The notes under the pieces are model-generated. The model was not told the origin of the DNA and did not search any database. It was given only the letters and a program-made list of their open reading frames with translations. From Candidatus Spyradenecus sp. (GTDB lineage Bacteria > Verrucomicrobiota > Verrucomicrobiia > Opitutales > UBA953): DNA of 64,000 nt. The position numbers and the translations under genes are program-made. The stretch is taken from the NCBI GenBank assembly GCA_045535075.1, contig JAZSKX010000014.1, positions 192,001 through 256,000 on the forward strand, given 5' to 3'. Positions 1 through 64,000 of this stretch are shown here, one piece after another; positions within the stretch are counted from its first letter, which is position 1; every line of letters begins with the position of its first letter.

Positions 1-2
1 GC

Positions 3-872
3 GGGAACGAGCACGGACGCGCCTTCCGCGATGTCGAACTCGAAAAACAGGTGCTCGAAGAAGCGCATCGCATCGGGCTCGGCGCGCAGTTCGGCGGGAA
101 ATACCTCGTGCACGACGTGCGCATCGTCCGCCTCCCGCGCCACGGCGCGAGCTGCCCGGTCGGCATGGGCGTTTCCTGCTCCGCAGACCGCAACATCAAG
201 TGCAAAATCAATAAAGACGGCATTTGGATTGAAAAACTCGACAACAATCCCGGCGAACTCATTCCGGAAGAACTCCGCGAAGCCGGCGAAGGCAACGCCG
301 TTAAAATTGACCTCAATCGCCCGATGCCGGAAATCCTCAAGGAACTTTCCAAATATCCGGTCGCGACACGCCTTTCGCTCAACGGCACGATTATCGTCGG
401 ACGCGATATCGCGCACGCAAAACTGAAAGAACGCCTCGACCGCGGCGAAGCGCTCCCGCAATACATCAAGGATCACCCGATTTACTACGCGGGACCGGCA
501 AAAACGCCGGAAGGAATGGCGTGCGGCTCGATGGGACCGACGACGGCGGGACGCATGGACTCTTACGTTGATTTGTTCCAAGCCAACGGCGGTTCGCTCA
601 TCATGCTTGCCAAGGGCAATCGCAGCCAGCAGGTAACGGATGCGTGTAAAAAACACGGCGGCTTCTACCTCGGCTCGATCGGCGGCCCGGCGGCAATTCT
701 TGCGCAGAACAACATCAAGTCGATTGAATGCGTCGAATACCCGGAACTCGGCATGGAAGCGATTTGGAAAATCGAAGTCGAAAACTTCCCGGCGTTCATT
801 TTGGTCGACGACAAGGGCAACGATTTCTTCAAACAAATCAAACCCGTTTGCCCGTTAGGACAAAAAGCTTAA
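3..872 (+). CDS. Class I fumarate hydratase, C-terminal part (5' end outside window)
   Basis: Frame open from position 3 ([10 protein letters not shown]...); [35 protein letters not shown] motifs. Confidence 0.95.
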
Positions 873-896
873 AGTTTAAGGCTTAGAGCTTAAAGG

Positions 897-932
897 GCGT
901 TCCCGTGGCAAGAGTCGCGGGAACGCTTTTTT
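897..932 (+). terminator. Intrinsic terminator built from an inverted pair of the CGGGAAC motif
   Basis: GCGTTCCCGTG-loop-CGCGGGAACGC followed by T6. Confidence 0.85.
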
Positions 933-1277
933 ATTCTTCGTTCAATGTCGCGTATCGCTTGAGTTCACATTTTGACGAATCCGAGTTTTCGGGAAGATCG
1001 GATAAAAATCGGAAAGAGCGATGTGTTCCCTCAGGTAAATTTTCGCCAGCGGTATTCTGGTGTACGAAGTAAAGGAATCACGGAAAAGGAGAACGGTATT
1101 GCATCATTCGAATGAATTGGAAGCGGACGTAAATTCGGGTCTTATTTTCGTTGATTCGAGAAAATTCCACTCGTTTTTAACAGGCTGTTCGGAGACTTTT
1201 GCCGCGGGAACGCCGACTCGCGGCGGCTACGGGCTTTTCTTTGGACGGGAATCTGTTAGAATCCGCCTTTTAAATTT

Positions 1278-2735
1278 ATGGACACCTTTATCATTACCGG
1301 CGCAAATGCCGAGCCGGCGCAAAGTATCGCGCGCCGCTTGTGCGAGATGGGCGCCCGCGTTTACGGCATTGCGGGAACATTTCCCGAAGCCGATTTCGCA
1401 TTTAACGAATTTTTCCCGATCGCATGCGACGTAACTTCGCCTTCGTCCGTCGCCGAAGCTGTAGAAGAAATACTTGCGCGCGAAAAGACGATTTCCGGAC
1501 TGATTTTCTCGACTCAATATTTTTCGAATGAAGCGTTTGAAGCGATGCCGCTTGAGGAAATCACGCTGTCTGTCAACGCGCTTGTTACAACGCCGCTGGT
1601 GATTGCGCGGCTCGCGTTGCCGTCGCTGATTGCTTCCCGCGGGAGCGTGATTGCTGTTTCGCAAAATACGGTTACACCGCGCGGACACGTCTTAAATAAT
1701 ATTACAGACGCAGCGATGAAAGTTTTTACGGGAACGCTTTTCGGCGATTTGCGCGACACGGGAGTCAAGACCTGTCATATTTTTCTTCAAAACAATACGG
1801 GAACGCCCGATCCCGGGGCGGCATTTACGAATGCGCCGCAGAGCCGCATTCAGCCGGATATTGTCGCAGAAACGGTTGAAACGGTGTTGCGGTTGCGGGA
1901 AAATAATGCGCTGACGCAAATTGTTTTGCGCCCGCAGGCGACTCGGGAAACTCCGCATATTCCAGTTTCGTCGGAGCCGAGAATTCGCACCTTGCAGGTT
2001 GTGCGTTTGCCGGAATCTAAAAATTATCCGCCGGCGGAAGAGCCGATTCTTACGCCGAAATACCGCCGTCCGGAATACGCGCCGCCGCGCGGGCAAAAAG
2101 CATTGGAAGCGGCGGAAAACGCTGTTTCGGAAGCGGAGGAATTCGCAGATGATTATGTGGATCCGGAATTGCGTTATCTTGTTAAAGGAAGCGAAAAAGG
2201 CGAGGCTAAGCCGCTCGTTCCCGCAGAAGAAACTGTAAGTCCGCAAACAGAAAGCCGTCCGGAAACGGATGAGAGCGGCAATCCGCTTCGCCGCAAGCGC
2301 AAGCGCCGCCGCAAGAAAAAGAATCGCAACGGGGCAATGATTGTCCAGCCGCCGCAGTTGGGCGGGCAGACGGATGTCCCGAAAACACCGCAGATTCTGC
2401 GGGAAGAGCAGGTCAGAGAAATTCCGAAAGCTTCGCAGAAGGAAAATCGCACGGGAACGGCAGGCGTGCCTGAGGAAATACCGGTGGGCGAGCCTGTTGC
2501 CAAACGCGGGAACGTGCCTGTAAATTCGGGAAAAAACGAAAATCCGGTCGAGTCCGAACCTGCGACGCCGAAAGAGAAAAAACGCACGAAAACACCGACG
2601 GGAAAAAAGACGCCGGGGCGTTCCCGCGCGAAAAAAACAGACGTTTCGGAGCCGGCGAAACCTGTCGAAAAAGCGAAAAGAAAACCGCGAAAGCCGCGCG
2701 GGGAAAAGCAAGCGAAGACGGAAGACGTTTCCTAG
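1278..2735 (+). CDS. SDR-fold protein (degenerate) with long Pro/Glu/Lys/Arg-rich disordered C-terminal tail
   Basis: N-terminal FIITGAN, IACDVT, ELRDTGVK-like segments; no GxxxGxG or YxxxK; low-complexity basic tail. Confidence 0.7.
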   Translation: MDTFIITGANAEPAQSIARRLCEMGARVYGIAGTFPEADFAFNEFFPIACDVTSPSSVAEAVEEILAREKTISGLIFSTQYFSNEAFEAMPLEEITLSVNALVTTPLVIARLALPSLIASRGSVIAVSQNTVTPRGHVLNNITDAAMKVFTGTLFGDLRDTGVKTCHIFLQNNTGTPDPGAAFTNAPQSRIQPDIVAETVETVLRLRENNALTQIVLRPQATRETPHIPVSSEPRIRTLQVVRLPESKNYPPAEEPILTPKYRRPEYAPPRGQKALEAAENAVSEAEEFADDYVDPELRYLVKGSEKGEAKPLVPAEETVSPQTESRPETDESGNPLRRKRKRRRKKKNRNGAMIVQPPQLGGQTDVPKTPQILREEQVREIPKASQKENRTGTAGVPEEIPVGEPVAKRGNVPVNSGKNENPVESEPATPKEKKRTKTPTGKKTPGRSRAKKTDVSEPAKPVEKAKRKPRKPRGEKQAKTEDVS

Positions 2736-2810
2736 GAAATTTTCGGGAATCGTCGTTCGGGTTTCTGTTCCCGCTCGCAATCGCGGGGCGGCTTTGTTAG
2801 CTTTTTCCGC

Positions 2811-4442
2811 ATGTTATCCCGTAATCCATTTTCAGCGCAGACGCTCGGTGCATTCTCCCTGAGTTTGTTGTTTGCGTTAAGCCCGCTTTGTGCGGACGAG
2901 ATCAGGATTGATCCGGAGCTCAACGGCGAAAGTCAAATCGGTCGCGAATGGTTGGACGGCAAAGCGACGTTTAGCGAGCTTGAGCAAAAAATTCTTTCGG
3001 CGCTTCCCGCCGACAAAGCGAGAAACGCGAAGGAAGTCGAGGCGTTTCTGAAAGATCCGAAAAACCGCATGACACTTGCGCGTTGGTATTTCATGGACGT
3101 CGCGGGAACGGATGCGGTCGTCGCTCAAATCGATAAGCTTTCGGATCGCCGTATGTTTTTCCAATTTCTCTCCGATTTGGATTGGCTTGAAGGTTACCTT
3201 TACACGGGAAGACCGGAGCGGGCGGACAAGTTTTTGGAAATGTTTTTGACAATCGCCAGGCGCGAAAAAGAAATGCTGAAAGATCCGATGTTGCGCAAGA
3301 TCGCGATGGCGACAGCCGCCGAGTTTTCCCGCAACGGGTGGAGCTTGGATACGCCTTCCCGCGTCGTGAAACGCTACAGATTCTTTTCCGACAGTTGGAA
3401 AGAGGGGAAATTGAATGTGCTTTTCGACGATTTGGATTATTGGGATATGCGCGTCGTTTGCGGGTGGAAGGGAAATAATGATTTCGGCGACGAATATTCC
3501 ATGCGCTGGGCGCGGGACAACGTTAAGCTCACGGAAGAAGGCTATGCGAGCGGGTATGATATTCACCAGCTTGATTACCGCTTGTGGAATAAGGCGGGCG
3601 ACAGCGTTCATAATACCGATTATTACGCGCCGTTTCGCCCGCATTTTACGACGAAAAGAGGCGAAATCAACATGTCGGCGATGTCGCTTGAAGTCGGTGC
3701 GGTTTGCGGCGGGATTTCGCATTACGGCGTTGCGGGAGCGGTTTCCAACGGCATTCCCGCGATTACAATGGGCGAGCCGGCTCACTGCGCTTTTGCCGTG
3801 CGTGTGAACGGCGTGTGGCGCGATAATAATTCCGTTTCGTACAAGCGCGATTTGCATTGGACGCTTTTGGAGGGCAGGACGTGGGCGTTTCTTCACCTGA
3901 TTCAGGATGTTTTTTCCGATAAGAAAAGAACGCAGCAGTCTTTTCGTAAGGCGGCGCTCGCGCGCTTTTATGCCGACAAAAAACGTGCGGCGGCTCTTTC
4001 GCTCTACGGGCAGGCGCTTTCCACACAGCCGAAAAATTATTTGGTTTGGATCGACTACTGTAATTACCTCAAAGAGCAAAAAGCGCCCCAAAAGCATTGG
4101 GTCGTGGCGAACAATAAAATAATCAGCGCGTTTACCGAAAAATATCCGGATGTGACGGCAACCGCTTTGAAAAACTACGTCTATCCGAATCTTTTTAATT
4201 TCGTAAAAAAAGACGAAGACAGACTCAAAATCTATGCAGGCTTCATGGAGAAAATGAATGCCGTCGGTCCCGCGACTTGGGATATGGAAAGCTTTTGGGA
4301 TTTCCAGGCGGAGCAGCTTTCTGCCGAAGGGAAACGACAATTCAAGGAACTCGGGAAAAAGCTTTTCAAAGGGAAAGGCGAGTTTGAAAAGAATTTTAAC
4401 GATTGGGCAAACGGTAATTCCCGAAACAAAAAGGAAGACTAA
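2811..4442 (+). CDS. Secreted hypothetical protein, possibly transglutaminase-like (Cys/His) fold
   Basis: Signal peptide-like N-terminus; GAVCGGIS...GIPA...EPAHCAF segment. Confidence 0.55.
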   Translation: MLSRNPFSAQTLGAFSLSLLFALSPLCADEIRIDPELNGESQIGREWLDGKATFSELEQKILSALPADKARNAKEVEAFLKDPKNRMTLARWYFMDVAGTDAVVAQIDKLSDRRMFFQFLSDLDWLEGYLYTGRPERADKFLEMFLTIARREKEMLKDPMLRKIAMATAAEFSRNGWSLDTPSRVVKRYRFFSDSWKEGKLNVLFDDLDYWDMRVVCGWKGNNDFGDEYSMRWARDNVKLTEEGYASGYDIHQLDYRLWNKAGDSVHNTDYYAPFRPHFTTKRGEINMSAMSLEVGAVCGGISHYGVAGAVSNGIPAITMGEPAHCAFAVRVNGVWRDNNSVSYKRDLHWTLLEGRTWAFLHLIQDVFSDKKRTQQSFRKAALARFYADKKRAAALSLYGQALSTQPKNYLVWIDYCNYLKEQKAPQKHWVVANNKIISAFTEKYPDVTATALKNYVYPNLFNFVKKDEDRLKIYAGFMEKMNAVGPATWDMESFWDFQAEQLSAEGKRQFKELGKKLFKGKGEFEKNFNDWANGNSRNKKED

Positions 4443-4444
4443 AA

Positions 4445-5344
4445 ATGAAACGTGTAATTTTACTGTGTTGCGTTTTCTTCGCTTTCGCGGGAACGCTCTT
4501 TGCGGGACCGGAACGCAAAACCTACGAGCAGGCAATTAAAGGAAATCCGAACGACGGGATCGTCGTTTTTCTTTACGGCCCCGGCTGGGAAAAAGAAGGC
4601 CCCGAGTTGCTGAAAAAATTGTGGCAAAACCCCAAAATCAAAAATGCCTGCGGCGGAGCTAACCTGGTGGCAATTCCGATTTTGCAACGTCCGAACGAAA
4701 AGGAAAAAAAAGCCGCCGACGAAAAATCCAAGGGGTACCGACGCACAAAGCGCGTGCGCAGCATTCCCGCGCTCGTGCTTCAGGATTACGCGGGAAGAGA
4801 TTACTACGTGATTTATGGAGATGAACTTTCCCAGCCGGCGGAAAAAGTTGCCGAGTTGATGAAGTCAAAATTCGAACTTTATAAACAGCAGCGGAAATTT
4901 CTTCAGCAAATGGAAAAGGCAAAAGGGCGGGCTAAGGCACGTGCGTGCGCGCAGGCGGCAACCATCGAAGGAATTTTCCCGCCGAACGATCACGTGAAAA
5001 TCATCAAAGAAAACGATCCGAAGCTTGAAGAACCGCTTTCCGCGCGTGCCGTCTTTAATATCTACGAACTGCTGGTCGAAAACACGACTTTTGATAAAGA
5101 CAATCCCGGAAAGAAAATTCTGAGCGTTGACGAAACTTTGGCGAAATTAACGCAACTGACTGCCGGCGATACATACACGCCGCAACAGAAGCAGGAAATT
5201 TATGCCGCCGCCGTCGGGCACCTGCGCCGTAGCGGATATGATAACGCAAAAATAAAAAAGTTTTACCGGGAAATGATTGCGCTGGATCCGGATTCGATTT
5301 GGGCGGATTACGCCAAAAACGCGATCAAGTTGTGGTGCGATTGA
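4445..5344 (+). CDS. Secreted hypothetical protein, thioredoxin-like N-terminal fold possible
   Basis: Signal peptide; IVVFLYGPGW and RSIPALVLQD pattern; 2 nt after previous gene. Confidence 0.55.
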   Translation: MKRVILLCCVFFAFAGTLFAGPERKTYEQAIKGNPNDGIVVFLYGPGWEKEGPELLKKLWQNPKIKNACGGANLVAIPILQRPNEKEKKAADEKSKGYRRTKRVRSIPALVLQDYAGRDYYVIYGDELSQPAEKVAELMKSKFELYKQQRKFLQQMEKAKGRAKARACAQAATIEGIFPPNDHVKIIKENDPKLEEPLSARAVFNIYELLVENTTFDKDNPGKKILSVDETLAKLTQLTAGDTYTPQQKQEIYAAAVGHLRRSGYDNAKIKKFYREMIALDPDSIWADYAKNAIKLWCD

Positions 5345-5352
5345 GCGTTCCC

Positions 5353-5637
5353 GTGAAAACGATTCGCCGATTTTTTACTTGGATTTGTCGTAAGCTCTCC
5401 GGACGCTACGACACGAGTGTCGTGCTTTCGCTTCCCGAGGCTTGGAAAGAAACTCAGCCGCCGGCGGGGGAGCGCTTTGTCCGATATATTTTCGGTGCGC
5501 CGTTTTCCGATAAATTTACCGCTAAGTCGTTTTTCTGGCGCTGGGTCGGACGTATTTTACTGATTTGGATTTATTTGGGATTTCTATGGATTCTCTACGA
5601 AAGTTTGTGGGCATGGAATATTTTCGGAGGTGAATAA
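5353..5637 (+). CDS. Small hypothetical membrane protein
   Basis: ORF fills the gap between operonic genes; C-terminal hydrophobic helix; start (GTG 5353) uncertain. Confidence 0.5.
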   Translation: MKTIRRFFTWICRKLSGRYDTSVVLSLPEAWKETQPPAGERFVRYIFGAPFSDKFTAKSFFWRWVGRILLIWIYLGFLWILYESLWAWNIFGGE

Positions 5638-5641
5638 TTGT

Positions 5642-6292
5642 ATGAAGATTTTAATTACAGCCGGAGCAACACGGGAATTTTTCGATCCCGTGCGCTATAT
5701 TTCAAATCCGTCGAGCGGAAAAATGGGCTACGCCGTCGCCGCTGCCGCACGGGAACGGGCGTGGGACGTTGAACTTGTCTCCGCGAACGTTTCGCTTCCG
5801 CCGCCGCCGGGCGCGCATCTGACGGAAGTCGTTACCGGAGACGAAATGCTTGCCGCCGCACGCGAATTGTTCCCGCAGTGCGACATTCTCGTTAAAACTG
5901 CCGCCGTTTGCGATTTTCGCCCCAAGCATTACGAAACGCACAAACGTAAGAAAGACGGGAACGGCATGACGGTTGAATTCGAGCCTACAACCGACATTTT
6001 GAAAACGCTTGCGGCGGAAAAAACGCCGAGGCAGACCGTCGTCGGATTCGCCGCGGAAACCCAAGATATCGAAACTTACGCGAAGAAAAAATTGAGTGAA
6101 AAAAACTTGGATTTGATTGTGGCAAATCTCGTCGGTCGCGGGAACGTCGGTGCCTTCGGTTCGGACAACAATGCGGTCGTTTTGCTCGGTAACTCCGGTT
6201 TCCGGAAAGCATTTCCGCTTGCTCCCAAGACGGAAATCGCGCGTCTGCTTATCGACGAAATCGAGCGTTTTCATGCCGGAAAAATCGGCTAA
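5642..6292 (+). CDS. coaB: Phosphopantothenate--cysteine ligase (stand-alone CoaB domain)
   Basis: KILITAGATRE.FDPVRYISNPSSGKMG, AAVCDF, VGFAAET, LDLIVAN. Confidence 0.92.
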   Translation: MKILITAGATREFFDPVRYISNPSSGKMGYAVAAAARERAWDVELVSANVSLPPPPGAHLTEVVTGDEMLAAARELFPQCDILVKTAAVCDFRPKHYETHKRKKDGNGMTVEFEPTTDILKTLAAEKTPRQTVVGFAAETQDIETYAKKKLSEKNLDLIVANLVGRGNVGAFGSDNNAVVLLGNSGFRKAFPLAPKTEIARLLIDEIERFHAGKIG

Positions 6293-6338
6293 AATTGAAA
6301 CCTTTTTCCCGCGAATGCGTTTATCCGAATTCAGTAAG

Positions 6339-7979
6339 ATGGACTTGAAAAATTTTCTTCATACGACGTTGCTTGCTCTCAGCTTCTGCGCCGCTATCGG
6401 CTTGCTCGCCGAAACGGAACCTTCCGGAACATCGGCGGATGCAGACGAACTTTTCCCGGAGCGCCGCCGGATTCGTTTGCGGGAAGTAACGGACGAAGAC
6501 ATCCGAAAAATCGTCCGAGTCGGCAAGACGCTTTCGTTGCGGGAAGCCGTTCCCTTGGCATTGCGGGAAAATCTCGGAATCGCCGTTGCGCGAACGGATA
6601 AAGCGATCGTTGAAGAAACGCCGGAAATTCAGGAAGCCGCATTTGATACGGAGTTTTCTTTTTCTTCCGTTTACGGGAACGCAGGCAATCCGTATTGGGA
6701 AGGAAAGAGCGGAACCTCGTCCCAGAGCTGGGCAAATCGGGCGGAACTTTCCAAACGTTTTTCTTACGGAACGCAGGCTTCGCTTTACGGGAACTTTAAT
6801 CGCAATTACAACACGACGGCGGGAGCGTCGCCGGCATCGGGAAGTGCTGTCGGATTGGAAATCGTTCAGCCGCTTTTGAGCGGATTCGGCGAGGAAATCA
6901 ATTTGGCGCCGCTTGTGAAAGCTCGCAAAAATGTACTTCAGAGTACATTGAGCTTGCGCAGGGAAACCCTTGATTTGATTTATGAAGCGGAGGTTGCTTA
7001 TTGGAACCTTTCGGCAAGTTATGCGCTCGTGGGCGCGCGCTTGAGTAGCGTGCGTTATGCGGAGTTTCTTCTGAGTCAGGCGAAAGAACGCCGTGCGCTC
7101 AAGGACGCGACAAAGGAAGACGTTTTGCAGGCAGAAGCGGATTTGGCTTCCCGGCGCGTAAATTTGGTGGCGGCACGTCAGGCGGTCGAAGACCGAGATG
7201 ACGCATTGCGCAAGCTCTTAGGCGAGTACGGAGAAACGATGGACGGAACTTATAGCGTTGCCAAGTTGTCCGAAAGCGTTCCCGCAGAAACACTTGAGTT
7301 TGCGGATTGGATTGTTCAAGTGCGGGAATTTGATATTGATGCGCAAATTCAGGAGCTGGAACGTGAAAAAGCCGAGCTGGACTATCGGGTTGCCGAAGAT
7401 GCTACGCGCCCGTCTTTGGATTTGGTTCTCGGTGCGGAAGCTTCGGGAAGCGAAAGCTCTCCCGCAAAGTCGGTAACGGGCATCGTTGATCGCACCGGTT
7501 ATGACCTGTCCGCGGGAATTCAATTTTCGATGCCTATCGGATTTCGACAGGCAAATGCACAGTGGCGGCAAGCCGCGCTGAAGCGCCGGAACGCGAAACT
7601 CGCCGTTGCGCAGGCACTTCAGGATGCGATGTTTGAGGCACGTTCCGCCTGGCGTGCGGCGGAGTCTGCGCGGGAACGCTTCGACTCGGCAAAGCTTGCC
7701 CTCAAAATGCAACAGGAAGCTTACGAAGGGCAAATTGCCCGCTACGGCGTCGGACGCGCAACGATGACGGATGTGCTTTCCGCTCAAGATTCTTTGGATT
7801 CGGCTCGACTTGATTTGATTCAGGCTGCACTCGATGTCGTTACTTCCCGAGCTAAAATTTTGCGTTTGGACGGACGAATTTTGTCGGAAAACGGTTTTTC
7901 CTGGAACGAAATCGACAACGAAAATCCGGCAAATCCGCACGAATTTGCTTCGCAAGAGAACTCTGCTGTTAATCCGTAA
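6339..7979 (+). CDS. TolC family outer-membrane efflux protein
   Basis: Signal peptide; LSLREAVPLALRENL, QPLLSGFG, AYWNL, duplicated OEP halves. Confidence 0.9.
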   Translation: MDLKNFLHTTLLALSFCAAIGLLAETEPSGTSADADELFPERRRIRLREVTDEDIRKIVRVGKTLSLREAVPLALRENLGIAVARTDKAIVEETPEIQEAAFDTEFSFSSVYGNAGNPYWEGKSGTSSQSWANRAELSKRFSYGTQASLYGNFNRNYNTTAGASPASGSAVGLEIVQPLLSGFGEEINLAPLVKARKNVLQSTLSLRRETLDLIYEAEVAYWNLSASYALVGARLSSVRYAEFLLSQAKERRALKDATKEDVLQAEADLASRRVNLVAARQAVEDRDDALRKLLGEYGETMDGTYSVAKLSESVPAETLEFADWIVQVREFDIDAQIQELEREKAELDYRVAEDATRPSLDLVLGAEASGSESSPAKSVTGIVDRTGYDLSAGIQFSMPIGFRQANAQWRQAALKRRNAKLAVAQALQDAMFEARSAWRAAESARERFDSAKLALKMQQEAYEGQIARYGVGRATMTDVLSAQDSLDSARLDLIQAALDVVTSRAKILRLDGRILSENGFSWNEIDNENPANPHEFASQENSAVNP

Positions 7980-7990
7980 TTTTTTTTGAA

Positions 7991-9157
7991 ATGAAATTCT
8001 CGAAACGTTTTTTTAACGCTGTCGCCGTCGCAACGGGTTTAGCCGCCGGCGCTTGTTTGTTTTCCGCTTGCGGCGAAGGAATCGGAGGCTCCGGATCCTC
8101 AGCGCTTCCCGCCGTTGCAACGACGCGGGTTACCGAGCGTAATCTCGAAGAACGCATCACCGTTTCCGGGTTTGTTAAGCCCGAAACCGTTACCGAAATC
8201 AAATCTGAAATTAACGGTCGCATCATTCGCATTCTCGTTGAAAACGGGCAAATGGTGAAGCAGGGCGATTTGCTCCTCGAAATTGATCCGCAGACTTATC
8301 AGACGACTGTCGATTCCAACGAGCGTACAACGCGCCAACGCCGACTTGATGTCGAAAAAGCCGAGCGCGACATGAAACGCATTGAGCGACTTTTCCGGAG
8401 CGACTTCGCCACCGAGCAGGAATATCTTGATTCTGTCACGGATTACGAAAGCAGAAAACTGCAGCTCGAAATTGCTCAGGCGGCCCTTGATAATGCCCGC
8501 ATCGAGCTTGCCAAAACGGCAATCAAAGCACCGCACGACGGTATGGTCTCGGATCTTGACGTTTATGTCGGAAACGTGATTTCCGGCGCCGGTTCGTTTT
8601 CCAACGGAACAACGCTGATGAAAGTCAACGATATGAGCAATCTGCGCGTTGAAGCGGATTTGAACGAAATCGAAGCAAATAAAATCGTTATCGGAGCGGA
8701 AACAACCCTGACGTTCGACTCGCTTCCCAAAACAAGTTTTACGGGAACGGTGAATTATCTTTCGTCGTTTGGTGTTCAGGATTCGGCAACGTCCACACTC
8801 TATAAATTTCCGGTGCGCGTAAATTTTACGACGGGCGGCGTGCTCGTGCGCCCGGGAACGAGTGCGAATCTTTCGATTCTTGTCGCCGGCGTGAAAAACG
8901 CCGTCAGCGTTCCCGCAAGCGCGGTTTTCATTGAAGACGGCCAGCGCTACGTTTTTCTAAAAAAAGGAGAAGGGCAATTTGAACGACGCAAGGTCGAAAT
9001 CGGCATCGGGAATCTGAATTTTATTCAAATCGTCCGCGGATTGGATGCGGAAGATGTTATCGCGACCGTGCGTCCTTCTCAGTCCGAAATTATTTCCGAC
9101 GGGAACGAGGTTTCTCCGAAGCGCAAAGGTCCGCCTCCGGGAAAAAGCGGCAGATAG
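7991..9157 (+). CDS. Efflux periplasmic adaptor (MFP, MacA-like)
   Basis: Lipoprotein-like signal; EIKSEINGRI..ILVENGQMVKQGDLL, IKAPHDGMV. Confidence 0.9.
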   Translation: MKFSKRFFNAVAVATGLAAGACLFSACGEGIGGSGSSALPAVATTRVTERNLEERITVSGFVKPETVTEIKSEINGRIIRILVENGQMVKQGDLLLEIDPQTYQTTVDSNERTTRQRRLDVEKAERDMKRIERLFRSDFATEQEYLDSVTDYESRKLQLEIAQAALDNARIELAKTAIKAPHDGMVSDLDVYVGNVISGAGSFSNGTTLMKVNDMSNLRVEADLNEIEANKIVIGAETTLTFDSLPKTSFTGTVNYLSSFGVQDSATSTLYKFPVRVNFTTGGVLVRPGTSANLSILVAGVKNAVSVPASAVFIEDGQRYVFLKKGEGQFERRKVEIGIGNLNFIQIVRGLDAEDVIATVRPSQSEIISDGNEVSPKRKGPPPGKSGR

Positions 9158-9280
9158 AGCGGAAACGCTCCCGCGATTATATTTTCACTGCTTGACAGGG
9201 CTCGGGCGTTTCCGCAGTGTTAAGCACATAATAGAAGTGTTCTTTGAAAAAGCTTCATGCCTTTGAACTAAATGAATTTC

Positions 9281-9660
9281 GGGGATGTTCCGGATTCGAT
9301 TTCGGCAAATAGGTTGTGATTGCACGCGGAGGATGATACTTGGCCTCCTAAATCATGTATCGCCACGTTAAATGGCAAAAACAATACCATCGCGTTTGAA
9401 CGCAATGCGTTCGCGCTTGCTGCCTAATAGCTGCAGCACGGTTACGCTCGCCGACGCCTGCTAAGCGCGCGAGCCGTCAAAAAAGCAGGTAAAACTTCGA
9501 GCTTGTCAGCGTTCCCGCGAAGCCAAAAAAGGGAAAGCGGATAGGAATTCCCGGGCGTCGCCGCCCTCAGGAAAACCGAAATTCAAACGGACGGCTAAGC
9601 GTGTAGACGTTGCCTCCGAAAGGTCGAAAGACAGGGGTTCGACTCCCCTCATCTCCACCA
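9281..9660 (+). ncRNA. ssrA: tmRNA; tag (A)GKNNTIAFERNAFALAA* at 9374-9427
   Basis: 5' GGGGATGTTCCGGATTCGA; 3' GGGGTTCGACTCCCCTCATCTCCACCA; internal ORF ending ALAA-stop. Confidence 0.95.
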
Positions 9661-9665
9661 CTTTG

Positions 9666-9711
9666 AAAAGCGCTCGTAAACTTCGCCGAAGCGGATTTTA
9701 CGGGCGCTTTT
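9666..9711 (+). terminator. Hairpin terminator after tmRNA
   Basis: AAAAGCGCTCGTAAA...TTTACGGGCGCTTTT inverted repeat, T-rich downstream. Confidence 0.7.
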
Positions 9712-9874
9712 CGTGTTTCTTTTTTGCTTAAAAATCGATGCGTGTTTTTGTGTGTTTTGAAGGAGTTTTGTTCGGCGATTAATCGAAAGAATTTCTCGGG
9801 AACGCGTCTGAGGTCCTCATTTGCCGGAATCTTTACAAGGCGGCGGCTTTGGCTTAAGATTTTCGGATTATTTT

Positions 9875-12355
9875 ATGGGTTCTACTTCCAAGAAAAAGCG
9901 CCGTGAAGAGGGCGCGTTGATTTATCGGGTTTTTCAGGAACCGCAGGTTTCACTGCGGGAACGCGTTCGACGTTTGTTTGCGGGAACGTGGGTGCTGTTG
10001 CTTTTTGGCGCGTTACTTTCTTTTATCGCGTTTTTCGGGCGTCCGCCGCGCGTTCCGGTGGTTTACGAAGGTTTGATTCCGAATTATTCGTTTGCTGCGC
10101 CGTTTAGCTTCTCTTACACGAGCAAAATTCAGCGAACGGAGCGCGAATACAATGCGCGCCTGCATGTCGGTCCGGTTTATACGTTGAAATCGGATTCTCA
10201 GGAACGCTTGCTGGAATTTTTTTCCCGGGTTGCCGAAAAAAATCTTTCGGAGTTTGAGCGATTGAAAAAGCTGAAAGTACGCACGACGCGTGATGTCGCG
10301 ATCGGCGAGAGCTTGCGCGGCGTTTTTGAAGAGCTTCAGATTGCGGAGCTTAATCCTCGCTTGCGCCGGGCGGATATTTTGCAGGGATTGGCAATGGGGC
10401 AGTCGCGACTGATTGAGTACTGCAATAGCGCCAAGGACTACGAGAAGCTTGTTTCGGCTTCGCGGGATGTTTTTACAAATCTCGCTCGGGAAGGAATTTA
10501 CGAAGACGGATTCGGGAAAAACAAGATTGCGGGAACGGAGACGACCGGCGTCGGCGACATTGCGGGATACACGGAAAGCGAAGTTAGGCGTGTGTTTTCC
10601 GAGCGTTTGCAAAATGTCCTTTGGCAACGTGTTTTTACGGACCGGACGCGCGGGAACCTCACAAAAATCGTTGATGAGGTTGAATACATTTTTCAGCTTT
10701 CCGAGTTGTTTCGCACAAATATGTTTTTTGACCGTGATGCGACGATCCGGCAAAAAGATTTGGCGGCACAAAATGTCGGAGACACCGTTGTTCATGTTCA
10801 TGCGGGCGAGCATTTGCTTAGCGAGCGCGTTCCCGTTTCCGCTGAGATGCTTGAGCGTTGGAAGGCGTATCGCGTTGAGGAAGAAAAAAACAAGAGTCGT
10901 GTTTTCGGCGATACGCGCTCGTTTTTTTCCGACACGTTTTACACGTATTGCATTTTGCTGAGCGCTGCGATTTTTTGTATTATTTTCATTCCGAATGTTT
11001 TCAGGGAACGCCGCAACGGTATCGCGCTCGCGGGAACGTTGGTTTTACTGGACACGGTGCTGGTGCGCTTGTTTGTCAGTATTATTGAATCGTCCCGCTT
11101 CGAAGAAATTTTCGCGCATACCGAAAATATTCAGATTTGGCTCTCCGCGCCGACGATTGTCGCCATTCTTGCTTCCGTCATGCTGGGAACTCCGCTGGCG
11201 ATTATTACGTCGATGACAGCGGCATCCGTTATTGCGCTGATGCTCGGCGGGAACGTTGAATGCCTGCTCGTTTCCGCCGTCGCGGTTGTAACGTCGGTTT
11301 ATATTGCGCGTGATGCCCGCAAACGTTCCGTCCTCCTGCGGGCCGGATTGTACTCCGGAATTACAACGGCGCTGACTTCGCTGCTCGTGGGCTTTCATGA
11401 CGGGACAAGCTGGCAGTCCGTCGCGTACAATTTTGCCGCTGCGGTTGCCGTCGGCGGCGCTTCCGGGATTGTTGCTTCCGGGATGCTTTCCGTTTTTGAA
11501 GGTATTTTTAAGACAACGACCAATATTACATTGCTTGAGCTTGCGGATTATGATCACCCGCTTTTGCGACGCTTGCAGGTTGTTGCTCCGGGAACGTTTT
11601 TGCACAGTGTTATGGTTGCGGATTTCGCGGCGAAAGCTGCTCAGGTTGCGGGAGCGAATGCTGCGCTTTGCCGTTGCGCCGCACTTTATCATGATGTCGG
11701 CAAAACGTTGAAACCGGAATTTTTTACGGAAAACCAGAAAGCCGGTATCGAAAATCCTCATGAAGAGCTTACGCCTTCAATGTCTGCACTGATTATAAAA
11801 AGCCATGTGCGGGAAGGGCTTGAACTTGCGGAAGAATACCACCTCCCGCGGCCGGTTTGCGATCTCATCCGCCAGCACCACGGACGAAGTCTTGTCGGTT
11901 ATTTCATTCGTAAGGCTCGACAACTTGCCGTTCTCAACGGTGACGATTCCCTTGTGGACGAATCGAATTATCGCTACGACGGTCCGCGTCCGCAAACAAT
12001 GGAAGCCGCAATTCTGATGCTTTGTGACATCGTGGAAGCGTCGTCCCGCTCGCTGAAAAAAGTAACTCAGCAAGCCGTGGAAGACTTGGTCGAAAAGCTC
12101 GTTTATGAACGTGTGAAAGACGGTGAGTTGAGTGATTGTCCGATCACGTTGCGCCAAATCGAAATCGTGCGCAAAAGCCTTGTAAACTCGGTTTTGATGA
12201 GCTATCACAAGCGAATCGCCTATGCGGATGACGAAAAAGAAAAAACGGTTTCCGCAGGCGAAAGAGCCGATGCCGAGCCGCGTGTGCGTATCCTGAATAA
12301 GGAGGCGTTCCTGCAGGAGGAGGACAAAGCCGGAAGCCAACCCGAATCCGCATAA
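9875..12355 (+). CDS. 7TM-HD phosphohydrolase (PgpH-like, HDIG domain)
   Basis: TLLELADYDHPLLRRL, APGTFLHS, YHDVGK, FFTENQ, QHHG, YDGPRPQ; multiple TM helices. Confidence 0.92.
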   Translation: MGSTSKKKRREEGALIYRVFQEPQVSLRERVRRLFAGTWVLLLFGALLSFIAFFGRPPRVPVVYEGLIPNYSFAAPFSFSYTSKIQRTEREYNARLHVGPVYTLKSDSQERLLEFFSRVAEKNLSEFERLKKLKVRTTRDVAIGESLRGVFEELQIAELNPRLRRADILQGLAMGQSRLIEYCNSAKDYEKLVSASRDVFTNLAREGIYEDGFGKNKIAGTETTGVGDIAGYTESEVRRVFSERLQNVLWQRVFTDRTRGNLTKIVDEVEYIFQLSELFRTNMFFDRDATIRQKDLAAQNVGDTVVHVHAGEHLLSERVPVSAEMLERWKAYRVEEEKNKSRVFGDTRSFFSDTFYTYCILLSAAIFCIIFIPNVFRERRNGIALAGTLVLLDTVLVRLFVSIIESSRFEEIFAHTENIQIWLSAPTIVAILASVMLGTPLAIITSMTAASVIALMLGGNVECLLVSAVAVVTSVYIARDARKRSVLLRAGLYSGITTALTSLLVGFHDGTSWQSVAYNFAAAVAVGGASGIVASGMLSVFEGIFKTTTNITLLELADYDHPLLRRLQVVAPGTFLHSVMVADFAAKAAQVAGANAALCRCAALYHDVGKTLKPEFFTENQKAGIENPHEELTPSMSALIIKSHVREGLELAEEYHLPRPVCDLIRQHHGRSLVGYFIRKARQLAVLNGDDSLVDESNYRYDGPRPQTMEAAILMLCDIVEASSRSLKKVTQQAVEDLVEKLVYERVKDGELSDCPITLRQIEIVRKSLVNSVLMSYHKRIAYADDEKEKTVSAGERADAEPRVRILNKEAFLQEEDKAGSQPESA

Positions 12356-12357
12356 CC

Positions 12358-12891
12358 GTGAACGACGCTATTGCCATAGAATGCCGCGGCTTCAAAATCT
12401 GTCGCCGCCAAGTCAAAAAAGTTTTGAAAACTCTGCGGGAACGCGCACCTTGGGAGTTTCCCGTCGGATGGCTTTCCGTCGCGTTTGTCGATGACGGGAC
12501 AACCTGTAAGCTTCACGAACAGTTTCTCGACGATCCGTCGAAAACCGACGTAATTACTTTTCCGGGAGATGACGTTTTTACGGAGCCGAAACGACGGAAG
12601 CTTACGGGAACGCCGCGCAAGTCGGATATCGGCGATGCTTCCGGATTTGCCGGCGAAATCGTCGTTTGCGTACCGCAGGCTATGCGTGCTGCCGAAGAGG
12701 TTGGAACGACGCCTGCAGACGAAATTTTACTTTATCTCGTCCACGGCTGGTTGCATCTTGCGGGTTTGGACGATTTGGCGGAAGATACGCGGCGTCAAAT
12801 GCGCGTTGCCGAGGCTGAAGCCTTGGAAATTCTCCGCCACGCGGGAGCGGCTCCGTTTACGCGTATCTCGTTCCCGCAGGTCTTCGACTAG
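12358..12891 (+). CDS. ybeY: rRNA maturation endoribonuclease YbeY
   Basis: TDVITFP, GEIVVC, HGWLHLAGLD motif. Confidence 0.9.
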   Translation: MNDAIAIECRGFKICRRQVKKVLKTLRERAPWEFPVGWLSVAFVDDGTTCKLHEQFLDDPSKTDVITFPGDDVFTEPKRRKLTGTPRKSDIGDASGFAGEIVVCVPQAMRAAEEVGTTPADEILLYLVHGWLHLAGLDDLAEDTRRQMRVAEAEALEILRHAGAAPFTRISFPQVFD

Positions 12892-12977
12892 AGCCGTTCC
12901 CGGTGAGTGCGAGAAGGGCGATTTTTGCTTTTACGGGAACTTCTTCCCGAAAAAATTAATCATTCAGAGCTGTTATT

Positions 12978-15524
12978 ATGAATTTTCTTACATCGCTGAC
13001 GGATTTGCCGGCTCATACCATGCTTCCCAACGGAATTCGTGTTTTTTTTAGAAAAACGTTGCCGTCCGGATTGGCATCGGTTCAGGTCTGGGTAAAAAGC
13101 GGAAGCCTCCACGAGGGCGAATTCCTTGGTAGCGGGATTTCTCATTATCTTGAGCACATGCTTTTCAAGGGAACGGAGAAATTTTCGGCTGAAGAAATTT
13201 CACGGAAAGTTTCGGCGCTCGGCGGGAGCATGAATGCATATACGACGTTTTCCCGCACGGTTTATCACATTGATTTGCCGGCGGAATCGTGTGAGAGCGC
13301 GTTCGAGATTCTCGCGCAAATGGTGTTGGCGCCACGGCTCGCCGAGGAAGATGCGCTCAGTGAAAAAGATGTTATTCTGCGCGAAATCGATATGTGCGAT
13401 GACGATCCCGACAGCCGGCTTTCCGAGGCAACGCTTGCCGAGGCTTATCGGGTTCACCCGCTTCGTTTCCCGATAATCGGAAAACGTGAAATCTTCAGTC
13501 GCCTCAACTCTGCGGATTTAAAAACGTATTTTGAAAAAAGATACACAAGCGATACGATAAACCTTGTAGTCGCCGGAGACTTGGACGAAGCGATTGTTTT
13601 TACGCTCGCGGAAAAATATTTCGGCGGCGCAATGACGAAGGCGACCCCGGAAGCGTTCGTTCCCGCCGAACCGGCCCAACTTGCACCGCGGGAAGTAACG
13701 CTCTATGGAGATGTAAAAATTCTTCGCGGGAATCTGATTTGGAAAATTCCCGGATTAACGCATTCGGATGCGCCGGCGCTTTCCGTGCTTGCCGCCTTGC
13801 TCGGCAAAGGAGATTCGGCGTTGCTTTGGAACGAACTTCACGAAAAACGAGGGCTCGTTCATGCGCTTTCCGCTTCGGTTTGGACTCCGGCAAACGAAGG
13901 AATGTTTTGGATTTCCTATGCGGCGGATTTGGATAAACGACAGTCCGTCGAAGATGCTTTGCGCGAAGAAATTTCAAAAATTAAGCGAGACGGGATTGCG
14001 CCGGCGTTGTTAAAAAAAGCCTCGCGGCAAGCGCTTGTCGGTCTTGTCAATTCGCGCCGCACGGTGGCGTCTTCGGCTGCGAGCCTCGGCAGAGAAGCCG
14101 TTGAAGTCGGCGAACTCGGCGCAACGGCGGTTTTCTTGGAACGCATCCGTGCGTTGACTCCGGATTCGGTTTGCGAAGCGGCGGAAAAATATTTGCGGGA
14201 AGAGTGCAGCACCGTTGCCGCCTACGAAAAGAAACTTTCCCGAAAAACACTTTCGGAATCTTCCGGAAAGAATGCTGCATCGCATGCGGGAACGGCGAAT
14301 TTTGAAAGCGTAAGACTCCCCAACGGAGTACGTATTTTGTTGCAACCGGTAAAGGGATTTCCGAAGTTTTATCTTCAGGCAAGCTTACGAGCCGGCGGAA
14401 TTTTTGAAACACATGCGACAAAGGGCGCAAGCGCGTTACTGGCGACAATGCTCACGCTCGACGCGGGAACGCGAAAGGCTACGGAAATTGCGGAAGTCGT
14501 TGAGAGTGTCGGCGGATCATTCGAAGAAGATGTTGATGCGAACTCGATTTCGCTCGCGATAGAAACGCTTTCGGACGATTGTTCGCTCGCTTGCGAAATC
14601 TTGCGCGATGCATTGCTGGAACCGCATTTTACCGAAGAAAATTTCGAGCGCGAGCGTAGCGCTCAACTTGCCGCTTTGCGCAGCGAATACGATGAAATTG
14701 AATATTTTGCCCGCATCGCGCTGCGGGAACGCTTTTACGGGAAGGAATGTCCGCTCGGAACGCATATTTTCGGAACCGAAAAAAGCTTGGAAACTCAGAC
14801 GCTCTCCGACATTCAATCGCTTTACGAGAAAGTGGTCGTACCGGAAAATCTTGTTATTGCGGCGAGCGGAGAATTCGATCGCGAGCAGCTTTTGAAAATG
14901 CTCACGGATGCATTCGGAAGTTTTTGCGGCAAACGGGAATTTGTCATTCCGAAGATGCCTTCACCGATTGAAGCCGAGCGCGCAAGAGAAGAACAACTTG
15001 CATTTGATGGTGAGCAGGCGATTGTCCAGTTGGCGTTTCCGGATGTCGGGGCTTGTGACGAACGGCGTTTTGTGTCGGCGCTGACGGCGGGATTGCTCAG
15101 CGGAATGTCGAGTCGGCTTTTTCTCGAGGTTCGGGAAAAGCGCGGCTTGGCGTATTTTATCGGCGCTTCTCGCGGCGGCTCGCCGGAGTTCGGAATGTTT
15201 ACACTTTGCGCGGGAACGGAAAAATCCAAGACCGAGGCCGTTTTTGCGGAAATGCGCAAAGAAATGGATCGCTTGCGGCGGGGAGAAATCTCCGACGATG
15301 AATTACGGGCGACTAAAATGCGTATGTGTATTTCCCGGCGCAGTGCGCGGCAACGAGCGTCCGTTCGTGCGGGAACGGTTTTGCGGGAAAGCCTTTATCA
15401 GATTCCGATCTTGAGTGAGAACGAATTTGAGCGCCGCATAAATGAAGTTTCTCGCGAGGATATTGCCCGATTTGCCCGTGAAATACTTGCGCCTGAAAAG
15501 TCTTTGGCTCTTATTGTCGCTTAG
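12978..15524 (+). CDS. M16 (pitrilysin) family zinc peptidase, two-module
   Basis: GISHYLEHMLFKGT (HxxEH), MNAYT, SRLFLEVREKRGLAY. Confidence 0.93.
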   Translation: MNFLTSLTDLPAHTMLPNGIRVFFRKTLPSGLASVQVWVKSGSLHEGEFLGSGISHYLEHMLFKGTEKFSAEEISRKVSALGGSMNAYTTFSRTVYHIDLPAESCESAFEILAQMVLAPRLAEEDALSEKDVILREIDMCDDDPDSRLSEATLAEAYRVHPLRFPIIGKREIFSRLNSADLKTYFEKRYTSDTINLVVAGDLDEAIVFTLAEKYFGGAMTKATPEAFVPAEPAQLAPREVTLYGDVKILRGNLIWKIPGLTHSDAPALSVLAALLGKGDSALLWNELHEKRGLVHALSASVWTPANEGMFWISYAADLDKRQSVEDALREEISKIKRDGIAPALLKKASRQALVGLVNSRRTVASSAASLGREAVEVGELGATAVFLERIRALTPDSVCEAAEKYLREECSTVAAYEKKLSRKTLSESSGKNAASHAGTANFESVRLPNGVRILLQPVKGFPKFYLQASLRAGGIFETHATKGASALLATMLTLDAGTRKATEIAEVVESVGGSFEEDVDANSISLAIETLSDDCSLACEILRDALLEPHFTEENFERERSAQLAALRSEYDEIEYFARIALRERFYGKECPLGTHIFGTEKSLETQTLSDIQSLYEKVVVPENLVIAASGEFDREQLLKMLTDAFGSFCGKREFVIPKMPSPIEAERAREEQLAFDGEQAIVQLAFPDVGACDERRFVSALTAGLLSGMSSRLFLEVREKRGLAYFIGASRGGSPEFGMFTLCAGTEKSKTEAVFAEMRKEMDRLRRGEISDDELRATKMRMCISRRSARQRASVRAGTVLRESLYQIPILSENEFERRINEVSREDIARFAREILAPEKSLALIVA

Positions 15525-15542
15525 TCGTTATTTACAAAGAAC

Positions 15543-15580
15543 AAAAAAGCGTTCCCGTGATTTCGCGGGAACGCTTTTTT
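15543..15580. terminator. Bidirectional terminator between convergent genes, made of an inverted CGGGAAC pair
   Basis: A6-GCGTTCCCGTG-ATTT-CGCGGGAACGC-T6. Confidence 0.9.
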
Positions 15581-15601
15581 ATTTCTAAACTCTAATCTCA
15601 A

Positions 15602-16588
15602 TTACTCCCATTCGATGGTGCCGATGGGTTTCGGCGTGAGATCGAGCAGAACGCGATTGATGCCTTCGACTTCGTGCGTGATACGGTCGGTGATGCGGTG
15701 CAAGACATCATAGGGAATTTCCTCGATCGTCGCCGTCATCGCATCAACGGTGTTAACGGCGCGAATAATCGCCGGCCAACCTTCATAACGTTTGTTGTCG
15801 CGTACGCCGACGCTTTTGAAATCGGGAACGGCGACAAAGTATTGCCAAACTTTTCCTGCAAGTCCGCATTTGTCAAATTCTTCGCGCAAAATCGCGTCGG
15901 CTTCGCGGAGTGCGTGCAGTCGGTCGCGTGTGATGGCTCCGAGGCAACGCACGCCGAGACCCGGTCCCGGGAACGGTTGGCGGAAGACCATTTCGTCGGG
16001 AAGCCCGAGCGCTTTGCCGACGACGCGGACTTCGTCTTTGTAAAGCAGCTTGAGCGGTTCAACGAGTTCCATTTCCATGTCTTCGGGAAGCCCGCCGACA
16101 TTGTGGTGGGCTTTTACGCCGTGGCTTTCGAGAATGTCCGGATAGATTGTGCCTTGTGCAAGGAATGAAATTCCGGAGAGTTTTCCGGCTTCTTCGTCGA
16201 AAACTTTAATAAATTCGTTGCCGATGATTTTGCGTTTTTTCTCGGGATCGGCTTCGCCGGCGAGCAGGTCAAGAAAACGATCCGTCGCATCAACATAAAT
16301 AAGGTTGGCATCCAAACCGTTGCGAAACACCTCAATGACTTGCTCGCTTTCGCCTTTGCGCATCAGGCCGTGATTGACGTGGACGCAAACGAGTTGCTTG
16401 CCGATTGCTTTAATCAGGAGAGCGGCGACGACTGAGGAGTCAACCCCGCCGGAAAGTGCGAGAAGCACTTTTTTGTCTCCGACTTGTGCGCGAACCTCGC
16501 GCACCTGTTCTTCGATAAACGCGTCTGCCAAAGCAGCCGTCGTGATTCGTGCCACGGATTCGGGACGAACGTTGTTTTGTTGCATCAT
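15602..16588 (-). CDS. guaA: GMP synthase, synthetase (ATPPase + C-terminal) subunit only, no glutaminase domain
   Basis: ALSGGVDSSV, LAQGTIYPD, HHNVGGLP, RQPFPGPGL, KPIGTIEWE. Confidence 0.93.
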   Translation of the reverse strand: MMQQNNVRPESVARITTAALADAFIEEQVREVRAQVGDKKVLLALSGGVDSSVVAALLIKAIGKQLVCVHVNHGLMRKGESEQVIEVFRNGLDANLIYVDATDRFLDLLAGEADPEKKRKIIGNEFIKVFDEEAGKLSGISFLAQGTIYPDILESHGVKAHHNVGGLPEDMEMELVEPLKLLYKDEVRVVGKALGLPDEMVFRQPFPGPGLGVRCLGAITRDRLHALREADAILREEFDKCGLAGKVWQYFVAVPDFKSVGVRDNKRYEGWPAIIRAVNTVDAMTATIEEIPYDVLHRITDRITHEVEGINRVLLDLTPKPIGTIEWE

Positions 16589-16786
16589 TTTACTTCCTAG
16601 TGGATTGTTAGAAAATGTACGCGACATCGTAGCAAAAAGAATCCTAAAAATGCAATAAGCTTGCAAAAAAAAATATTTTTCTTAAGCCCGCCCTAAAAGT
16701 TTGTTCGAATCGCTTGTGTTTCGTGCGGGAACGCTCGGAATGTGCGCTTGCGGCGGGAAGGTAAAATCTGTTTCATTAGCACTCAA

Positions 16787-18145
16787 ATGTTTGAAAATCT
16801 GACAGACCGTATGGGACAGGCTTTGCGCAATTTGCGCGGCTTGGGGAAAATTTCCGAATCCAATATTGCCGAAGCGCTTGCGGAAGTGCGCACGGCGCTT
16901 TTGTCCGCTGATGTGCATTTTCGGGTCGCGCGGGAATTCTGCGAACGGGTGAAGGAACAATGCTTGGGGCAGGCGGTTTTGGCATCGGTTTCGCCCGGGC
17001 AAATGGCGATTAAAATTATCCACGATGAATTGGAGCGCCTCCTCGGAGAAAACTCGACTCAATTTTCGAATGTTCGCCCGCTTAAAGTAATGCTCGTCGG
17101 TTTGCACGGAAGCGGGAAAACGACTTCCGCCGCGAAGCTCGCGCGTTTGCTTAAAAACCGGGGAAACTACAAACCGGCTCTCGTCGCATGCGACGTTTAT
17201 CGCCCGGCGGCAATTGATCAACTCGAGCTTCTTGCGGGAACGGTTGGGGCAAAATTTTATTGCGAGCGAGACTCGAAAGACGTTCCCGCGATTGCGGAAA
17301 GCGGCTTAAAATTTGCAACGGAAAACTTTTCGGATCTGATTATTTTCGACACGGCGGGGCGTTTGCAAATTGATGAAAATTTGATTGAGGAAATCAAACG
17401 TCTGCGGGAACGCGTGCGACCGGACGAAGTGCTGCTCGTCGCCGATGCCGCCCTCGGGCAGGAAGCCGTTAACGTTGCAAAACATTTCCACGAAGCCGTC
17501 AATCTGACGGGAATTATCCTGACAAAGCTTGACGGGGACGCGCGCGGCGGTGCAGCGCTTTCGATGAAAGCGATTACGGGTGTTCCGATTAAATTCATGG
17601 GAACCGGAGAAAAGGTGGAAGATTTCGACATTTTCCACGCCGATCGTATGGCTCAACGCATTCTCGGAATGGGGGATGTTGTTTCTCTCGTCGAAAAAGC
17701 GCAGGAAACAATCGACCAAAAAGAAGCCGAACGCATCGCCGCAAAAATGAAAAAGGCGGATTTCGATTTGGAGGATTTTCTTGCACAGCTCCAACAGATG
17801 AAAAAAATGGGTCCGATCGGTAATATCATGAAAATGATGCCGGGAATGAGCGGAATCCAGGTCGGAGAAAAAGAAGAAAAAAAGATGCGCCAAACCGAAG
17901 CGATTATTCAGTCCATGACGAAGCAGGAGCGGGCGCGTCCGGAGATTTTGAACGGTTCCCGCCGTGCGCGTATTGCTAAAGGCTCGGGAACGAAGGTGTC
18001 TGACGTGAACGCGCTTTTGAAGCAATTTTCACAGATGCGGCAAATGATGAAAATGCTCAAAAGCGGCAAGATGAAAGCGCTGATGCGCGGACTCGGCGGG
18101 AAGCTTCCCGGGCTTGGCGGTTTGGGCGGAAAGTTCCCGTTCTAA
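16787..18145 (+). CDS. ffh: Signal recognition particle protein
   Basis: [29 protein letters not shown], Met-rich M domain. Confidence 0.97.
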
Positions 18146-18183
18146 ATTTAAAATGTTTTAATTAGGCGTTTTCTATTTTTGAT

Positions 18184-18498
18184 ATGAAAAAATTTTTTGC
18201 AGTTTGTTCTGTTTTTCTTACGGCGCTTTTGTGCGGGAACGGATGTTCATACTTCATGCTTTGGCAGGTTTCGAACTATGAGCACGACGAAACACGTGCC
18301 GATCGCGAAATGCGTGCGCTTGAAGAAGAGCGCGCATTGCGGATGCAGGCTGATTCCAATTACACCGATGAACAAATCCGCGCCGTCAACGCGCGCTCTT
18401 CGCTCGGAAATCATCGCTCGTCCAATTCCCGCCCGCTCACAATCGAAGAATTGCGGGAACAACAGGAACGGGAACGCAAACTTCGCCGCCGGAATTAA
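18184..18498 (+). CDS. Small secreted/lipoprotein hypothetical
   Basis: MKKFF + hydrophobic stretch + GC; charged helical body. Confidence 0.6.
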   Translation: MKKFFAVCSVFLTALLCGNGCSYFMLWQVSNYEHDETRADREMRALEEERALRMQADSNYTDEQIRAVNARSSLGNHRSSNSRPLTIEELREQQERERKLRRRN

Positions 18499-18549
18499 AA
18501 ATTTAAAATAGCGAATTCAGGATTAATTGCTGCGGCTCTTGTTCGGAAT

Positions 18550-19482
18550 TTGCATTTTCCCGTTGTGCTGCGCTTTATCCTCAGACGCTTGCTCGAAGCC
18601 GTTCCCGTGCTCTTTGTCGTGGCAACGGCGACCTTTTTTTTAGCGCGTTTTGCTCCGGGAGGCCCTTTCGATGAAGCACGCCCGCTTCCGCCGATTGTCA
18701 AAGCGCAAATGGACGCGCATTACGGATTGGATCAGCCGCTTGCTGAGCAATATGTCCGCTTTCTCGGAAATTTAATTCGCGGCGATTTGGGGCCGTCATA
18801 CAAATATCACGGCTGGGATGTGAGCGAATTGATCGCGGATCGCATTCCCGTTTCGCTGGCTCTCGGCGGCGGAGCGCTTGCAATTGCGCTTTTGATCGGT
18901 ATTCCGCTCGGTTGTATTGCGTCGGTTAAGCCGGATTCGTGGCTTGACCGCATTCCGACAGGAATCGCAACGCTCGGAATTTGCCTGCCGACTTTCGTCA
19001 TCGGACCGATTTTAGTTTTGATTTTTTCGGTTTGGCTTGGCTGGTTCAATGCGTCGGGTTGGAATGTTCCTGCGGATTTTGTTCTGCCGTCGCTGACTCT
19101 CGGGCTGGTTTATGCCGCTCCCGTGGCGCGCCTTATGCGCGGATCCATGCTTGAAGTGCGTACTGCCGATTATATGAAAACGGCAAAGGCAAAAGGGCTT
19201 TCTCCCGTGCGCGTTTATTTTGTCCACGGATTGCGCAACGCGCTGATTCCCGTGGTTTCCTACATTGCGCCGACGGCTGCGGGGCTAATCAGCGGTTCCT
19301 TCGTTGTCGAGTCGATGTTTAACATTCCCGGATTGGGACAATTTTTTGTCAAAGCTGCGTTTAATCGTGATTTTACGATGATTGTCGGAACAGTCATGTT
19401 TTATGCCGCCGTTTTAGTTTTACTGAATTTGCTTGGCGAAATTCTTCTCGCAAAAATTAATCCTAAGGCGAAAATCGCTTAG
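18550..19482 (+). CDS. oppB: Oligopeptide ABC transporter permease, OppB-like (start uncertain)
   Basis: APGGPFD, YGLDQPL, GDLGPSY, TAKAKGLS..HGLRNA, IPGLG. Confidence 0.9.
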   Translation: MHFPVVLRFILRRLLEAVPVLFVVATATFFLARFAPGGPFDEARPLPPIVKAQMDAHYGLDQPLAEQYVRFLGNLIRGDLGPSYKYHGWDVSELIADRIPVSLALGGGALAIALLIGIPLGCIASVKPDSWLDRIPTGIATLGICLPTFVIGPILVLIFSVWLGWFNASGWNVPADFVLPSLTLGLVYAAPVARLMRGSMLEVRTADYMKTAKAKGLSPVRVYFVHGLRNALIPVVSYIAPTAAGLISGSFVVESMFNIPGLGQFFVKAAFNRDFTMIVGTVMFYAAVLVLLNLLGEILLAKINPKAKIA

Positions 19483-19502
19483 CCCCGAAATAAAAAATAA
19501 CA

Positions 19503-20273
19503 ATGAAAGCTTTAATCACCGGCGCAAGCGGCGGAATCGGTCGCGAAATCGCAAAAGTGCTCGCAGAGCGCGGCTGTGAGTTGATTTTGTGTTCCCGCGA
19601 TAAAGCGGCTTTGACCGCGCTTGCGGAAGAACTTCCCGTGCCGTGCAAAGTGGTCGCGACGGATTTATCGGTCGAAGAAAATTGCAGGAAGCTTTATGAG
19701 CAAACTCGCAACGATAATGTGGAAATTCTTGTCAATAACGCCGGATTCGGAGTTTTCGGGGCGTTTGAAAAAACGGATTTGGATGCAGAGTTGGAGCTGA
19801 TTAATCTGAACATCCGTGCAGTGCATGTGCTGACGAAGCTTTTTCTGAAAGACTTTCGAAAGCGCTCTGGGGCGTGTTATATCTTAAACGTTTCTTCAAT
19901 GGCGGGATTTTTTGCCGGACCGCTTTTTTCATCTTACTACGCTTCCAAAAATTACGTGACGCGTCTTTCGGAAGGTATCGCTGAAGAATTGCGGCGGGAA
20001 CGCGCAAATGTGTCGCTTTCGCTTTTGTGCCCGGGACCGGTTCCGACCGGATTCGGCAAGCGCGCCGGCGTCTCTTTCGGACTCTCGGGAACGCCCGTGC
20101 GGTTCGTCGCCGAATCCGCCGTTCGAGGAATGTTTGCCCGCAAGCTTTATATCGTTCCCGGTGTATCCAATAAATTATTACGTTGCCTCGGGGCTGTGTT
20201 TACTTCCCGATTCTGTGCCCGCATCGTTTATTCCCTGCAAAGCGCAAAGAAAATTGTCCGCGGGAACTCTTAG
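19503..20273 (+). CDS. Short-chain dehydrogenase/reductase
   Basis: TGASGGIG, NNAG, YYASK. Confidence 0.93.
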   Translation: MKALITGASGGIGREIAKVLAERGCELILCSRDKAALTALAEELPVPCKVVATDLSVEENCRKLYEQTRNDNVEILVNNAGFGVFGAFEKTDLDAELELINLNIRAVHVLTKLFLKDFRKRSGACYILNVSSMAGFFAGPLFSSYYASKNYVTRLSEGIAEELRRERANVSLSLLCPGPVPTGFGKRAGVSFGLSGTPVRFVAESAVRGMFARKLYIVPGVSNKLLRCLGAVFTSRFCARIVYSLQSAKKIVRGNS

Positions 20274-20352
20274 TGCCGTTTATCTGTTTGCGCCCGGCGT
20301 TCCCGCGTTTTGTTGCCGTTTATAATGTGACAAAAATGGGACACTAAAAACT

Positions 20353-20368
20353 TGGCACGGGCTTTGCA
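20353..20368 (+). promoter_or_regulatory. Sigma-54 (-24/-12) promoter upstream of dnaK
   Basis: TGGCACGGGCTTTGCA: GG-N10-GC with full TGGCACG...TTGCA consensus. Confidence 0.75.
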
Positions 20369-20383
20369 TTAAACGAAAGCACT

Positions 20384-22309
20384 ATGAGTAAAATTCTTGG
20401 AATCGACCTTGGTACCACCAATTCTTGCATGGCTGTCATGGAAGGCGGCGAACCCGTCGTCATCCCGAACAGCGAAGGCGCGCGCACGACGCCTTCGGTA
20501 GTCGCGTTTGCGAAAAACGGCGAACGCCTCGTCGGCCAGGCGGCAAAACGCCAAGCCGTTACGAACCCGAAAAACACGATCTTTTCGGCAAAACGCCTGA
20601 TCGGCCGTAAATTTGCGGAAGTTCAGGAAGAAATCAAATCGTTCCCGTTCACCGTCGTTGAAGGTAAAAACGGCGACGCCGCAATTCAGGCGGAAGTGAA
20701 CGGCAAAACGGAAACTTTCGCGCCGGAACAAATCTCCGCGATGGTGCTCGCAAAAATGAAAGCTGACGCCGAAGCCTATCTCGGCGAAAAAATCACGCAG
20801 GCGGTCATCACCGTTCCCGCGTATTTTAACGACGCTCAACGCCAAGCCACAAAGGACGCGGGAACGATCGCAGGGCTCGAAGTGCTCCGCATCATCAACG
20901 AACCGACCGCCGCTTCCCTCGCTTACGGTTTGGATAAAAAATCCGACGAAAAAATCGCGGTTTACGACCTCGGCGGCGGAACGTATGACGTTTCCATTCT
21001 CGAAATCGGCGACGGCGTTTTTGAAGTCAAAGCCACCAACGGCGACACTCAACTCGGCGGCGATAATTTCGACGAACGCATCATTTCCTGGCTCGTTGAC
21101 GGCTTCAAAGCCGAAAACGGAATCGACCTCCGCAACGACCCGATCGCGCTCCAACGCCTGAAAGAAGAAGCGGAAAAAGCCAAAATCGCGCTTTCGTCCA
21201 CCAATTCCACCGACATCAATCTGCCCTTCATCACGGCGGACGCAACCGGCCCGAAGCACTTGAACGTCCAGCTCACGCGCGCCAAGCTCGAACAGCTTTG
21301 CGACGACTTGCTCGAACGCACCCGCATTCCGTTTGAAAAATGCTTGCGCGACGCCGAGCTTTCCATGAGCGAAATTAACGAGCTCGTTCTCGTCGGCGGT
21401 ATGACGCGTATGCCGAAAGTCGTCGAAGTCGCCCGCAGCCTCGCGGGAAAAGAACCGCACAAGGGCGTGAACCCGGACGAAGTCGTCGCTATCGGCGCTT
21501 CCATTCAGGGCGGCGTGCTCAAGGGTGATGTTCGCGACGTGCTTCTGCTCGACGTTACGCCGCTCACGCTTTCCATCGAAACCGCCGGCGGTGTTTCCAC
21601 GCCGATGATTGAACGCAACTCGACGATTCCGACGAAAAAATCCCAGATTTTCTCGACCTACGCGGACAACCAGACCGCCGTCGACATCCGCGTTCTCCAA
21701 GGCGAACGCCCGATGGCGAAGGACAACAAGCAACTCGGGCTTTTCCGCCTCGACGGAATCAATCCCGCGCCGCGCGGCACGCCGCAAATCGAAGTTACCT
21801 TCGACATCGACGCGAACGGTATTTTGCACGTTTCCGCCATCGACAAAGGCACCGGCAAGAGCCAGGAAATCTCCATCACGGGATCGTCCGGCTTGAGCAA
21901 GGACGAAGTTGAAAAACTCCGCAAGGAAGCCGAACTTCACGCCGCGGAAGACAAAGTCCTTCGCGAAACCGCCGAAGCGCGCAACAAGCTCGACGCCTAC
22001 GTTTTCCAAATCGAAAAGCAAATCAAGGAAGCCGGAGACAAAGTTCCCGCCGAACAAAAAGCGGAAATGGACAAGCTCCTCGCCGACGCGAAGAAAGTGC
22101 TCGAAGACAAATCTTCCACGCTCGACGCGATTAACGAACAGGTTTCCAAAATCGAAAGCATCATGCAGGCGGCTCAGCAGTTCGCCCAGCAGCAACAGCA
22201 AGCCGGCGCGGGAACGCCTCCGCCGCCCCCGCAGAATGACGCTTCATCCGCCAAGAAAGGCGGCAACGGCGCCGTCGATGCCGACTTCGAAGTCGTCGAC
22301 GATAAGTAA
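20384..22309 (+). CDS. dnaK: Chaperone DnaK
   Basis: [39 protein letters not shown]. Confidence 0.99.
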
Positions 22310-22392
22310 GATAGTGGCTGGTAACCGGGAATTAGTAACCGGAAGTTAGCAACCGATAGCTTCCGATTACCGGCTCCCGGTTCCGAGTTGCC

Positions 22393-22438
22393 AAAAAAAA
22401 AGCGTTCCCGTGATTAATTTCGCGGGAACGCTTTTTTT
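22393..22438. terminator. Bidirectional terminator made of an inverted CGGGAAC pair
   Basis: A9-GCGTTCCCGTG-loop-CGCGGGAACGC-T7 between convergent genes. Confidence 0.9.
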
Positions 22439-23625
22439 CATTTATCCGCCAAGCGATAAATGGCGAGAATATCGTCCGAATAAAGCTTGCGAAAATTACC
22501 TTGCGGGATTTCGCTCCCGTCGCGTGAACGTGAAAGCACGGCTTTCTTTGCCATTTCTTCGAATCGGGAATCGTCCGGAATGCCGAGTTCCCGCATCGTT
22601 GTCGGCAAACCGAGTTCCCGCCAAAAGGCTTCGAGCGCATCAATTCCTGCGATAGCAAGTGCTTTTCCGTCGGGAGCAGAAATTCCGAAAACCTTTTCTG
22701 CGAAGCGGGCAAATCGAGCCGTGTCCGTTTGATGCACGTAGCGCATCCATGCGGGAACGACGGTTGCCAAACCGGCGCCGTGTGCGACATCGTAAATCGC
22801 ACTGATTTCGTGTTCCATACCGTGCGAAGCCCAATCCTGTACGCGCCCGAGCCCGAGCAGATTGTTGTGCGCGAGCGTTCCCGCGAAACCGATCTCCGCC
22901 CACGCGTTATAATCACTCGGGTTTTTCATCAGTTTCCGGGCATTGGCGATAATTGTGCGTAGCGTCGCTTCGCAGAGTTCGTCGGTGAGTTCGACGTACG
23001 GCGTGCGCGTGAAGTAGCGCTCGAAAATATGGCACATCATATCGCAAACGCCGTTGGCGATTTGATTTTTCGGTAAGGTAAAAAAGAGTTCCGGATTAAG
23101 AATGCTGAAAACAGGGCGGAGCAGGTCGCTCCCGTAGCCGAGTTTGAGTTGTGTCGCGTCGTCGGTGATGACGGTATTCGGGCTTGCCTCGGAACCGGTT
23201 GCGGGAAGAGTCAGAATCGTTGCGACCGGAATGGCTTTTTTTATCTGATCTCGGGAAATAAAATTCCCCCAGACATCGCCGTTTTCTTCGGGAACTCCCA
23301 TTGCAATCGCTTTTGCTGAATCGACAACGCTTCCGCCTCCGACGGCAAGAATAAGCGTAATTTTTTCCCGACGGCAAATTTCAATGCCTTCGCGCACGAG
23401 ATCAAGACGCGGATTCGGAACGACGCCGCCGAGTTCGACAAGCTCGACTCCGTGTTCCCGCAAGGAAGCAATGACGGTGTCGTAAAGCCCGCTTCGTTTG
23501 ATGCTTCCGCCGCCGAAATGGAGTAAAATCTTGTTTGCTATCTTTTTGACTTCCTCCCCGACTCTGTTTTGCGTGCTACGTCCGTAAATGATTTTCGTGT
23601 GATTATGGTAGGTGAAATTTTCCAT
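22438..23625 (-). CDS. Iron-containing alcohol dehydrogenase (butanol dehydrogenase-like)
   Basis: GGGSIKRSG, GGVVPNPR, GGGSVVDSAK, HGMEHEISA..HGAGL. Confidence 0.93.
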   Translation of the reverse strand: MENFTYHNHTKIIYGRSTQNRVGEEVKKIANKILLHFGGGSIKRSGLYDTVIASLREHGVELVELGGVVPNPRLDLVREGIEICRREKITLILAVGGGSVVDSAKAIAMGVPEENGDVWGNFISRDQIKKAIPVATILTLPATGSEASPNTVITDDATQLKLGYGSDLLRPVFSILNPELFFTLPKNQIANGVCDMMCHIFERYFTRTPYVELTDELCEATLRTIIANARKLMKNPSDYNAWAEIGFAGTLAHNNLLGLGRVQDWASHGMEHEISAIYDVAHGAGLATVVPAWMRYVHQTDTARFARFAEKVFGISAPDGKALAIAGIDALEAFWRELGLPTTMRELGIPDDSRFEEMAKKAVLSRSRDGSEIPQGNFRKLYSDDILAIYRLADK

Positions 23626-23641
23626 AAGTGTAATGGCTCGA

Positions 23642-25846
23642 CTATCTCTTCTTAAAAGAAAGTTCGACGGAAGGATTTTTCGCGTCGGCGGCGCAAACGT
23701 ATTCGATGCGAATCTTGTGCGTTCCCGCCGCGAGATTCACGCCGCGCATTCCCGTCGGGTTTTCCGTTCCGACGTTCGCGTAGGATTTCGCTTCCGTGCC
23801 GGGTTTGTAAAGCTTGTCCGCGTCGATGAGCTGAATGTCGTAAAGATGGACGAAGGCTTTGCTTCCCTTGTTTTTGTCCGTTTTGAGGGAAAAAACATAT
23901 TCGCCTTCTTCGGGAACGGAAATCGTGCCTTCAATCAAAATGCCGCGCGCGCCGCGCCCGTCGATAAATTTTTGCGGCAAGAGATTTTTGCCGAGCGGTT
24001 TTTCCTCCTTGCCGGAGAGCACGGGCTTTAAGTGCGTTTGGCGAAAATCCGGTACCCACGGGAACGCTTTGTCCGACGCAAAGGCTTTGTATTCAAATTT
24101 TAATTGCGTTGAATCGCCGGATTTTCCGACGGCGGGAACGGGATTTTTTTCAAAGAAAACTTTTTGCGAGAAATCGAGTCCGCGCGTGTATTCGTGCGGA
24201 TGTTTTCCGTCGAAAGCGCGGCGGGAACGCAACGCTTTGTCGCGCAGTTTTTGCTGGAAATCTTCGCCGAAGCCGGGCTTGCCCGCGAGATTTTTGCTTT
24301 CCTGAGGGTCTTTTAGTGTATCGTAAATTTCAAATACAACGGCGCCGTCGCCGGAAAATTTTGTATTTTCATTTAAATTACGCGCCAAGCCTTTGTAGCC
24401 GTCAACCCAAACGACAAGCTGATTGCGGCGCGACAGCCCGTGGTGTGCGGGAACGAAATCGCCGCGCCGGCTTGAAGAGCCGCCGACGGAATATTCGCAG
24501 TAAATTTGCCCGGGCATTTGCTCGCCGCGCCCCGTCAGCGTCGGCAGAATCGACACGCCGTCCGAGCCTGACGGAATTTCTATTCCGGCGGCATCGGCGA
24601 AGGTCGCGAGCCAGTCGTGGAATTGCGAGGGTTCGGTGGTCGTTTTTTTCTTCGGAATAAATTTCGGCCAGCGCACGATGGCGGGAACGCGCAAGCCGCC
24701 TTCGAACACGTCACGCTTGATGCCGTCCATCATGCCGTAAGACTTAAAAAACGCGGGATCCTGCGCCGGAGAGCCGGACGCGAAAAATGCGGTGCGCGCG
24801 CTGTCGTTGCCGGGTTCTTCATGCGGACCGTTGTCGGAAGTGAAAACGACCATCGTGTTGTCGTCGATTTTCAAATCTTTGAGCAGTTTGAAAAGGTCCG
24901 CCATCGCGTCGTCTACGCGGCGAATCATTGTCGAGTGGCGGCGGGCGGCATCGGTCGCGAAGTTTTTATTATCGGGGTGAATGTAGGAATCGGGCGCGCC
25001 GAGTTTCGGGTCGGCAGTGTTGACGGTGCCGTTTTTCGTCCATTGGACGCCGCCTTTGATCCCGCCGCCTGAGGGATACGCGCAATTCGGCACGCGCAGA
25101 GAGCCGTGCGGAGCAGGGAGCGCGAGGTAAACGAAAAACGGCTGGCGCGGGTTGGTTTTTGTGCTTTTGACGATCCAGTCTTTGGCGCGCGCGGTAAAAA
25201 GGTCTGTCGAATACGCGTTCCCGCTTTTGAGCTTGGGCGTTACATTTGTTTCGTTTTCCCAAACGTAGCGACCGCAGTTCGCGGGGTAGTGATAATGCCC
25301 GGCGAGATGGTCGAAAATGCCGTAAAAATAATCGAATCCGCGTTCCCGTGCGCGGGCGAATCCGGTGTTTCCGGTTGAGCCGTTCCCGACGCCGCCGATA
25401 CCCCATTTGCCGATGGCGGCGGTCGTGTAGCCGGCGGCTTGGAGTACGGATCCAAGTGTGTGGACATCGGCGATGGGCGTGTCAAATGTGTTGTCGCGCA
25501 CTTGTCGCGTGTGCCCTTGGTGCATTCCCGTCATGAGCGACGCGCGGGCGGGAGCGCTTACGGGGCAAGCCGTGTAATGGCGGGCGAGCAGAATGCCTTC
25601 GCTTGCCATTTTGTCGAGCGTCGGTGTTTTGAAGCGATTTGGGCGGGAACGGTTTTTGAATTTTTCGCCGTAGTTCCAATTGCAATTTAAGTCGCCCCAA
25701 CCCATGTCGTCCACGAGTACGAAAATGATGTTCGGGCGTGCGCCGGAAGCGTTTTTCGGGGCGGCTCCCAAAGTTTGCGGGAACACGAACGGAGTGACGG
25801 CGGATGCCAGTAGGGCGGAGCGGAAAAATTTTTTTATACAAAGCAT
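23642..25846 (-). CDS. Secreted sulfatase (Ser-type signature) with PA14-like C-terminal domain
   Basis: PNIIFVLVDDMGWGD, SAPARASLMTG, GKWG, FTSDNG, FEGGLRVP. Confidence 0.9.
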   Translation of the reverse strand: MLCIKKFFRSALLASAVTPFVFPQTLGAAPKNASGARPNIIFVLVDDMGWGDLNCNWNYGEKFKNRSRPNRFKTPTLDKMASEGILLARHYTACPVSAPARASLMTGMHQGHTRQVRDNTFDTPIADVHTLGSVLQAAGYTTAAIGKWGIGGVGNGSTGNTGFARARERGFDYFYGIFDHLAGHYHYPANCGRYVWENETNVTPKLKSGNAYSTDLFTARAKDWIVKSTKTNPRQPFFVYLALPAPHGSLRVPNCAYPSGGGIKGGVQWTKNGTVNTADPKLGAPDSYIHPDNKNFATDAARRHSTMIRRVDDAMADLFKLLKDLKIDDNTMVVFTSDNGPHEEPGNDSARTAFFASGSPAQDPAFFKSYGMMDGIKRDVFEGGLRVPAIVRWPKFIPKKKTTTEPSQFHDWLATFADAAGIEIPSGSDGVSILPTLTGRGEQMPGQIYCEYSVGGSSSRRGDFVPAHHGLSRRNQLVVWVDGYKGLARNLNENTKFSGDGAVVFEIYDTLKDPQESKNLAGKPGFGEDFQQKLRDKALRSRRAFDGKHPHEYTRGLDFSQKVFFEKNPVPAVGKSGDSTQLKFEYKAFASDKAFPWVPDFRQTHLKPVLSGKEEKPLGKNLLPQKFIDGRGARGILIEGTISVPEEGEYVFSLKTDKNKGSKAFVHLYDIQLIDADKLYKPGTEAKSYANVGTENPTGMRGVNLAAGTHKIRIEYVCAADAKNPSVELSFKKR

Positions 25847-25915
25847 AAATTATAATTAAAAGATAATTACAACGAGGAGGATAATCCGCTTGAGCCGAAA
25901 ACGATGCGCGACGGC

Positions 25916-27037
25916 TTAGTTTACTTTACGGCACAACCATGCGGCATAAAGAAAAAGAATGATGTTGGGGGCCCATGCGGCGGCGACGGGCGGGAGCCAT
26001 TGTTTGGCGCCGAGCGCGTTGAAGATGTTGGTAAGCAAAAAGTAGGCGGCGAAAAGCCCGATGGATTTGGAGACGCCGACCATCGGATTGGTTCGTACGC
26101 CGGCAACGGCGAAAGGAATTGCGATACCGACGACGATGAGGCAACAGAACGGACTCGCCAGAATCGAATTGTAATGCACGGAATATTCTGCGACGAGGGC
26201 TGCATTTTCTTCTCCGCCCATGGAGTTGAGCAACTCGCGAATTTCGGGAATGGAAAGGTCGTCCGGGTCTTTATTGGTTAACGCCATCAGACGCGGATTT
26301 TCCGGAAATTCCTCGCGGGAAAGCGTCATGAGGTTCTTTCCTGAAGGCTGAAATTTATCGAATGTTTTTTGGCTTTTCGGCGGTTTTGCAGGTCCGTTCC
26401 CGAAGTCGACAAGGCGTCCGTCATACAGCGTCCACGTTCCCGTGGCTTCATCGTAATATCCGGTTTCTGCGACAATTTCCTTTGTAATCTCACCTTTTTT
26501 GTTGAAGCAGTAGATGTTTACGTTTTGAGCTTCGCCGGTATAGGACTTAAAATTAGCAATCAGCCAAATATGCCGCTCTGCAGCGTTGTTGTAAAAGAGG
26601 CGTTCACCGCGTTCGCCGGCTTTATCGTATTGCTGAATAATCCGCGCCGTGCATTCCGTGGCGTAGGGTACGAACGTTGCGTTCAACAGGAGCATCAGGA
26701 CGGAAAGAAGCGCTCCCGCGACCCAGAGTGAACGTGTGATGCGGAAGATGCCGAGCCCGGCGGCGCGCCACGCCGTCAGTTCCTGATTTTTGTGAAAATG
26801 CCCGAGAATGAAGAGCAGGGAGACGAGTAGGGAGACGGGAATAACGATCGGGAGAAAGCCGACGGCCGTCATGCCGAAAAATTCCAGCATTTTCAAGGTC
26901 GGGATTTGCCACTCGATTAAGTCTTGGAGGTCGTTATAAACCGAGGAAATAAGCAACATTCCTACCATTGCGCAAAGCGCCATGAGGAAAATTTTAAACC
27001 ATTCCTTAAAAACGTGTTTGTCGATAATCGGAAGCAT
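25916..27037 (-). CDS. LptF/LptG family LPS export permease
   Basis: 3 N-terminal TMs, NQELTAWRAAGLG, C-terminal PVAAAWAPN. Confidence 0.88.
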   Translation of the reverse strand: MLPIIDKHVFKEWFKIFLMALCAMVGMLLISSVYNDLQDLIEWQIPTLKMLEFFGMTAVGFLPIVIPVSLLVSLLFILGHFHKNQELTAWRAAGLGIFRITRSLWVAGALLSVLMLLLNATFVPYATECTARIIQQYDKAGERGERLFYNNAAERHIWLIANFKSYTGEAQNVNIYCFNKKGEITKEIVAETGYYDEATGTWTLYDGRLVDFGNGPAKPPKSQKTFDKFQPSGKNLMTLSREEFPENPRLMALTNKDPDDLSIPEIRELLNSMGGEENAALVAEYSVHYNSILASPFCCLIVVGIAIPFAVAGVRTNPMVGVSKSIGLFAAYFLLTNIFNALGAKQWLPPVAAAWAPNIILFLYAAWLCRKVN

Positions 27038-27082
27038 CAGATTCTTTGAGAAGTGTAAAGGGTTTGTTCGGGAAGGCGAGAA

Positions 27083-28858
27083 TTAATGCTGTTCGAGAAT
27101 TTTTTTGGCGCGTTCCCGTCGTTCAATTCTTTCTTGTTCTGCCCGTTCTTTTTTTCGTTTTTCGATGATCGCCCGGCGCTCCGCCTCTTTTTCTGCTGCG
27201 AGGGCGGCTTTTTCTTCCGTGTAAGTCGGAAGTTTGCGCGGGTAGCCTTTACAAGGAGTCCAAATCTTGGATTCGCCTTTAAATTTATTGCGGACTTTGT
27301 TTTTTGCCTTTTCCGAAACGTCGATTTTCCAGCGTTCGAAATAGGGAACAAGGTTTTTTTCCGTCGCTTCGGCAAGCGCTACTAAGAAGAAATCCCAACG
27401 TTCCTGATTGGTTGTCGAGTTGTTGAACGGCTGTTCTTCGTGGTGGCGCAAAGCGACTTTCCGGAAGGAGTCGTAGCCGAGCCCGCGCATGAGTTCGACG
27501 AAGAAATAAAGTTTCAGGCGTACGTCTTCTTCTTTGTCGAAAGTCGTTTTGTTGTTTTTAGTCAAAAAAGCCTGGACGCTTGCTTTCATATCTTCGGGCG
27601 CGATGGAGGTTCCGTCCCAAGCCTGCTCGTAGGAGGTGCCGATCGCTTGTGTTTGACTGATTGTTGAGAAAAGATTGACCGTTACTTCCGTGCAGCCGTC
27701 AAAGCGGAAAGGTGCCCATTGATGGTTGTGTCCCAATTCGTGCCAAAGTCCCCAACTGCCTTGCTTGACGAGCATACCGCTTTTGATGCAGTTCCCCCAA
27801 TCCATGTAGCCCATCGCGGGATAGCCCGAATGCCCGTAGCCGACGGAAATTTGTTCGTCGATGACAAAGCGCATCGGCGTCGCAATTTGGTCCGGATATT
27901 TGTCCCAACCGACAAGCCAATCCTGAACCGCCATACCGCGTTGCAGGTTTTTGCAGAGCCTGCGCGGAACTTTCAGCAGGCGCAGATGCTCCGCGGGAAC
28001 GGTAAAAATCAGGCGCGGAACGGCAATTTCACCCCATGGAGCCTTACATTCCGCAAGCTGCTTTTGCCACTCTTCCTGCTTAACGACGGCGATGTCGATG
28101 CCTTTGTCGTCTTTGTGCCCGAGGACAAAAAGCGGCGAAGCGATTCCGCCGGAAATTTCAACTCGGACGGGTTTATGCTTCGGGTGAACACCTTTGACAT
28201 CAAGATAGATTAAGCCTCCGAACGGATTTGCCAGTTCAGCCTTTTTTTCTCCCGCCTTAATGCGGACGGTATTCGTCATCTTGGGCGGGCGTTTTTGCGT
28301 GTTGTCGTGATGTTGTTCGAGGTGGCTTTTGGTGATGAAATCCGTGTGGCATCCGATACGCAAGTCCATGTCAAACTTGGTTTTCCCTTTAACCGATACC
28401 GTAATTTTGGCTCCCGGCGGCGCGTAAAGTCCCAAGCTGTGCCAACCGCCGACGGCGGGATCAATTTCCACCGTGCGCTCAATCAGTTCGACTTCGCCTT
28501 TGGGAACTCCCGGGAAAAATTCCGCGATGCGCGCCGCTTTGGTCCGTTTCGGGTCGCCGTTGAGAATATCGTCGATTTTTGCAATCCAAGCGTTGATTTT
28601 GGCGTTGTCCTTGCATGGTTTTTTCGGATGCGGTAAATCGTCCAAGGCGGGGTCTTTTTCCGCTGTTTCCCAGCTCCATTTGCCGATGACTTTATCTTTT
28701 TGGCAGGGAATCTTGTCGCGATACGTCGGCGCAAACGCATTGGTATCCAAGGCTTCTTCCATCGTAATTTCGTCTTTGACGGGAGCGGCAAGTCCGGAAA
28801 GCGTGTTTCCGCACAGAACGAACACGAAAAGACAGGTAAAAAAGCGCAAGAAATTCAT
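27083..28858 (-). CDS. M60-family metallopeptidase (enhancin/mucinase-like), secreted
   Basis: SLGLYAPPG, NPFGGLIY, GHSGYP, WGLWHELGHNHQ, EVTVNLF. Confidence 0.9.
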   Translation of the reverse strand: MNFLRFFTCLFVFVLCGNTLSGLAAPVKDEITMEEALDTNAFAPTYRDKIPCQKDKVIGKWSWETAEKDPALDDLPHPKKPCKDNAKINAWIAKIDDILNGDPKRTKAARIAEFFPGVPKGEVELIERTVEIDPAVGGWHSLGLYAPPGAKITVSVKGKTKFDMDLRIGCHTDFITKSHLEQHHDNTQKRPPKMTNTVRIKAGEKKAELANPFGGLIYLDVKGVHPKHKPVRVEISGGIASPLFVLGHKDDKGIDIAVVKQEEWQKQLAECKAPWGEIAVPRLIFTVPAEHLRLLKVPRRLCKNLQRGMAVQDWLVGWDKYPDQIATPMRFVIDEQISVGYGHSGYPAMGYMDWGNCIKSGMLVKQGSWGLWHELGHNHQWAPFRFDGCTEVTVNLFSTISQTQAIGTSYEQAWDGTSIAPEDMKASVQAFLTKNNKTTFDKEEDVRLKLYFFVELMRGLGYDSFRKVALRHHEEQPFNNSTTNQERWDFFLVALAEATEKNLVPYFERWKIDVSEKAKNKVRNKFKGESKIWTPCKGYPRKLPTYTEEKAALAAEKEAERRAIIEKRKKERAEQERIERRERAKKILEQH

Positions 28859-28986
28859 ACTCTCAGAATAATGAAACGCCCGTGCGCCGCTCAAACAAAT
28901 TCCTACGCGTAAATTTCGGCGGGAACGGGGAGCTTTCCGGTGCTTCCTCGCTTGCGTCGTGCGGCGACGCTTTTTAGATTGTCGCC

Positions 28987-29985
28987 ATGTATTTTAAGGA
29001 AGAATCCGAACGTTTCTCTAAATTGCTTGAAAAGCTTGCCGGCAAGCGCGTCGCCGTTATCGGGCATGTGCGTCCGGACGGCGATTGTATCGGTGCGCAG
29101 GTCGCTCTCTGCCGTATTTTGCGTTCCCGCGGCATTGATGCCGTTTGCGTCAATCACCATCCTGTTCCTTATAATTTAAAAAACTTTGTCGGCGATACAC
29201 CGTTTTTTCATGAGCCGGATTTTGAAAATGACGGGCGAATCGCCGTTGCCGTGGACTGCGGAAATCTTTCCCGACTCGGAAAATCGCTTCTCGAAAAGGC
29301 GTTCCCGCAAGGCGTCTTTGCGGCAATCGATCACCACGAAACCAACGAATTTTTCGCGTCCGAAGAAAACATCGTCGTCACGCGTGCCGCGGCAACGTGT
29401 CATTTGCTCGCCGCGTTTTGCTTGGATTGCGACATTTCGATCGATCCGGTGTTGGCAAACGCGCTTTATGTCGGAATCGCGACCGATACCGGGCAATTCC
29501 AATATTCTTCGACAACGGCGGAAGTGCTTGAAATTGCGGGAAAACTCATTCGCGCAGGTGCCTCTCCGGAATTTGTTTCACGCGAACTTTACGAACAGGA
29601 AAAATTTCAAAAACTCGAACTGCTCCAACGTTATCTCGCGACCGCGCAACTCTATGCCGACGGCAAAGTCGCTGTTGCATGGATTCCCAAAAATGCTTTT
29701 GAAGAAACGGGAACGACGCGGGAAGATGCCGACAATTTTGTCAATTATCTGCGCGGGATCGCAGGCGTTCAAATCGCGTGTCAACTCGAACAATCGCATA
29801 CGGGTGTGAAAGGAAGCCTGCGTGCGCCTAACGACCGGATTCGTGTCGATTTGCTCGCAAAAAAGTTTAACGGCGGCGGGCATATTCGCGCTGCCGGATT
29901 CAATCTTGACGGCGCCGATCTCGATCGCGACCGCGAACGAATCATTGCCGTCATTCTCGACCACCTGAACGCGTCTGCGTTCTGA
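28987..29985 (+). CDS. nrnA: DHH/DHHA1 phosphoesterase (NanoRNase/pAp phosphatase)
   Basis: HVRPDGDCIG, IDHH, TDTGQF, GGGHIRAAG. Confidence 0.9.
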   Translation: MYFKEESERFSKLLEKLAGKRVAVIGHVRPDGDCIGAQVALCRILRSRGIDAVCVNHHPVPYNLKNFVGDTPFFHEPDFENDGRIAVAVDCGNLSRLGKSLLEKAFPQGVFAAIDHHETNEFFASEENIVVTRAAATCHLLAAFCLDCDISIDPVLANALYVGIATDTGQFQYSSTTAEVLEIAGKLIRAGASPEFVSRELYEQEKFQKLELLQRYLATAQLYADGKVAVAWIPKNAFEETGTTREDADNFVNYLRGIAGVQIACQLEQSHTGVKGSLRAPNDRIRVDLLAKKFNGGGHIRAAGFNLDGADLDRDRERIIAVILDHLNASAF

Positions 29986-30034
29986 CGCTTACAGATTTTA
30001 GTCTTGTGTAGGATATGTTGGAGTCGTTGCTGAT

Positions 30035-31207
30035 TTATTTCCCGGGAAAATTCTCGTCGGTAGAAAAAGCTACTAAAGCAACTTTAATTTTTCGATGAAT
30101 GCGCAATAGCGACTTAAGAAGAGCTGCTGACTGGGGCGAAAGTCCCTGTTTTACAAGGAATTCTGCTTGGTATTCCAGGGTAACGAGTGCTTGTGTGAGA
30201 TTCACTTGACATCTCCCATGGTCTCTAAATCCAGGGAAACCTCTATTGATAAAATTGGAGGCAGGACAAGTGTAGCAAGTGTGTTTAATCGGACACCCTT
30301 GGCAGTAGGGGTCGTTGTGATATTCTAGGCGCTCAGGTCTGTAATCAGCAAAAACACGTGCACGTTTCCCTGCACATACCGGGGAAAACATACTGCATGG
30401 ATATAGCACCCCATCCACATCATAGCACACCTTTAGCATACCTGCGCCACAGCGCTGGGAGCAGGGAGCGTCTGAATCTTCTCCACCTTTGAAAAAAGGT
30501 TCAAGTAGTGTTGGTATTACTTGTGGAAATTCAATGTAGAATTGTTTGAGCTCTCGCAATTGGGCTTCTAGGGTAATCGCGTCTTCGTGCGACCACGACA
30601 CACCATTTGCCAACTGGGCCCGCAAAGAGTACCCTTTTTCTGTTGCAGTACGTATATCTTTTGCCACTGTAGATACAGTGGCAGGACTAACAGTCATACG
30701 AAAAGACATGTCCGGCCACTCACATCGGCAAAACTCTAGAGCAGATTCAGAAAAGCAACCACGATTTTGGTGTTGTGCAGAAGTAGAACCGTCATAACTG
30801 ACAGTAAGAACCACCATATCTTTATTCTGGCGAAACCATTCCTTCATTTCATCATTCAATAGTGTACCATTCGTGATTACCATAAACATGGTGGGACACA
30901 CCTGTGCGCGAGGGCGCGCCCACGGAACTAGCTTCTTTATTAACTCAAAATTCAACAACGGTTCTCCTCCAAACAGCTCTACCAGCAGCCATGAAAAACG
31001 GGGATCCTGCCGCACGAGATTCATCTGCTCACTCACACAACGCTGAGCCGTAACAAAATTCATTGAGTGCTCCGTTTTAAAATGCTCGTAACAATAGGAA
31101 CAATTCAGATTGCAACTTCGCGTCAAAATAAGCGTACACGTTTTGTTTTTACGCCTAGTAAGAGGAGGTAATTGTTCGATAATCGGGGTTAATGCTAGTT
31201 CTTTCAT
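30035..31207 (-). CDS. Radical SAM/SPASM peptide maturase-like enzyme (rSAM-2)
   Basis: CNLNCSYC, FGGEPLL, TNGTLL, SYDG; SPASM CGAG..DGVLYPC...CQGCPIKHTCYTC...C. Confidence 0.9.
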   Translation of the reverse strand: MKELALTPIIEQLPPLTRRKNKTCTLILTRSCNLNCSYCYEHFKTEHSMNFVTAQRCVSEQMNLVRQDPRFSWLLVELFGGEPLLNFELIKKLVPWARPRAQVCPTMFMVITNGTLLNDEMKEWFRQNKDMVVLTVSYDGSTSAQHQNRGCFSESALEFCRCEWPDMSFRMTVSPATVSTVAKDIRTATEKGYSLRAQLANGVSWSHEDAITLEAQLRELKQFYIEFPQVIPTLLEPFFKGGEDSDAPCSQRCGAGMLKVCYDVDGVLYPCSMFSPVCAGKRARVFADYRPERLEYHNDPYCQGCPIKHTCYTCPASNFINRGFPGFRDHGRCQVNLTQALVTLEYQAEFLVKQGLSPQSAALLKSLLRIHRKIKVALVAFSTDENFPGK

Positions 31208-31222
31208 TAGAGTGATATAGAA

Positions 31223-31262
31223 CATCCGGCACACGAAGAGATAATGTCTCGAGTGCCGGATG
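31223..31262 (-). other. Stem-loop directly downstream of the putative precursor peptide gene
   Basis: CATCCGGCAC (31223-32) / GTGCCGGATG (31253-62), inner GAGA/TCTC; no U-tract. Confidence 0.7.
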
Positions 31263-31278
31263 GAAGCGATTTTTCTAC

Positions 31279-31422
31279 TCAGTCAGCAAAAGTACATTTG
31301 TACCCATCGCAACAACCGATGCAACCGGACTTCATTTCTGTAAGGAAGCCGTCAGCCTCGCTAACGACACCAAATTCCGTCTCGAACGCATCAAGTACGG
31401 CTCTAATCTGTAGTTCTGTCAT
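31279..31422 (-). CDS. 47-aa Cys-rich putative RiPP precursor: MTELQIRAVLDAFETEFGVVSEADGFLTEMKSGCIGCCDGYKCTFAD
   Basis: Hand-translated; ATG 31422 to TGA 31279; same strand as and between two rSAM genes; acidic leader + 4-Cys core; below ORF-track cutoff. Confidence 0.8.
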   Translation of the reverse strand: MTELQIRAVLDAFETEFGVVSEADGFLTEMKSGCIGCCDGYKCTFAD

Positions 31423-31484
31423 GATTTTATATTATTTATTTTGTCGTTTTTTCTTTCTTGCCGACACCATATCGGCAAAATTTG

Positions 31485-32717
31485 TTATATGGTCGCAAGC
31501 TTCCTTTCAATTTTCTTACAAATGCGTAATAAAAATTTGAGTATCGCTGCTGATTCTCGTGTTAGAGGTTCACGAATTCTTATTTGTTGTTGAAGTTCTG
31601 CCGTAACGAGTGCTTGGGTCAAATACATATGACACATCCCATGATCCCGCAAAGAAGTATGTCCTCTAATCGCATAGTTCATTCCGTAACATGTAGGACA
31701 CCAGTGACGTATGGGACATCCTACGCACGTGGGATCTTCACGTGCACTTTCTTGAGTCAAATCAACTTCAGAAAGGGGCATGTTCTTTTCCCCTACGGTC
31801 AACGGCGTAAACATTTGGCAAGCGTAGGTTCGACCATCGACATCGTAGCAAGTGCAACGTGTTCCGCTCCCGCAAGCTACTACACCGCTTATGTCGGCAT
31901 CTTCCCCCCCCTTGAAAAACCGATCGAGTAATGTGAGTGGTAGATTCTGATCTGCTAAAAATGCATTTTTTAACTTGCGACACTCTTCCAAAAAGAGAGA
32001 AGCACATTCTCTTGGCCAGTAAATACCTCCTGCAAGTTCTGCCCGAATACGAAACCCTTGTCGTAATGCGGTCAAAATCGTTTCAGATAAATTTACAATG
32101 GAATCCGGTGGGATTGTCATTCGGAAAGCCTGAGACGGCCAAGTTTTTCGGCAGAAATCAACAGCACTTTCATTCCGCATTCCCCGATTACGAAGTTGCG
32201 ACTCTTTTGAGCCATCATAGCTAACACCATAGAAAACGATGTCCCGATTAGCCAATAACCATACTTTAATCTCATCTGTCAGCAGAGTTCCGTTCGAGGA
32301 GATAGTGAAATGCACATTTACGTCTTTCACATTATCTCGGACCCACTGGACTAAGAGACGTATCACATCGAAATTGAGTAGTGGCTCCCCTCCAAACAAA
32401 TCAACTGATAACCACGTGTATTTGGAACTCTCTCGAACAAAATCAAGTTGCTCGTTTAGACAGCGTAGAGCTGTCCGGAATGTCATTTTTCGAGATGTTT
32501 TGAACTTTTCATAACAATAAATACAACGTAGATTGCAGTTGTGCGTTAAGATTAGCATGCACATTTTAGCAGTCCGCGCATTGCGTCCTGTTTCAATAGC
32601 TACAATACTGGCAACTTCGTGTGGAACGGTCTTTGTGTTTACACAATCGCTTTCTGCTAACATGGGGGCATCCGTTCTATCTGCACAATTCAAGGCAAGT
32701 GTTGTGCGTTGTGCCAT
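31485..32717 (-). CDS. Radical SAM/SPASM peptide maturase-like enzyme (rSAM-1; start uncertain)
   Basis: CNLRCIYC, FGGEPLL, SNGTLL, SYDG; SPASM CGSG..DGRTYAC...CVGCPIRHWCPTC...C; paralog of rSAM-2. Confidence 0.9.
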   Translation of the reverse strand: MAQRTTLALNCADRTDAPMLAESDCVNTKTVPHEVASIVAIETGRNARTAKMCMLILTHNCNLRCIYCYEKFKTSRKMTFRTALRCLNEQLDFVRESSKYTWLSVDLFGGEPLLNFDVIRLLVQWVRDNVKDVNVHFTISSNGTLLTDEIKVWLLANRDIVFYGVSYDGSKESQLRNRGMRNESAVDFCRKTWPSQAFRMTIPPDSIVNLSETILTALRQGFRIRAELAGGIYWPRECASLFLEECRKLKNAFLADQNLPLTLLDRFFKGGEDADISGVVACGSGTRCTCYDVDGRTYACQMFTPLTVGEKNMPLSEVDLTQESAREDPTCVGCPIRHWCPTCYGMNYAIRGHTSLRDHGMCHMYLTQALVTAELQQQIRIREPLTRESAAILKFLLRICKKIERKLATI

Positions 32718-32719
32718 TT

Positions 32720-35155
32720 CTACCTTTGACGGCGTCTGCGGGAAGCGACGAGTGCTAAAATGCCCCCGCCCGCCAGCAATCCGAACATCGACGGTTCTGG
32801 AATTGCCGACGCTGTGACTGCGTAGCTCGAAAAATCGGCCGTAATGAAGCTGAGCGTTCCCGCAATTTCGTCATAGGAAATGTTTCTGACAATATTTGTG
32901 TAATCTTCCCATTCGGCATCATCGCTATCTGCTTTGTGGAATATTTTAATCGTTGATGCATCGCGATACTGACCGACATTGAGGACAACGAGTACGTCCG
33001 ACTTCCCTGCGCCTTCACCGTTTTCAACGTCGAAAGACCACGCAGCTAAAGTTTCGTCGTCGAGGTTTCCCGTATTGATAACCACCGATGATGCATCCAG
33101 TTCTTTTGCCGCGTTGATGATAACACTTTCCGCTGCCGCAGAAAGCGTTACTGCCGACGATTTCGCTGAAATTTCCAAAGATGTTCCCGCGGAAAGCTCT
33201 TGCGGCGCGTCAATATCTCCGACAACAATGTTCGTTGCTCCCGCCGTGAAAACGCCGTCTGCATAAGTTCCGCCGAAAGCGATAACAGCCCCGGAAGCGT
33301 GGATCGCATTTCCCGCACGATTGACAAAAACATTCACGGAATCGCCGGATTCTAAATTTCCTCTCAAGAAGACAAGCACACCATCGTTCACAAGCGTTTC
33401 TGTAATTTGGGCGCACTTTTTATGATTAACGGTGAATGTAACCTCTGCTCCGTCGGAAATTGTCATCTTGGAAAATTGATTTGATGAGTTTTCAAAAAAT
33501 ACTTGAGTATTTGGACCTGATATATCGAGGATTGAGCCTGTGTTTATTGCGCCCTCCCTGAAAAATACCGTTGCGTTGTCCGAAATATAAGTGGTTGCAA
33601 CAATTCCTCCTCCAAAATCGTATATCCCTTTGCCGCATATTTCTACTATTTTAGCCTGGATATCATTTGAAACGCCGCCGGCAGAATTGTTTCTAAAAAA
33701 CATTTCTCCTGCTAAGAGCCTGATTCTCTGGTCTGCACATATTGCTCCCCCTTTCTCTAATGCGATATTATTCAAAAAGCGATTTTTCCCCGAAATAGTC
33801 GCGATATCGTTGTTTATACTTATTGCTCCTCCGTTTTTACCAGATTTGTTTTGTTCAAATACATTATTGCCGTCAATTTGGTTGTATTTATTACTAGAAG
33901 TTACATGGATCGCCCCTCCATTCCAAGTGGCTGAATTTCCTTTGAATATATTTTTCCCTGAAATGCTGAGAGAGCCATCGCCAGTCCAAATTCCGGCGGC
34001 GATAGCACCTCCACTTTGGGAGGAGAAATTATTTTCGAATGTATTTTCTCCGGAAAGAGAAATATTACCCCACGCGAATATAGCACCGCCACCATTATCA
34101 CCTCTGCAGGAATTGTTTCGAAACGTATTTTTCCCTGATAGAGAAATTTTGAGTCTCGAATGAATTGCACCTCCGTCTCCGTCTGCGCAGTTGCCAATAA
34201 AAATGTTTGTACTGTTGGTATCAGAGGTGATAGATCCTCCATATCCCTCAATAGCACCTCCGCTTGCGGCAGAGCAATTTTCTTCAAACCAATTCTCCCC
34301 TGAAATAGACACCGTTCCACTAATTGCACCTCCGCCTCCGGCTCCGTATCCCTTTGAAGAATTCTTTTTGAACACATTTTTTCCTGACAATATTGTTTTT
34401 TTCCCACTAATCGCTCCTCCACCTGATTCTGCCGAATTCCCTTCAAATTTATTCTCTCCCAAAATAGTGATATTGCCGCCTGAAATAATGGCTCCCCCCT
34501 GATACGACGATATATTCTCGGAAAAGTTATTCTTTCCGCTGATTGTCAAATCGTTTTGTACGAATAATGCTCCTCCAGAATCCTGAGAGGTGTTTTTCGA
34601 AAACAAGTTGTTACCATCAATGCTCATTTGTCCGGACGAATAAATGCCCCCCCCTGATCGCTCCGCTGAATTTTCAGTGAATGTGTTCGACCCAAACAAT
34701 ACGATGTCGTTTCCGTAGATGGCACCTCCTGAATAAGCTGAGTTTTTAGAGAAAATGGTAGATTCTCCGGAAAAGTTCAATCTCTCCGATCGAATAGCTC
34801 CTCCTCCCGACGAAGTCGCTCCGGAGCTAAAAATTACATCCGAAGTTTGAAGATTTAAAATCCCGTCAAACAATCTTCCGTTGTCCAATGTGATTTTTCT
34901 TTGACTCCCTTGGATATTTGATTGAATTGATAAACTTGAGATGACCTGTTCTGTATTTTCGGTTACATCAGACGAAATAGTAACAGTTTTGCCGTTTAGG
35001 GTATCCCCGGACTTGATAAGCAGATTGTAAACTTCAGAAATTGTATTACCTACTACCGTGTTTCCGTCATTAGTTGAAGTGTAAATAGAGGCGACGCTAG
35101 AGCTTTGAGCTGCAACCAAAAATAGGAGGGAAATGGAAATAAAAGGAAATTTCAT
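32720..35155 (-). CDS. PEP-CTERM surface protein with Pmp-like FxxN/GGAI beta-helix repeats
   Basis: Signal peptide; more than ten FxxN...GGA(I/L) repeats; C-terminal IPEPSMFGLLAG...VASRRRRQR. Confidence 0.88.
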   Translation of the reverse strand: MKFPFISISLLFLVAAQSSSVASIYTSTNDGNTVVGNTISEVYNLLIKSGDTLNGKTVTISSDVTENTEQVISSLSIQSNIQGSQRKITLDNGRLFDGILNLQTSDVIFSSGATSSGGGAIRSERLNFSGESTIFSKNSAYSGGAIYGNDIVLFGSNTFTENSAERSGGGIYSSGQMSIDGNNLFSKNTSQDSGGALFVQNDLTISGKNNFSENISSYQGGAIISGGNITILGENKFEGNSAESGGGAISGKKTILSGKNVFKKNSSKGYGAGGGGAISGTVSISGENWFEENCSAASGGAIEGYGGSITSDTNSTNIFIGNCADGDGGAIHSRLKISLSGKNTFRNNSCRGDNGGGAIFAWGNISLSGENTFENNFSSQSGGAIAAGIWTGDGSLSISGKNIFKGNSATWNGGAIHVTSSNKYNQIDGNNVFEQNKSGKNGGAISINNDIATISGKNRFLNNIALEKGGAICADQRIRLLAGEMFFRNNSAGGVSNDIQAKIVEICGKGIYDFGGGIVATTYISDNATVFFREGAINTGSILDISGPNTQVFFENSSNQFSKMTISDGAEVTFTVNHKKCAQITETLVNDGVLVFLRGNLESGDSVNVFVNRAGNAIHASGAVIAFGGTYADGVFTAGATNIVVGDIDAPQELSAGTSLEISAKSSAVTLSAAAESVIINAAKELDASSVVINTGNLDDETLAAWSFDVENGEGAGKSDVLVVLNVGQYRDASTIKIFHKADSDDAEWEDYTNIVRNISYDEIAGTLSFITADFSSYAVTASAIPEPSMFGLLAGGGILALVASRRRRQR

Positions 35156-35191
35156 GATAATCAGTTTTAGAGGTGATAGAAAAACGGAGTT

Positions 35192-35932
35192 TTACTTCCG
35201 GCGACGGCGGGAAGCGACGAAGGCAAGCGTGCCAAGCCCGGCAAGGAGACCGAACATCGACGGTTCCGGGATCGAATGCATCGAAACGCTGTGGATGAGC
35301 CCGTTTGTGCGGTATTGCGTGTTGAGGTCTCCACCAAGCGCAAACTTGCTAATGGTTCCCGAGAAATTCCCGACAAGCGTTCCCGAAGCCGTTTCAACTC
35401 CGTTTACTGTAATTGAAACCGCGTTGCCTATTTTCGTGAGGGAGAACGCATAATATTGGTTGGGAGTAACGGCAATAATACCGGAAGAATTCGTTTGTAT
35501 GTCTCCGTAGAGGGAAACACGATTCGCATTTTCGGAGTCGGGGCCAAAGCTCAATTTGATGTCGGAGACTTCTCCGGTTGTTGCGTTGGTTGCGGTCCCG
35601 CCGATTTCAGCGAAGAGTGTTTTGGCGTACGAACTTGCATAAATCTTTTCCCCGAGGGTGATATTAACGGTAAACACAAAATCGTCAGACCAATCGCCGA
35701 AATTACCCGTGAAACTCGGACGTTTATTACTTGCGGCAATTGCTCCTCCGATTTGCGCTCCCGTATATTGATTGATGGATGCCTTTTCAATTTCAAGGTT
35801 TCCTTGGGCGGAGTAGAAATTCTCATATTCGATTCCGAAGTTAATGCTCCAAGCCCAATCGCCGGTAGCGTAAAGAGGTATGCCGGAAAAGCTTGTCGCA
35901 AGAAGTGTAGTAAGAATGATTTGTTTTTTCAT
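35192..35932 (-). CDS. Small PEP-CTERM protein (beta-sandwich/LamG-like body possible)
   Basis: Signal peptide; C-terminal IPEPSMFGLLAGLGTLAFVASRRRRK. Confidence 0.88.
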   Translation of the reverse strand: MKKQIILTTLLATSFSGIPLYATGDWAWSINFGIEYENFYSAQGNLEIEKASINQYTGAQIGGAIAASNKRPSFTGNFGDWSDDFVFTVNITLGEKIYASSYAKTLFAEIGGTATNATTGEVSDIKLSFGPDSENANRVSLYGDIQTNSSGIIAVTPNQYYAFSLTKIGNAVSITVNGVETASGTLVGNFSGTISKFALGGDLNTQYRTNGLIHSVSMHSIPEPSMFGLLAGLGTLAFVASRRRRK

Positions 35933-36015
35933 AGATGATAGATCTTTTAGTGTTAAAAATATTTCCGTAGAACAATCGGTTTACCCGATGTTATAAGAAT
36001 TTTTCCTAAAAAGTA

Positions 36016-36268
36016 GCGCTTTGGAAAAACGTCGGGCTTTCCTCTCAAGAACCGCGGAATACACGGAAAGCACGGAAATCGTTAAGCGCAAAAATTACAA
36101 AATTCCTCTCAAAGAACTGCGTAAGAAAAAACTCAAACACAACTCAAAATAAACATTCTTTATCTGTGTTTATCTGCGCAATCTGCGTGTTTTTCTTGCT
36201 TCCGTGAAATTCCGTGTTTTCCGTGATAAAAAAAGTAATTTTTTGTTGCCGACGCTTTTCCAAACCGC
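36016..36268. repeat. Nested inverted-repeat element (MITE/REPIN-like)
   Basis: Outer IR GCGCTTTGGAAAAACGTCGG (36016-35) / CCGACGCTTTTCCAAACCGC (36249-68); inner triple CACGGAA-type (36053-77) / triple TTCCGTG (36200-25). Confidence 0.7.
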
Positions 36269-36438
36269 AGTTTTTACTTAAAGGTCGTTGCAGTGCAACT
36301 GAAAACCGAGCTCAAGAACTCCGAGGAGCTCTTCCTTTCTCGGGTTGTTTTATTCCCTTCATATGATGTCGTAAGACGGATGTGTTTCTCTGTTTTATTT
36401 AACTTTTTCTGGATCGGTGTCTGGTGTAGAGTGTGAGC

Positions 36439-39033
36439 ATGAATTTGTTCGTGCTTGTGTTCGTATTGGGGATTTACCTCTTCCCGAGCGTTTTGGTTTA
36501 CCTCATACTCGCGGGGAAAATCAGGAGTTTGGAGGGAACTGTCCGCCTCCTTCTCGAAAATCGTAAGTTGCGGGAAAAATCACCGGACACTGTTTGCCCG
36601 AAGCCAAGTGTAACGCCGCCCGAATCTCCCGAAAACAACGCGCCCCAAACGCCTCGCGGGAACGTTGCTCCGAAGCCTTCCGCCGTTCCTCCCGGACAGG
36701 ATTTTCGCGGGAACGAAGTTTCGCCGCCGCCCGTGCCGATTCCCGCGATGAGCGATCCTGCGATTCCGCTTGTAGAGAAATTGCGGGAATGGAAAATCCT
36801 GCCGCCGGAAAACATGTCGCTTGAAATTGCCGTTATGCAGTGGTGGGCTCCGCGCATCGGCGGAGTATTGGCATTGCTTGCGCTGATATTTTTCGGTGTT
36901 TGGGCGTCGCAGTTTTCGTCTCCGCTGATCAAGGTCTTGGAAATGGCTGCGGTCGCCGTCGGCATTGCCGGCTTCGGCTTGTATCTGAACCGACATGAGA
37001 AAAACTCATTGGGAGATTCGTTGACCGCCACGGGAACGACGATGTTTTATCTGGTTGCGCTCGCGGCGGGGACGTTCCCGTCGACAAAAATTTTTGACAG
37101 CATTCCGGTCGCGTTACTTGTTCAAATCCTTGCGATTGTGCCGACGATTTTGCTCGGGCGGGGGAAATTTATTCCGATGCTCCTGTCGCTTGTTTTTGCG
37201 TTCGTGAGCGCACTTTTTGCCGTACTCAACGGCGCGGGAACGGCAGCGCTGGCGACTTCTTTGCTGGCTTACATTGTTGCCGCGTGGTTTTGCGCAAAGA
37301 AAAATACACTGGGACTTTTGTTGGCGGGAGCGATCGGTGCTTTTTTGCCGCTTTGGACGATCGTTCACCCGGAAATCAGTCCGGAAGTTTATGAGTCGCT
37401 TATAACAGAAAGTAATGAAACTCATTCGGTTGTCGCAATGCTCCTCGGAGCTACGAGTCTGGGCGTTTATCTGACTTTTTTTGTGATAGGAATTGTTATT
37501 CCCAATTGCGTCCTTCTTAAAACACGAAACACGAGCGTATTCGGAAAATTTATTTATGCGGTCGGCTCGATTCATGCGTTAGTCGCAACGGCGCTTGTCA
37601 TGGAAAGATTCCGATTCCTTTTGACCTCGGTTCGGCTTTGCCCGGATTCGCCCGATATCATTTTCGCTTTGTTTTTTACGGCGGCAACGCTCGTGTTCCT
37701 GAGTGCGGCGCGGCTTGCATTTTGTCGTTTTCGAGAGAATAAATTTCTTTTCGAATTCAATTTTGTCGCGGGAACGCTGGCACTTTCCGCCGCAATTATC
37801 GCATGGATTCCGTCTTCCGGGAAAAACGTTCTGTTTTACGCGATGCTCGCTCAGGCGCTTCTCCTCGCTTATGCGGGGCGTTCGCTTAATACCAAATGGA
37901 CTCTGATTTCGCTTATCGCCTGTCTTGGCCTTTCAATCGGAGCGAGCACGGATTGCACACTACTTGAAGCCTGCTTGCGTGCGGCGGTAACACTAATCGC
38001 CGTTGCCTGGTTTTTCGGAAATAAAAAGCAATGGCAGAGCGAATTCCCTCGGATAATTGCGCTTGTCGTTTGCGCGGGAGCGGGAATTTTATCCGCTTTG
38101 ACTCTTTATGACGCATCGCTCGCCTTGACGAATTTGACGGTAGTCTGCATCGTTTTCCCTTTGTCTTGCTTGGCGGTTTTGACGGCGGGAACGCTTTTGC
38201 CGCATTTTACGAAAAAACCGTTTTTGTGGAGTGCCGCAACCTGGGGCGCGCTCATTCTTTGCTGTGCCGCCGGAGACGTTTTTATCGAAAAACTCACGTT
38301 TAGTTATTGGCTTGTTGCCGGCGTAATCGTCGTCGTGCTCGCCGTTCCCGCGCTGCGGTATTTTATCAAAAACGAAAAAATCGGTTCTGCCGCAGAACTT
38401 AGTCTTAGCGTTCCGATTTTGATTTGCCTCACGGGAATTCTATTTTTACGGAATCATTTTCATCTTGCCGGATTTGCGTTTCTCCTGCCTTTGGTTGCGT
38501 TGTTCGCGGGAACGCCGTGGCGAAAAAATTCCGCGATTCTTCCGCTTGCGCGTCGCGGTGCGGAGGCATCGGCGTTGCCCTTGCTTGCAGTTATCTTTTT
38601 CCTTGTCGACAGCGCGATTCTAAAAGAACAGCTACGTTCTCCGATTGTTCCCGTCGCGTTGGCGCTTTACGTCTTTCTGCCGTTTTGTTTTTCTGCGATG
38701 CGCCAGCTTCTGCGGGAACGCCCGTGGTTTGCGGTTGCGGCGAGTGTCTCGGGAACACTTTGCCTGTTGTATTGGGGAGATGTCTCGTTCCCGCGTTTTT
38801 TAACGGCGGAAGGAGTAATCATCGCAATCGCTTTGATATTTGCCGGTTTGCTTGCTCGCGTTTCTTCCGTACGTATTGTCGGGATAATATTGCTTGCGGG
38901 AATGCTTTTACGCCTGTTCCTCTGCGATATCAGCGATACGATTTGGCGCATCGTTGCCTTTGCTTCGGTCGCTGCGGCGCTCTTCCTAATTGGCTTCCTT
39001 TATCAGCGGCTTTCAAAAATTATCGAAAAATAA
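36439..39033 (+). CDS. Large polytopic membrane protein, DUF2339-like
   Basis: N-terminal TM, Pro-rich linker, LE..WWAPRIGG, many TMs, C-terminal WRIVAF...GFLYQR. Confidence 0.75.
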   Translation: MNLFVLVFVLGIYLFPSVLVYLILAGKIRSLEGTVRLLLENRKLREKSPDTVCPKPSVTPPESPENNAPQTPRGNVAPKPSAVPPGQDFRGNEVSPPPVPIPAMSDPAIPLVEKLREWKILPPENMSLEIAVMQWWAPRIGGVLALLALIFFGVWASQFSSPLIKVLEMAAVAVGIAGFGLYLNRHEKNSLGDSLTATGTTMFYLVALAAGTFPSTKIFDSIPVALLVQILAIVPTILLGRGKFIPMLLSLVFAFVSALFAVLNGAGTAALATSLLAYIVAAWFCAKKNTLGLLLAGAIGAFLPLWTIVHPEISPEVYESLITESNETHSVVAMLLGATSLGVYLTFFVIGIVIPNCVLLKTRNTSVFGKFIYAVGSIHALVATALVMERFRFLLTSVRLCPDSPDIIFALFFTAATLVFLSAARLAFCRFRENKFLFEFNFVAGTLALSAAIIAWIPSSGKNVLFYAMLAQALLLAYAGRSLNTKWTLISLIACLGLSIGASTDCTLLEACLRAAVTLIAVAWFFGNKKQWQSEFPRIIALVVCAGAGILSALTLYDASLALTNLTVVCIVFPLSCLAVLTAGTLLPHFTKKPFLWSAATWGALILCCAAGDVFIEKLTFSYWLVAGVIVVVLAVPALRYFIKNEKIGSAAELSLSVPILICLTGILFLRNHFHLAGFAFLLPLVALFAGTPWRKNSAILPLARRGAEASALPLLAVIFFLVDSAILKEQLRSPIVPVALALYVFLPFCFSAMRQLLRERPWFAVAASVSGTLCLLYWGDVSFPRFLTAEGVIIAIALIFAGLLARVSSVRIVGIILLAGMLLRLFLCDISDTIWRIVAFASVAAALFLIGFLYQRLSKIIEK

Positions 39034-39052
39034 CGCGTTCGTCTTTTTTACG

Positions 39053-39084
39053 AAAAAACGCGCTCTCTTGCGGGAGCGCGTTTG
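39053..39084. terminator. Hairpin terminator between convergent genes (variant motif GCGGGAGCGC)
   Basis: AAACGCGCTCTC-TTGC-GGGAGCGCGTTT. Confidence 0.65.
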
Positions 39085-39107
39085 TGTTTCGTGAAACGGA
39101 ATTCGGC

Positions 39108-40058
39108 TTAGTAGCCCTTAATTTTGAAAAGTCCGGTAACCGAGTTGTTGTTGTGAATGCGCGTAATTGCCTCACCGATAAGTTTCGCGACCGAGAGAAT
39201 CGTAATCGGCAAACCGCGCGATTCCACGGGAACGGAATTTGTCGTGATAATTTCGTCCAGCGCTCCCGTTGCGAGGCGTTGGTAAGCAATTTCGTTGAGC
39301 ATGCAGTGGCTGACAAGCGCACGAACGGATTTTGCACCGTTTTCGCGGAGCAGTTTCGCCGCAGAGCAGAGCGTTCCCGCAGTTTCCGTCATGTCGTCAA
39401 CGAGGATAATATTGCGCCCTTCGACTTCGCCGACGAGGTTCGTCGATTGAACCGTTGTCGCGGAAACGCGGCGCTTGGCGACGAATCCGATCGGAAGGTC
39501 GAGCAGATTGGCGACGGCGCTTGCCGCTTTCATACCGCCGATGTCCGGAGAGAACACCGTGGCGTCTTTAAGGTACGGCTTGTCCTTGATGTAATCATAG
39601 AACACCGGCGAAGCAAAAAGATGGTCAACCGGAATGTCAAAAAATCCTTGAATCTGCTGGGCGTGCAGGTCGAGCGCGAGTACGCGGTTGGCGCCTGCGG
39701 CGGTGAGCAGGTTGGCGACGAGTTTTCCGGTGATCGGCACGCGCGGACGGTCTTTTCGGTCTTGGCGAGCGTAGCCGAAGAACGGAATAACGGCGGTGAT
39801 ACGCTTTGCCGATGCGCGTTTCATCGCGTCAATCATGATGAGCAATTCCATCAGGTGATTGTTGGCGGGGCAACAGGTCGGTTGAATCGCAAAGACGTCG
39901 CAACCGCGGATGTTTTCCTTAATTTGGACAAACGTTTCGCCGTCCGGGAACGGAGTTACATCAGCTTCGCCGAGCGGCACACCGATCGTTTCGCAGATTT
40001 CCCGCGCGAGAGCCGGGTTCGCATTACCGGTAAAGATTTTCATGGGAGAGTCGGACAT
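39108..40058 (-). CDS. prs: Ribose-phosphate pyrophosphokinase
   Basis: FPDGE, YARQDRK, DLHAQQIQGFFD, VDDMTETAGT. Confidence 0.97.
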   Translation of the reverse strand: MSDSPMKIFTGNANPALAREICETIGVPLGEADVTPFPDGETFVQIKENIRGCDVFAIQPTCCPANNHLMELLIMIDAMKRASAKRITAVIPFFGYARQDRKDRPRVPITGKLVANLLTAAGANRVLALDLHAQQIQGFFDIPVDHLFASPVFYDYIKDKPYLKDATVFSPDIGGMKAASAVANLLDLPIGFVAKRRVSATTVQSTNLVGEVEGRNIILVDDMTETAGTLCSAAKLLRENGAKSVRALVSHCMLNEIAYQRLATGALDEIITTNSVPVESRGLPITILSVAKLIGEAITRIHNNNSVTGLFKIKGY

Positions 40059-40111
40059 GGTGTTAAAAGGAAAGTCTGAATGAGTTAGGAAGTAAAAGCC
40101 ATTTGCAAATT

Positions 40112-40143
40112 AAAGAACTGCGGGGAAGTTCCCGCAGCTCTTT
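40112..40143 (-). terminator. Hairpin terminator containing GTTCCCGC
   Basis: AAAGAACTGCGGG..CCCGCAGCTCTTT just after the lipoprotein stop. Confidence 0.65.
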
Positions 40144-40153
40144 ATCGAAACGA

Positions 40154-40585
40154 TTACTTCAGGTTTTCCGTAATCCCGGCGACGAGAGCCTGAGAGGCTT
40201 CGAGGTCGCCCCAAGTTCCGTATACAATCGCCACTTCCGTGTATTCGGGGAGTGTTTGAACTGCGGGATTCTTGCTGGGTTTCGGAGCGCGGCGCGTGAT
40301 GTCCACCGTGATTTTCACGAATTTCGGGCCGCAGAAATAGAGTTCGGTTCCGTAGTTGGAGGGAGTGTCGCCGGCGTAGTAAAGACCGAGGTCGCGTCCG
40401 GATTTGATTGCGGCGGCCTTGACGGCTTCAACATCGTGGCTGTAGTAGCGTACGTTTTCAAGCGTACGGCGCGTCCAGGTGGCTTCGCCGGCATATTTTT
40501 CGTCCGGAATATCGACGGTAACCTTCGTGCAACCGGAGAATGCGGCTGCGGCGGCGAGGAGGGAGATTGCGAGGATTTTTTTCAT
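40154..40585 (-). CDS. Lipoprotein, DUF3568-like
   Basis: Lipobox FSGC; C-terminal TEVAIVYGTWGDLEASQAL. Confidence 0.65.
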   Translation of the reverse strand: MKKILAISLLAAAAAFSGCTKVTVDIPDEKYAGEATWTRRTLENVRYYSHDVEAVKAAAIKSGRDLGLYYAGDTPSNYGTELYFCGPKFVKITVDITRRAPKPSKNPAVQTLPEYTEVAIVYGTWGDLEASQALVAGITENLK

Positions 40586-40667
40586 AAATCAGATAAAAAA
40601 CGGTTTCGGATATCAGAATTTCTTTTGTCGGAATTGGCAAATGAAAAAACGATTCGCGTTCCCGCGC

Positions 40668-42356
40668 TTAATCTCTTTGCAGAGCGGAACAGATGGAGAG
40701 CATTTGCGGAAGCAGTTGCTTTTTTCGGGAGAGCACGCCCGGGAGCGAAAAAATGTTTTCTTCAAGCTTCTCGTGCGGGAGCGCGCGGATGACGTCGTTG
40801 TCTCCGATAATAAGCAATTCCGAAATTTCATGCGTCGCGTCGGTAACAAGCAGACCGAAGAAGGAAAGATTTTCGACTTCGATCCGGAATCTCATTTGGG
40901 CGGCTAGCTCCTGCTTGCGTGTGTGCAGAAGGTTTAAATCGGTTTCTTCAACTTGTGCGAGAGCGAATTTGTAGCGACCTTCGTGGTAGTCTTTGCGGTC
41001 GCCGGAAATAACGGCGGTTGCCGATTTTGTCGTCAGCGCCGATTCGATTTGCATCATTTCCTGCATCAGCGTTCGCGCATCGACGCCGCAGAGTGATTCG
41101 AGCCAAGCGCAGATTTCGCGGTCGATCGGCGAGGTCGTCGGCGATTTAAGCAAAAGCGTGTCGGAGATGAGTCCGCCGAGCAGTAATCCGGCGGTTTGCG
41201 GCGAAAGCTCAATATTTTCGCTACGGAACATCTTTGCGACCAGCGTGCAGGTGCTGCCGACGGTATCGCCCGTAAAACGAATCGGATTTTCCGAGTAAAA
41301 CATGCTGATGCGGTGGTGATCCACGACTTCAATTACGGGAAGCTCTTCAATGCCCGGCAGGTATTGCGTCGGTTCATTGTGATCGACGAGAATCACGCTG
41401 TGCGGCGGCGCTTCGGAAAGTTGTTTCTTATAAACAACGCCGAGAAGCGTTCCCGCGGCATCCGTAACGGGAAAAAGTTCCGTCGGGGCGCGAAGCATCT
41501 TTTTGCGGAAATCCCGCAGGCGGTCGTCCGGGGCGAGCACGAGGGTTTCCTCCGAGGCGATTGCCGCATGTTCGACGGGCATGCTGAATTTGAGGCGCCG
41601 CGTGACGCTTGCCGAATCCAAATCGGTTCGGATGACGGAGACGCCCGCGCGCTTTGCCGCTTCCAAAGTGGCGGGATCAATTTCGTCCGATCCCGTAATG
41701 ATGAGCAATCGGATTTTATTTTCGACGGCACATGCGTGAATTCGAGGGCGGTCGCCGACGATTATTGCCAGATTGGCGTTTTGCGCCACGGGAACGTGTC
41801 GGACGAAATTCTCCGGACTCATTGCCGCAACATAAACATCGAAATTCTGCTCCGTTTCCGCATCGTGGATCGAAAGAATTTCCGCTTCCAAAACACGGCA
41901 GATCAGAGAAACGGAACTGTAGATACGCCGCCCGGTGAAGCCGTCGCTTTCACAGTCGCCGATGCTCATCAACTGCGAGAGCAGGGCAACGGAACTCAGC
42001 ATGCCGAGATATTTTCCGTCGGCGTTAACGACGGGAAGCCGCAATGTGGTGGATGTCCGCAAACGGTTGACGGCATCGAAAAGTGTCGTTCCCGCCTCAA
42101 TCGCCGGCGGCGGGCGCATCAAATCGCGCATGCGAAGAAAAACATCGTGATGTTCTTCCGGAGCATCCGAGCCGAAACGCTTAAAAAGAAACGCCGCACG
42201 CTCGGGAAGAACGCCCGGACAAATCGGAATAATTTTTGTATCCGGAAAATAATGACGCCGGAGTTCCGCCAAGGCGTACGCGCTTGCAATGCTGTCCACA
42301 TCCGGATTGCGATGTCCGGAAACAAAAATACATTTCGGAGCTTTTGGAATTTCCAT
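40668..42356 (-). CDS. ppaC: Mn-dependent inorganic pyrophosphatase with CBS/DRTGG insert
   Basis: GHRNPDVDS, IVGDR, LVDHNE, VDHH, VGSTCT, SDTL, GVLSRKKQ. Confidence 0.93.
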   Translation of the reverse strand: MEIPKAPKCIFVSGHRNPDVDSIASAYALAELRRHYFPDTKIIPICPGVLPERAAFLFKRFGSDAPEEHHDVFLRMRDLMRPPPAIEAGTTLFDAVNRLRTSTTLRLPVVNADGKYLGMLSSVALLSQLMSIGDCESDGFTGRRIYSSVSLICRVLEAEILSIHDAETEQNFDVYVAAMSPENFVRHVPVAQNANLAIIVGDRPRIHACAVENKIRLLIITGSDEIDPATLEAAKRAGVSVIRTDLDSASVTRRLKFSMPVEHAAIASEETLVLAPDDRLRDFRKKMLRAPTELFPVTDAAGTLLGVVYKKQLSEAPPHSVILVDHNEPTQYLPGIEELPVIEVVDHHRISMFYSENPIRFTGDTVGSTCTLVAKMFRSENIELSPQTAGLLLGGLISDTLLLKSPTTSPIDREICAWLESLCGVDARTLMQEMMQIESALTTKSATAVISGDRKDYHEGRYKFALAQVEETDLNLLHTRKQELAAQMRFRIEVENLSFFGLLVTDATHEISELLIIGDNDVIRALPHEKLEENIFSLPGVLSRKKQLLPQMLSICSALQRD

Positions 42357-42397
42357 CGTCGTATCAGCTTAATTTTTGTGAAACATGGTTGTCGCTT

Positions 42398-43579
42398 CTA
42401 TGCTTTGAGAAAAATTTTGGCGCGGAAGCAAATCCAAAGAATCAGAAAGAGAATCACGGCGTTCCCGCAGGCAAAAAAGATTTCCGGGCGAGCGACGTCA
42501 AACGCGCGGAGCAGGCCGCCGAGCAGGGGGCGCGTGATGCCGTTGAAATTAATTAAACCGACTTCCGGACTGAGCATGTAGGCAAGGATCGAATTCATGC
42601 CGATGATTTTCAGCCAAGCGATCCCGCGTTTTTTGCCGAGCCAATCGATAAGTCCGTAAAATACCGCCATCAGCAAAATACAATACCCCGATGAAACGAG
42701 CGTAAACGTTGCCGTCCAAATGCGTTTGATTATCGGCAATCCCGCGGCGTGTCCGAGCCAGCCGAGCGCAACGAGCGCCGTTCCCGCGATGACAAGCAAA
42801 CAGAATTTCCGGGCAGGGGAACGCGTTTTGTCTTTTAGTAAAATCCCCGTGAAAACGCCGCTCATCACGGTAACGACAAATGTCAGCGAACACCAAATCC
42901 ACGCCGTGTCGTAGTATCCCGGGAAAACGATGCTTCCGTCGGCGGCGATACTCGCGCAGTCGCGCCATTTCCCGAGCAGGATTTTGTCAAGTGTTGCCGG
43001 AAAATTGAGTTCCCGCGCCCACGGCGAAGCCCCCGCCGCCTGCCAGTCTCCGAAAAACAGACAACCCGCCGTGAATATTGCAAGCAGGCTGAGCGCGAGC
43101 ACGATTTGTTTTTTTTGATTCAGAAAAAGAAACGCCAAAGCCGCTCCCGCGTAGCCGATGGCAATCGCCTGCAAAGTATTCGTCAGCGGTTTGAAAACGC
43201 TTAGGTCAAACGCAAGCAGGTTTCCTTGGGCGATACAACCGAGAATCCACAGGGTAACGACGCGACGAAAAATTCTCCAAAGCGCTTGCGTGCGCGGGAA
43301 CGCGGCGTTTTCGCCGACGTATTTTGCCATGGCAAACGGAATCGAAACACCCGCTACAAACATAAAAAGCGGCATGACGAGATCCCACGCGAGAAAACCT
43401 TCCCAAGTCGCATGCGTCCAATGCGCAATATACCACGCGCCGTTCGGATGGTGCCCGAGCCACGCGTGCATGACTGGGCCGAGCATCGTCAGCACGAATA
43501 AATCGAAACCGCGCAAAGCGTCGAGCGATTCAAGGCGCTGCGCGGGAACGACAACGGAATTTTCGGAAGTTTTTTCCAT
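42398..43579 (-). CDS. HGSNAT-like / DUF5009 membrane acyltransferase
   Basis: RLESLDALRGFD, H..WEG..WDLVMPLFMF, PIIKRIWT, IGMNSILAY. Confidence 0.85.
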   Translation of the reverse strand: MEKTSENSVVVPAQRLESLDALRGFDLFVLTMLGPVMHAWLGHHPNGAWYIAHWTHATWEGFLAWDLVMPLFMFVAGVSIPFAMAKYVGENAAFPRTQALWRIFRRVVTLWILGCIAQGNLLAFDLSVFKPLTNTLQAIAIGYAGAALAFLFLNQKKQIVLALSLLAIFTAGCLFFGDWQAAGASPWARELNFPATLDKILLGKWRDCASIAADGSIVFPGYYDTAWIWCSLTFVVTVMSGVFTGILLKDKTRSPARKFCLLVIAGTALVALGWLGHAAGLPIIKRIWTATFTLVSSGYCILLMAVFYGLIDWLGKKRGIAWLKIIGMNSILAYMLSPEVGLINFNGITRPLLGGLLRAFDVARPEIFFACGNAVILFLILWICFRAKIFLKA

Positions 43580-43649
43580 AAAAAATACTGTGTTCGCCGC
43601 GCTTTGTTCCCGCAAGCCCCAAAACACACTCACCTTCGGGAACGAAATT

Positions 43650-44165
43650 GCGAGAGATTTTTGATTTAATTTCTCGCGAAGCACGCTGAGCCCGCCAAGT
43701 TTTTAAACGAGAGTGTTTTCTTCTTTTAAAAAAAGAACTCCGCATTCCTCGCGCTCTCTGCGAGAGATTTTAGTTTCTCGCGAAGCACGCTTGGCTCGCC
43801 AAGTTTTTAAACGAGAGTGTTTTCTTCTTTTAAAAAAGAACTTCGCATTCCTCGCGCTCTCTGCGAGAGATTTTAGTTTCTCGCGAAGCACGCTTAGCTC
43901 GCCAAGTTTTTAAACGAGAGTGTTTTCTTCTTTTTTTAAAAAGAACTCTGCGTTCCTCGCGCTCTCTGCGAGAGGATTTTATTTCTCGCGAAGCACGCTG
44001 AGCTCGCCAAGTTTTTAAACGAGAGTGTTTTCTTCTTTAAAAAAAAGAACTCCGCATTCCTCGCGCTCTCTGCGAGAGGATTTTATTTCTCACGAAGCGC
44101 GCTGAGTCCGCCAAGTTTTTTGGGAATGCGGGAACGGTTTTTCCTTTTAAAAAAGATTTTGCGCG
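43650..44165. repeat. Tandem array of ~5 copies of a ~104-bp imperfect palindromic unit
   Basis: TCTC(G/A)CGAAGC(A/G)CGCT starts at 43672, 43776, 43879, 43984, 44088. Confidence 0.95.
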
Positions 44166-44167
44166 CC

Positions 44168-44581
44168 TCAGAGTTTTTCGCAAGAGGACTTTTCTTCGTC
44201 TAAGCCGTTGACAGTACGGATAAGCGCATTTTTGAAATAAGGGTCTCCAAAATTGATAAGGTAACCTAATTTTCGCTCGGACAATTTCAAATACGTCAAA
44301 AGCTGCTTTTTATGAGCATTATTCAGAAATTCAAGCGATTTTAGTTCGATGATAACTTTGTTTTCCACAAGCAAGTCAGCCCTAAATCCGGTCTCTATAC
44401 GAATACCGTCAAACTCTATCGGAACGGGAACTTGTCGCTCGACTTGTAGTCCTCGCTGTCTGAGGCGCTCGCAAAGAACGATTTCATAAACACTTTCCAA
44501 AAGCCCGGTCCCCATGCGTTGATGAATTTCAAAGGCCGTCTCAACGATAATTTTTCCGATGGCATTTTCTGTTTTTATCAT
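44168..44581 (-). CDS. GxxExxY protein (PD-(D/E)XK nuclease superfamily)
   Basis: GLLESVY, FRADLLVENKVIIELKS, QLLTYLK, GYLINFG. Confidence 0.93.
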   Translation of the reverse strand: MIKTENAIGKIIVETAFEIHQRMGTGLLESVYEIVLCERLRQRGLQVERQVPVPIEFDGIRIETGFRADLLVENKVIIELKSLEFLNNAHKKQLLTYLKLSERKLGYLINFGDPYFKNALIRTVNGLDEEKSSCEKL

Positions 44582-44634
44582 AGGGGAAACTTTGTTTTTA
44601 TAGACTTTTGTTTTCAAGATTAAATTCCTTCTCT

Positions 44635-44711
44635 TTTTCCGCGAAGCACGCTTAGCCCGTCGAGGTTTTAAAAGCGGGAGCGGTTTTTCTTCCTCTTAAA
44701 AAAAAGAACTG
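44635..44711. repeat. Truncated dispersed copy of the ~104-bp unit
   Basis: CGCGAAGCACGCTTAGCCCGTCGAGGTTTT...TTAAAAAAAAGAACT. Confidence 0.8.
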
Positions 44712-45218
44712 AATGCAAGCGGAGACACGACGGGCTGGAGTGCCGGAATCTTTGCCGATGCTTCGACAATGTTTGTCCTTTCCGAGAAAAACAAACTCTA
44801 CGCGATTCCTTACATCGGTTTTTCGTACATGCACACGCAAGCGGCTGCGTTTGACGAAAGCGGTAGCGACAAGGCGTTTGATGTTGACGATATTTCCGGC
44901 GACAGTTTGCGCCTGCGTGCCGGATACGGTTTGACGTGGAACTTTGAGCTTGCCGGGGATCTGTGGCGAGTCGGCTTGTCTGCGGCTTATTCGTATGATC
45001 TTCTCGGCGATGAAGTTGATACTGATGTAACAACCCGTAGCGGGAAGAAAATTTCGGAAACGGCTCAGGTTTTGCCGGAAAGTGTTTTGTTGATCAGTCC
45101 GAGTGTTAACGTGGATTTGACTTCGACAATGAGTGTTTATGGGGCTTACACGTTCAGCACGGGAACGGATTCCTATGTAAACCACAGCGCGAATCTCGGT
45201 TTCCGTATGCGCTTTTAA
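44712..45218 (+). pseudogene. C-terminal fragment of an autotransporter beta-barrel
   Basis: NASGDTTGWSAGIFAD..PYIGFSY..AFDESG..SLRLRAG..NLGFRMRF (terminal Phe); no signal peptide or passenger; in-frame TAA at 44697. Confidence 0.75.
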
Positions 45219-45229
45219 CGTCGTGTGTG

Positions 45230-45345
45230 CTTCGCGAGAGATTTTAGTTTTTCGCGAAGCACGCTGAGCTCGCCGAGTTTTTTGAAAGCGGGAACTGTTT
45301 TGTCTTTTTCTAAAAAGAACTTTGCGAATCCTTGAGTTTTCGGCG
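45230..45345. repeat. Dispersed copy of the ~104-bp unit
   Basis: GCGAGAGATTTTAGTTTTTCGCGAAGCACGCTGAGCTCGCCGAG...AAAAAGAACTTTGCG. Confidence 0.85.
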
Positions 45346-45365
45346 ATAAAGGTAGTTTTTTTAGG

Positions 45366-47042
<1,677 letters not shown>

Positions 47043-47061
47043 GTAAAACGGTTTGCCGATT

Positions 47062-47102
47062 CGTTCCCGCGCGGAATTCAAACTTGCTCCGTTGCGGGAA
47101 CG
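47062..47102 (+). terminator. Hairpin after ettA made of an inverted CGGGAAC pair (weak U-tract)
   Basis: CGTTCCCGC...GCGGGAACG. Confidence 0.55.
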
Positions 47103-47149
47103 GGTTATCATCATGAAGTTTTACGGCTTAATTTCTACACCCTAAATTT

Positions 47150-49336
47150 ATGCTAAACACATGTATATTGGCTCAGGCAGCGGCTGATGCTGCCCCGAAT
47201 CCGATGGGCATGCTCGACGTTGTGCTGTTTTGTGTGGCGGTCGTCGGCGTTATCGGTCTCGGTATCTATAAGGCTCGTCCGAAAAAAGTTGAGGGCGAAG
47301 AAAACAAAGACGCGAGTGCGGCGGATTACTTTCTTGCCGGGCGCGGTTTGTCGTGGTGGCTTGTCGGTTTCTCGCTGATTGCCGCGAATATTTCGACGGA
47401 ACAGTTCGTCGGGATGTCCGGTCAGGCGGCGGACTGGCTCGGGCTTGCCATTGCCGGCTACGAATGGCTTGCGGCGATTACGCTCGTCGTGGTGGCGTTC
47501 TTCTTCCTGCCGAAGCTGTTGCGTTGCGGCGTTTATACGATTCCGGAATTTTTGGAATCCCGCTACAATCTGGCGTCGCGCTCGATTATGGCGATTTGCA
47601 CGCTCCTCATTCTTGTCGGCGTGCCGACGGCGGGTGTTATTTTCGCGGGAGCGAAGTGCATCGCAGTCTTCTTCTTCGGCGCGGAAGGCGTTACGGGAAT
47701 TGACTTCAATACGCTTTCCGGCGGGCTTTATACGCTCGGCGGTTTGGTTGACGGGAACATTCTCATCGGCTGTATCATCATCGCATTCTGTGCGGCGGTT
47801 TACGTTTTTGTCGGCGGGCTGAAAGCCTGTGCGTGGACGGATCTTATTTGGGGTTCGGCGCTCATTCTCGGCGGCGGCGTGGTCGCTTACTTGGCGATTA
47901 CCGCGCTTGCGGATGCCGATCCCGCGCACCTCATTCAATCTGCGGCGGCAAATTCCGGCGCGACGCTTGAAGGGTTGCAAAATGCGGGCGGCGTGGATCG
48001 TTTCCTCCAGCTCAACGCCGGAGATGCCGTCAGCGGCATGAATTCCATCGGCGGAAAACTGCACATGATTCGTCCGATCGACGACCCGTCGATTCCGTGG
48101 ACGGCACTTTTGCTCGGGCTTTGGATTCCGAACTTCTTCTATTGGGGCTTGAACCAATACATTATGCAACGCACGCTCGCGTCGAAATCCGTCGCCGAAG
48201 GGCAGATGGGTATCGTTTTTGCGGCGTTCCTCAAACTTATCATTCCGTTCGTCGTCGTGATTCCGGGCATTCTCGCCTACAACCTTTTCCGCGATGATTT
48301 GAAAGCCAGTGCCGATACGAAAAACGCGGCGGCGATTGCGGCGGTTCAAAAATCGGAAAATGTCGACAAAACCGTTTACTTCGTAACGGGAGAGTTTCTC
48401 CTGCAAAACAGCGAGGTCGGAAAACAGCTCATCGCGCACAATTTTGAAGCCGCGCGCAAAAACAAGCTCACGGTTTCGGTTGACGAAAAAAGCGTTCCCG
48501 TGACGGATCTTGCGGTAAAAATCGACCGTGCGATGACGGCGCTTGATGCGGACGTTGCCGACGATTCCACGACGCTTGCCGACCGTATTCCGCTCGCGCA
48601 AAACCTCGCCGATTTGAACCAAACCATCGTTGCCGCCGCCGGCAAGGAAGGAAGCGGAATGAGCGTTTCCTCCAAGCTCGTCGGTTTCGACTATGACGCG
48701 GCGTTCCCGACGCTTCTCAAAAAACTGATGAAGCCGGGCATCACCTGGTTCGTTCTCGCGGCGCTTTTCGGCGCGGTCGTTTCCTCGCTCGCTTCGATGC
48801 TCAATTCGGCGTCGACCATCTTCACGATGGACATTTACAACAAGATTGCGAAAAACGCTTCGGCGGAAAAGCTCGTTACGGTCGGGAAAATCGGCGTTGT
48901 CGTCTGCGTGCTCATCGCGCTGGCGTTGGCTCCGTTCCTGAACAGCCCGATCTTCGGCGGGATTTTCAACTTCATTCAAGAGTTCCAAGGCTTCATCTCT
49001 CCGGGCGTGCTCTGCGTGTTCCTGTTCGGCTTCTTCGTTCCGAAGTGCCCGCGCGTGTTCGGCTGGCTCGGTATCGCCGTGAACGCCGTGCTTTACGGTG
49101 CGTTGAAATGGACGCCGGCGACGGCGGATATGGCGTTCCTTAACCGTATGTCGATTTGCCTGATCGTGTGTATCGCGATCGGAGCGTTGCTTACGATTTG
49201 TAATGCGGCTCGCGGCGGACAGGCGATTCTCGTTCCCGCGAAGAACGAAGTTCCGCTGGAAGGTTCCGGAAAGGCGAAGGCGTTCGGCGCATTTGTCGTC
49301 GTGGCGACCGTTGCGCTTTACATCCTCTTCTGGTAA
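47150..49336 (+). CDS. Sodium:solute symporter (sugar-type SSS) with soluble insertion
   Basis: DYFLAGR, AANISTEQFVGMSG, YWGLNQYIMQR, SSLASMLNS. Confidence 0.92.
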   Translation: MLNTCILAQAAADAAPNPMGMLDVVLFCVAVVGVIGLGIYKARPKKVEGEENKDASAADYFLAGRGLSWWLVGFSLIAANISTEQFVGMSGQAADWLGLAIAGYEWLAAITLVVVAFFFLPKLLRCGVYTIPEFLESRYNLASRSIMAICTLLILVGVPTAGVIFAGAKCIAVFFFGAEGVTGIDFNTLSGGLYTLGGLVDGNILIGCIIIAFCAAVYVFVGGLKACAWTDLIWGSALILGGGVVAYLAITALADADPAHLIQSAAANSGATLEGLQNAGGVDRFLQLNAGDAVSGMNSIGGKLHMIRPIDDPSIPWTALLLGLWIPNFFYWGLNQYIMQRTLASKSVAEGQMGIVFAAFLKLIIPFVVVIPGILAYNLFRDDLKASADTKNAAAIAAVQKSENVDKTVYFVTGEFLLQNSEVGKQLIAHNFEAARKNKLTVSVDEKSVPVTDLAVKIDRAMTALDADVADDSTTLADRIPLAQNLADLNQTIVAAAGKEGSGMSVSSKLVGFDYDAAFPTLLKKLMKPGITWFVLAALFGAVVSSLASMLNSASTIFTMDIYNKIAKNASAEKLVTVGKIGVVVCVLIALALAPFLNSPIFGGIFNFIQEFQGFISPGVLCVFLFGFFVPKCPRVFGWLGIAVNAVLYGALKWTPATADMAFLNRMSICLIVCIAIGALLTICNAARGGQAILVPAKNEVPLEGSGKAKAFGAFVVVATVALYILFW

Positions 49337-49353
49337 TTCGTTTTACCGAAAAC

Positions 49354-49394
49354 AAAAAGCGTTCCCGTGGTATTTGTCGCGGGAACGCTTTTTT
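49354..49394. terminator. Terminator made of an inverted CGGGAAC pair
   Basis: A5-GCGTTCCCGTG-loop-CGCGGGAACGC-T6. Confidence 0.9.
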
Positions 49395-49426
49395 GTTTTT
49401 GCGGGATTTATCTTAAGCTTAGAAAT

Positions 49427-49465
49427 AAAAAAGTTCCCGCAGGAAAAACTTGCGGGAACTTTTTT
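49427..49465. terminator. Second terminator made of an inverted CGGGAAC pair
   Basis: A6-GTTCCCGCA-loop-TGCGGGAAC-T6. Confidence 0.9.
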
Positions 49466-49484
49466 GAGCGGCTAGGAAATTCGC

Positions 49485-50969
49485 TTAGTCGATTTCTTCG
49501 ACCGTGATTTCGTGAGCCGTGCCGTTGACGTTCAGAGAAAGATTCGTGATCTTCTCGGAGAGGCTCGCACGCCCGGAAATTGCAGGCGTTTCCGTAGCGG
49601 GTGCCGGAGCCGGAGTAGCGGGTTTCGGCTCTTCCTTCGGCGGGAAGTAGAGTTCCTTGACCTGTTGCGGGAACATCGCGTAGATAACGCAGTGTTCGTC
49701 GTCCGTCGGAAGATTGTTTTCCTTGAGTTCCTTGCGGAGATCGTCCATGCGCGGCTTGAGCAAGTCTGCCGGACGGCAAGAAATCGGATCTTTTTTCGTG
49801 CGTTCCGCAGCGAGCTTCTGAATTTCGGGATCGACCGGAGCCGGCGTTTGCCCGAAATAGCCGAGAGCAATGTCCATCGCGCCCGGAATAAACTGTTTCC
49901 AACGACCGAACTTGACGTTCATCGCCGCCTGCGTGCCGACGATCTGCGAAGTCGGCGTAACGAGCGGAATCCAGCCGAGCTTTTCGCGGATGTAAGGAAT
50001 TTCCGCGCAGACTTCTTCGAACTTGTCTTCCATTTTGAGTTCTTTGAGCTGATTGCGGAAGTTCGAAAGCATCCCGCCCGGGACTTCGTAGCGGAGCGCG
50101 TCGATGTTGACGACTTCGTTCTTGTGGCTCGTAAACTTGGAAAGCTCTTCGTAGATGCCCTTTTCGTATTCGGAAATTTCTTCGATGAGCTTTGCGTCGT
50201 AGCTCGGGCAACGCGGATGACCTTTAAGAAGAGCCATCATGCGCGTGTGGTCCGGATGCGCCGTGCCGTCGGAGAACGGGCGAATCGCGACGTCCACCGC
50301 GTCCACGCCCGCGTCGATTGCCGCGAGGTAGGACGAAGCACCGAGCCCCGTCGTTTCGTGCGTATGGAACCAAACGGGCACCTTCACGTTGTCCTTCAGT
50401 CCCTTGATAATATCGTAAGCCGCGCGCGGCGAAACGAGCCCCGCCATGTCTTTGAGGCAGATGCTGTTCACGCCCATTTCCGCGAGCGTGCAACCGAGCT
50501 TGATGAAGCCTTCGACGGTGTGCACCGGGCTGTTCGTGTAGCAAATCGTGCCTTGAGCTTCGCCGCCGGCTTTTTTCGTTGCTTCGATTGCCGTCTTCAT
50601 GTTGCGCGGGTCATTGAGCGCGTCGAAAATACGAATCGTGTTCATGCCGTGCTTAACCGCCTGCGTCGCGAACGCGGTAACGACATCGTCCGGCGACTGA
50701 TTGTAGGCGACGATGTTTTGCCCGCGCATGAGCATCATGTGCGGGGTTTTTGTCTTGGCGCGGATTGCGTCGAGGCGCTTAAACGGAAATTCTTTGAGGA
50801 AGCGCAATCCGGCGTCGATGGAAGCGCCGCCCCAGGTTTCGAGACGCCCGTAGCCGACGGCATCGAGCTTGTCCAAAATGGGAAGCATCTGCGCCGTGCT
50901 CATGCGCGTTGCCGCGAGCGACTGGTGTGCGTCGCGGAGAAGTGTACTGTTGAATACTACCGGTTTCAT
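49485..50969 (-). CDS. Pyruvate/oxaloacetate carboxyltransferase (OadA/PycB/5S-like), no biotinyl domain
   Basis: LRDAHQSL, RGQN, LKDMAG, HTH, VPGGMLSN, PLVTPTSQIVG; no MKM motif. Confidence 0.9.
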   Translation of the reverse strand: MKPVVFNSTLLRDAHQSLAATRMSTAQMLPILDKLDAVGYGRLETWGGASIDAGLRFLKEFPFKRLDAIRAKTKTPHMMLMRGQNIVAYNQSPDDVVTAFATQAVKHGMNTIRIFDALNDPRNMKTAIEATKKAGGEAQGTICYTNSPVHTVEGFIKLGCTLAEMGVNSICLKDMAGLVSPRAAYDIIKGLKDNVKVPVWFHTHETTGLGASSYLAAIDAGVDAVDVAIRPFSDGTAHPDHTRMMALLKGHPRCPSYDAKLIEEISEYEKGIYEELSKFTSHKNEVVNIDALRYEVPGGMLSNFRNQLKELKMEDKFEEVCAEIPYIREKLGWIPLVTPTSQIVGTQAAMNVKFGRWKQFIPGAMDIALGYFGQTPAPVDPEIQKLAAERTKKDPISCRPADLLKPRMDDLRKELKENNLPTDDEHCVIYAMFPQQVKELYFPPKEEPKPATPAPAPATETPAISGRASLSEKITNLSLNVNGTAHEITVEEID

Positions 50970-51103
50970 AATAATTACAGATTCTCTTTTTTAGAAAAAG
51001 GCTTGTCGAGCTTTAACGGTTTTTTAGGAAAATAACGCCTCGCGGGAGCGCCGGAGGTAATTTGTTCGCCATACGGGAACTTCCTTTGTTTAATAAACGC
51101 TCT

Positions 51104-51622
51104 ATGGAATCTCCGCTTATTCAAAATCCGAAATTGTTCCCGTCGCTTGAAGCGGCGGTGGCTCGCCGAAAAGAACTTGCCGAGTCCGGGAAAAAACTTG
51201 TTTTGACGAACGGCTGTTTCGACCTTCTTCATTGCGGACACGTGTATTATTTGCGTGCGGCAGCAAAACTCGGCGATGAACTTTGGATCGGGCTTAACGG
51301 TGCGGATAGCGTGCGCGCGCTCAAAGGTCCGACGCGTCCGGTGCAGGGCGATTTGGAGCGTGCATTTACGCTTGGGGCGCTTGAGTTCGTCTCGGGAGTT
51401 TTCTTTTTTCATACGCCGCGCTTGGATGCCGAAATTCGTGCTCTTCGTCCGGACGTTTACGCGAAGGCGGGAGATTATACGCTTGAAACCCTCAATCCGG
51501 ACGAACGGGCGGCGTTGCTTGAATGCGGCGCGGAAATTGAATTTCTTCCCTTTTTGCCGGGATTTTCCACGACGAGTTTAATCGGAAAAATTTCGCAGGC
51601 AGCCGCTGCGGGAACGCTCTAA
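51104..51622 (+). CDS. Heptose-1-phosphate adenylyltransferase-like cytidylyltransferase-family protein (RfaE domain II)
   Basis: TNGCFDLLHCGH, LKGPTRP, KAGDY, GFSTT. Confidence 0.88.
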   Translation: MESPLIQNPKLFPSLEAAVARRKELAESGKKLVLTNGCFDLLHCGHVYYLRAAAKLGDELWIGLNGADSVRALKGPTRPVQGDLERAFTLGALEFVSGVFFFHTPRLDAEIRALRPDVYAKAGDYTLETLNPDERAALLECGAEIEFLPFLPGFSTTSLIGKISQAAAAGTL

Positions 51623-51650
51623 CGAAGCTCGGAAAAACGAAACCCGGAAA

Positions 51651-53336
51651 ATGAAAAAAGTATTCACGCGATTTTTCGGAATTTGCGCGTTTGCGTTTTT
51701 TTCTGCGGGAACACCGCTTGTCGGCGCGGAAGACGCGGCGTCCCGTGTCTTTGTTGTGGCTGCTTCTAACGATGCCGATTCTATTGAACTTGCGGAATAT
51801 TACATGTCGCGCCGCGGAATTCCCGCTGAAAATCTCATTGCACTCGCTTTACCCACGGAAGAAACCGTTTCGTGGAAAAGCTTTGCAGATGAAATTCACG
51901 CGCCTTTGCTTCACGAACTTTCGAGGCGCGGATTAATTGACGGAACGATTTCGCAAAAGCGCGACAGCGCCGGTCGCCTCATTCTTGAGTTCCCGAGCGG
52001 ATTTGATCCGGAAAACGCAATCGCGGGAACGAAAATCGCTTACCTTGTTCTGTGTCGCGGTGTTCCGTTAAGAATTAAAAATGACGAAGCACAGTTGCCG
52101 CCGCTGCGCCCGGCAAAAAAGGGCAAGCCCGCGCCGAAACGAATGCCTTTGGAAACGAATTGTGCTTCCGTCGATTCCGAGTTGGCGTTGATTGCCGTTC
52201 CCGGGCTTCCCGTCAACGGAGCCGTTCAAAATCCGTTTTTTAAAGATTTTAACGCGAAACTTCCGAAAAAGCTTTTCCTGAAAGTCGCCCGTTTGGACGG
52301 AATTACGCTCCGCGATGCCAAGTCGCTTGTCGATAACGCACTGGCGGCAGAAAAAAAAGGCCTGATGGGACGCGCCTACATCGACATCGGAGGTCCGCAT
52401 AAACAAGGCGACGATTGGCTTGCAAAAACGGAGAAAATCGTCGGCGCTCTCGGCTTTGACACGAGCGTTGAACGGAGTAAAAAACTTATGTCGGCGACGG
52501 CGCGCTATGACGCTCCCGTATTTTATTTCGGCTGGTATACTCAGAACGTGGGAGGATTTTTCCTCGACTCGAATTTCCGCTTTCCTGCCGGAGCTTGTGC
52601 GATCCATATCCATAGCTTTTCGGCAACTTCCATGCGTTCCCGCACGGCGTGGACTCCCGGCCTCGTTGCGCGCGGCGCGACGGTAACCGTCGGCAACGTT
52701 TATGAGCCGTATCTCGGATTTTCTCATCATCCGCATTATTTTGCCGAAGCGCTTGCAGCGGGAAAGTGTGCCGGAGATGCTGCCGCATTTGCAAATCCGG
52801 CATTTAGTTGGCAAACGATTTTTGTCGGGGATCCCCTTTACCGTCCGTTTAAAAAAACGCTTCAGGAGCAAATAGAAGAGTCAAAAACGGGATTCCCGAC
52901 GCGTCTGCACCAGTACGCATTTTTGCGTGCCGCAAACCTTGCCCGCAACGAGAAAAAGGATTCCGAAGCTGACAAAATCTTAAATTCAGCCCGATTTTAT
53001 GCGCCGGGCGCGGCGTTGGAATATGCGATTGCAAAAAACAATTTTTCAAAAACACATCGCCTCGAATGGAAGCATAAGCCGAGCAATCTCGCGTTTGAGA
53101 ATCCCGGTTTGATTTTGGAGCTTATCCGCTTTTGGGCGAACGGCGGGAACGCAGAGCTCGCCGTCAAGTTTTACAATGAAATGCTTTCGCGCAATTTTGT
53201 GCCGGATCATGTGCGCTCCGTTGTTTTGGCGGAAGCGATTGTTTGCGCCGAAAAGCATCACGTTCCCGCAGCTCCCGTCGCCGCTTGGCGCGATGAACTT
53301 GCCCGCCTGAAGGCGAAGGAAGAGCGCCGAAAATAA
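51651..53336 (+). CDS. TIGR03790-like protein
   Basis: S.ELAEYY..RGIP.EN, ASVDSELA, VARLDG, FYFGWY, HIHSFSA, GNVYEPYL, SWQ..VGDPLYRPF. Confidence 0.8.
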   Translation: MKKVFTRFFGICAFAFFSAGTPLVGAEDAASRVFVVAASNDADSIELAEYYMSRRGIPAENLIALALPTEETVSWKSFADEIHAPLLHELSRRGLIDGTISQKRDSAGRLILEFPSGFDPENAIAGTKIAYLVLCRGVPLRIKNDEAQLPPLRPAKKGKPAPKRMPLETNCASVDSELALIAVPGLPVNGAVQNPFFKDFNAKLPKKLFLKVARLDGITLRDAKSLVDNALAAEKKGLMGRAYIDIGGPHKQGDDWLAKTEKIVGALGFDTSVERSKKLMSATARYDAPVFYFGWYTQNVGGFFLDSNFRFPAGACAIHIHSFSATSMRSRTAWTPGLVARGATVTVGNVYEPYLGFSHHPHYFAEALAAGKCAGDAAAFANPAFSWQTIFVGDPLYRPFKKTLQEQIEESKTGFPTRLHQYAFLRAANLARNEKKDSEADKILNSARFYAPGAALEYAIAKNNFSKTHRLEWKHKPSNLAFENPGLILELIRFWANGGNAELAVKFYNEMLSRNFVPDHVRSVVLAEAIVCAEKHHVPAAPVAAWRDELARLKAKEERRK

Positions 53337-53337
53337 A

Positions 53338-53370
53338 CAATCCCTTCCGCTGAGCGAAAGGGATTGTCGA
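53338..53370. terminator. Hairpin between convergent genes
   Basis: ACAATCCCTT...AAGGGATTGT. Confidence 0.65.
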
Positions 53371-53380
53371 CGTGGGAATT

Positions 53381-53827
53381 TTATGCCTCAGCTTCTCGCT
53401 TTGCGTAAACTTGCTTTTCAACGTCGATAAAGACGCGGGCAATAACTTCGTAAGCTTTTCGCCATGCTTCGATAATTTCGTCCGTAGCGGCGTCTCCCAA
53501 GACTTCTTTAATTGCAATCAGAAGATGTTTTCCGACAATCGGATAATGCTCTTCCTTTACCATGCAATCGCAGTGAACTTTGGCAATTTTCGCTACGGCG
53601 GGAGCGAGATTTTCAAGCTTGTCGATGTTTTGAGCTGCCGCGAGAACCGTCATCGCAAGTGCTTTCGGCTGTGCGCCCGAAGCTTGTTTTGCCATGTTAA
53701 ACATCGGTTTCACTTCCGGGTTTTGCTCAAACATATTTTTGTAAAATGTTTGAGTAATCGTCATCCCGTGGGCTTTTAGCGCGGGAACGGTGCTTTTCAC
53801 TAACTCGATAGTTTTGGCATCTAACAT
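53381..53827 (-). CDS. Single-domain bacterial globin (VHb/Cgb-like)
   Basis: [42 protein letters not shown]; no reductase domain. Confidence 0.93.
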
Positions 53828-53888
53828 ATTCTTACTTTCTTTTGTGGTTAATAGGAAAAAGATAGGCATATTCTGCGGGAATGAATAA

Positions 53889-53911
53889 AACATGCAAATA
53901 AAATACACATT
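53889..53911. promoter_or_regulatory. Possible NsrR/Rrf2-type operator upstream of globin
   Basis: AACATGCAAAT-A-AAATACACATT resembles the 11-1-11 AAGATGCATTT-N-AAATGCATCTT box. Confidence 0.45.
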
Positions 53912-53991
53912 AAAATGGACTTTTAATGATAAAACTCTTTCGTTGCCTTGAACGTTTTTTTTTGAAAGACTTCCACAACTTTATTTTCAAC

Positions 53992-54067
<76 letters not shown>

Positions 54068-54436
54068 ATTAAGAATCCTGCTTTAAACGTAGTGTTTAAG
54101 CGGAATTCTTAGCTTTATGCGGGTTGTATATGAGTGTGAGGCTTTTTATTGGGACACAAAAACAAAAATTATTTGGCGTTTGAGAAAAACGTTTATTATT
54201 TTCCGAATCGGGCGTGTTTGCGGGTTTTTCGTAAAATTACAGAAGGAAAGCCGCCATATCGTTTATTCCGAACTTGAGTTGACGGCGGGGGAAACTTATG
54301 AGTCGCAATTTGCGGTGCGCATACGTCACTGAAGCGAATTTATGCTCTACGGCTATGGCGCAGATATTAAACTAAGCAGGGACGTTGCCCAAAACGCGAG
54401 TTGCAGCTCCTTGGATCAAGTTGCAGAAATTTGCTG

Positions 54437-55024
54437 TTAGTTCGCCGGTACGGCAGAGAACATCATCATCTTGTTCCACGCGTCAATATCTTGAACAATA
54501 AAAAGCCCTAAGATACAAGATGCATCTTGGACGCAAATTTGCGTGTGTGTTTTCTCGAAAAATTTCCCGCCCGGATAAACGGGTTCTCCCTCAATAAACG
54601 GAGATTTGACCGCCGGAATTTTTCGATCTTCAAAAAGAGTATTTAAGACGGCACAGTCGAGGTGGCGTTTTAATTCGTCCTTGTCGTTTTTGCGTCCTCG
54701 TTGATTTTTAGGAAGTTTTTGTCCGGTGGAGTTGTAAATTGCTTCAAGCTTTTGATAGGCAAGACGGAGGAATTGTGCTCCGTCCGGAGAGGTTAAATCG
54801 AGACATAGATTCGGGTTAATGATTGCTCCGAGGACTGTCGGGTTTTCTTTCTTTTTGTCGACAGCCCATTTGCGAGCTCTCAGAGGATCGTCTTCCCAAA
54901 AATAAAACCCTTTCCCGAGCCACTCAAAATCGTTGGTGCTTTGCTTAAGGTCAAAAGAAAGCACGATGCTTTCAGCGTCTTTTCGGGAGCATCCGTGAAA
55001 ACCGTAAATCGGGTGAAGCGCCAC
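54437..55024 (-). CDS. Hypothetical protein with ADP-ribosyltransferase-like motif order
   Basis: GFHGC...WLGKGFYFWE...A..WA...HTQICV. Confidence 0.6.
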   Translation of the reverse strand: MALHPIYGFHGCSRKDAESIVLSFDLKQSTNDFEWLGKGFYFWEDDPLRARKWAVDKKKENPTVLGAIINPNLCLDLTSPDGAQFLRLAYQKLEAIYNSTGQKLPKNQRGRKNDKDELKRHLDCAVLNTLFEDRKIPAVKSPFIEGEPVYPGGKFFEKTHTQICVQDASCILGLFIVQDIDAWNKMMMFSAVPAN

Positions 55025-55030
55025 CGGAAA

Positions 55031-55204
55031 TCAGGAGGAGTGAATAACGCGTTTAATCCAAGCGAGCGCTTCTTCTTTGCTCATTTTCCGCACGTTGCGA
55101 ACGTCTTTTTCGAGTTGGTCGTAGGCTTCTTGAAAGAACGGGTTGTTCAACTTAACGCGGGGCGAGCGCTTCCGTGGCTGTTTTGTTGCAGATTGTTTCA
55201 CCAT
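55031..55204 (-). CDS. 57-aa basic hypothetical protein upstream of the ART-like gene
   Basis: AGGAG RBS before ATG 55204; ends 6 nt before next gene. Confidence 0.55.
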   Translation of the reverse strand: MVKQSATKQPRKRSPRVKLNNPFFQEAYDQLEKDVRNVRKMSKEEALAWIKRVIHSS

Positions 55205-55315
55205 GTTCTTTTTCTCCTTAGCCTGATCTTCGCACAGCGCTCCGCCTCGTGCAAGCACTAACCGAAACGAACCTTTTCTAACCACTTTGACGATTGTTTG
55301 AGGATTTTTACGAAG

Positions 55316-55350
55316 AAAAAGGCGTTCCCGTGATCTCGGGAACGCCTTTT
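55316..55350 (-). terminator. leuC terminator made of an inverted CGGGAAC pair
   Basis: A5-GGCGTTCCCG-TGATCT-CGGGAACGCC-T4. Confidence 0.85.
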
Positions 55351-55366
55351 GTATTTTTTCGGACAA

Positions 55367-56773
55367 TTACAGCCCGAAAACTTCGCGACAGTCGGCAACT
55401 TCGCCCTTCACGGCGGCGGCGGCAACCATCAGCGGCGACATCAGCAGCGTGCGCCCCGTCGGGGAGCCTTGGCGCCCTTTGAAATTGCGGTTCGACGCGC
55501 TCGCGCAAACCTGATCGCCTACAAGCTTGTCCGGATTCATCGCCAAGCACATCGAGCAACCCGCCATGCGCCATTCAAAGCCCGCATCGCGGAAAATCTG
55601 CGCGATGCCGAGTTTTTCGCACTGCGCCGCAACAATTTGAGAGCCGGGAACGGCAAGCGCTTTCACGCCCGGTGCCACTTTTTTCCCTGCCAAATATTTT
55701 GCCACCAGCTGAAAATCCGAAAGCCGCCCGTTCGTGCACGAACCGATAAACGCGACATCGACTTTCGTTCCCGCAACCGGAGCGCCCGGGGAAAAACGCG
55801 TGTAGCGATAAGCTTCTTCCGCCGTCGCGGCATCCGTCGCAGAAAGCTCTTCGGGACGCGGGAACGCCGCCGTCACGGGAACGCTCTGCGCGGGCGTAAT
55901 TCCCCAAGTTACCGTCGGCGCAATGTCTGCCGCGTCGACGTTGACGACATCGTCGTAAACGCAATCCGGATCGCTTGCAAAGGATTTCCAGCGTGCGACT
56001 GCGGCTTCCCACTCCGCATCTTTCGGGGCAAACTTGCGTCCTTTGAGATAGGCGAACGTCGTTTCGTCGGGATTGACGTAGCCGACACGCGCGCCGCCTT
56101 CAATCGCCATGTTGCAAACCGTCATGCGTTCGTCCATGGAGAAATTATCAAACACGCTCCCGCCGTATTCGTGCGCGTAGCCGATTCCGCCGTCCACACC
56201 GAGCAGGTTAATCAAATGCAAGGCAACGTCTTTGGCGGTAACGCCGGGTTTGAGCGCGCCGTTGACATTGATGCGGCGCACCTTCAGCGGCGAAAACGCG
56301 AGCGTCTGCGTCGCGAGTACATTGCGAACCTGCGACGTGCCGATGCCGAACGCGACCGCGCCGAACGCGCCGTGTGTCGCCGTGTGCGAGTCTCCGCAGG
56401 CAATTGTTTTCCCCGGTTGCGTGATGCCCTGTTCGGGACCGACGATGTGAACGATACCCTGGTGTCCGGTATGTGTATCGAAAAATTGAATACCGTTTTC
56501 CGCGCAGTTTTTGCGGAGTTCGGAAATCATGGATTGCGCAACGGTGTCGGAAAAAGGCTCGGCAACGCTCGTTGTCGGCACGATGTGGTCAACCGTCGCA
56601 AAGGTGCGTTCCGGGTGCATGACGGGCAGTTTCATGTCGCGCAACATTCCGAACGCCTGCGGCGAAGTTACTTCGTGAATGTAATGTGTGGCGATGAAAA
56701 GCTGTGTTTGCCCGTTCGGGAGCGTGGCGACGGTGTGCGCGTCCCAAACTTTTCGAAAAAGTGTTTTACCCAT
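55367..56773 (-). CDS. leuC: 3-isopropylmalate dehydratase large subunit
   Basis: [40 protein letters not shown]. Confidence 0.97.
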
Positions 56774-56914
56774 AATGCGGGAAAATCTAATTCGTGCGAC
56801 GCGTTCCCGCAAAGCGAAATTTATAAAGTCTACAATAAAACAAAAGTTGTTTTATCGTCTTTACTTTACTAGTTATTTTTATTTTCCTTTGCGCAAAAAA
56901 TAACTGCTCTCGAA

Positions 56915-59365
56915 ATGAAAAAATTACTCCTTTTTGTTGAGAATCTCGTAAAGAGAATTTTGAGAGTTCCCGCATTCTTTATATTTGCGGGAACGACGCA
57001 GGCGGAATTCGTTGATATAATTGCGTTGAATTCCGTTCCCGAGGACGAAACGGCGGCAAACGTCGGCATTATTTCTTTGAATAATCCGGACTTGGCTCCG
57101 CCCGAGGGATTTGAAAACGGCTTTCAAACCGCGAGGGAAAACGGGCGGCAAATCCGTTATCATATTATGGACGGCAATCCGAATGCGTGGAGCGCAGTCG
57201 TCGGCAACGGCATCGAATATTGGCAGGATAACAGCGGCGGCGCACTCGGCGTGGAGCTTTGCGCGGGTCCGCGTTCCCGCGGCATAAAACAGCGTTTTGC
57301 GATGGAGGCGAACAAAGATTTTTGCGGCGGCTATGCCTTGGTTTGGAATCATTACGGGCGCGTGCCGAAATCGGGAACGCTGGACTACAGCTACACGGTG
57401 ATGATTACGGCGGGCGACCCTTCGGCGGAAGGAGCGCAAACCATCGGAACGCCGCTCGTGATTGAGTCTGCGCGCGTTCCCGCGGGCGGCACGGCAAAGG
57501 AATGTTTCTTTTTCGGAATCGGGGAAACGGATCTGTCTGCGATTGAAAAAAACGGACTTTGGATCAGCATTACGCCAAACACGACGGGGACGTTTTCGGC
57601 GGTCGTCAGCAATCTCCGCATCGTAAAAATCTGCATGGCGGTCGATAAAAACCGCGACCGGAACGTTTCCTTCGGCGGCGACGATTTTACTTCCGCTTCC
57701 GAGCCCTATCGCTTTTGGATAAACAACGATTCCGATAAAAGCGGCATGAGCGAAGACGAGGTTTCCGCTATCGACCGAAGCGGCTCCGCCGAGCCGGACA
57801 GTAACAACGAAAAACCCGAAAGCATTCGCGATTTGGAAGATTTTTCCCGCTTGCAGATTCGTTTTTTCGGCGACGAAAATGCGATGGCTTGGATTTTTGA
57901 AAAACTAAAATCCGGTGATTTGTCTGCACAAATCAGAAGTTCCGGAAGTGCAAAAATTCGTGTCTGGCGACATTTAGATGATGCGGGAACGCTTTCTTAT
58001 GTAGATGGCGGACAGGCACAAGAAATTACCGGTCTCCAAACGATTCGCGTTGCGCACGGGACGACTCCGGAACTCTTGTTTCAAACAAAGATTTGGAAAG
58101 ATTGGTCTCCGGGAAATCCGAAATATGCCGTTCGGGGGATTTCGGTAGAGCATCCGCGACTCAATCTGCTCTTTGAAGGTGTTGATCAGGGGAAATCTCA
58201 ATTCTTTGCGGAATTTTCGTTTGCAGATCGGGATTATCAAGCGACGTCTTCCGTTTGGCTTGAACTTCTTGATGTCCGGAAAATGTTTGAGCAAGTGCAG
58301 TTAGTGGGAACAAATTCTTCCGGCAGTGAAAAATATTCCTGGAGCTCCGATCAATTCGGAAGTTTCCGAAAACCGTGGGATGAGGAAGCCGGTAAGCAAA
58401 TTGCTTTTATTCACGGGTGGAATATGGAAAAAGCGGGAACGCGTTCCTATGCAGAAACCGCGTTTAAGCGCCTTTGGTGGCAAAATTATAAAGGTCGCTT
58501 CTCTTCGGTGTACTGGCCGACGGAAACAGGAGGCACGACTTATTGTCCGAGTGAGTTTATTGCTTGGAAATGCGGAGAGGCTCTGAGTGATTATTTTGAT
58601 GTTCTGAAAAACAACGGAATGACGGTAAATGTTATGGCTCACAGCATGGGCAACATCGTTGTCGGAAGTGCGTTAAAGGAAGGTGCAACTATCGGTAATT
58701 ATGCACTACTAAATGCCGCAATTCCCATGGAATGTTATGATGAGGATGAGAATCTTAGACAGCCTCCGCAGACGAAAACTCTCACGTCTTCGGAATTAAT
58801 GGTGGTAAATTTGGGACCGACGTATCTGGCATGGGCGAAACCATCTGTTTCTGACGATCCGATACGGGAACTCGCTTCACGCGGATACCGTGGATACTTA
58901 AAAAACGTATCTGGTAGTCTTACCAATTTTTATTTACCAAAAGATTTTGCAACAGAGGAAGCATGGGAATTCAATAATTCAACGCAAAAACCTTGGGGTG
59001 ATATAGTTAATAAGATTTTTTCCGGTTCCTATGTCTACTACAGTTACGATACAAAAATAGGCATAAGTAAAAAAATGCGTATGCGAATCGTTGCAGGGGA
59101 GCTTATCGAAGAAACAGATTCTATTTTGGTTGAAGACGTGATAGATCCGGAAGAAGTGATGTCTTATGTTGATTCAAGCAAAACAAAAGTCGCAGGAACA
59201 GAAGGACGATCTTACGGAAAATTTTTGCAGAATATCAACATGGGTGAAATAGGGGAGATTGGAGTCAATTTCAACCGTGAACATAGTGCACAGTTTGTGC
59301 TACCTATTCAGCGTACGTGGAAATTTTGGAACACACTAAAAGAAATACTGGAAAAGAGCAAATAA
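56915..59365 (+). CDS. Probably exported multidomain protein with C-terminal alpha/beta-hydrolase (DUF900-like); putative effector
   Basis: FIHGWN, MAHSMGN nucleophile elbow, NAAI, late EHS; central VDKNRD..PYRFWINND..DLEDF segment. Confidence 0.7.
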   Translation: MKKLLLFVENLVKRILRVPAFFIFAGTTQAEFVDIIALNSVPEDETAANVGIISLNNPDLAPPEGFENGFQTARENGRQIRYHIMDGNPNAWSAVVGNGIEYWQDNSGGALGVELCAGPRSRGIKQRFAMEANKDFCGGYALVWNHYGRVPKSGTLDYSYTVMITAGDPSAEGAQTIGTPLVIESARVPAGGTAKECFFFGIGETDLSAIEKNGLWISITPNTTGTFSAVVSNLRIVKICMAVDKNRDRNVSFGGDDFTSASEPYRFWINNDSDKSGMSEDEVSAIDRSGSAEPDSNNEKPESIRDLEDFSRLQIRFFGDENAMAWIFEKLKSGDLSAQIRSSGSAKIRVWRHLDDAGTLSYVDGGQAQEITGLQTIRVAHGTTPELLFQTKIWKDWSPGNPKYAVRGISVEHPRLNLLFEGVDQGKSQFFAEFSFADRDYQATSSVWLELLDVRKMFEQVQLVGTNSSGSEKYSWSSDQFGSFRKPWDEEAGKQIAFIHGWNMEKAGTRSYAETAFKRLWWQNYKGRFSSVYWPTETGGTTYCPSEFIAWKCGEALSDYFDVLKNNGMTVNVMAHSMGNIVVGSALKEGATIGNYALLNAAIPMECYDEDENLRQPPQTKTLTSSELMVVNLGPTYLAWAKPSVSDDPIRELASRGYRGYLKNVSGSLTNFYLPKDFATEEAWEFNNSTQKPWGDIVNKIFSGSYVYYSYDTKIGISKKMRMRIVAGELIEETDSILVEDVIDPEEVMSYVDSSKTKVAGTEGRSYGKFLQNINMGEIGEIGVNFNREHSAQFVLPIQRTWKFWNTLKEILEKSK

Positions 59366-59366
59366 T

Positions 59367-60374
59367 ATGGAAAAGCAAAAGCGATATTGGAGGATGGTTA
59401 TATTTCTTCTAGCATTTTCGGGAATCCTGTTAGTGCTAGCAAAATTTAGCGACAAAGATTGTGAGATATCTGAATATGTTGAATTAAAAGAGGCGGATAC
59501 CACCTCTCTTCTAAGTAAAATTCTTGCCAACAAGATAGTTTTCCACGGGCAGGTTTTGGATTTGGAGGGCAATCCGGTTTCGAATGCCCAAATAACTTAT
59601 TCCGGTTTTACTGCCGCTCATTATGAGAACGCTTGGACGGGCGGCGGTCCGCCGGACAAAATTAAATATGCCGACGAAAACGGATGCTTTGAAATTCGGG
59701 AAACCGGAGGAAGTTTATTTGTTAATTGTACGCATCCGGAGTATTACGAAACTCGAGGTCATCCGGAAGAATCACAACGGAAATTTGGTTACGGACTCCA
59801 CGTTGGAGAGGATCCGGCACTTGAATCTAAAAAACCGGCGATTTTTCGCTTACGCAAGAAAGGCATCCGAGAACCTCTCTACTACTCATGTAGCAAGATT
59901 ATCGGAAAGGGGCAAAGTTGGATTCAGTTGCCGAAGGAAGGGATTGCAATAAATCTTGCAAACGGAAAGAAAGCCGAAACTGATACAAGCATCTATATTT
60001 CATTTCACCGAGATAAAAATTCGGAGCAATCTGAAGATTATGATTGGGGATACACACTACGTATTCCCGAAGGCGGGTTTATCGAAAAGGAAGGTAGGTT
60101 CAACTTTATTGCCCCGGAAAGCGGGTATCATTCGGAAGTTGGCATTAAGTGTAAAAAAGGCGATCGACTCTGGGGTTTTTGGAAGTCCTATCACTACTTT
60201 ATAAAGTTCCCTAATAAATTGTACGGTATTTTTGAAATTCGGGTATCAGACGGAGGTTGGATAATTTTTCAGGCACTTATCAATCCGAATCCGGCTTCCC
60301 GTAATTTGGAATACGAATACGAAAAACAAATTAACAAAAATCAGGGAGGAGATGGCTATCATTACCGCTTATGA
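59367..60374 (+). CDS. Membrane-anchored hypothetical protein (putative immunity paralog 1)
   Basis: N-terminal TM; IVFHGQVLDLEGNPV carboxypeptidase-regulatory-like start; 1 nt after hydrolase stop. Confidence 0.7.
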   Translation: MEKQKRYWRMVIFLLAFSGILLVLAKFSDKDCEISEYVELKEADTTSLLSKILANKIVFHGQVLDLEGNPVSNAQITYSGFTAAHYENAWTGGGPPDKIKYADENGCFEIRETGGSLFVNCTHPEYYETRGHPEESQRKFGYGLHVGEDPALESKKPAIFRLRKKGIREPLYYSCSKIIGKGQSWIQLPKEGIAINLANGKKAETDTSIYISFHRDKNSEQSEDYDWGYTLRIPEGGFIEKEGRFNFIAPESGYHSEVGIKCKKGDRLWGFWKSYHYFIKFPNKLYGIFEIRVSDGGWIIFQALINPNPASRNLEYEYEKQINKNQGGDGYHYRL

Positions 60375-61339
60375 GAATTCGTTCCCTTCTGAAAAACCTT
60401 AAAATAGCCCTAATTTTCGCGGGAACGCTTACGGGAATTTTGTTCTTCTGCGCCTCCTGCGGGACGGGAACGCCACTGCTCGACAGAATTCTTGCCAATA
60501 AGATTGTTTTTCACGGGCAGGTTTTGGATTTGGACGGCAATCCGGTTCCGAATGCAAAAATAACTTACTCCGGTTTCAGTGCCGCTCATTATGAGAACGC
60601 TTGGACGGGCGGCGGTCCGCCGGACAAAATCAAATACGCCGATGAAAACGGGTGCTTTGAAATTCGCGAAACCGGAGGAAGTTTGTATGTTAATTGTACG
60701 CATCCGGAGTATTACGGCTCAGAATCCTCGGTACAGAAATTCGGCTATGGGCTTCAGGTCGGGAATGAGCCGGCGTGGGATTCGCAAAATCCGGCAATTT
60801 TTCGCTTACGCAAAAAAGGGATTCGTGAGCCATTATATTTTTCCTGCGGGGAGATGATAAACAAAGGAAATGAATGGATCGCTCTTGGGAACGGGGAGAG
60901 GATTGTGATTGACCTTGCTCGGGGGCGACGGAGAGAAACCGACACAAGCATTTATATTTCGTATCAGTGCGAAAAAGACAAAGATCAGGAGCGGAATTAC
61001 GACTGGGAATACACATTGCGTATTCCCGGCGGAGGATTTATCGAAAAGCAGGAAAACTTTGACTTTATCGCACCGGAAGACGGATACCAAGAAGAGATAA
61101 GAATCGGTTACCTTAAAGATGATAAATCTTGGAACTATTTTAAGCGGTGCTTCTATTTCGTAAAATTCCCCAACGGGCTTTACGGAATTTTTGAAATTAG
61201 TGCCGAATCCAGAAGGAGAGGCGTATTTCTCTTCCAAGCGCTCATCAACCCTAATCCGGCTTCCCGAAATTTGGAATACGAATACGAAAAACAAATTAAC
61301 AAAACTCAAGGATATCATCGTTACATGAGGCTACTATAG
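60371..61339 (+). CDS. Lipoprotein-like paralog 2 (putative immunity)
   Basis: ATGA overlap; CASC lipobox-like; near-identical N- and C-terminal blocks to paralog 1. Confidence 0.7.
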   Translation: MRIRSLLKNLKIALIFAGTLTGILFFCASCGTGTPLLDRILANKIVFHGQVLDLDGNPVPNAKITYSGFSAAHYENAWTGGGPPDKIKYADENGCFEIRETGGSLYVNCTHPEYYGSESSVQKFGYGLQVGNEPAWDSQNPAIFRLRKKGIREPLYFSCGEMINKGNEWIALGNGERIVIDLARGRRRETDTSIYISYQCEKDKDQERNYDWEYTLRIPGGGFIEKQENFDFIAPEDGYQEEIRIGYLKDDKSWNYFKRCFYFVKFPNGLYGIFEISAESRRRGVFLFQALINPNPASRNLEYEYEKQINKTQGYHRYMRLL

Positions 61340-61351
61340 GAGATAGATAAA

Positions 61352-61510
61352 GTGAGGCTTATCAAAAAAATCGGATTTGTTTGTATCTCGGGAACGCTTA
61401 CGGGAATTTTGTTCTTCTGCGCCTCCTGCGGGACGGGAACGCCACTCCTCGACAGAATGCGTCTTACGGCATTGGTTCTCAAATTTAATTTCCTCGAAAG
61501 TCGGGGCTAA
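61352..61510 (+). pseudogene. Truncated third paralog (signal peptide only)
   Basis: AGGAG RBS, GTG start, in-frame GTLTGILFFCASCGTGTPLLDR; 61389-61458 matches 60420-60489 at 69/70 nt, then homology ends. Confidence 0.75.
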
Positions 61511-61516
61511 TCTTGT

Positions 61517-62527
61517 ATGCTCAAAAAGATGCAAAGACTTCGAGTGTTTATTTTGCTTTTTTGTACGCTTTGGTGCGTTCCCGCGTTTGCGGCGGGGCCC
61601 GTTCCCGCCGAGGAGGTTTTTGATGCGAAAAGCGCGGCGATTCTCGGCGTGGTCGAAGGTTTGACGGAATATTTGCCCGTTTCTTCAACGGGGCATTTGA
61701 TTTTGGCGAATGCCGCACTGGAATTGGATTCGGATTCGGCGATTGCTGCGCGCGGCGGCGAAGGAATTGTGCGCGATGGCGAAGGCTCGGATTTCACGGT
61801 GAAAGAGGCGGCGGACGCGTATTCGATTATCATCCAGTTCGGCGCGATCATTGCCGTGCTTTTTGCGTATTGGAAACGCTGCACGGGAACGCTTGTCGGC
61901 GTGTTTCGGCGCGATCCCGCGAGTTGGCGGCTCTCGCGCAACCTGATTGTCGCGTTTGTGCCGGCTGCCGGGCTCGGGTTTATTTTTTCGGATAAAATCG
62001 AGGAATATTTGTTCAATCCGGTAACGGTGGCGGTGGCACTCATCGTCGGGGGCGTTCTGATGCTTGTCGTCGATAAGCGCCAGAAAAAACGTGCGGCACT
62101 CGGCGAAGACGCGGGAACGGAAAAGCTTGATTTGCAGGATTTGTCGGTGAAGCAATCGCTGACAATCGGGCTGATGCAGTGTATCGCGCTTTGGCCGGGA
62201 ATGAGCCGCTCGATGGCAACGATTGTCGGCGGCTACGTTGCGGGGCTTTCGCCGCGGCGAGCGACGGAATTTTCATTTTTGCTGGGCTTGATTACGCTTT
62301 CTGCGGCATCGGTTTATAAAACGCTGAAGTGCGCGCCGCAGATGTTGGAATCCTTCGGCGCGGAAGTTTCGGCGGTCGGCTTGGCGGTGGCTTTTGTTTC
62401 GGCGTTTGCCTCGGTGAAATGGATGGTGAACTGGATTTCCAAGCACGGGCTTTCGGCGTTTGCGTGGTATCGTTTTGGTTTGGCGGCGTTTGTCCTTGTT
62501 TGCTGCTTGTGTTTCGATACATTATGA
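61517..62527 (+). CDS. uppP: Undecaprenyl-diphosphate phosphatase
   Basis: GVVEGLTEYLPVSSTGHL, IQFGAI, PGMSRS, ATEFSFLL. Confidence 0.95.
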   Translation: MLKKMQRLRVFILLFCTLWCVPAFAAGPVPAEEVFDAKSAAILGVVEGLTEYLPVSSTGHLILANAALELDSDSAIAARGGEGIVRDGEGSDFTVKEAADAYSIIIQFGAIIAVLFAYWKRCTGTLVGVFRRDPASWRLSRNLIVAFVPAAGLGFIFSDKIEEYLFNPVTVAVALIVGGVLMLVVDKRQKKRAALGEDAGTEKLDLQDLSVKQSLTIGLMQCIALWPGMSRSMATIVGGYVAGLSPRRATEFSFLLGLITLSAASVYKTLKCAPQMLESFGAEVSAVGLAVAFVSAFASVKWMVNWISKHGLSAFAWYRFGLAAFVLVCCLCFDTL

Positions 62528-63669
62528 AATGGATTTTTTTCATTGCATTCCCGGGTGCGATTCTCGGTTTGAATCTTTTTCTTGCGTGGGCGGCATGGCG
62601 CCTTTTTTCTCCGCATAAAAAACTGCAAATTGCGGCGGCGGGAACGTCGGTCGCCGTGCTTGTGCTTTTTGCGCTTTCATTTCTCGGGTTTCTGATGAGG
62701 GCGCAGGACAATGTGTTTTTTGCGTTTGCGTGGGAATTTCTTGCGTTTGCGGTTGTGCCGATGATTTATCTCGCGATTTGGGCGCTTGCGGGAACGCTTA
62801 TTGTGAAAATTTTTCCGACGCTCTCCCGTTTTAAAATTCACTTCGCGGTTGCCGGCGTTTTGCTGGTTGCGGCGGTTTGTATGTACGGATTTTGGAAATT
62901 CGAAAATCCGCGTGTCGTGCATCTGATTTGGAATCCGGAAACGCGAGAGCTCACACAAATCTCGGGCAGGCCGAAATTGCACGCGAGAATGCGTATCGTC
63001 GCGACGGCGGATTGGCATCTCGGCACACGCATTTCGCGGGAACGCACCGAGAAATTCGTGCGTCTCGTCAATGCTCAAAATCCGGATTTGCTCCTCATTG
63101 CGGGGGATTTGATCGACGGGAGAATTGAGCCGGTGGAGGCGGAAAAACTCGACGAAATAATGCGTGAAATCCATGCTCCGCTCGGCGTGTTTGCGTCTTT
63201 CGGCAATCACGAATATTTCGGCGATATTCCGCGCCAAAAAGCATTTTTCAAGCGTGCAAACGTGCGGCTTCTTCAGGACGAAAGTACGCTTGTCGATGAC
63301 GGCGCGGGAACGCAAATTCGGCTTGTCGGCCGCGACGATGCGATAAATCGTTTTCGTTTGCCGTTAAAAAATCTTTTGGAGCGCAAGCCGGCGGGAATGC
63401 GTGAGAACACTCCGACGCTTGTGCTCGACCATCAGCCGAAGGGGGCTTCTGAAGCGGCAGGCGCGGGAACGGATTTTGTTTTTTCCGGGCATACGCACGC
63501 CGGTCAACTTTGGCCGGGAACCTGGCTTGTTTCGCTTTTTAATCCTCATGTCCACGGAATTTGGCGGGAACGGGAAACGCTCGGATACGTTACCTCCGGG
63601 ATCGGTCTTTGGCATATTCCGTATCGCATCGGTTCGCAGTCCGAACTCGCTGTCATTTACGTTGAGTAA
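62524..63669 (+). CDS. Membrane-anchored calcineurin-like metallophosphoesterase
   Basis: DWHLG, GDLID, GNHE, DHQP, SGHTHAGQ; 4 N-terminal TMs. Confidence 0.92.
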   Translation: MKWIFFIAFPGAILGLNLFLAWAAWRLFSPHKKLQIAAAGTSVAVLVLFALSFLGFLMRAQDNVFFAFAWEFLAFAVVPMIYLAIWALAGTLIVKIFPTLSRFKIHFAVAGVLLVAAVCMYGFWKFENPRVVHLIWNPETRELTQISGRPKLHARMRIVATADWHLGTRISRERTEKFVRLVNAQNPDLLLIAGDLIDGRIEPVEAEKLDEIMREIHAPLGVFASFGNHEYFGDIPRQKAFFKRANVRLLQDESTLVDDGAGTQIRLVGRDDAINRFRLPLKNLLERKPAGMRENTPTLVLDHQPKGASEAAGAGTDFVFSGHTHAGQLWPGTWLVSLFNPHVHGIWRERETLGYVTSGIGLWHIPYRIGSQSELAVIYVE

Positions 63670-63741
63670 TACAAAGCGATTCTGTAGAAATAAAAAATTG
63701 ATCCTACGCTCAAAAACTCCAATCACTCCAACTTATTTCTC

Positions 63742-64000
63742 ATGAAATTAAAAACTACTTTGATGTGCGCGGCAGTTTTCGCCGTATTCGGATACGCGGA
63801 AGCTTTTTCGGATACGCGCGTTCCTGCGATTGCCGGAGACGACGATCATGCTCCCGTCTGGGAAACCAAATCGGAGCGCGATGCGCGCATGAAATGGTGG
63901 CGCGATGCGAAATTCGGCATGTTTATTCACTACGGCTTGTATTCCGGCTTGGCAGGAGAGTGGCGCGGCATGCCCGGCGGAACCGAATGGATCCAAAAAA
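63742..64000 (+). CDS. Alpha-L-fucosidase (GH29), N-terminal part, runs off window
   Basis: Hand-translated: signal peptide then RMKWWRDAKFGMFIHYGLYS...EWI. Confidence 0.88.
   Translation, partial: MKLKTTLMCAAVFAVFGYAEAFSDTRVPAIAGDDDHAPVWETKSERDARMKWWRDAKFGMFIHYGLYSGLAGEWRGMPGGTEWIQK

Follow-up and report, generated by a model that had tools for sequence, protein, structure and literature searches.

A genus-specific DNA word, RCGGGAACG(C), as a candidate uptake sequence in Verrucomicrobiota

Results

The window, by which we mean the whole 64,000-nucleotide stretch of DNA analysed here, contains a tmRNA gene (9281-9660), ffh (16742-18145), dnaK (20384-22309) and a motif-poor stretch of low GC content, and it is populated by a short word, CGGGAAC or its complement GTTCCCG. 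This 7-mer is present in 196 copies (119 on the plus strand, 77 on the minus strand), whereas 100 shuffles of the window that preserve dinucleotides gave 12.47 copies on average (sd 3.69, maximum 24); the 10-mer GCGGGAACGC occurs 54 times in the same DNA. The recurrence claimed in the original prediction was therefore confirmed (196 copies against about 12.5 expected), and its hand count of about 48 copies in the first 15.6 kb lies close to the 50 sites that we counted there. The individual features discussed below are the following.

1..64000, both strands: 196 copies of CGGGAAC, 159 of them extending to the 8-mer CGGGAACG
899..924: pair GTTCCCG-N12-CGGGAAC followed by a T-run, a predicted intrinsic terminator hairpin
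9509..9518, minus strand: full 10-mer GCGTTCCCGC within the tmRNA gene
15551..15572: inverted pair with a spacer of 8, enclosed by an A-run and a T-run, a predicted bidirectional terminator lying between convergent genes
20813..20819, minus strand: motif in dnaK, spelling an invariant Val-Pro-Ala by codon choice (GTT CCC GCG)
22404..22429: inverted pair with a spacer of 12, with an A-run and a T-run, shortly 3' of the dnaK stop codon
29715..36656: stretch poor in the motif, with 4 sites over 6942 bp, GC 44.7% versus 52% for the genome
49361..49386: inverted pair, the best terminator-like hairpin (18 pairs) in a scan of 40001-60000
49433..49459: inverted pair with a spacer of 13, with an A-run and a T-run
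55324..55343: inverted pair with a spacer of 6, the second-ranked terminator-like hairpin (14 pairs) in the scan of 40001-60000
56966..56994: inverted pair with a spacer of 15 and no T-run, within an open reading frame (a genic pair)

In the genome that carries the window (G000; 1,949,087 bases in 18 contigs, completeness 99.45%) the 7-mer occurs 6528 times, the 8-mer CGGGAACG 5159 times and the 10-mer GCGGGAACGC 1614 times; the 8-mer lies 75-fold above the expectation from composition, at 2.65 per kb, and makes up 2.1% of the DNA of the genome. The consensus, R-CGGGAAC-G-c, is non-palindromic, and its flanks carry no information beyond two to three bases on each side, so that the examination of flanks proposed with the original prediction returned a motif confined to about 10 bp. 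The accompanying claim that the core is usually extended to GCGGGAACGC held for the G at +7 (79% of sites) and proved too strong for the G at -1 (62%, with A in 24%) and the C at +8 (46%). Variants with a single mismatch are 4-fold enriched; those of the 10-mer at core positions mostly number in the tens, with a maximum of 192, against 1614 for the word itself, and those at the end positions reach 649 copies.

Sites are spaced at a mean of 295 bp across the genome, near exponentially (CV 1.09) and without regular tiling, and they fall about equally on the two strands (2517 plus, 2623 minus), as had been anticipated for this non-palindromic word. Replication polarity is weak: 2731 of 4974 sites (54.9%) lie on the leading strand, a count that leaves out 185 sites where |GC skew| <0.02, and intergenic sites divide 483 to 429 (53% leading). 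Part of the 54.9% share is due to G-rich composition and a preference for the sense strand. The strong leading-strand polarity that had been linked to other explanations is absent, and polarity of the KOPS/AIMS kind was rejected on the same figure.

Roughly 82% of the 8-mers (4218 of 5159) lie inside gene calls, and the density is 3.4 per kb in intergenic versus 2.5 per kb in intragenic DNA. Among the 1403 gene calls all six frames are used (1451, 700 and 384 sites in sense; 1150, 273 and 260 in antisense), yielding the recurrent peptides that had been listed from the window, and the reported presence of the word in housekeeping genes and in tmRNA proved real, with five sites in dnaK, several in ffh and GCGTTCCCGC within the tmRNA gene. 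When synonymous codons were shuffled within genes, 5414 copies of the 7-mer were observed against 880 expected, 4224 of the 8-mer against 459, and 1277 of the 10-mer against 97, which is a 6.1- to 13.2-fold excess; shuffling of codon order gave a 15- to 99-fold excess, and the synonymous, codon-order and genome-codon-usage nulls together place the enrichment at 6- to 99-fold. The enrichment thus persists under nulls that preserve codons and amino acids, the comparison by which the original prediction proposed to judge it. At the Val-Pro-Ala motif site of dnaK, five of six outgroups encode the tripeptide with different synonymous codons, and differences within motif sites change the amino acid in 42% of cases versus 37% in the background. 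Because of the excess over codon nulls, the use of six frames, the intergenic density, the dnaK site and this last comparison, we conclude that the word acts at the DNA level; a coding artefact is ruled out by the 6- to 99-fold excess and the higher density between genes. A few close direct pairs are spaced at multiples of 3, which suggests some protein repeats.

The word is also arranged in inverted pairs. Genome-wide, GTTCCCG-N0-18-CGGGAAC occurs 207 times versus 47 in the opposite arrangement; 158 of the 207 are intergenic, a T-run or A-run flanks 144 of these 158, and 174 of the 1403 genes have an inverted pair within 120 nt downstream of the stop codon. An independent terminator scan of 40001-60000 returned motif pairs as its best two hairpins. 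The inverted pairs are predicted bidirectional intrinsic terminators, with the pair at 56966..56994 standing apart: it is not a terminator, because it lies within an open reading frame and has no T-run.

Core DNA is enriched in the word and recently acquired DNA is depleted in it. Ten motif gaps longer than 3 kb were observed in G000 versus 0.25 expected; the two largest motif-poor regions are Mu-like prophages, with 7-11 sites per 10 kb versus an average of about 33, and many other gaps are low-GC islands that are nearly free of sites, some of which carry R-M genes. The motif-poor stretch of the window, which encodes two radical-SAM genes, a Chlam_PMP-repeat protein and a LamG-like protein, is a probable acquired island.

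Among relatives, the word is strictly confined to one genus: all 19 genomes of the genus are enriched in it (138-3301 copies of the 10-mer), 42 genomes of four sister genera carry 0-64 copies, which is background, and 396 other genomes of the phylum carry at most 96, matching a reversed-word control. Site positions are conserved as well. At a nucleotide identity of about 77-79%, G000 carries intact 52 of 65 sites of G001, 55 of 79 of G002 and 120 of 214 of G003, and 22-25% of all 7-mer windows, the background, so that positions are kept between species at two to three times the background. We found no dialects within the genus, where the original prediction had looked to related genomes for them: one common word serves all, its density ranging between 0.6 and 4.6 per kb (the latter in G003), and a dialect suspected in G001 and G002, with about 330 10-mers each, was rejected when k-mers of 108 and 113 kb returned the same word, sparser. 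Partial k-mer scans of four sister-genus genomes (28-100 kb) yielded no comparable word; the top 8-mer in 100 kb of one of them (G021), CGGGTACG, has flanks with 3-base periodicity and therefore reflects a protein repeat. A search with dnaK yielded nothing closer than relatives at 78% identity or below, recorded as 'uncultured Opitutaceae'.

All 19 genomes of the genus carry intact ComEC and DprA genes, and G000 also has a secretin, two PilB/GspE genes, a PilT-like ATPase, PilC/GspF and seven prepilin-type genes. Part of the competence machinery called for by an uptake system, namely ComEC, DprA and pilus-type genes, is thus present, and ComEA was not found in G000, where TIGR00426 had no match above its cut-off and HHH_3 gave a single strong match, to a 787-aa Tex protein. 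The ComEC of G000 matches the 'Competence' channel domain only, Lactamase_B and the OB domain being absent at E<=0.001. ComEC, DprA, secretins and pilins are also common in bacteria not known to transform, and control genomes, for example E. coli, likewise match the machinery searches. The secretin (about 990 aa) is found in 18 of 19 genomes and is missing only in G005 (92% complete), and prepilin counts range from 7 to 11 across the genus, with 11 in the low-density genomes. The four low-density genomes (G001, G002, G049 and G065, against 15 of high density) retain ComEC, DprA, the secretin and every prepilin gene. Machinery loss therefore does not account for their lower density, and loss of competence genes, which showed no pattern, was rejected as its cause. 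Four prepilin genes form a cassette at G000:C1:259.1-262.4 kb; homologues of the GspG-like gene among them, the one pilin profiled, occur in all 61 genomes of the family, so that this pilin is not genus-specific, and no ComP/ComN-like receptor was recognised in G000. Literature searches on natural transformation, competence or uptake sequences in Verrucomicrobia and Opitutales returned nothing relevant, and searches for the word itself returned primers and unrelated matches only.

Discussion

We read RCGGGAACG(C) as a mark of self, at the level of DNA, in this Verrucomicrobiota genus. From what we observed of how abundant the word is, how it is built and distributed, how well it is conserved and where its phylogenetic limits lie, we put at about an even chance the possibility that it is an independently evolved DNA uptake sequence. 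On such a scheme, a putative receptor on the surface or in the periplasm, belonging to a type IV pilus-like machine, would bind the word on double-stranded DNA, and DNA fragments of the same genus would be taken up preferentially, pass through ComEC, be loaded by DprA and then be recombined. Biased uptake together with recombination would amount to a molecular drive that adds new copies and restores decayed ones, with copies spreading wherever protein function permits and inverted pairs of the word building terminators. We infer that the uptake machinery would be the reader of the word. Of the original prediction, the uptake-sequence reading came through the codon null and the polarity comparison and is backed by part of a competence machinery, but it is held in check by the failure to find ComEA, the reduction of ComEC to its channel domain and the lack of dialects; it gained hallmarks that had not been listed, namely predicted inverted-pair terminators, scarcity in prophages and islands, conserved site positions and lineage specificity. 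To the fuller proposition, that this would be a third independent uptake-sequence system, the first outside Proteobacteria and the densest yet (up to 4.6 per kb), operating in small-genome Verrucomicrobiota on a pilus/ComEC/DprA machine without ComEA and relaxed at least once, perhaps twice, within the genus, we assign slightly less than an even chance.

The word could instead be the site of an abundant, genus-specific DNA-binding factor acting in the nucleoid, in segregation or in self/non-self defence, and kept by selection for binding. We consider this unlikely: such a factor would fit the DNA-level conservation, the genus specificity and the depletion in prophages, would require no ComEA and would sit well with lineages in which density fell while the competence genes stayed, but the spacing is near exponential, with tiling absent, the inverted-pair terminators are given no reason, and no candidate protein was found. 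No nucleoid or defence protein is known to us that would require exact 8-10-mers by the thousand, placed within genes in every frame.

Quite unlikely, too, is a hyper-abundant word of the HIP1 kind, maintained by selection or by a conversion bias linked to a methylase or to mismatch repair. Here the word is not palindromic, only one of the 19 genomes in the genus has Vsr, and a C5 methylase occurs in 10 of 19 and is absent from 8 high-density genomes, even though the abundance and positional conservation resemble those reported for HIP1 (PMC5861425, PMC4390886) and the 4-fold excess of single-mismatch variants is what a balance of conversion and decay predicts. Within G000, the C5 methylases sit in a low-GC island and a prophage, three N6 (HsdM-like) genes adjoin islands poor in the motif, and searches turned up no beta-class N4/N6 methylase; a drive by methylase and Vsr was rejected on this distribution.

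It is very unlikely, in our judgement, that the word serves RecBCD as a recombination hotspot of the Chi kind or as a signal attenuating its nuclease, marking self DNA in double-strand-break repair. RecC and a RecB-like PDDEXK nuclease are present and the word is short, non-palindromic, over-represented and slightly favoured on the leading strand. Chi, however, has one active orientation and about 75% co-orientation with replication in E. coli, against 54.9% overall and 53% between genes here, and Chi does not form terminator pairs. To our knowledge, no Chi site comes near an excess of 75-fold or a density of 2.6 per kb. That the word arises as a by-product from codon usage or from repeated peptides, or is a small mobile element of the REP/MITE type, has a close to negligible probability, since the uneven use of frames and the few direct pairs at multiples of 3 are outweighed by the 6- to 99-fold excess over codon nulls and the higher intergenic density, and REP/MITE elements fail on unit length, with no information outside about 10 bp, and on location, about 82% of sites being intragenic.

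If the uptake-sequence reading is true, a third unrelated system in another phylum would make the uptake-sequence strategy a convergent one, and natural transformation would be predicted in largely uncultured, gut-type Verrucomicrobiota, which might become genetically tractable by adding the word to donor DNA. The range of densities across the genus, with the 10-mer present in anything from 138 to 3301 copies, permits a comparative search for the reader, and relaxation within the genus would, on the same reading, provide a natural experiment for receptor discovery. For annotation, the word separates core from acquired DNA and flags predicted terminators in these genomes.

Among known DNA words, those of Chi and KOPS/AIMS (AIMS: PMC5993296) are likewise short, asymmetric and over-represented, and RecC is present here; unlike them, this word has a leading-strand share of 54.9% in place of a strong skew, is one to two orders of magnitude commoner and forms terminator-like pairs. 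HIP1 (GCGATCGC, cyanobacteria; PMC5861425, PMC4390886) is a conserved, over-represented 8-mer at a density of at least about one per kb, as here, but it is a palindrome tied to orphan methylases, whereas the present word is asymmetric and has no conserved methylase or Vsr. Sequence-specific uptake has been known for decades, and in two proteobacterial families only, according to Helsem et al. (2025, bioRxiv 10.1101/2025.10.24.684340): the DUS of Neisseriaceae and the USS of Pasteurellaceae, together termed DUES (Frye et al., 2013, PMC3630211; Helsem et al., 2025). Unlike DUS and USS, the present word belongs to a host in Verrucomicrobiota, is unrelated in sequence, is denser (2.6 per kb here and 4.6 per kb in G003), shows no dialects in its genus, and accompanies a ComEC with the channel domain only, no ComEA that we could find and no recognised ComP/ComN-like receptor. 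We know of no DUS or USS as dense as 2.6-4.6 per kb. Like DUS and USS, it is a non-palindromic word of 9-10 nt in thousands of copies that occupy about 2% of the chromosome, on both strands, in several frames of genes and between them, with inverted pairs (here predicted) as terminators, and it is enriched in core DNA, sparse in prophages and islands, conserved in position and limited to a single lineage. The features counted above in favour of an uptake sequence match those that Helsem et al. (2025) ascribe to DUS and USS.

Abundance and form of the word

In the 64-kb window we counted 196 sites of the heptamer CGGGAAC or its complement GTTCCCG (+ strand 119, - strand 77), against a mean of 12.47 in dinucleotide-preserving shuffles, none of which (0 of 100) reached the observed number; the original prediction's hand count of about 48 sites in the first 15.6 kb was close to the 50 found. 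The Candidatus Spyradenecus genome under study, G000 (1,949,087 bases in 18 contigs, 52% GC, 99.45% complete), of which the window is C1:192001-256000, carries on both strands 6528 copies of the 7-mer, 5159 of the 8-mer CGGGAACG and 1614 of the 10-mer GCGGGAACGC. The 8-mer, at 2.65 per kb, occupies 2.1% of the DNA and exceeds compositional expectation 75-fold, and the commonest 6-mer of the genome is CGGGAA (10,920 copies, 10.7-fold). Alignment of 6527 of the 6528 7-mer sites, one being left out at a contig end, revealed G (62%) or A (24%) at -1, G (79%) at +7, C (46%) at +8 and a weak preference for C/T at -2 and -3; because the farther flanks carry no information, the word, RCGGGAACG(C), is a bare oligomer and not a piece of a longer repeat. 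Single-base changes to the core of the 10-mer are mostly present in tens of copies (largest 192) vs 1614, and changes at either end of it reach 592 and 649 copies. Taken together, the 8-mer's 24 variants with one mismatch are enriched 4-fold; by position, the figure is approximately 1-fold for 1, 2 and 5 and ranges from 3- to 7-fold for 3, 4, 6, 7 and 8. This pattern fits a balance of mutation and restoration, with positions of unequal importance.

We conclude that the word is real, very strong, genus-wide and a property of the DNA itself. Judged from these sequence patterns, its best reading is a candidate independently evolved DNA uptake sequence, for which we put the chances near even.

Strand, polarity and spacing

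The 8-mer lies 2517 times on the + strand and 2623 times on the - strand. With the leading (G-rich) strand taken from the sign of local GC skew and 185 weak-skew sites dropped, it holds 2731 copies vs 2243 on the other (54.9%), the corresponding counts being 483 vs 429 between genes, a class that under our gene calls includes short genes; the sense strand of genes is preferred (59%). KOPS/AIMS and Chi have far stronger polarity than this, and the strong leading-strand bias by which the original prediction would have recognized such a motif is absent. A word read by a cytoplasmic DNA-binding protein of another kind is possible, and a Chi-like word is possible in principle, RecC being present in G000, but Chi fits poorly with both the weak polarity and the extreme abundance. 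Spacing of the 7-mer across the genome is near-exponential (mean 295 bp, median 208 bp, CV 1.09), with an excess of long gaps (10 exceed 3 kb vs 0.25 expected).

Word-poor prophages and islands

The two largest word-poor regions, at C16:183-220 kb and C8:20-35 kb of G000, hold 7-11 sites per 10 kb vs an average of approximately 33, still above the chance level of about 2 per 10 kb. Both are Mu-like prophages encoding Gam, a MuB-like AAA protein (AAA/TniB), a Mu portal, terminase and gp27, and because their GC content is near the host's, composition does not explain the deficit. One of them also carries genes for an ADP-ribosyltransferase-domain (ADPrib_exo_Tox) protein of 487 aa and a YadA-head-repeat protein of 912 aa. 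The other gaps are mostly low-GC islands (0.39-0.46), several with restriction-modification genes; the four loci listed here comprise one C5 methylase and three HsdM-like N6 methylases.

Word-poor features of G000
C16:183000-221000 and C8:19000-36000: Mu-like prophages outside the window, word 3-4 times scarcer than in the chromosome
C12:44633-48943, C12:73190-77438, C9:61187-67272 and C10:5206-6189: restriction-modification genes in or beside low-GC motif-free islands

Within the window, 29715-36656 is a probable acquired island, with 4 word sites in 6.9 kb, 44.7% GC and genes for two radical-SAM/4Fe-4S proteins, an 811-aa protein with Chlamydia PMP repeats (Chlam_PMP) and a LamG-like protein.

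The methylases of G000 sit in islands or a prophage, and a beta-class N4/N6 methylase was not found in this genome. Conversion drive by a C5 methylase with Vsr is excluded as a genus-wide cause: of the genus's 19 genomes, one has Vsr and 10 have a C5 methylase, which is missing from eight word-dense ones.

Coding context

Gene calling relied on an in-house heuristic that combines open reading frames (minimum 80 codons) with codon usage and gave 1403 genes over 85.7% of the DNA. The 8-mer occurs 4218 times inside them (2.5 per kb) and 941 times outside or at their edges (3.4 per kb), in all six frames (sense 1451, 700 and 384; antisense 1150, 273 and 260), which accounts for the peptides that the original prediction saw recurring in several frames. 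The codon-aware null that it called for leaves the enrichment standing: synonymous shuffling within each gene, with the protein and the gene's codon usage kept, reduces the 7-, 8- and 10-mer to 880 (sd 25), 459 and 97 copies vs 5414, 4224 and 1277 observed in genes, and shuffling codon order leaves 364, 154 and 13. A coding artefact is excluded by these shuffles and the spread of frames, and a REP/MITE element by the lack of flank information and the genic position of most sites.

One site in dnaK lies over an invariant tripeptide, VPA, and is made by the codon choice GTT CCC GCG; at these residues five of six outgroups have different synonymous codons, the sixth (L009) having the core by chance, and the remaining dnaK sites fall at variable residues. 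Across about 211 kb of G000 aligned with three congeners, 42% of differences within genic motif sites change the amino acid vs 37% in the background. The force on the word acts at the DNA level and is not confined to silent positions.

Inverted pairs as predicted terminators

Pairs of the form GTTCCCG...CGGGAAC less than 20 bp apart number 164 vs 26 in the opposite arrangement, peaking at 19 bp, and with spacers of 0-18 there are 207 vs 47. Of these 207, 158 are intergenic, and 144 of the 158 are followed by a T-run of 4 or more or preceded by an A-run; the 73 with both runs are predicted bidirectional terminators (AAAAA-GC-GTTCCCG-loop-CGGGAAC-GC-TTTTT). An inverted pair follows the stop codon within 120 nt in 174 of 1403 genes. 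Seven pairs lie in the window, where word pairs took the first two places (18 and 14 pairs) among the terminator-like hairpins of an independent consensus scan of 40001-60000. Inverted DUS (Neisseriaceae) and USS (Pasteurellaceae) pairs are likewise used in terminators, according to Helsem et al. (bioRxiv 10.1101/2025.10.24.684340).

Between genes at 43663-44120 of the window, a 104-bp unit is repeated in tandem 4.4 times (92% matches), and every unit has at its end a small GC hairpin (CTCGCGCTCTCTGCGAG) and then a T-run.

Range and maintenance in the genus

A DnaK search places G000 within Verrucomicrobiota, the nearest named record among the matches returned, none of them from the genus itself, having 78% identity ('uncultured Opitutaceae'). 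The 10-mer is present in all 19 genus genomes at 138-3301 copies vs 8-35 for a reversed-word control, in 42 genomes of four other genera of the family at only 0-64 copies and in 396 other genomes sampled across the phylum at no more than 96; in eight other families of the order the word is at background. Partial k-mer scans (28-100 kb each) of four sister-genus genomes revealed no comparable word. In the first 100 kb of one of these, G021 (L117-L121), CGGGTACG and related words are 13-fold enriched; because their flanks are 3-periodic, a repetitive protein is a likelier source of the excess than a word at the DNA level. The dialects that the original prediction proposed to seek in related genomes did not appear: the same word serves the whole genus, at 8-mer densities from 0.6 per kb in G001 and G002 through that of G000 to 4.6 in G003.

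For the comparison of sites, overlapping HSPs were removed and gapped windows tallied apart from the rest; nucleotide identity is about 76-79%, and of all aligned 7-mer windows 22-25% match exactly. The relatives' sites are intact in G000 in 52/65 cases for G001 (80%), 55/79 for G002 (70%) and 120/214 for G003 (56%), and G000 sites are intact in G003 in 120/181 cases (66%) vs 52/230 in G001 (23%) and 55/287 in G002 (19%); therefore, dense genomes keep sites in place and sparse ones (here G001 and G002) do not. A larger part of G001 and of G002 than of G003 can be aligned with G000, with higher identity, and the cassette pilin of the two is 87-90% identical to that of G000 vs 52% for that of G003. 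Excess single-mismatch relics per kb in G001/G002 about equal those of G000, with 4.4 times fewer perfect sites and 0.2 perfect sites per one-mismatch site vs 0.8-0.9. Low density is, we infer, the derived state, with a probable relaxation of the maintaining force in the G001/G002/G049 lineage; G065, whose cassette pilin groups with those of dense G008 and G009, may be a second case.

Candidate uptake machinery

The competence genes that an uptake sequence would call for were found in part: ComEC, DprA and pilus-type genes are present, and ComEA was not found in G000, where the sole good HHH_3 match is Tex and a weak one is a phage integrase. In G000, ComEC is 570 aa long and shows the Competence domain alone, and DprA has HHH and winged-helix domains. 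The genome also encodes a secretin of 984 aa, as well as two PilB/GspE ATPases, a PilT-like ATPase and PilC/GspF in one cluster (C5:26-32 kb). Its prepilin-type genes number seven, and a cassette just past the window end holds four of these.

Prepilin cassette
G000:C1:259.1-262.4 kb (259100-262400): four consecutive prepilin genes, unusually large (345, 246, 249 and 228 aa)

The cassette prepilins weakly match 'Verru_Chthon cassette' proteins C and D, PilV and GspG; RuvX, RecJ and RecR lie nearby, and the recombination genes of the genome comprise RecJ, RecR, RecD2, RecC and a RecB-like nuclease. All 19 genus genomes have intact ComEC and DprA, 18/19 have an approximately 990-aa secretin, and prepilins number 7-11; none of these separates dense from sparse genomes among the 19. 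Because such genes are widespread in bacteria, they are permissive evidence only for uptake. A second, shorter secretin (approximately 780-880 aa) with four extra prepilin genes alongside occurs in G001, G002, G049, G065, G033, G004 and G012; G000 and 11 further congeners do not have it, and it does not follow word density.

Comparison with known uptake sequences

In our literature search, neither a description of the word nor any account of uptake sequences or of natural transformation in Verrucomicrobia came to light. DUS and USS, together DUES, are described by Helsem et al. (bioRxiv 10.1101/2025.10.24.684340) as words of 9-10 nt, present in hundreds to thousands of copies per genome and up to approximately 2% of the chromosome, forming inverted repeats in terminators, enriched in the core genome, absent from recently acquired genes, read by minor pilins and known from Neisseriaceae and Pasteurellaceae. 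Unlike DUES, the word comes without dialects, a recognizable receptor or a ComEA that we could find; like them, it displays every computable feature listed there.
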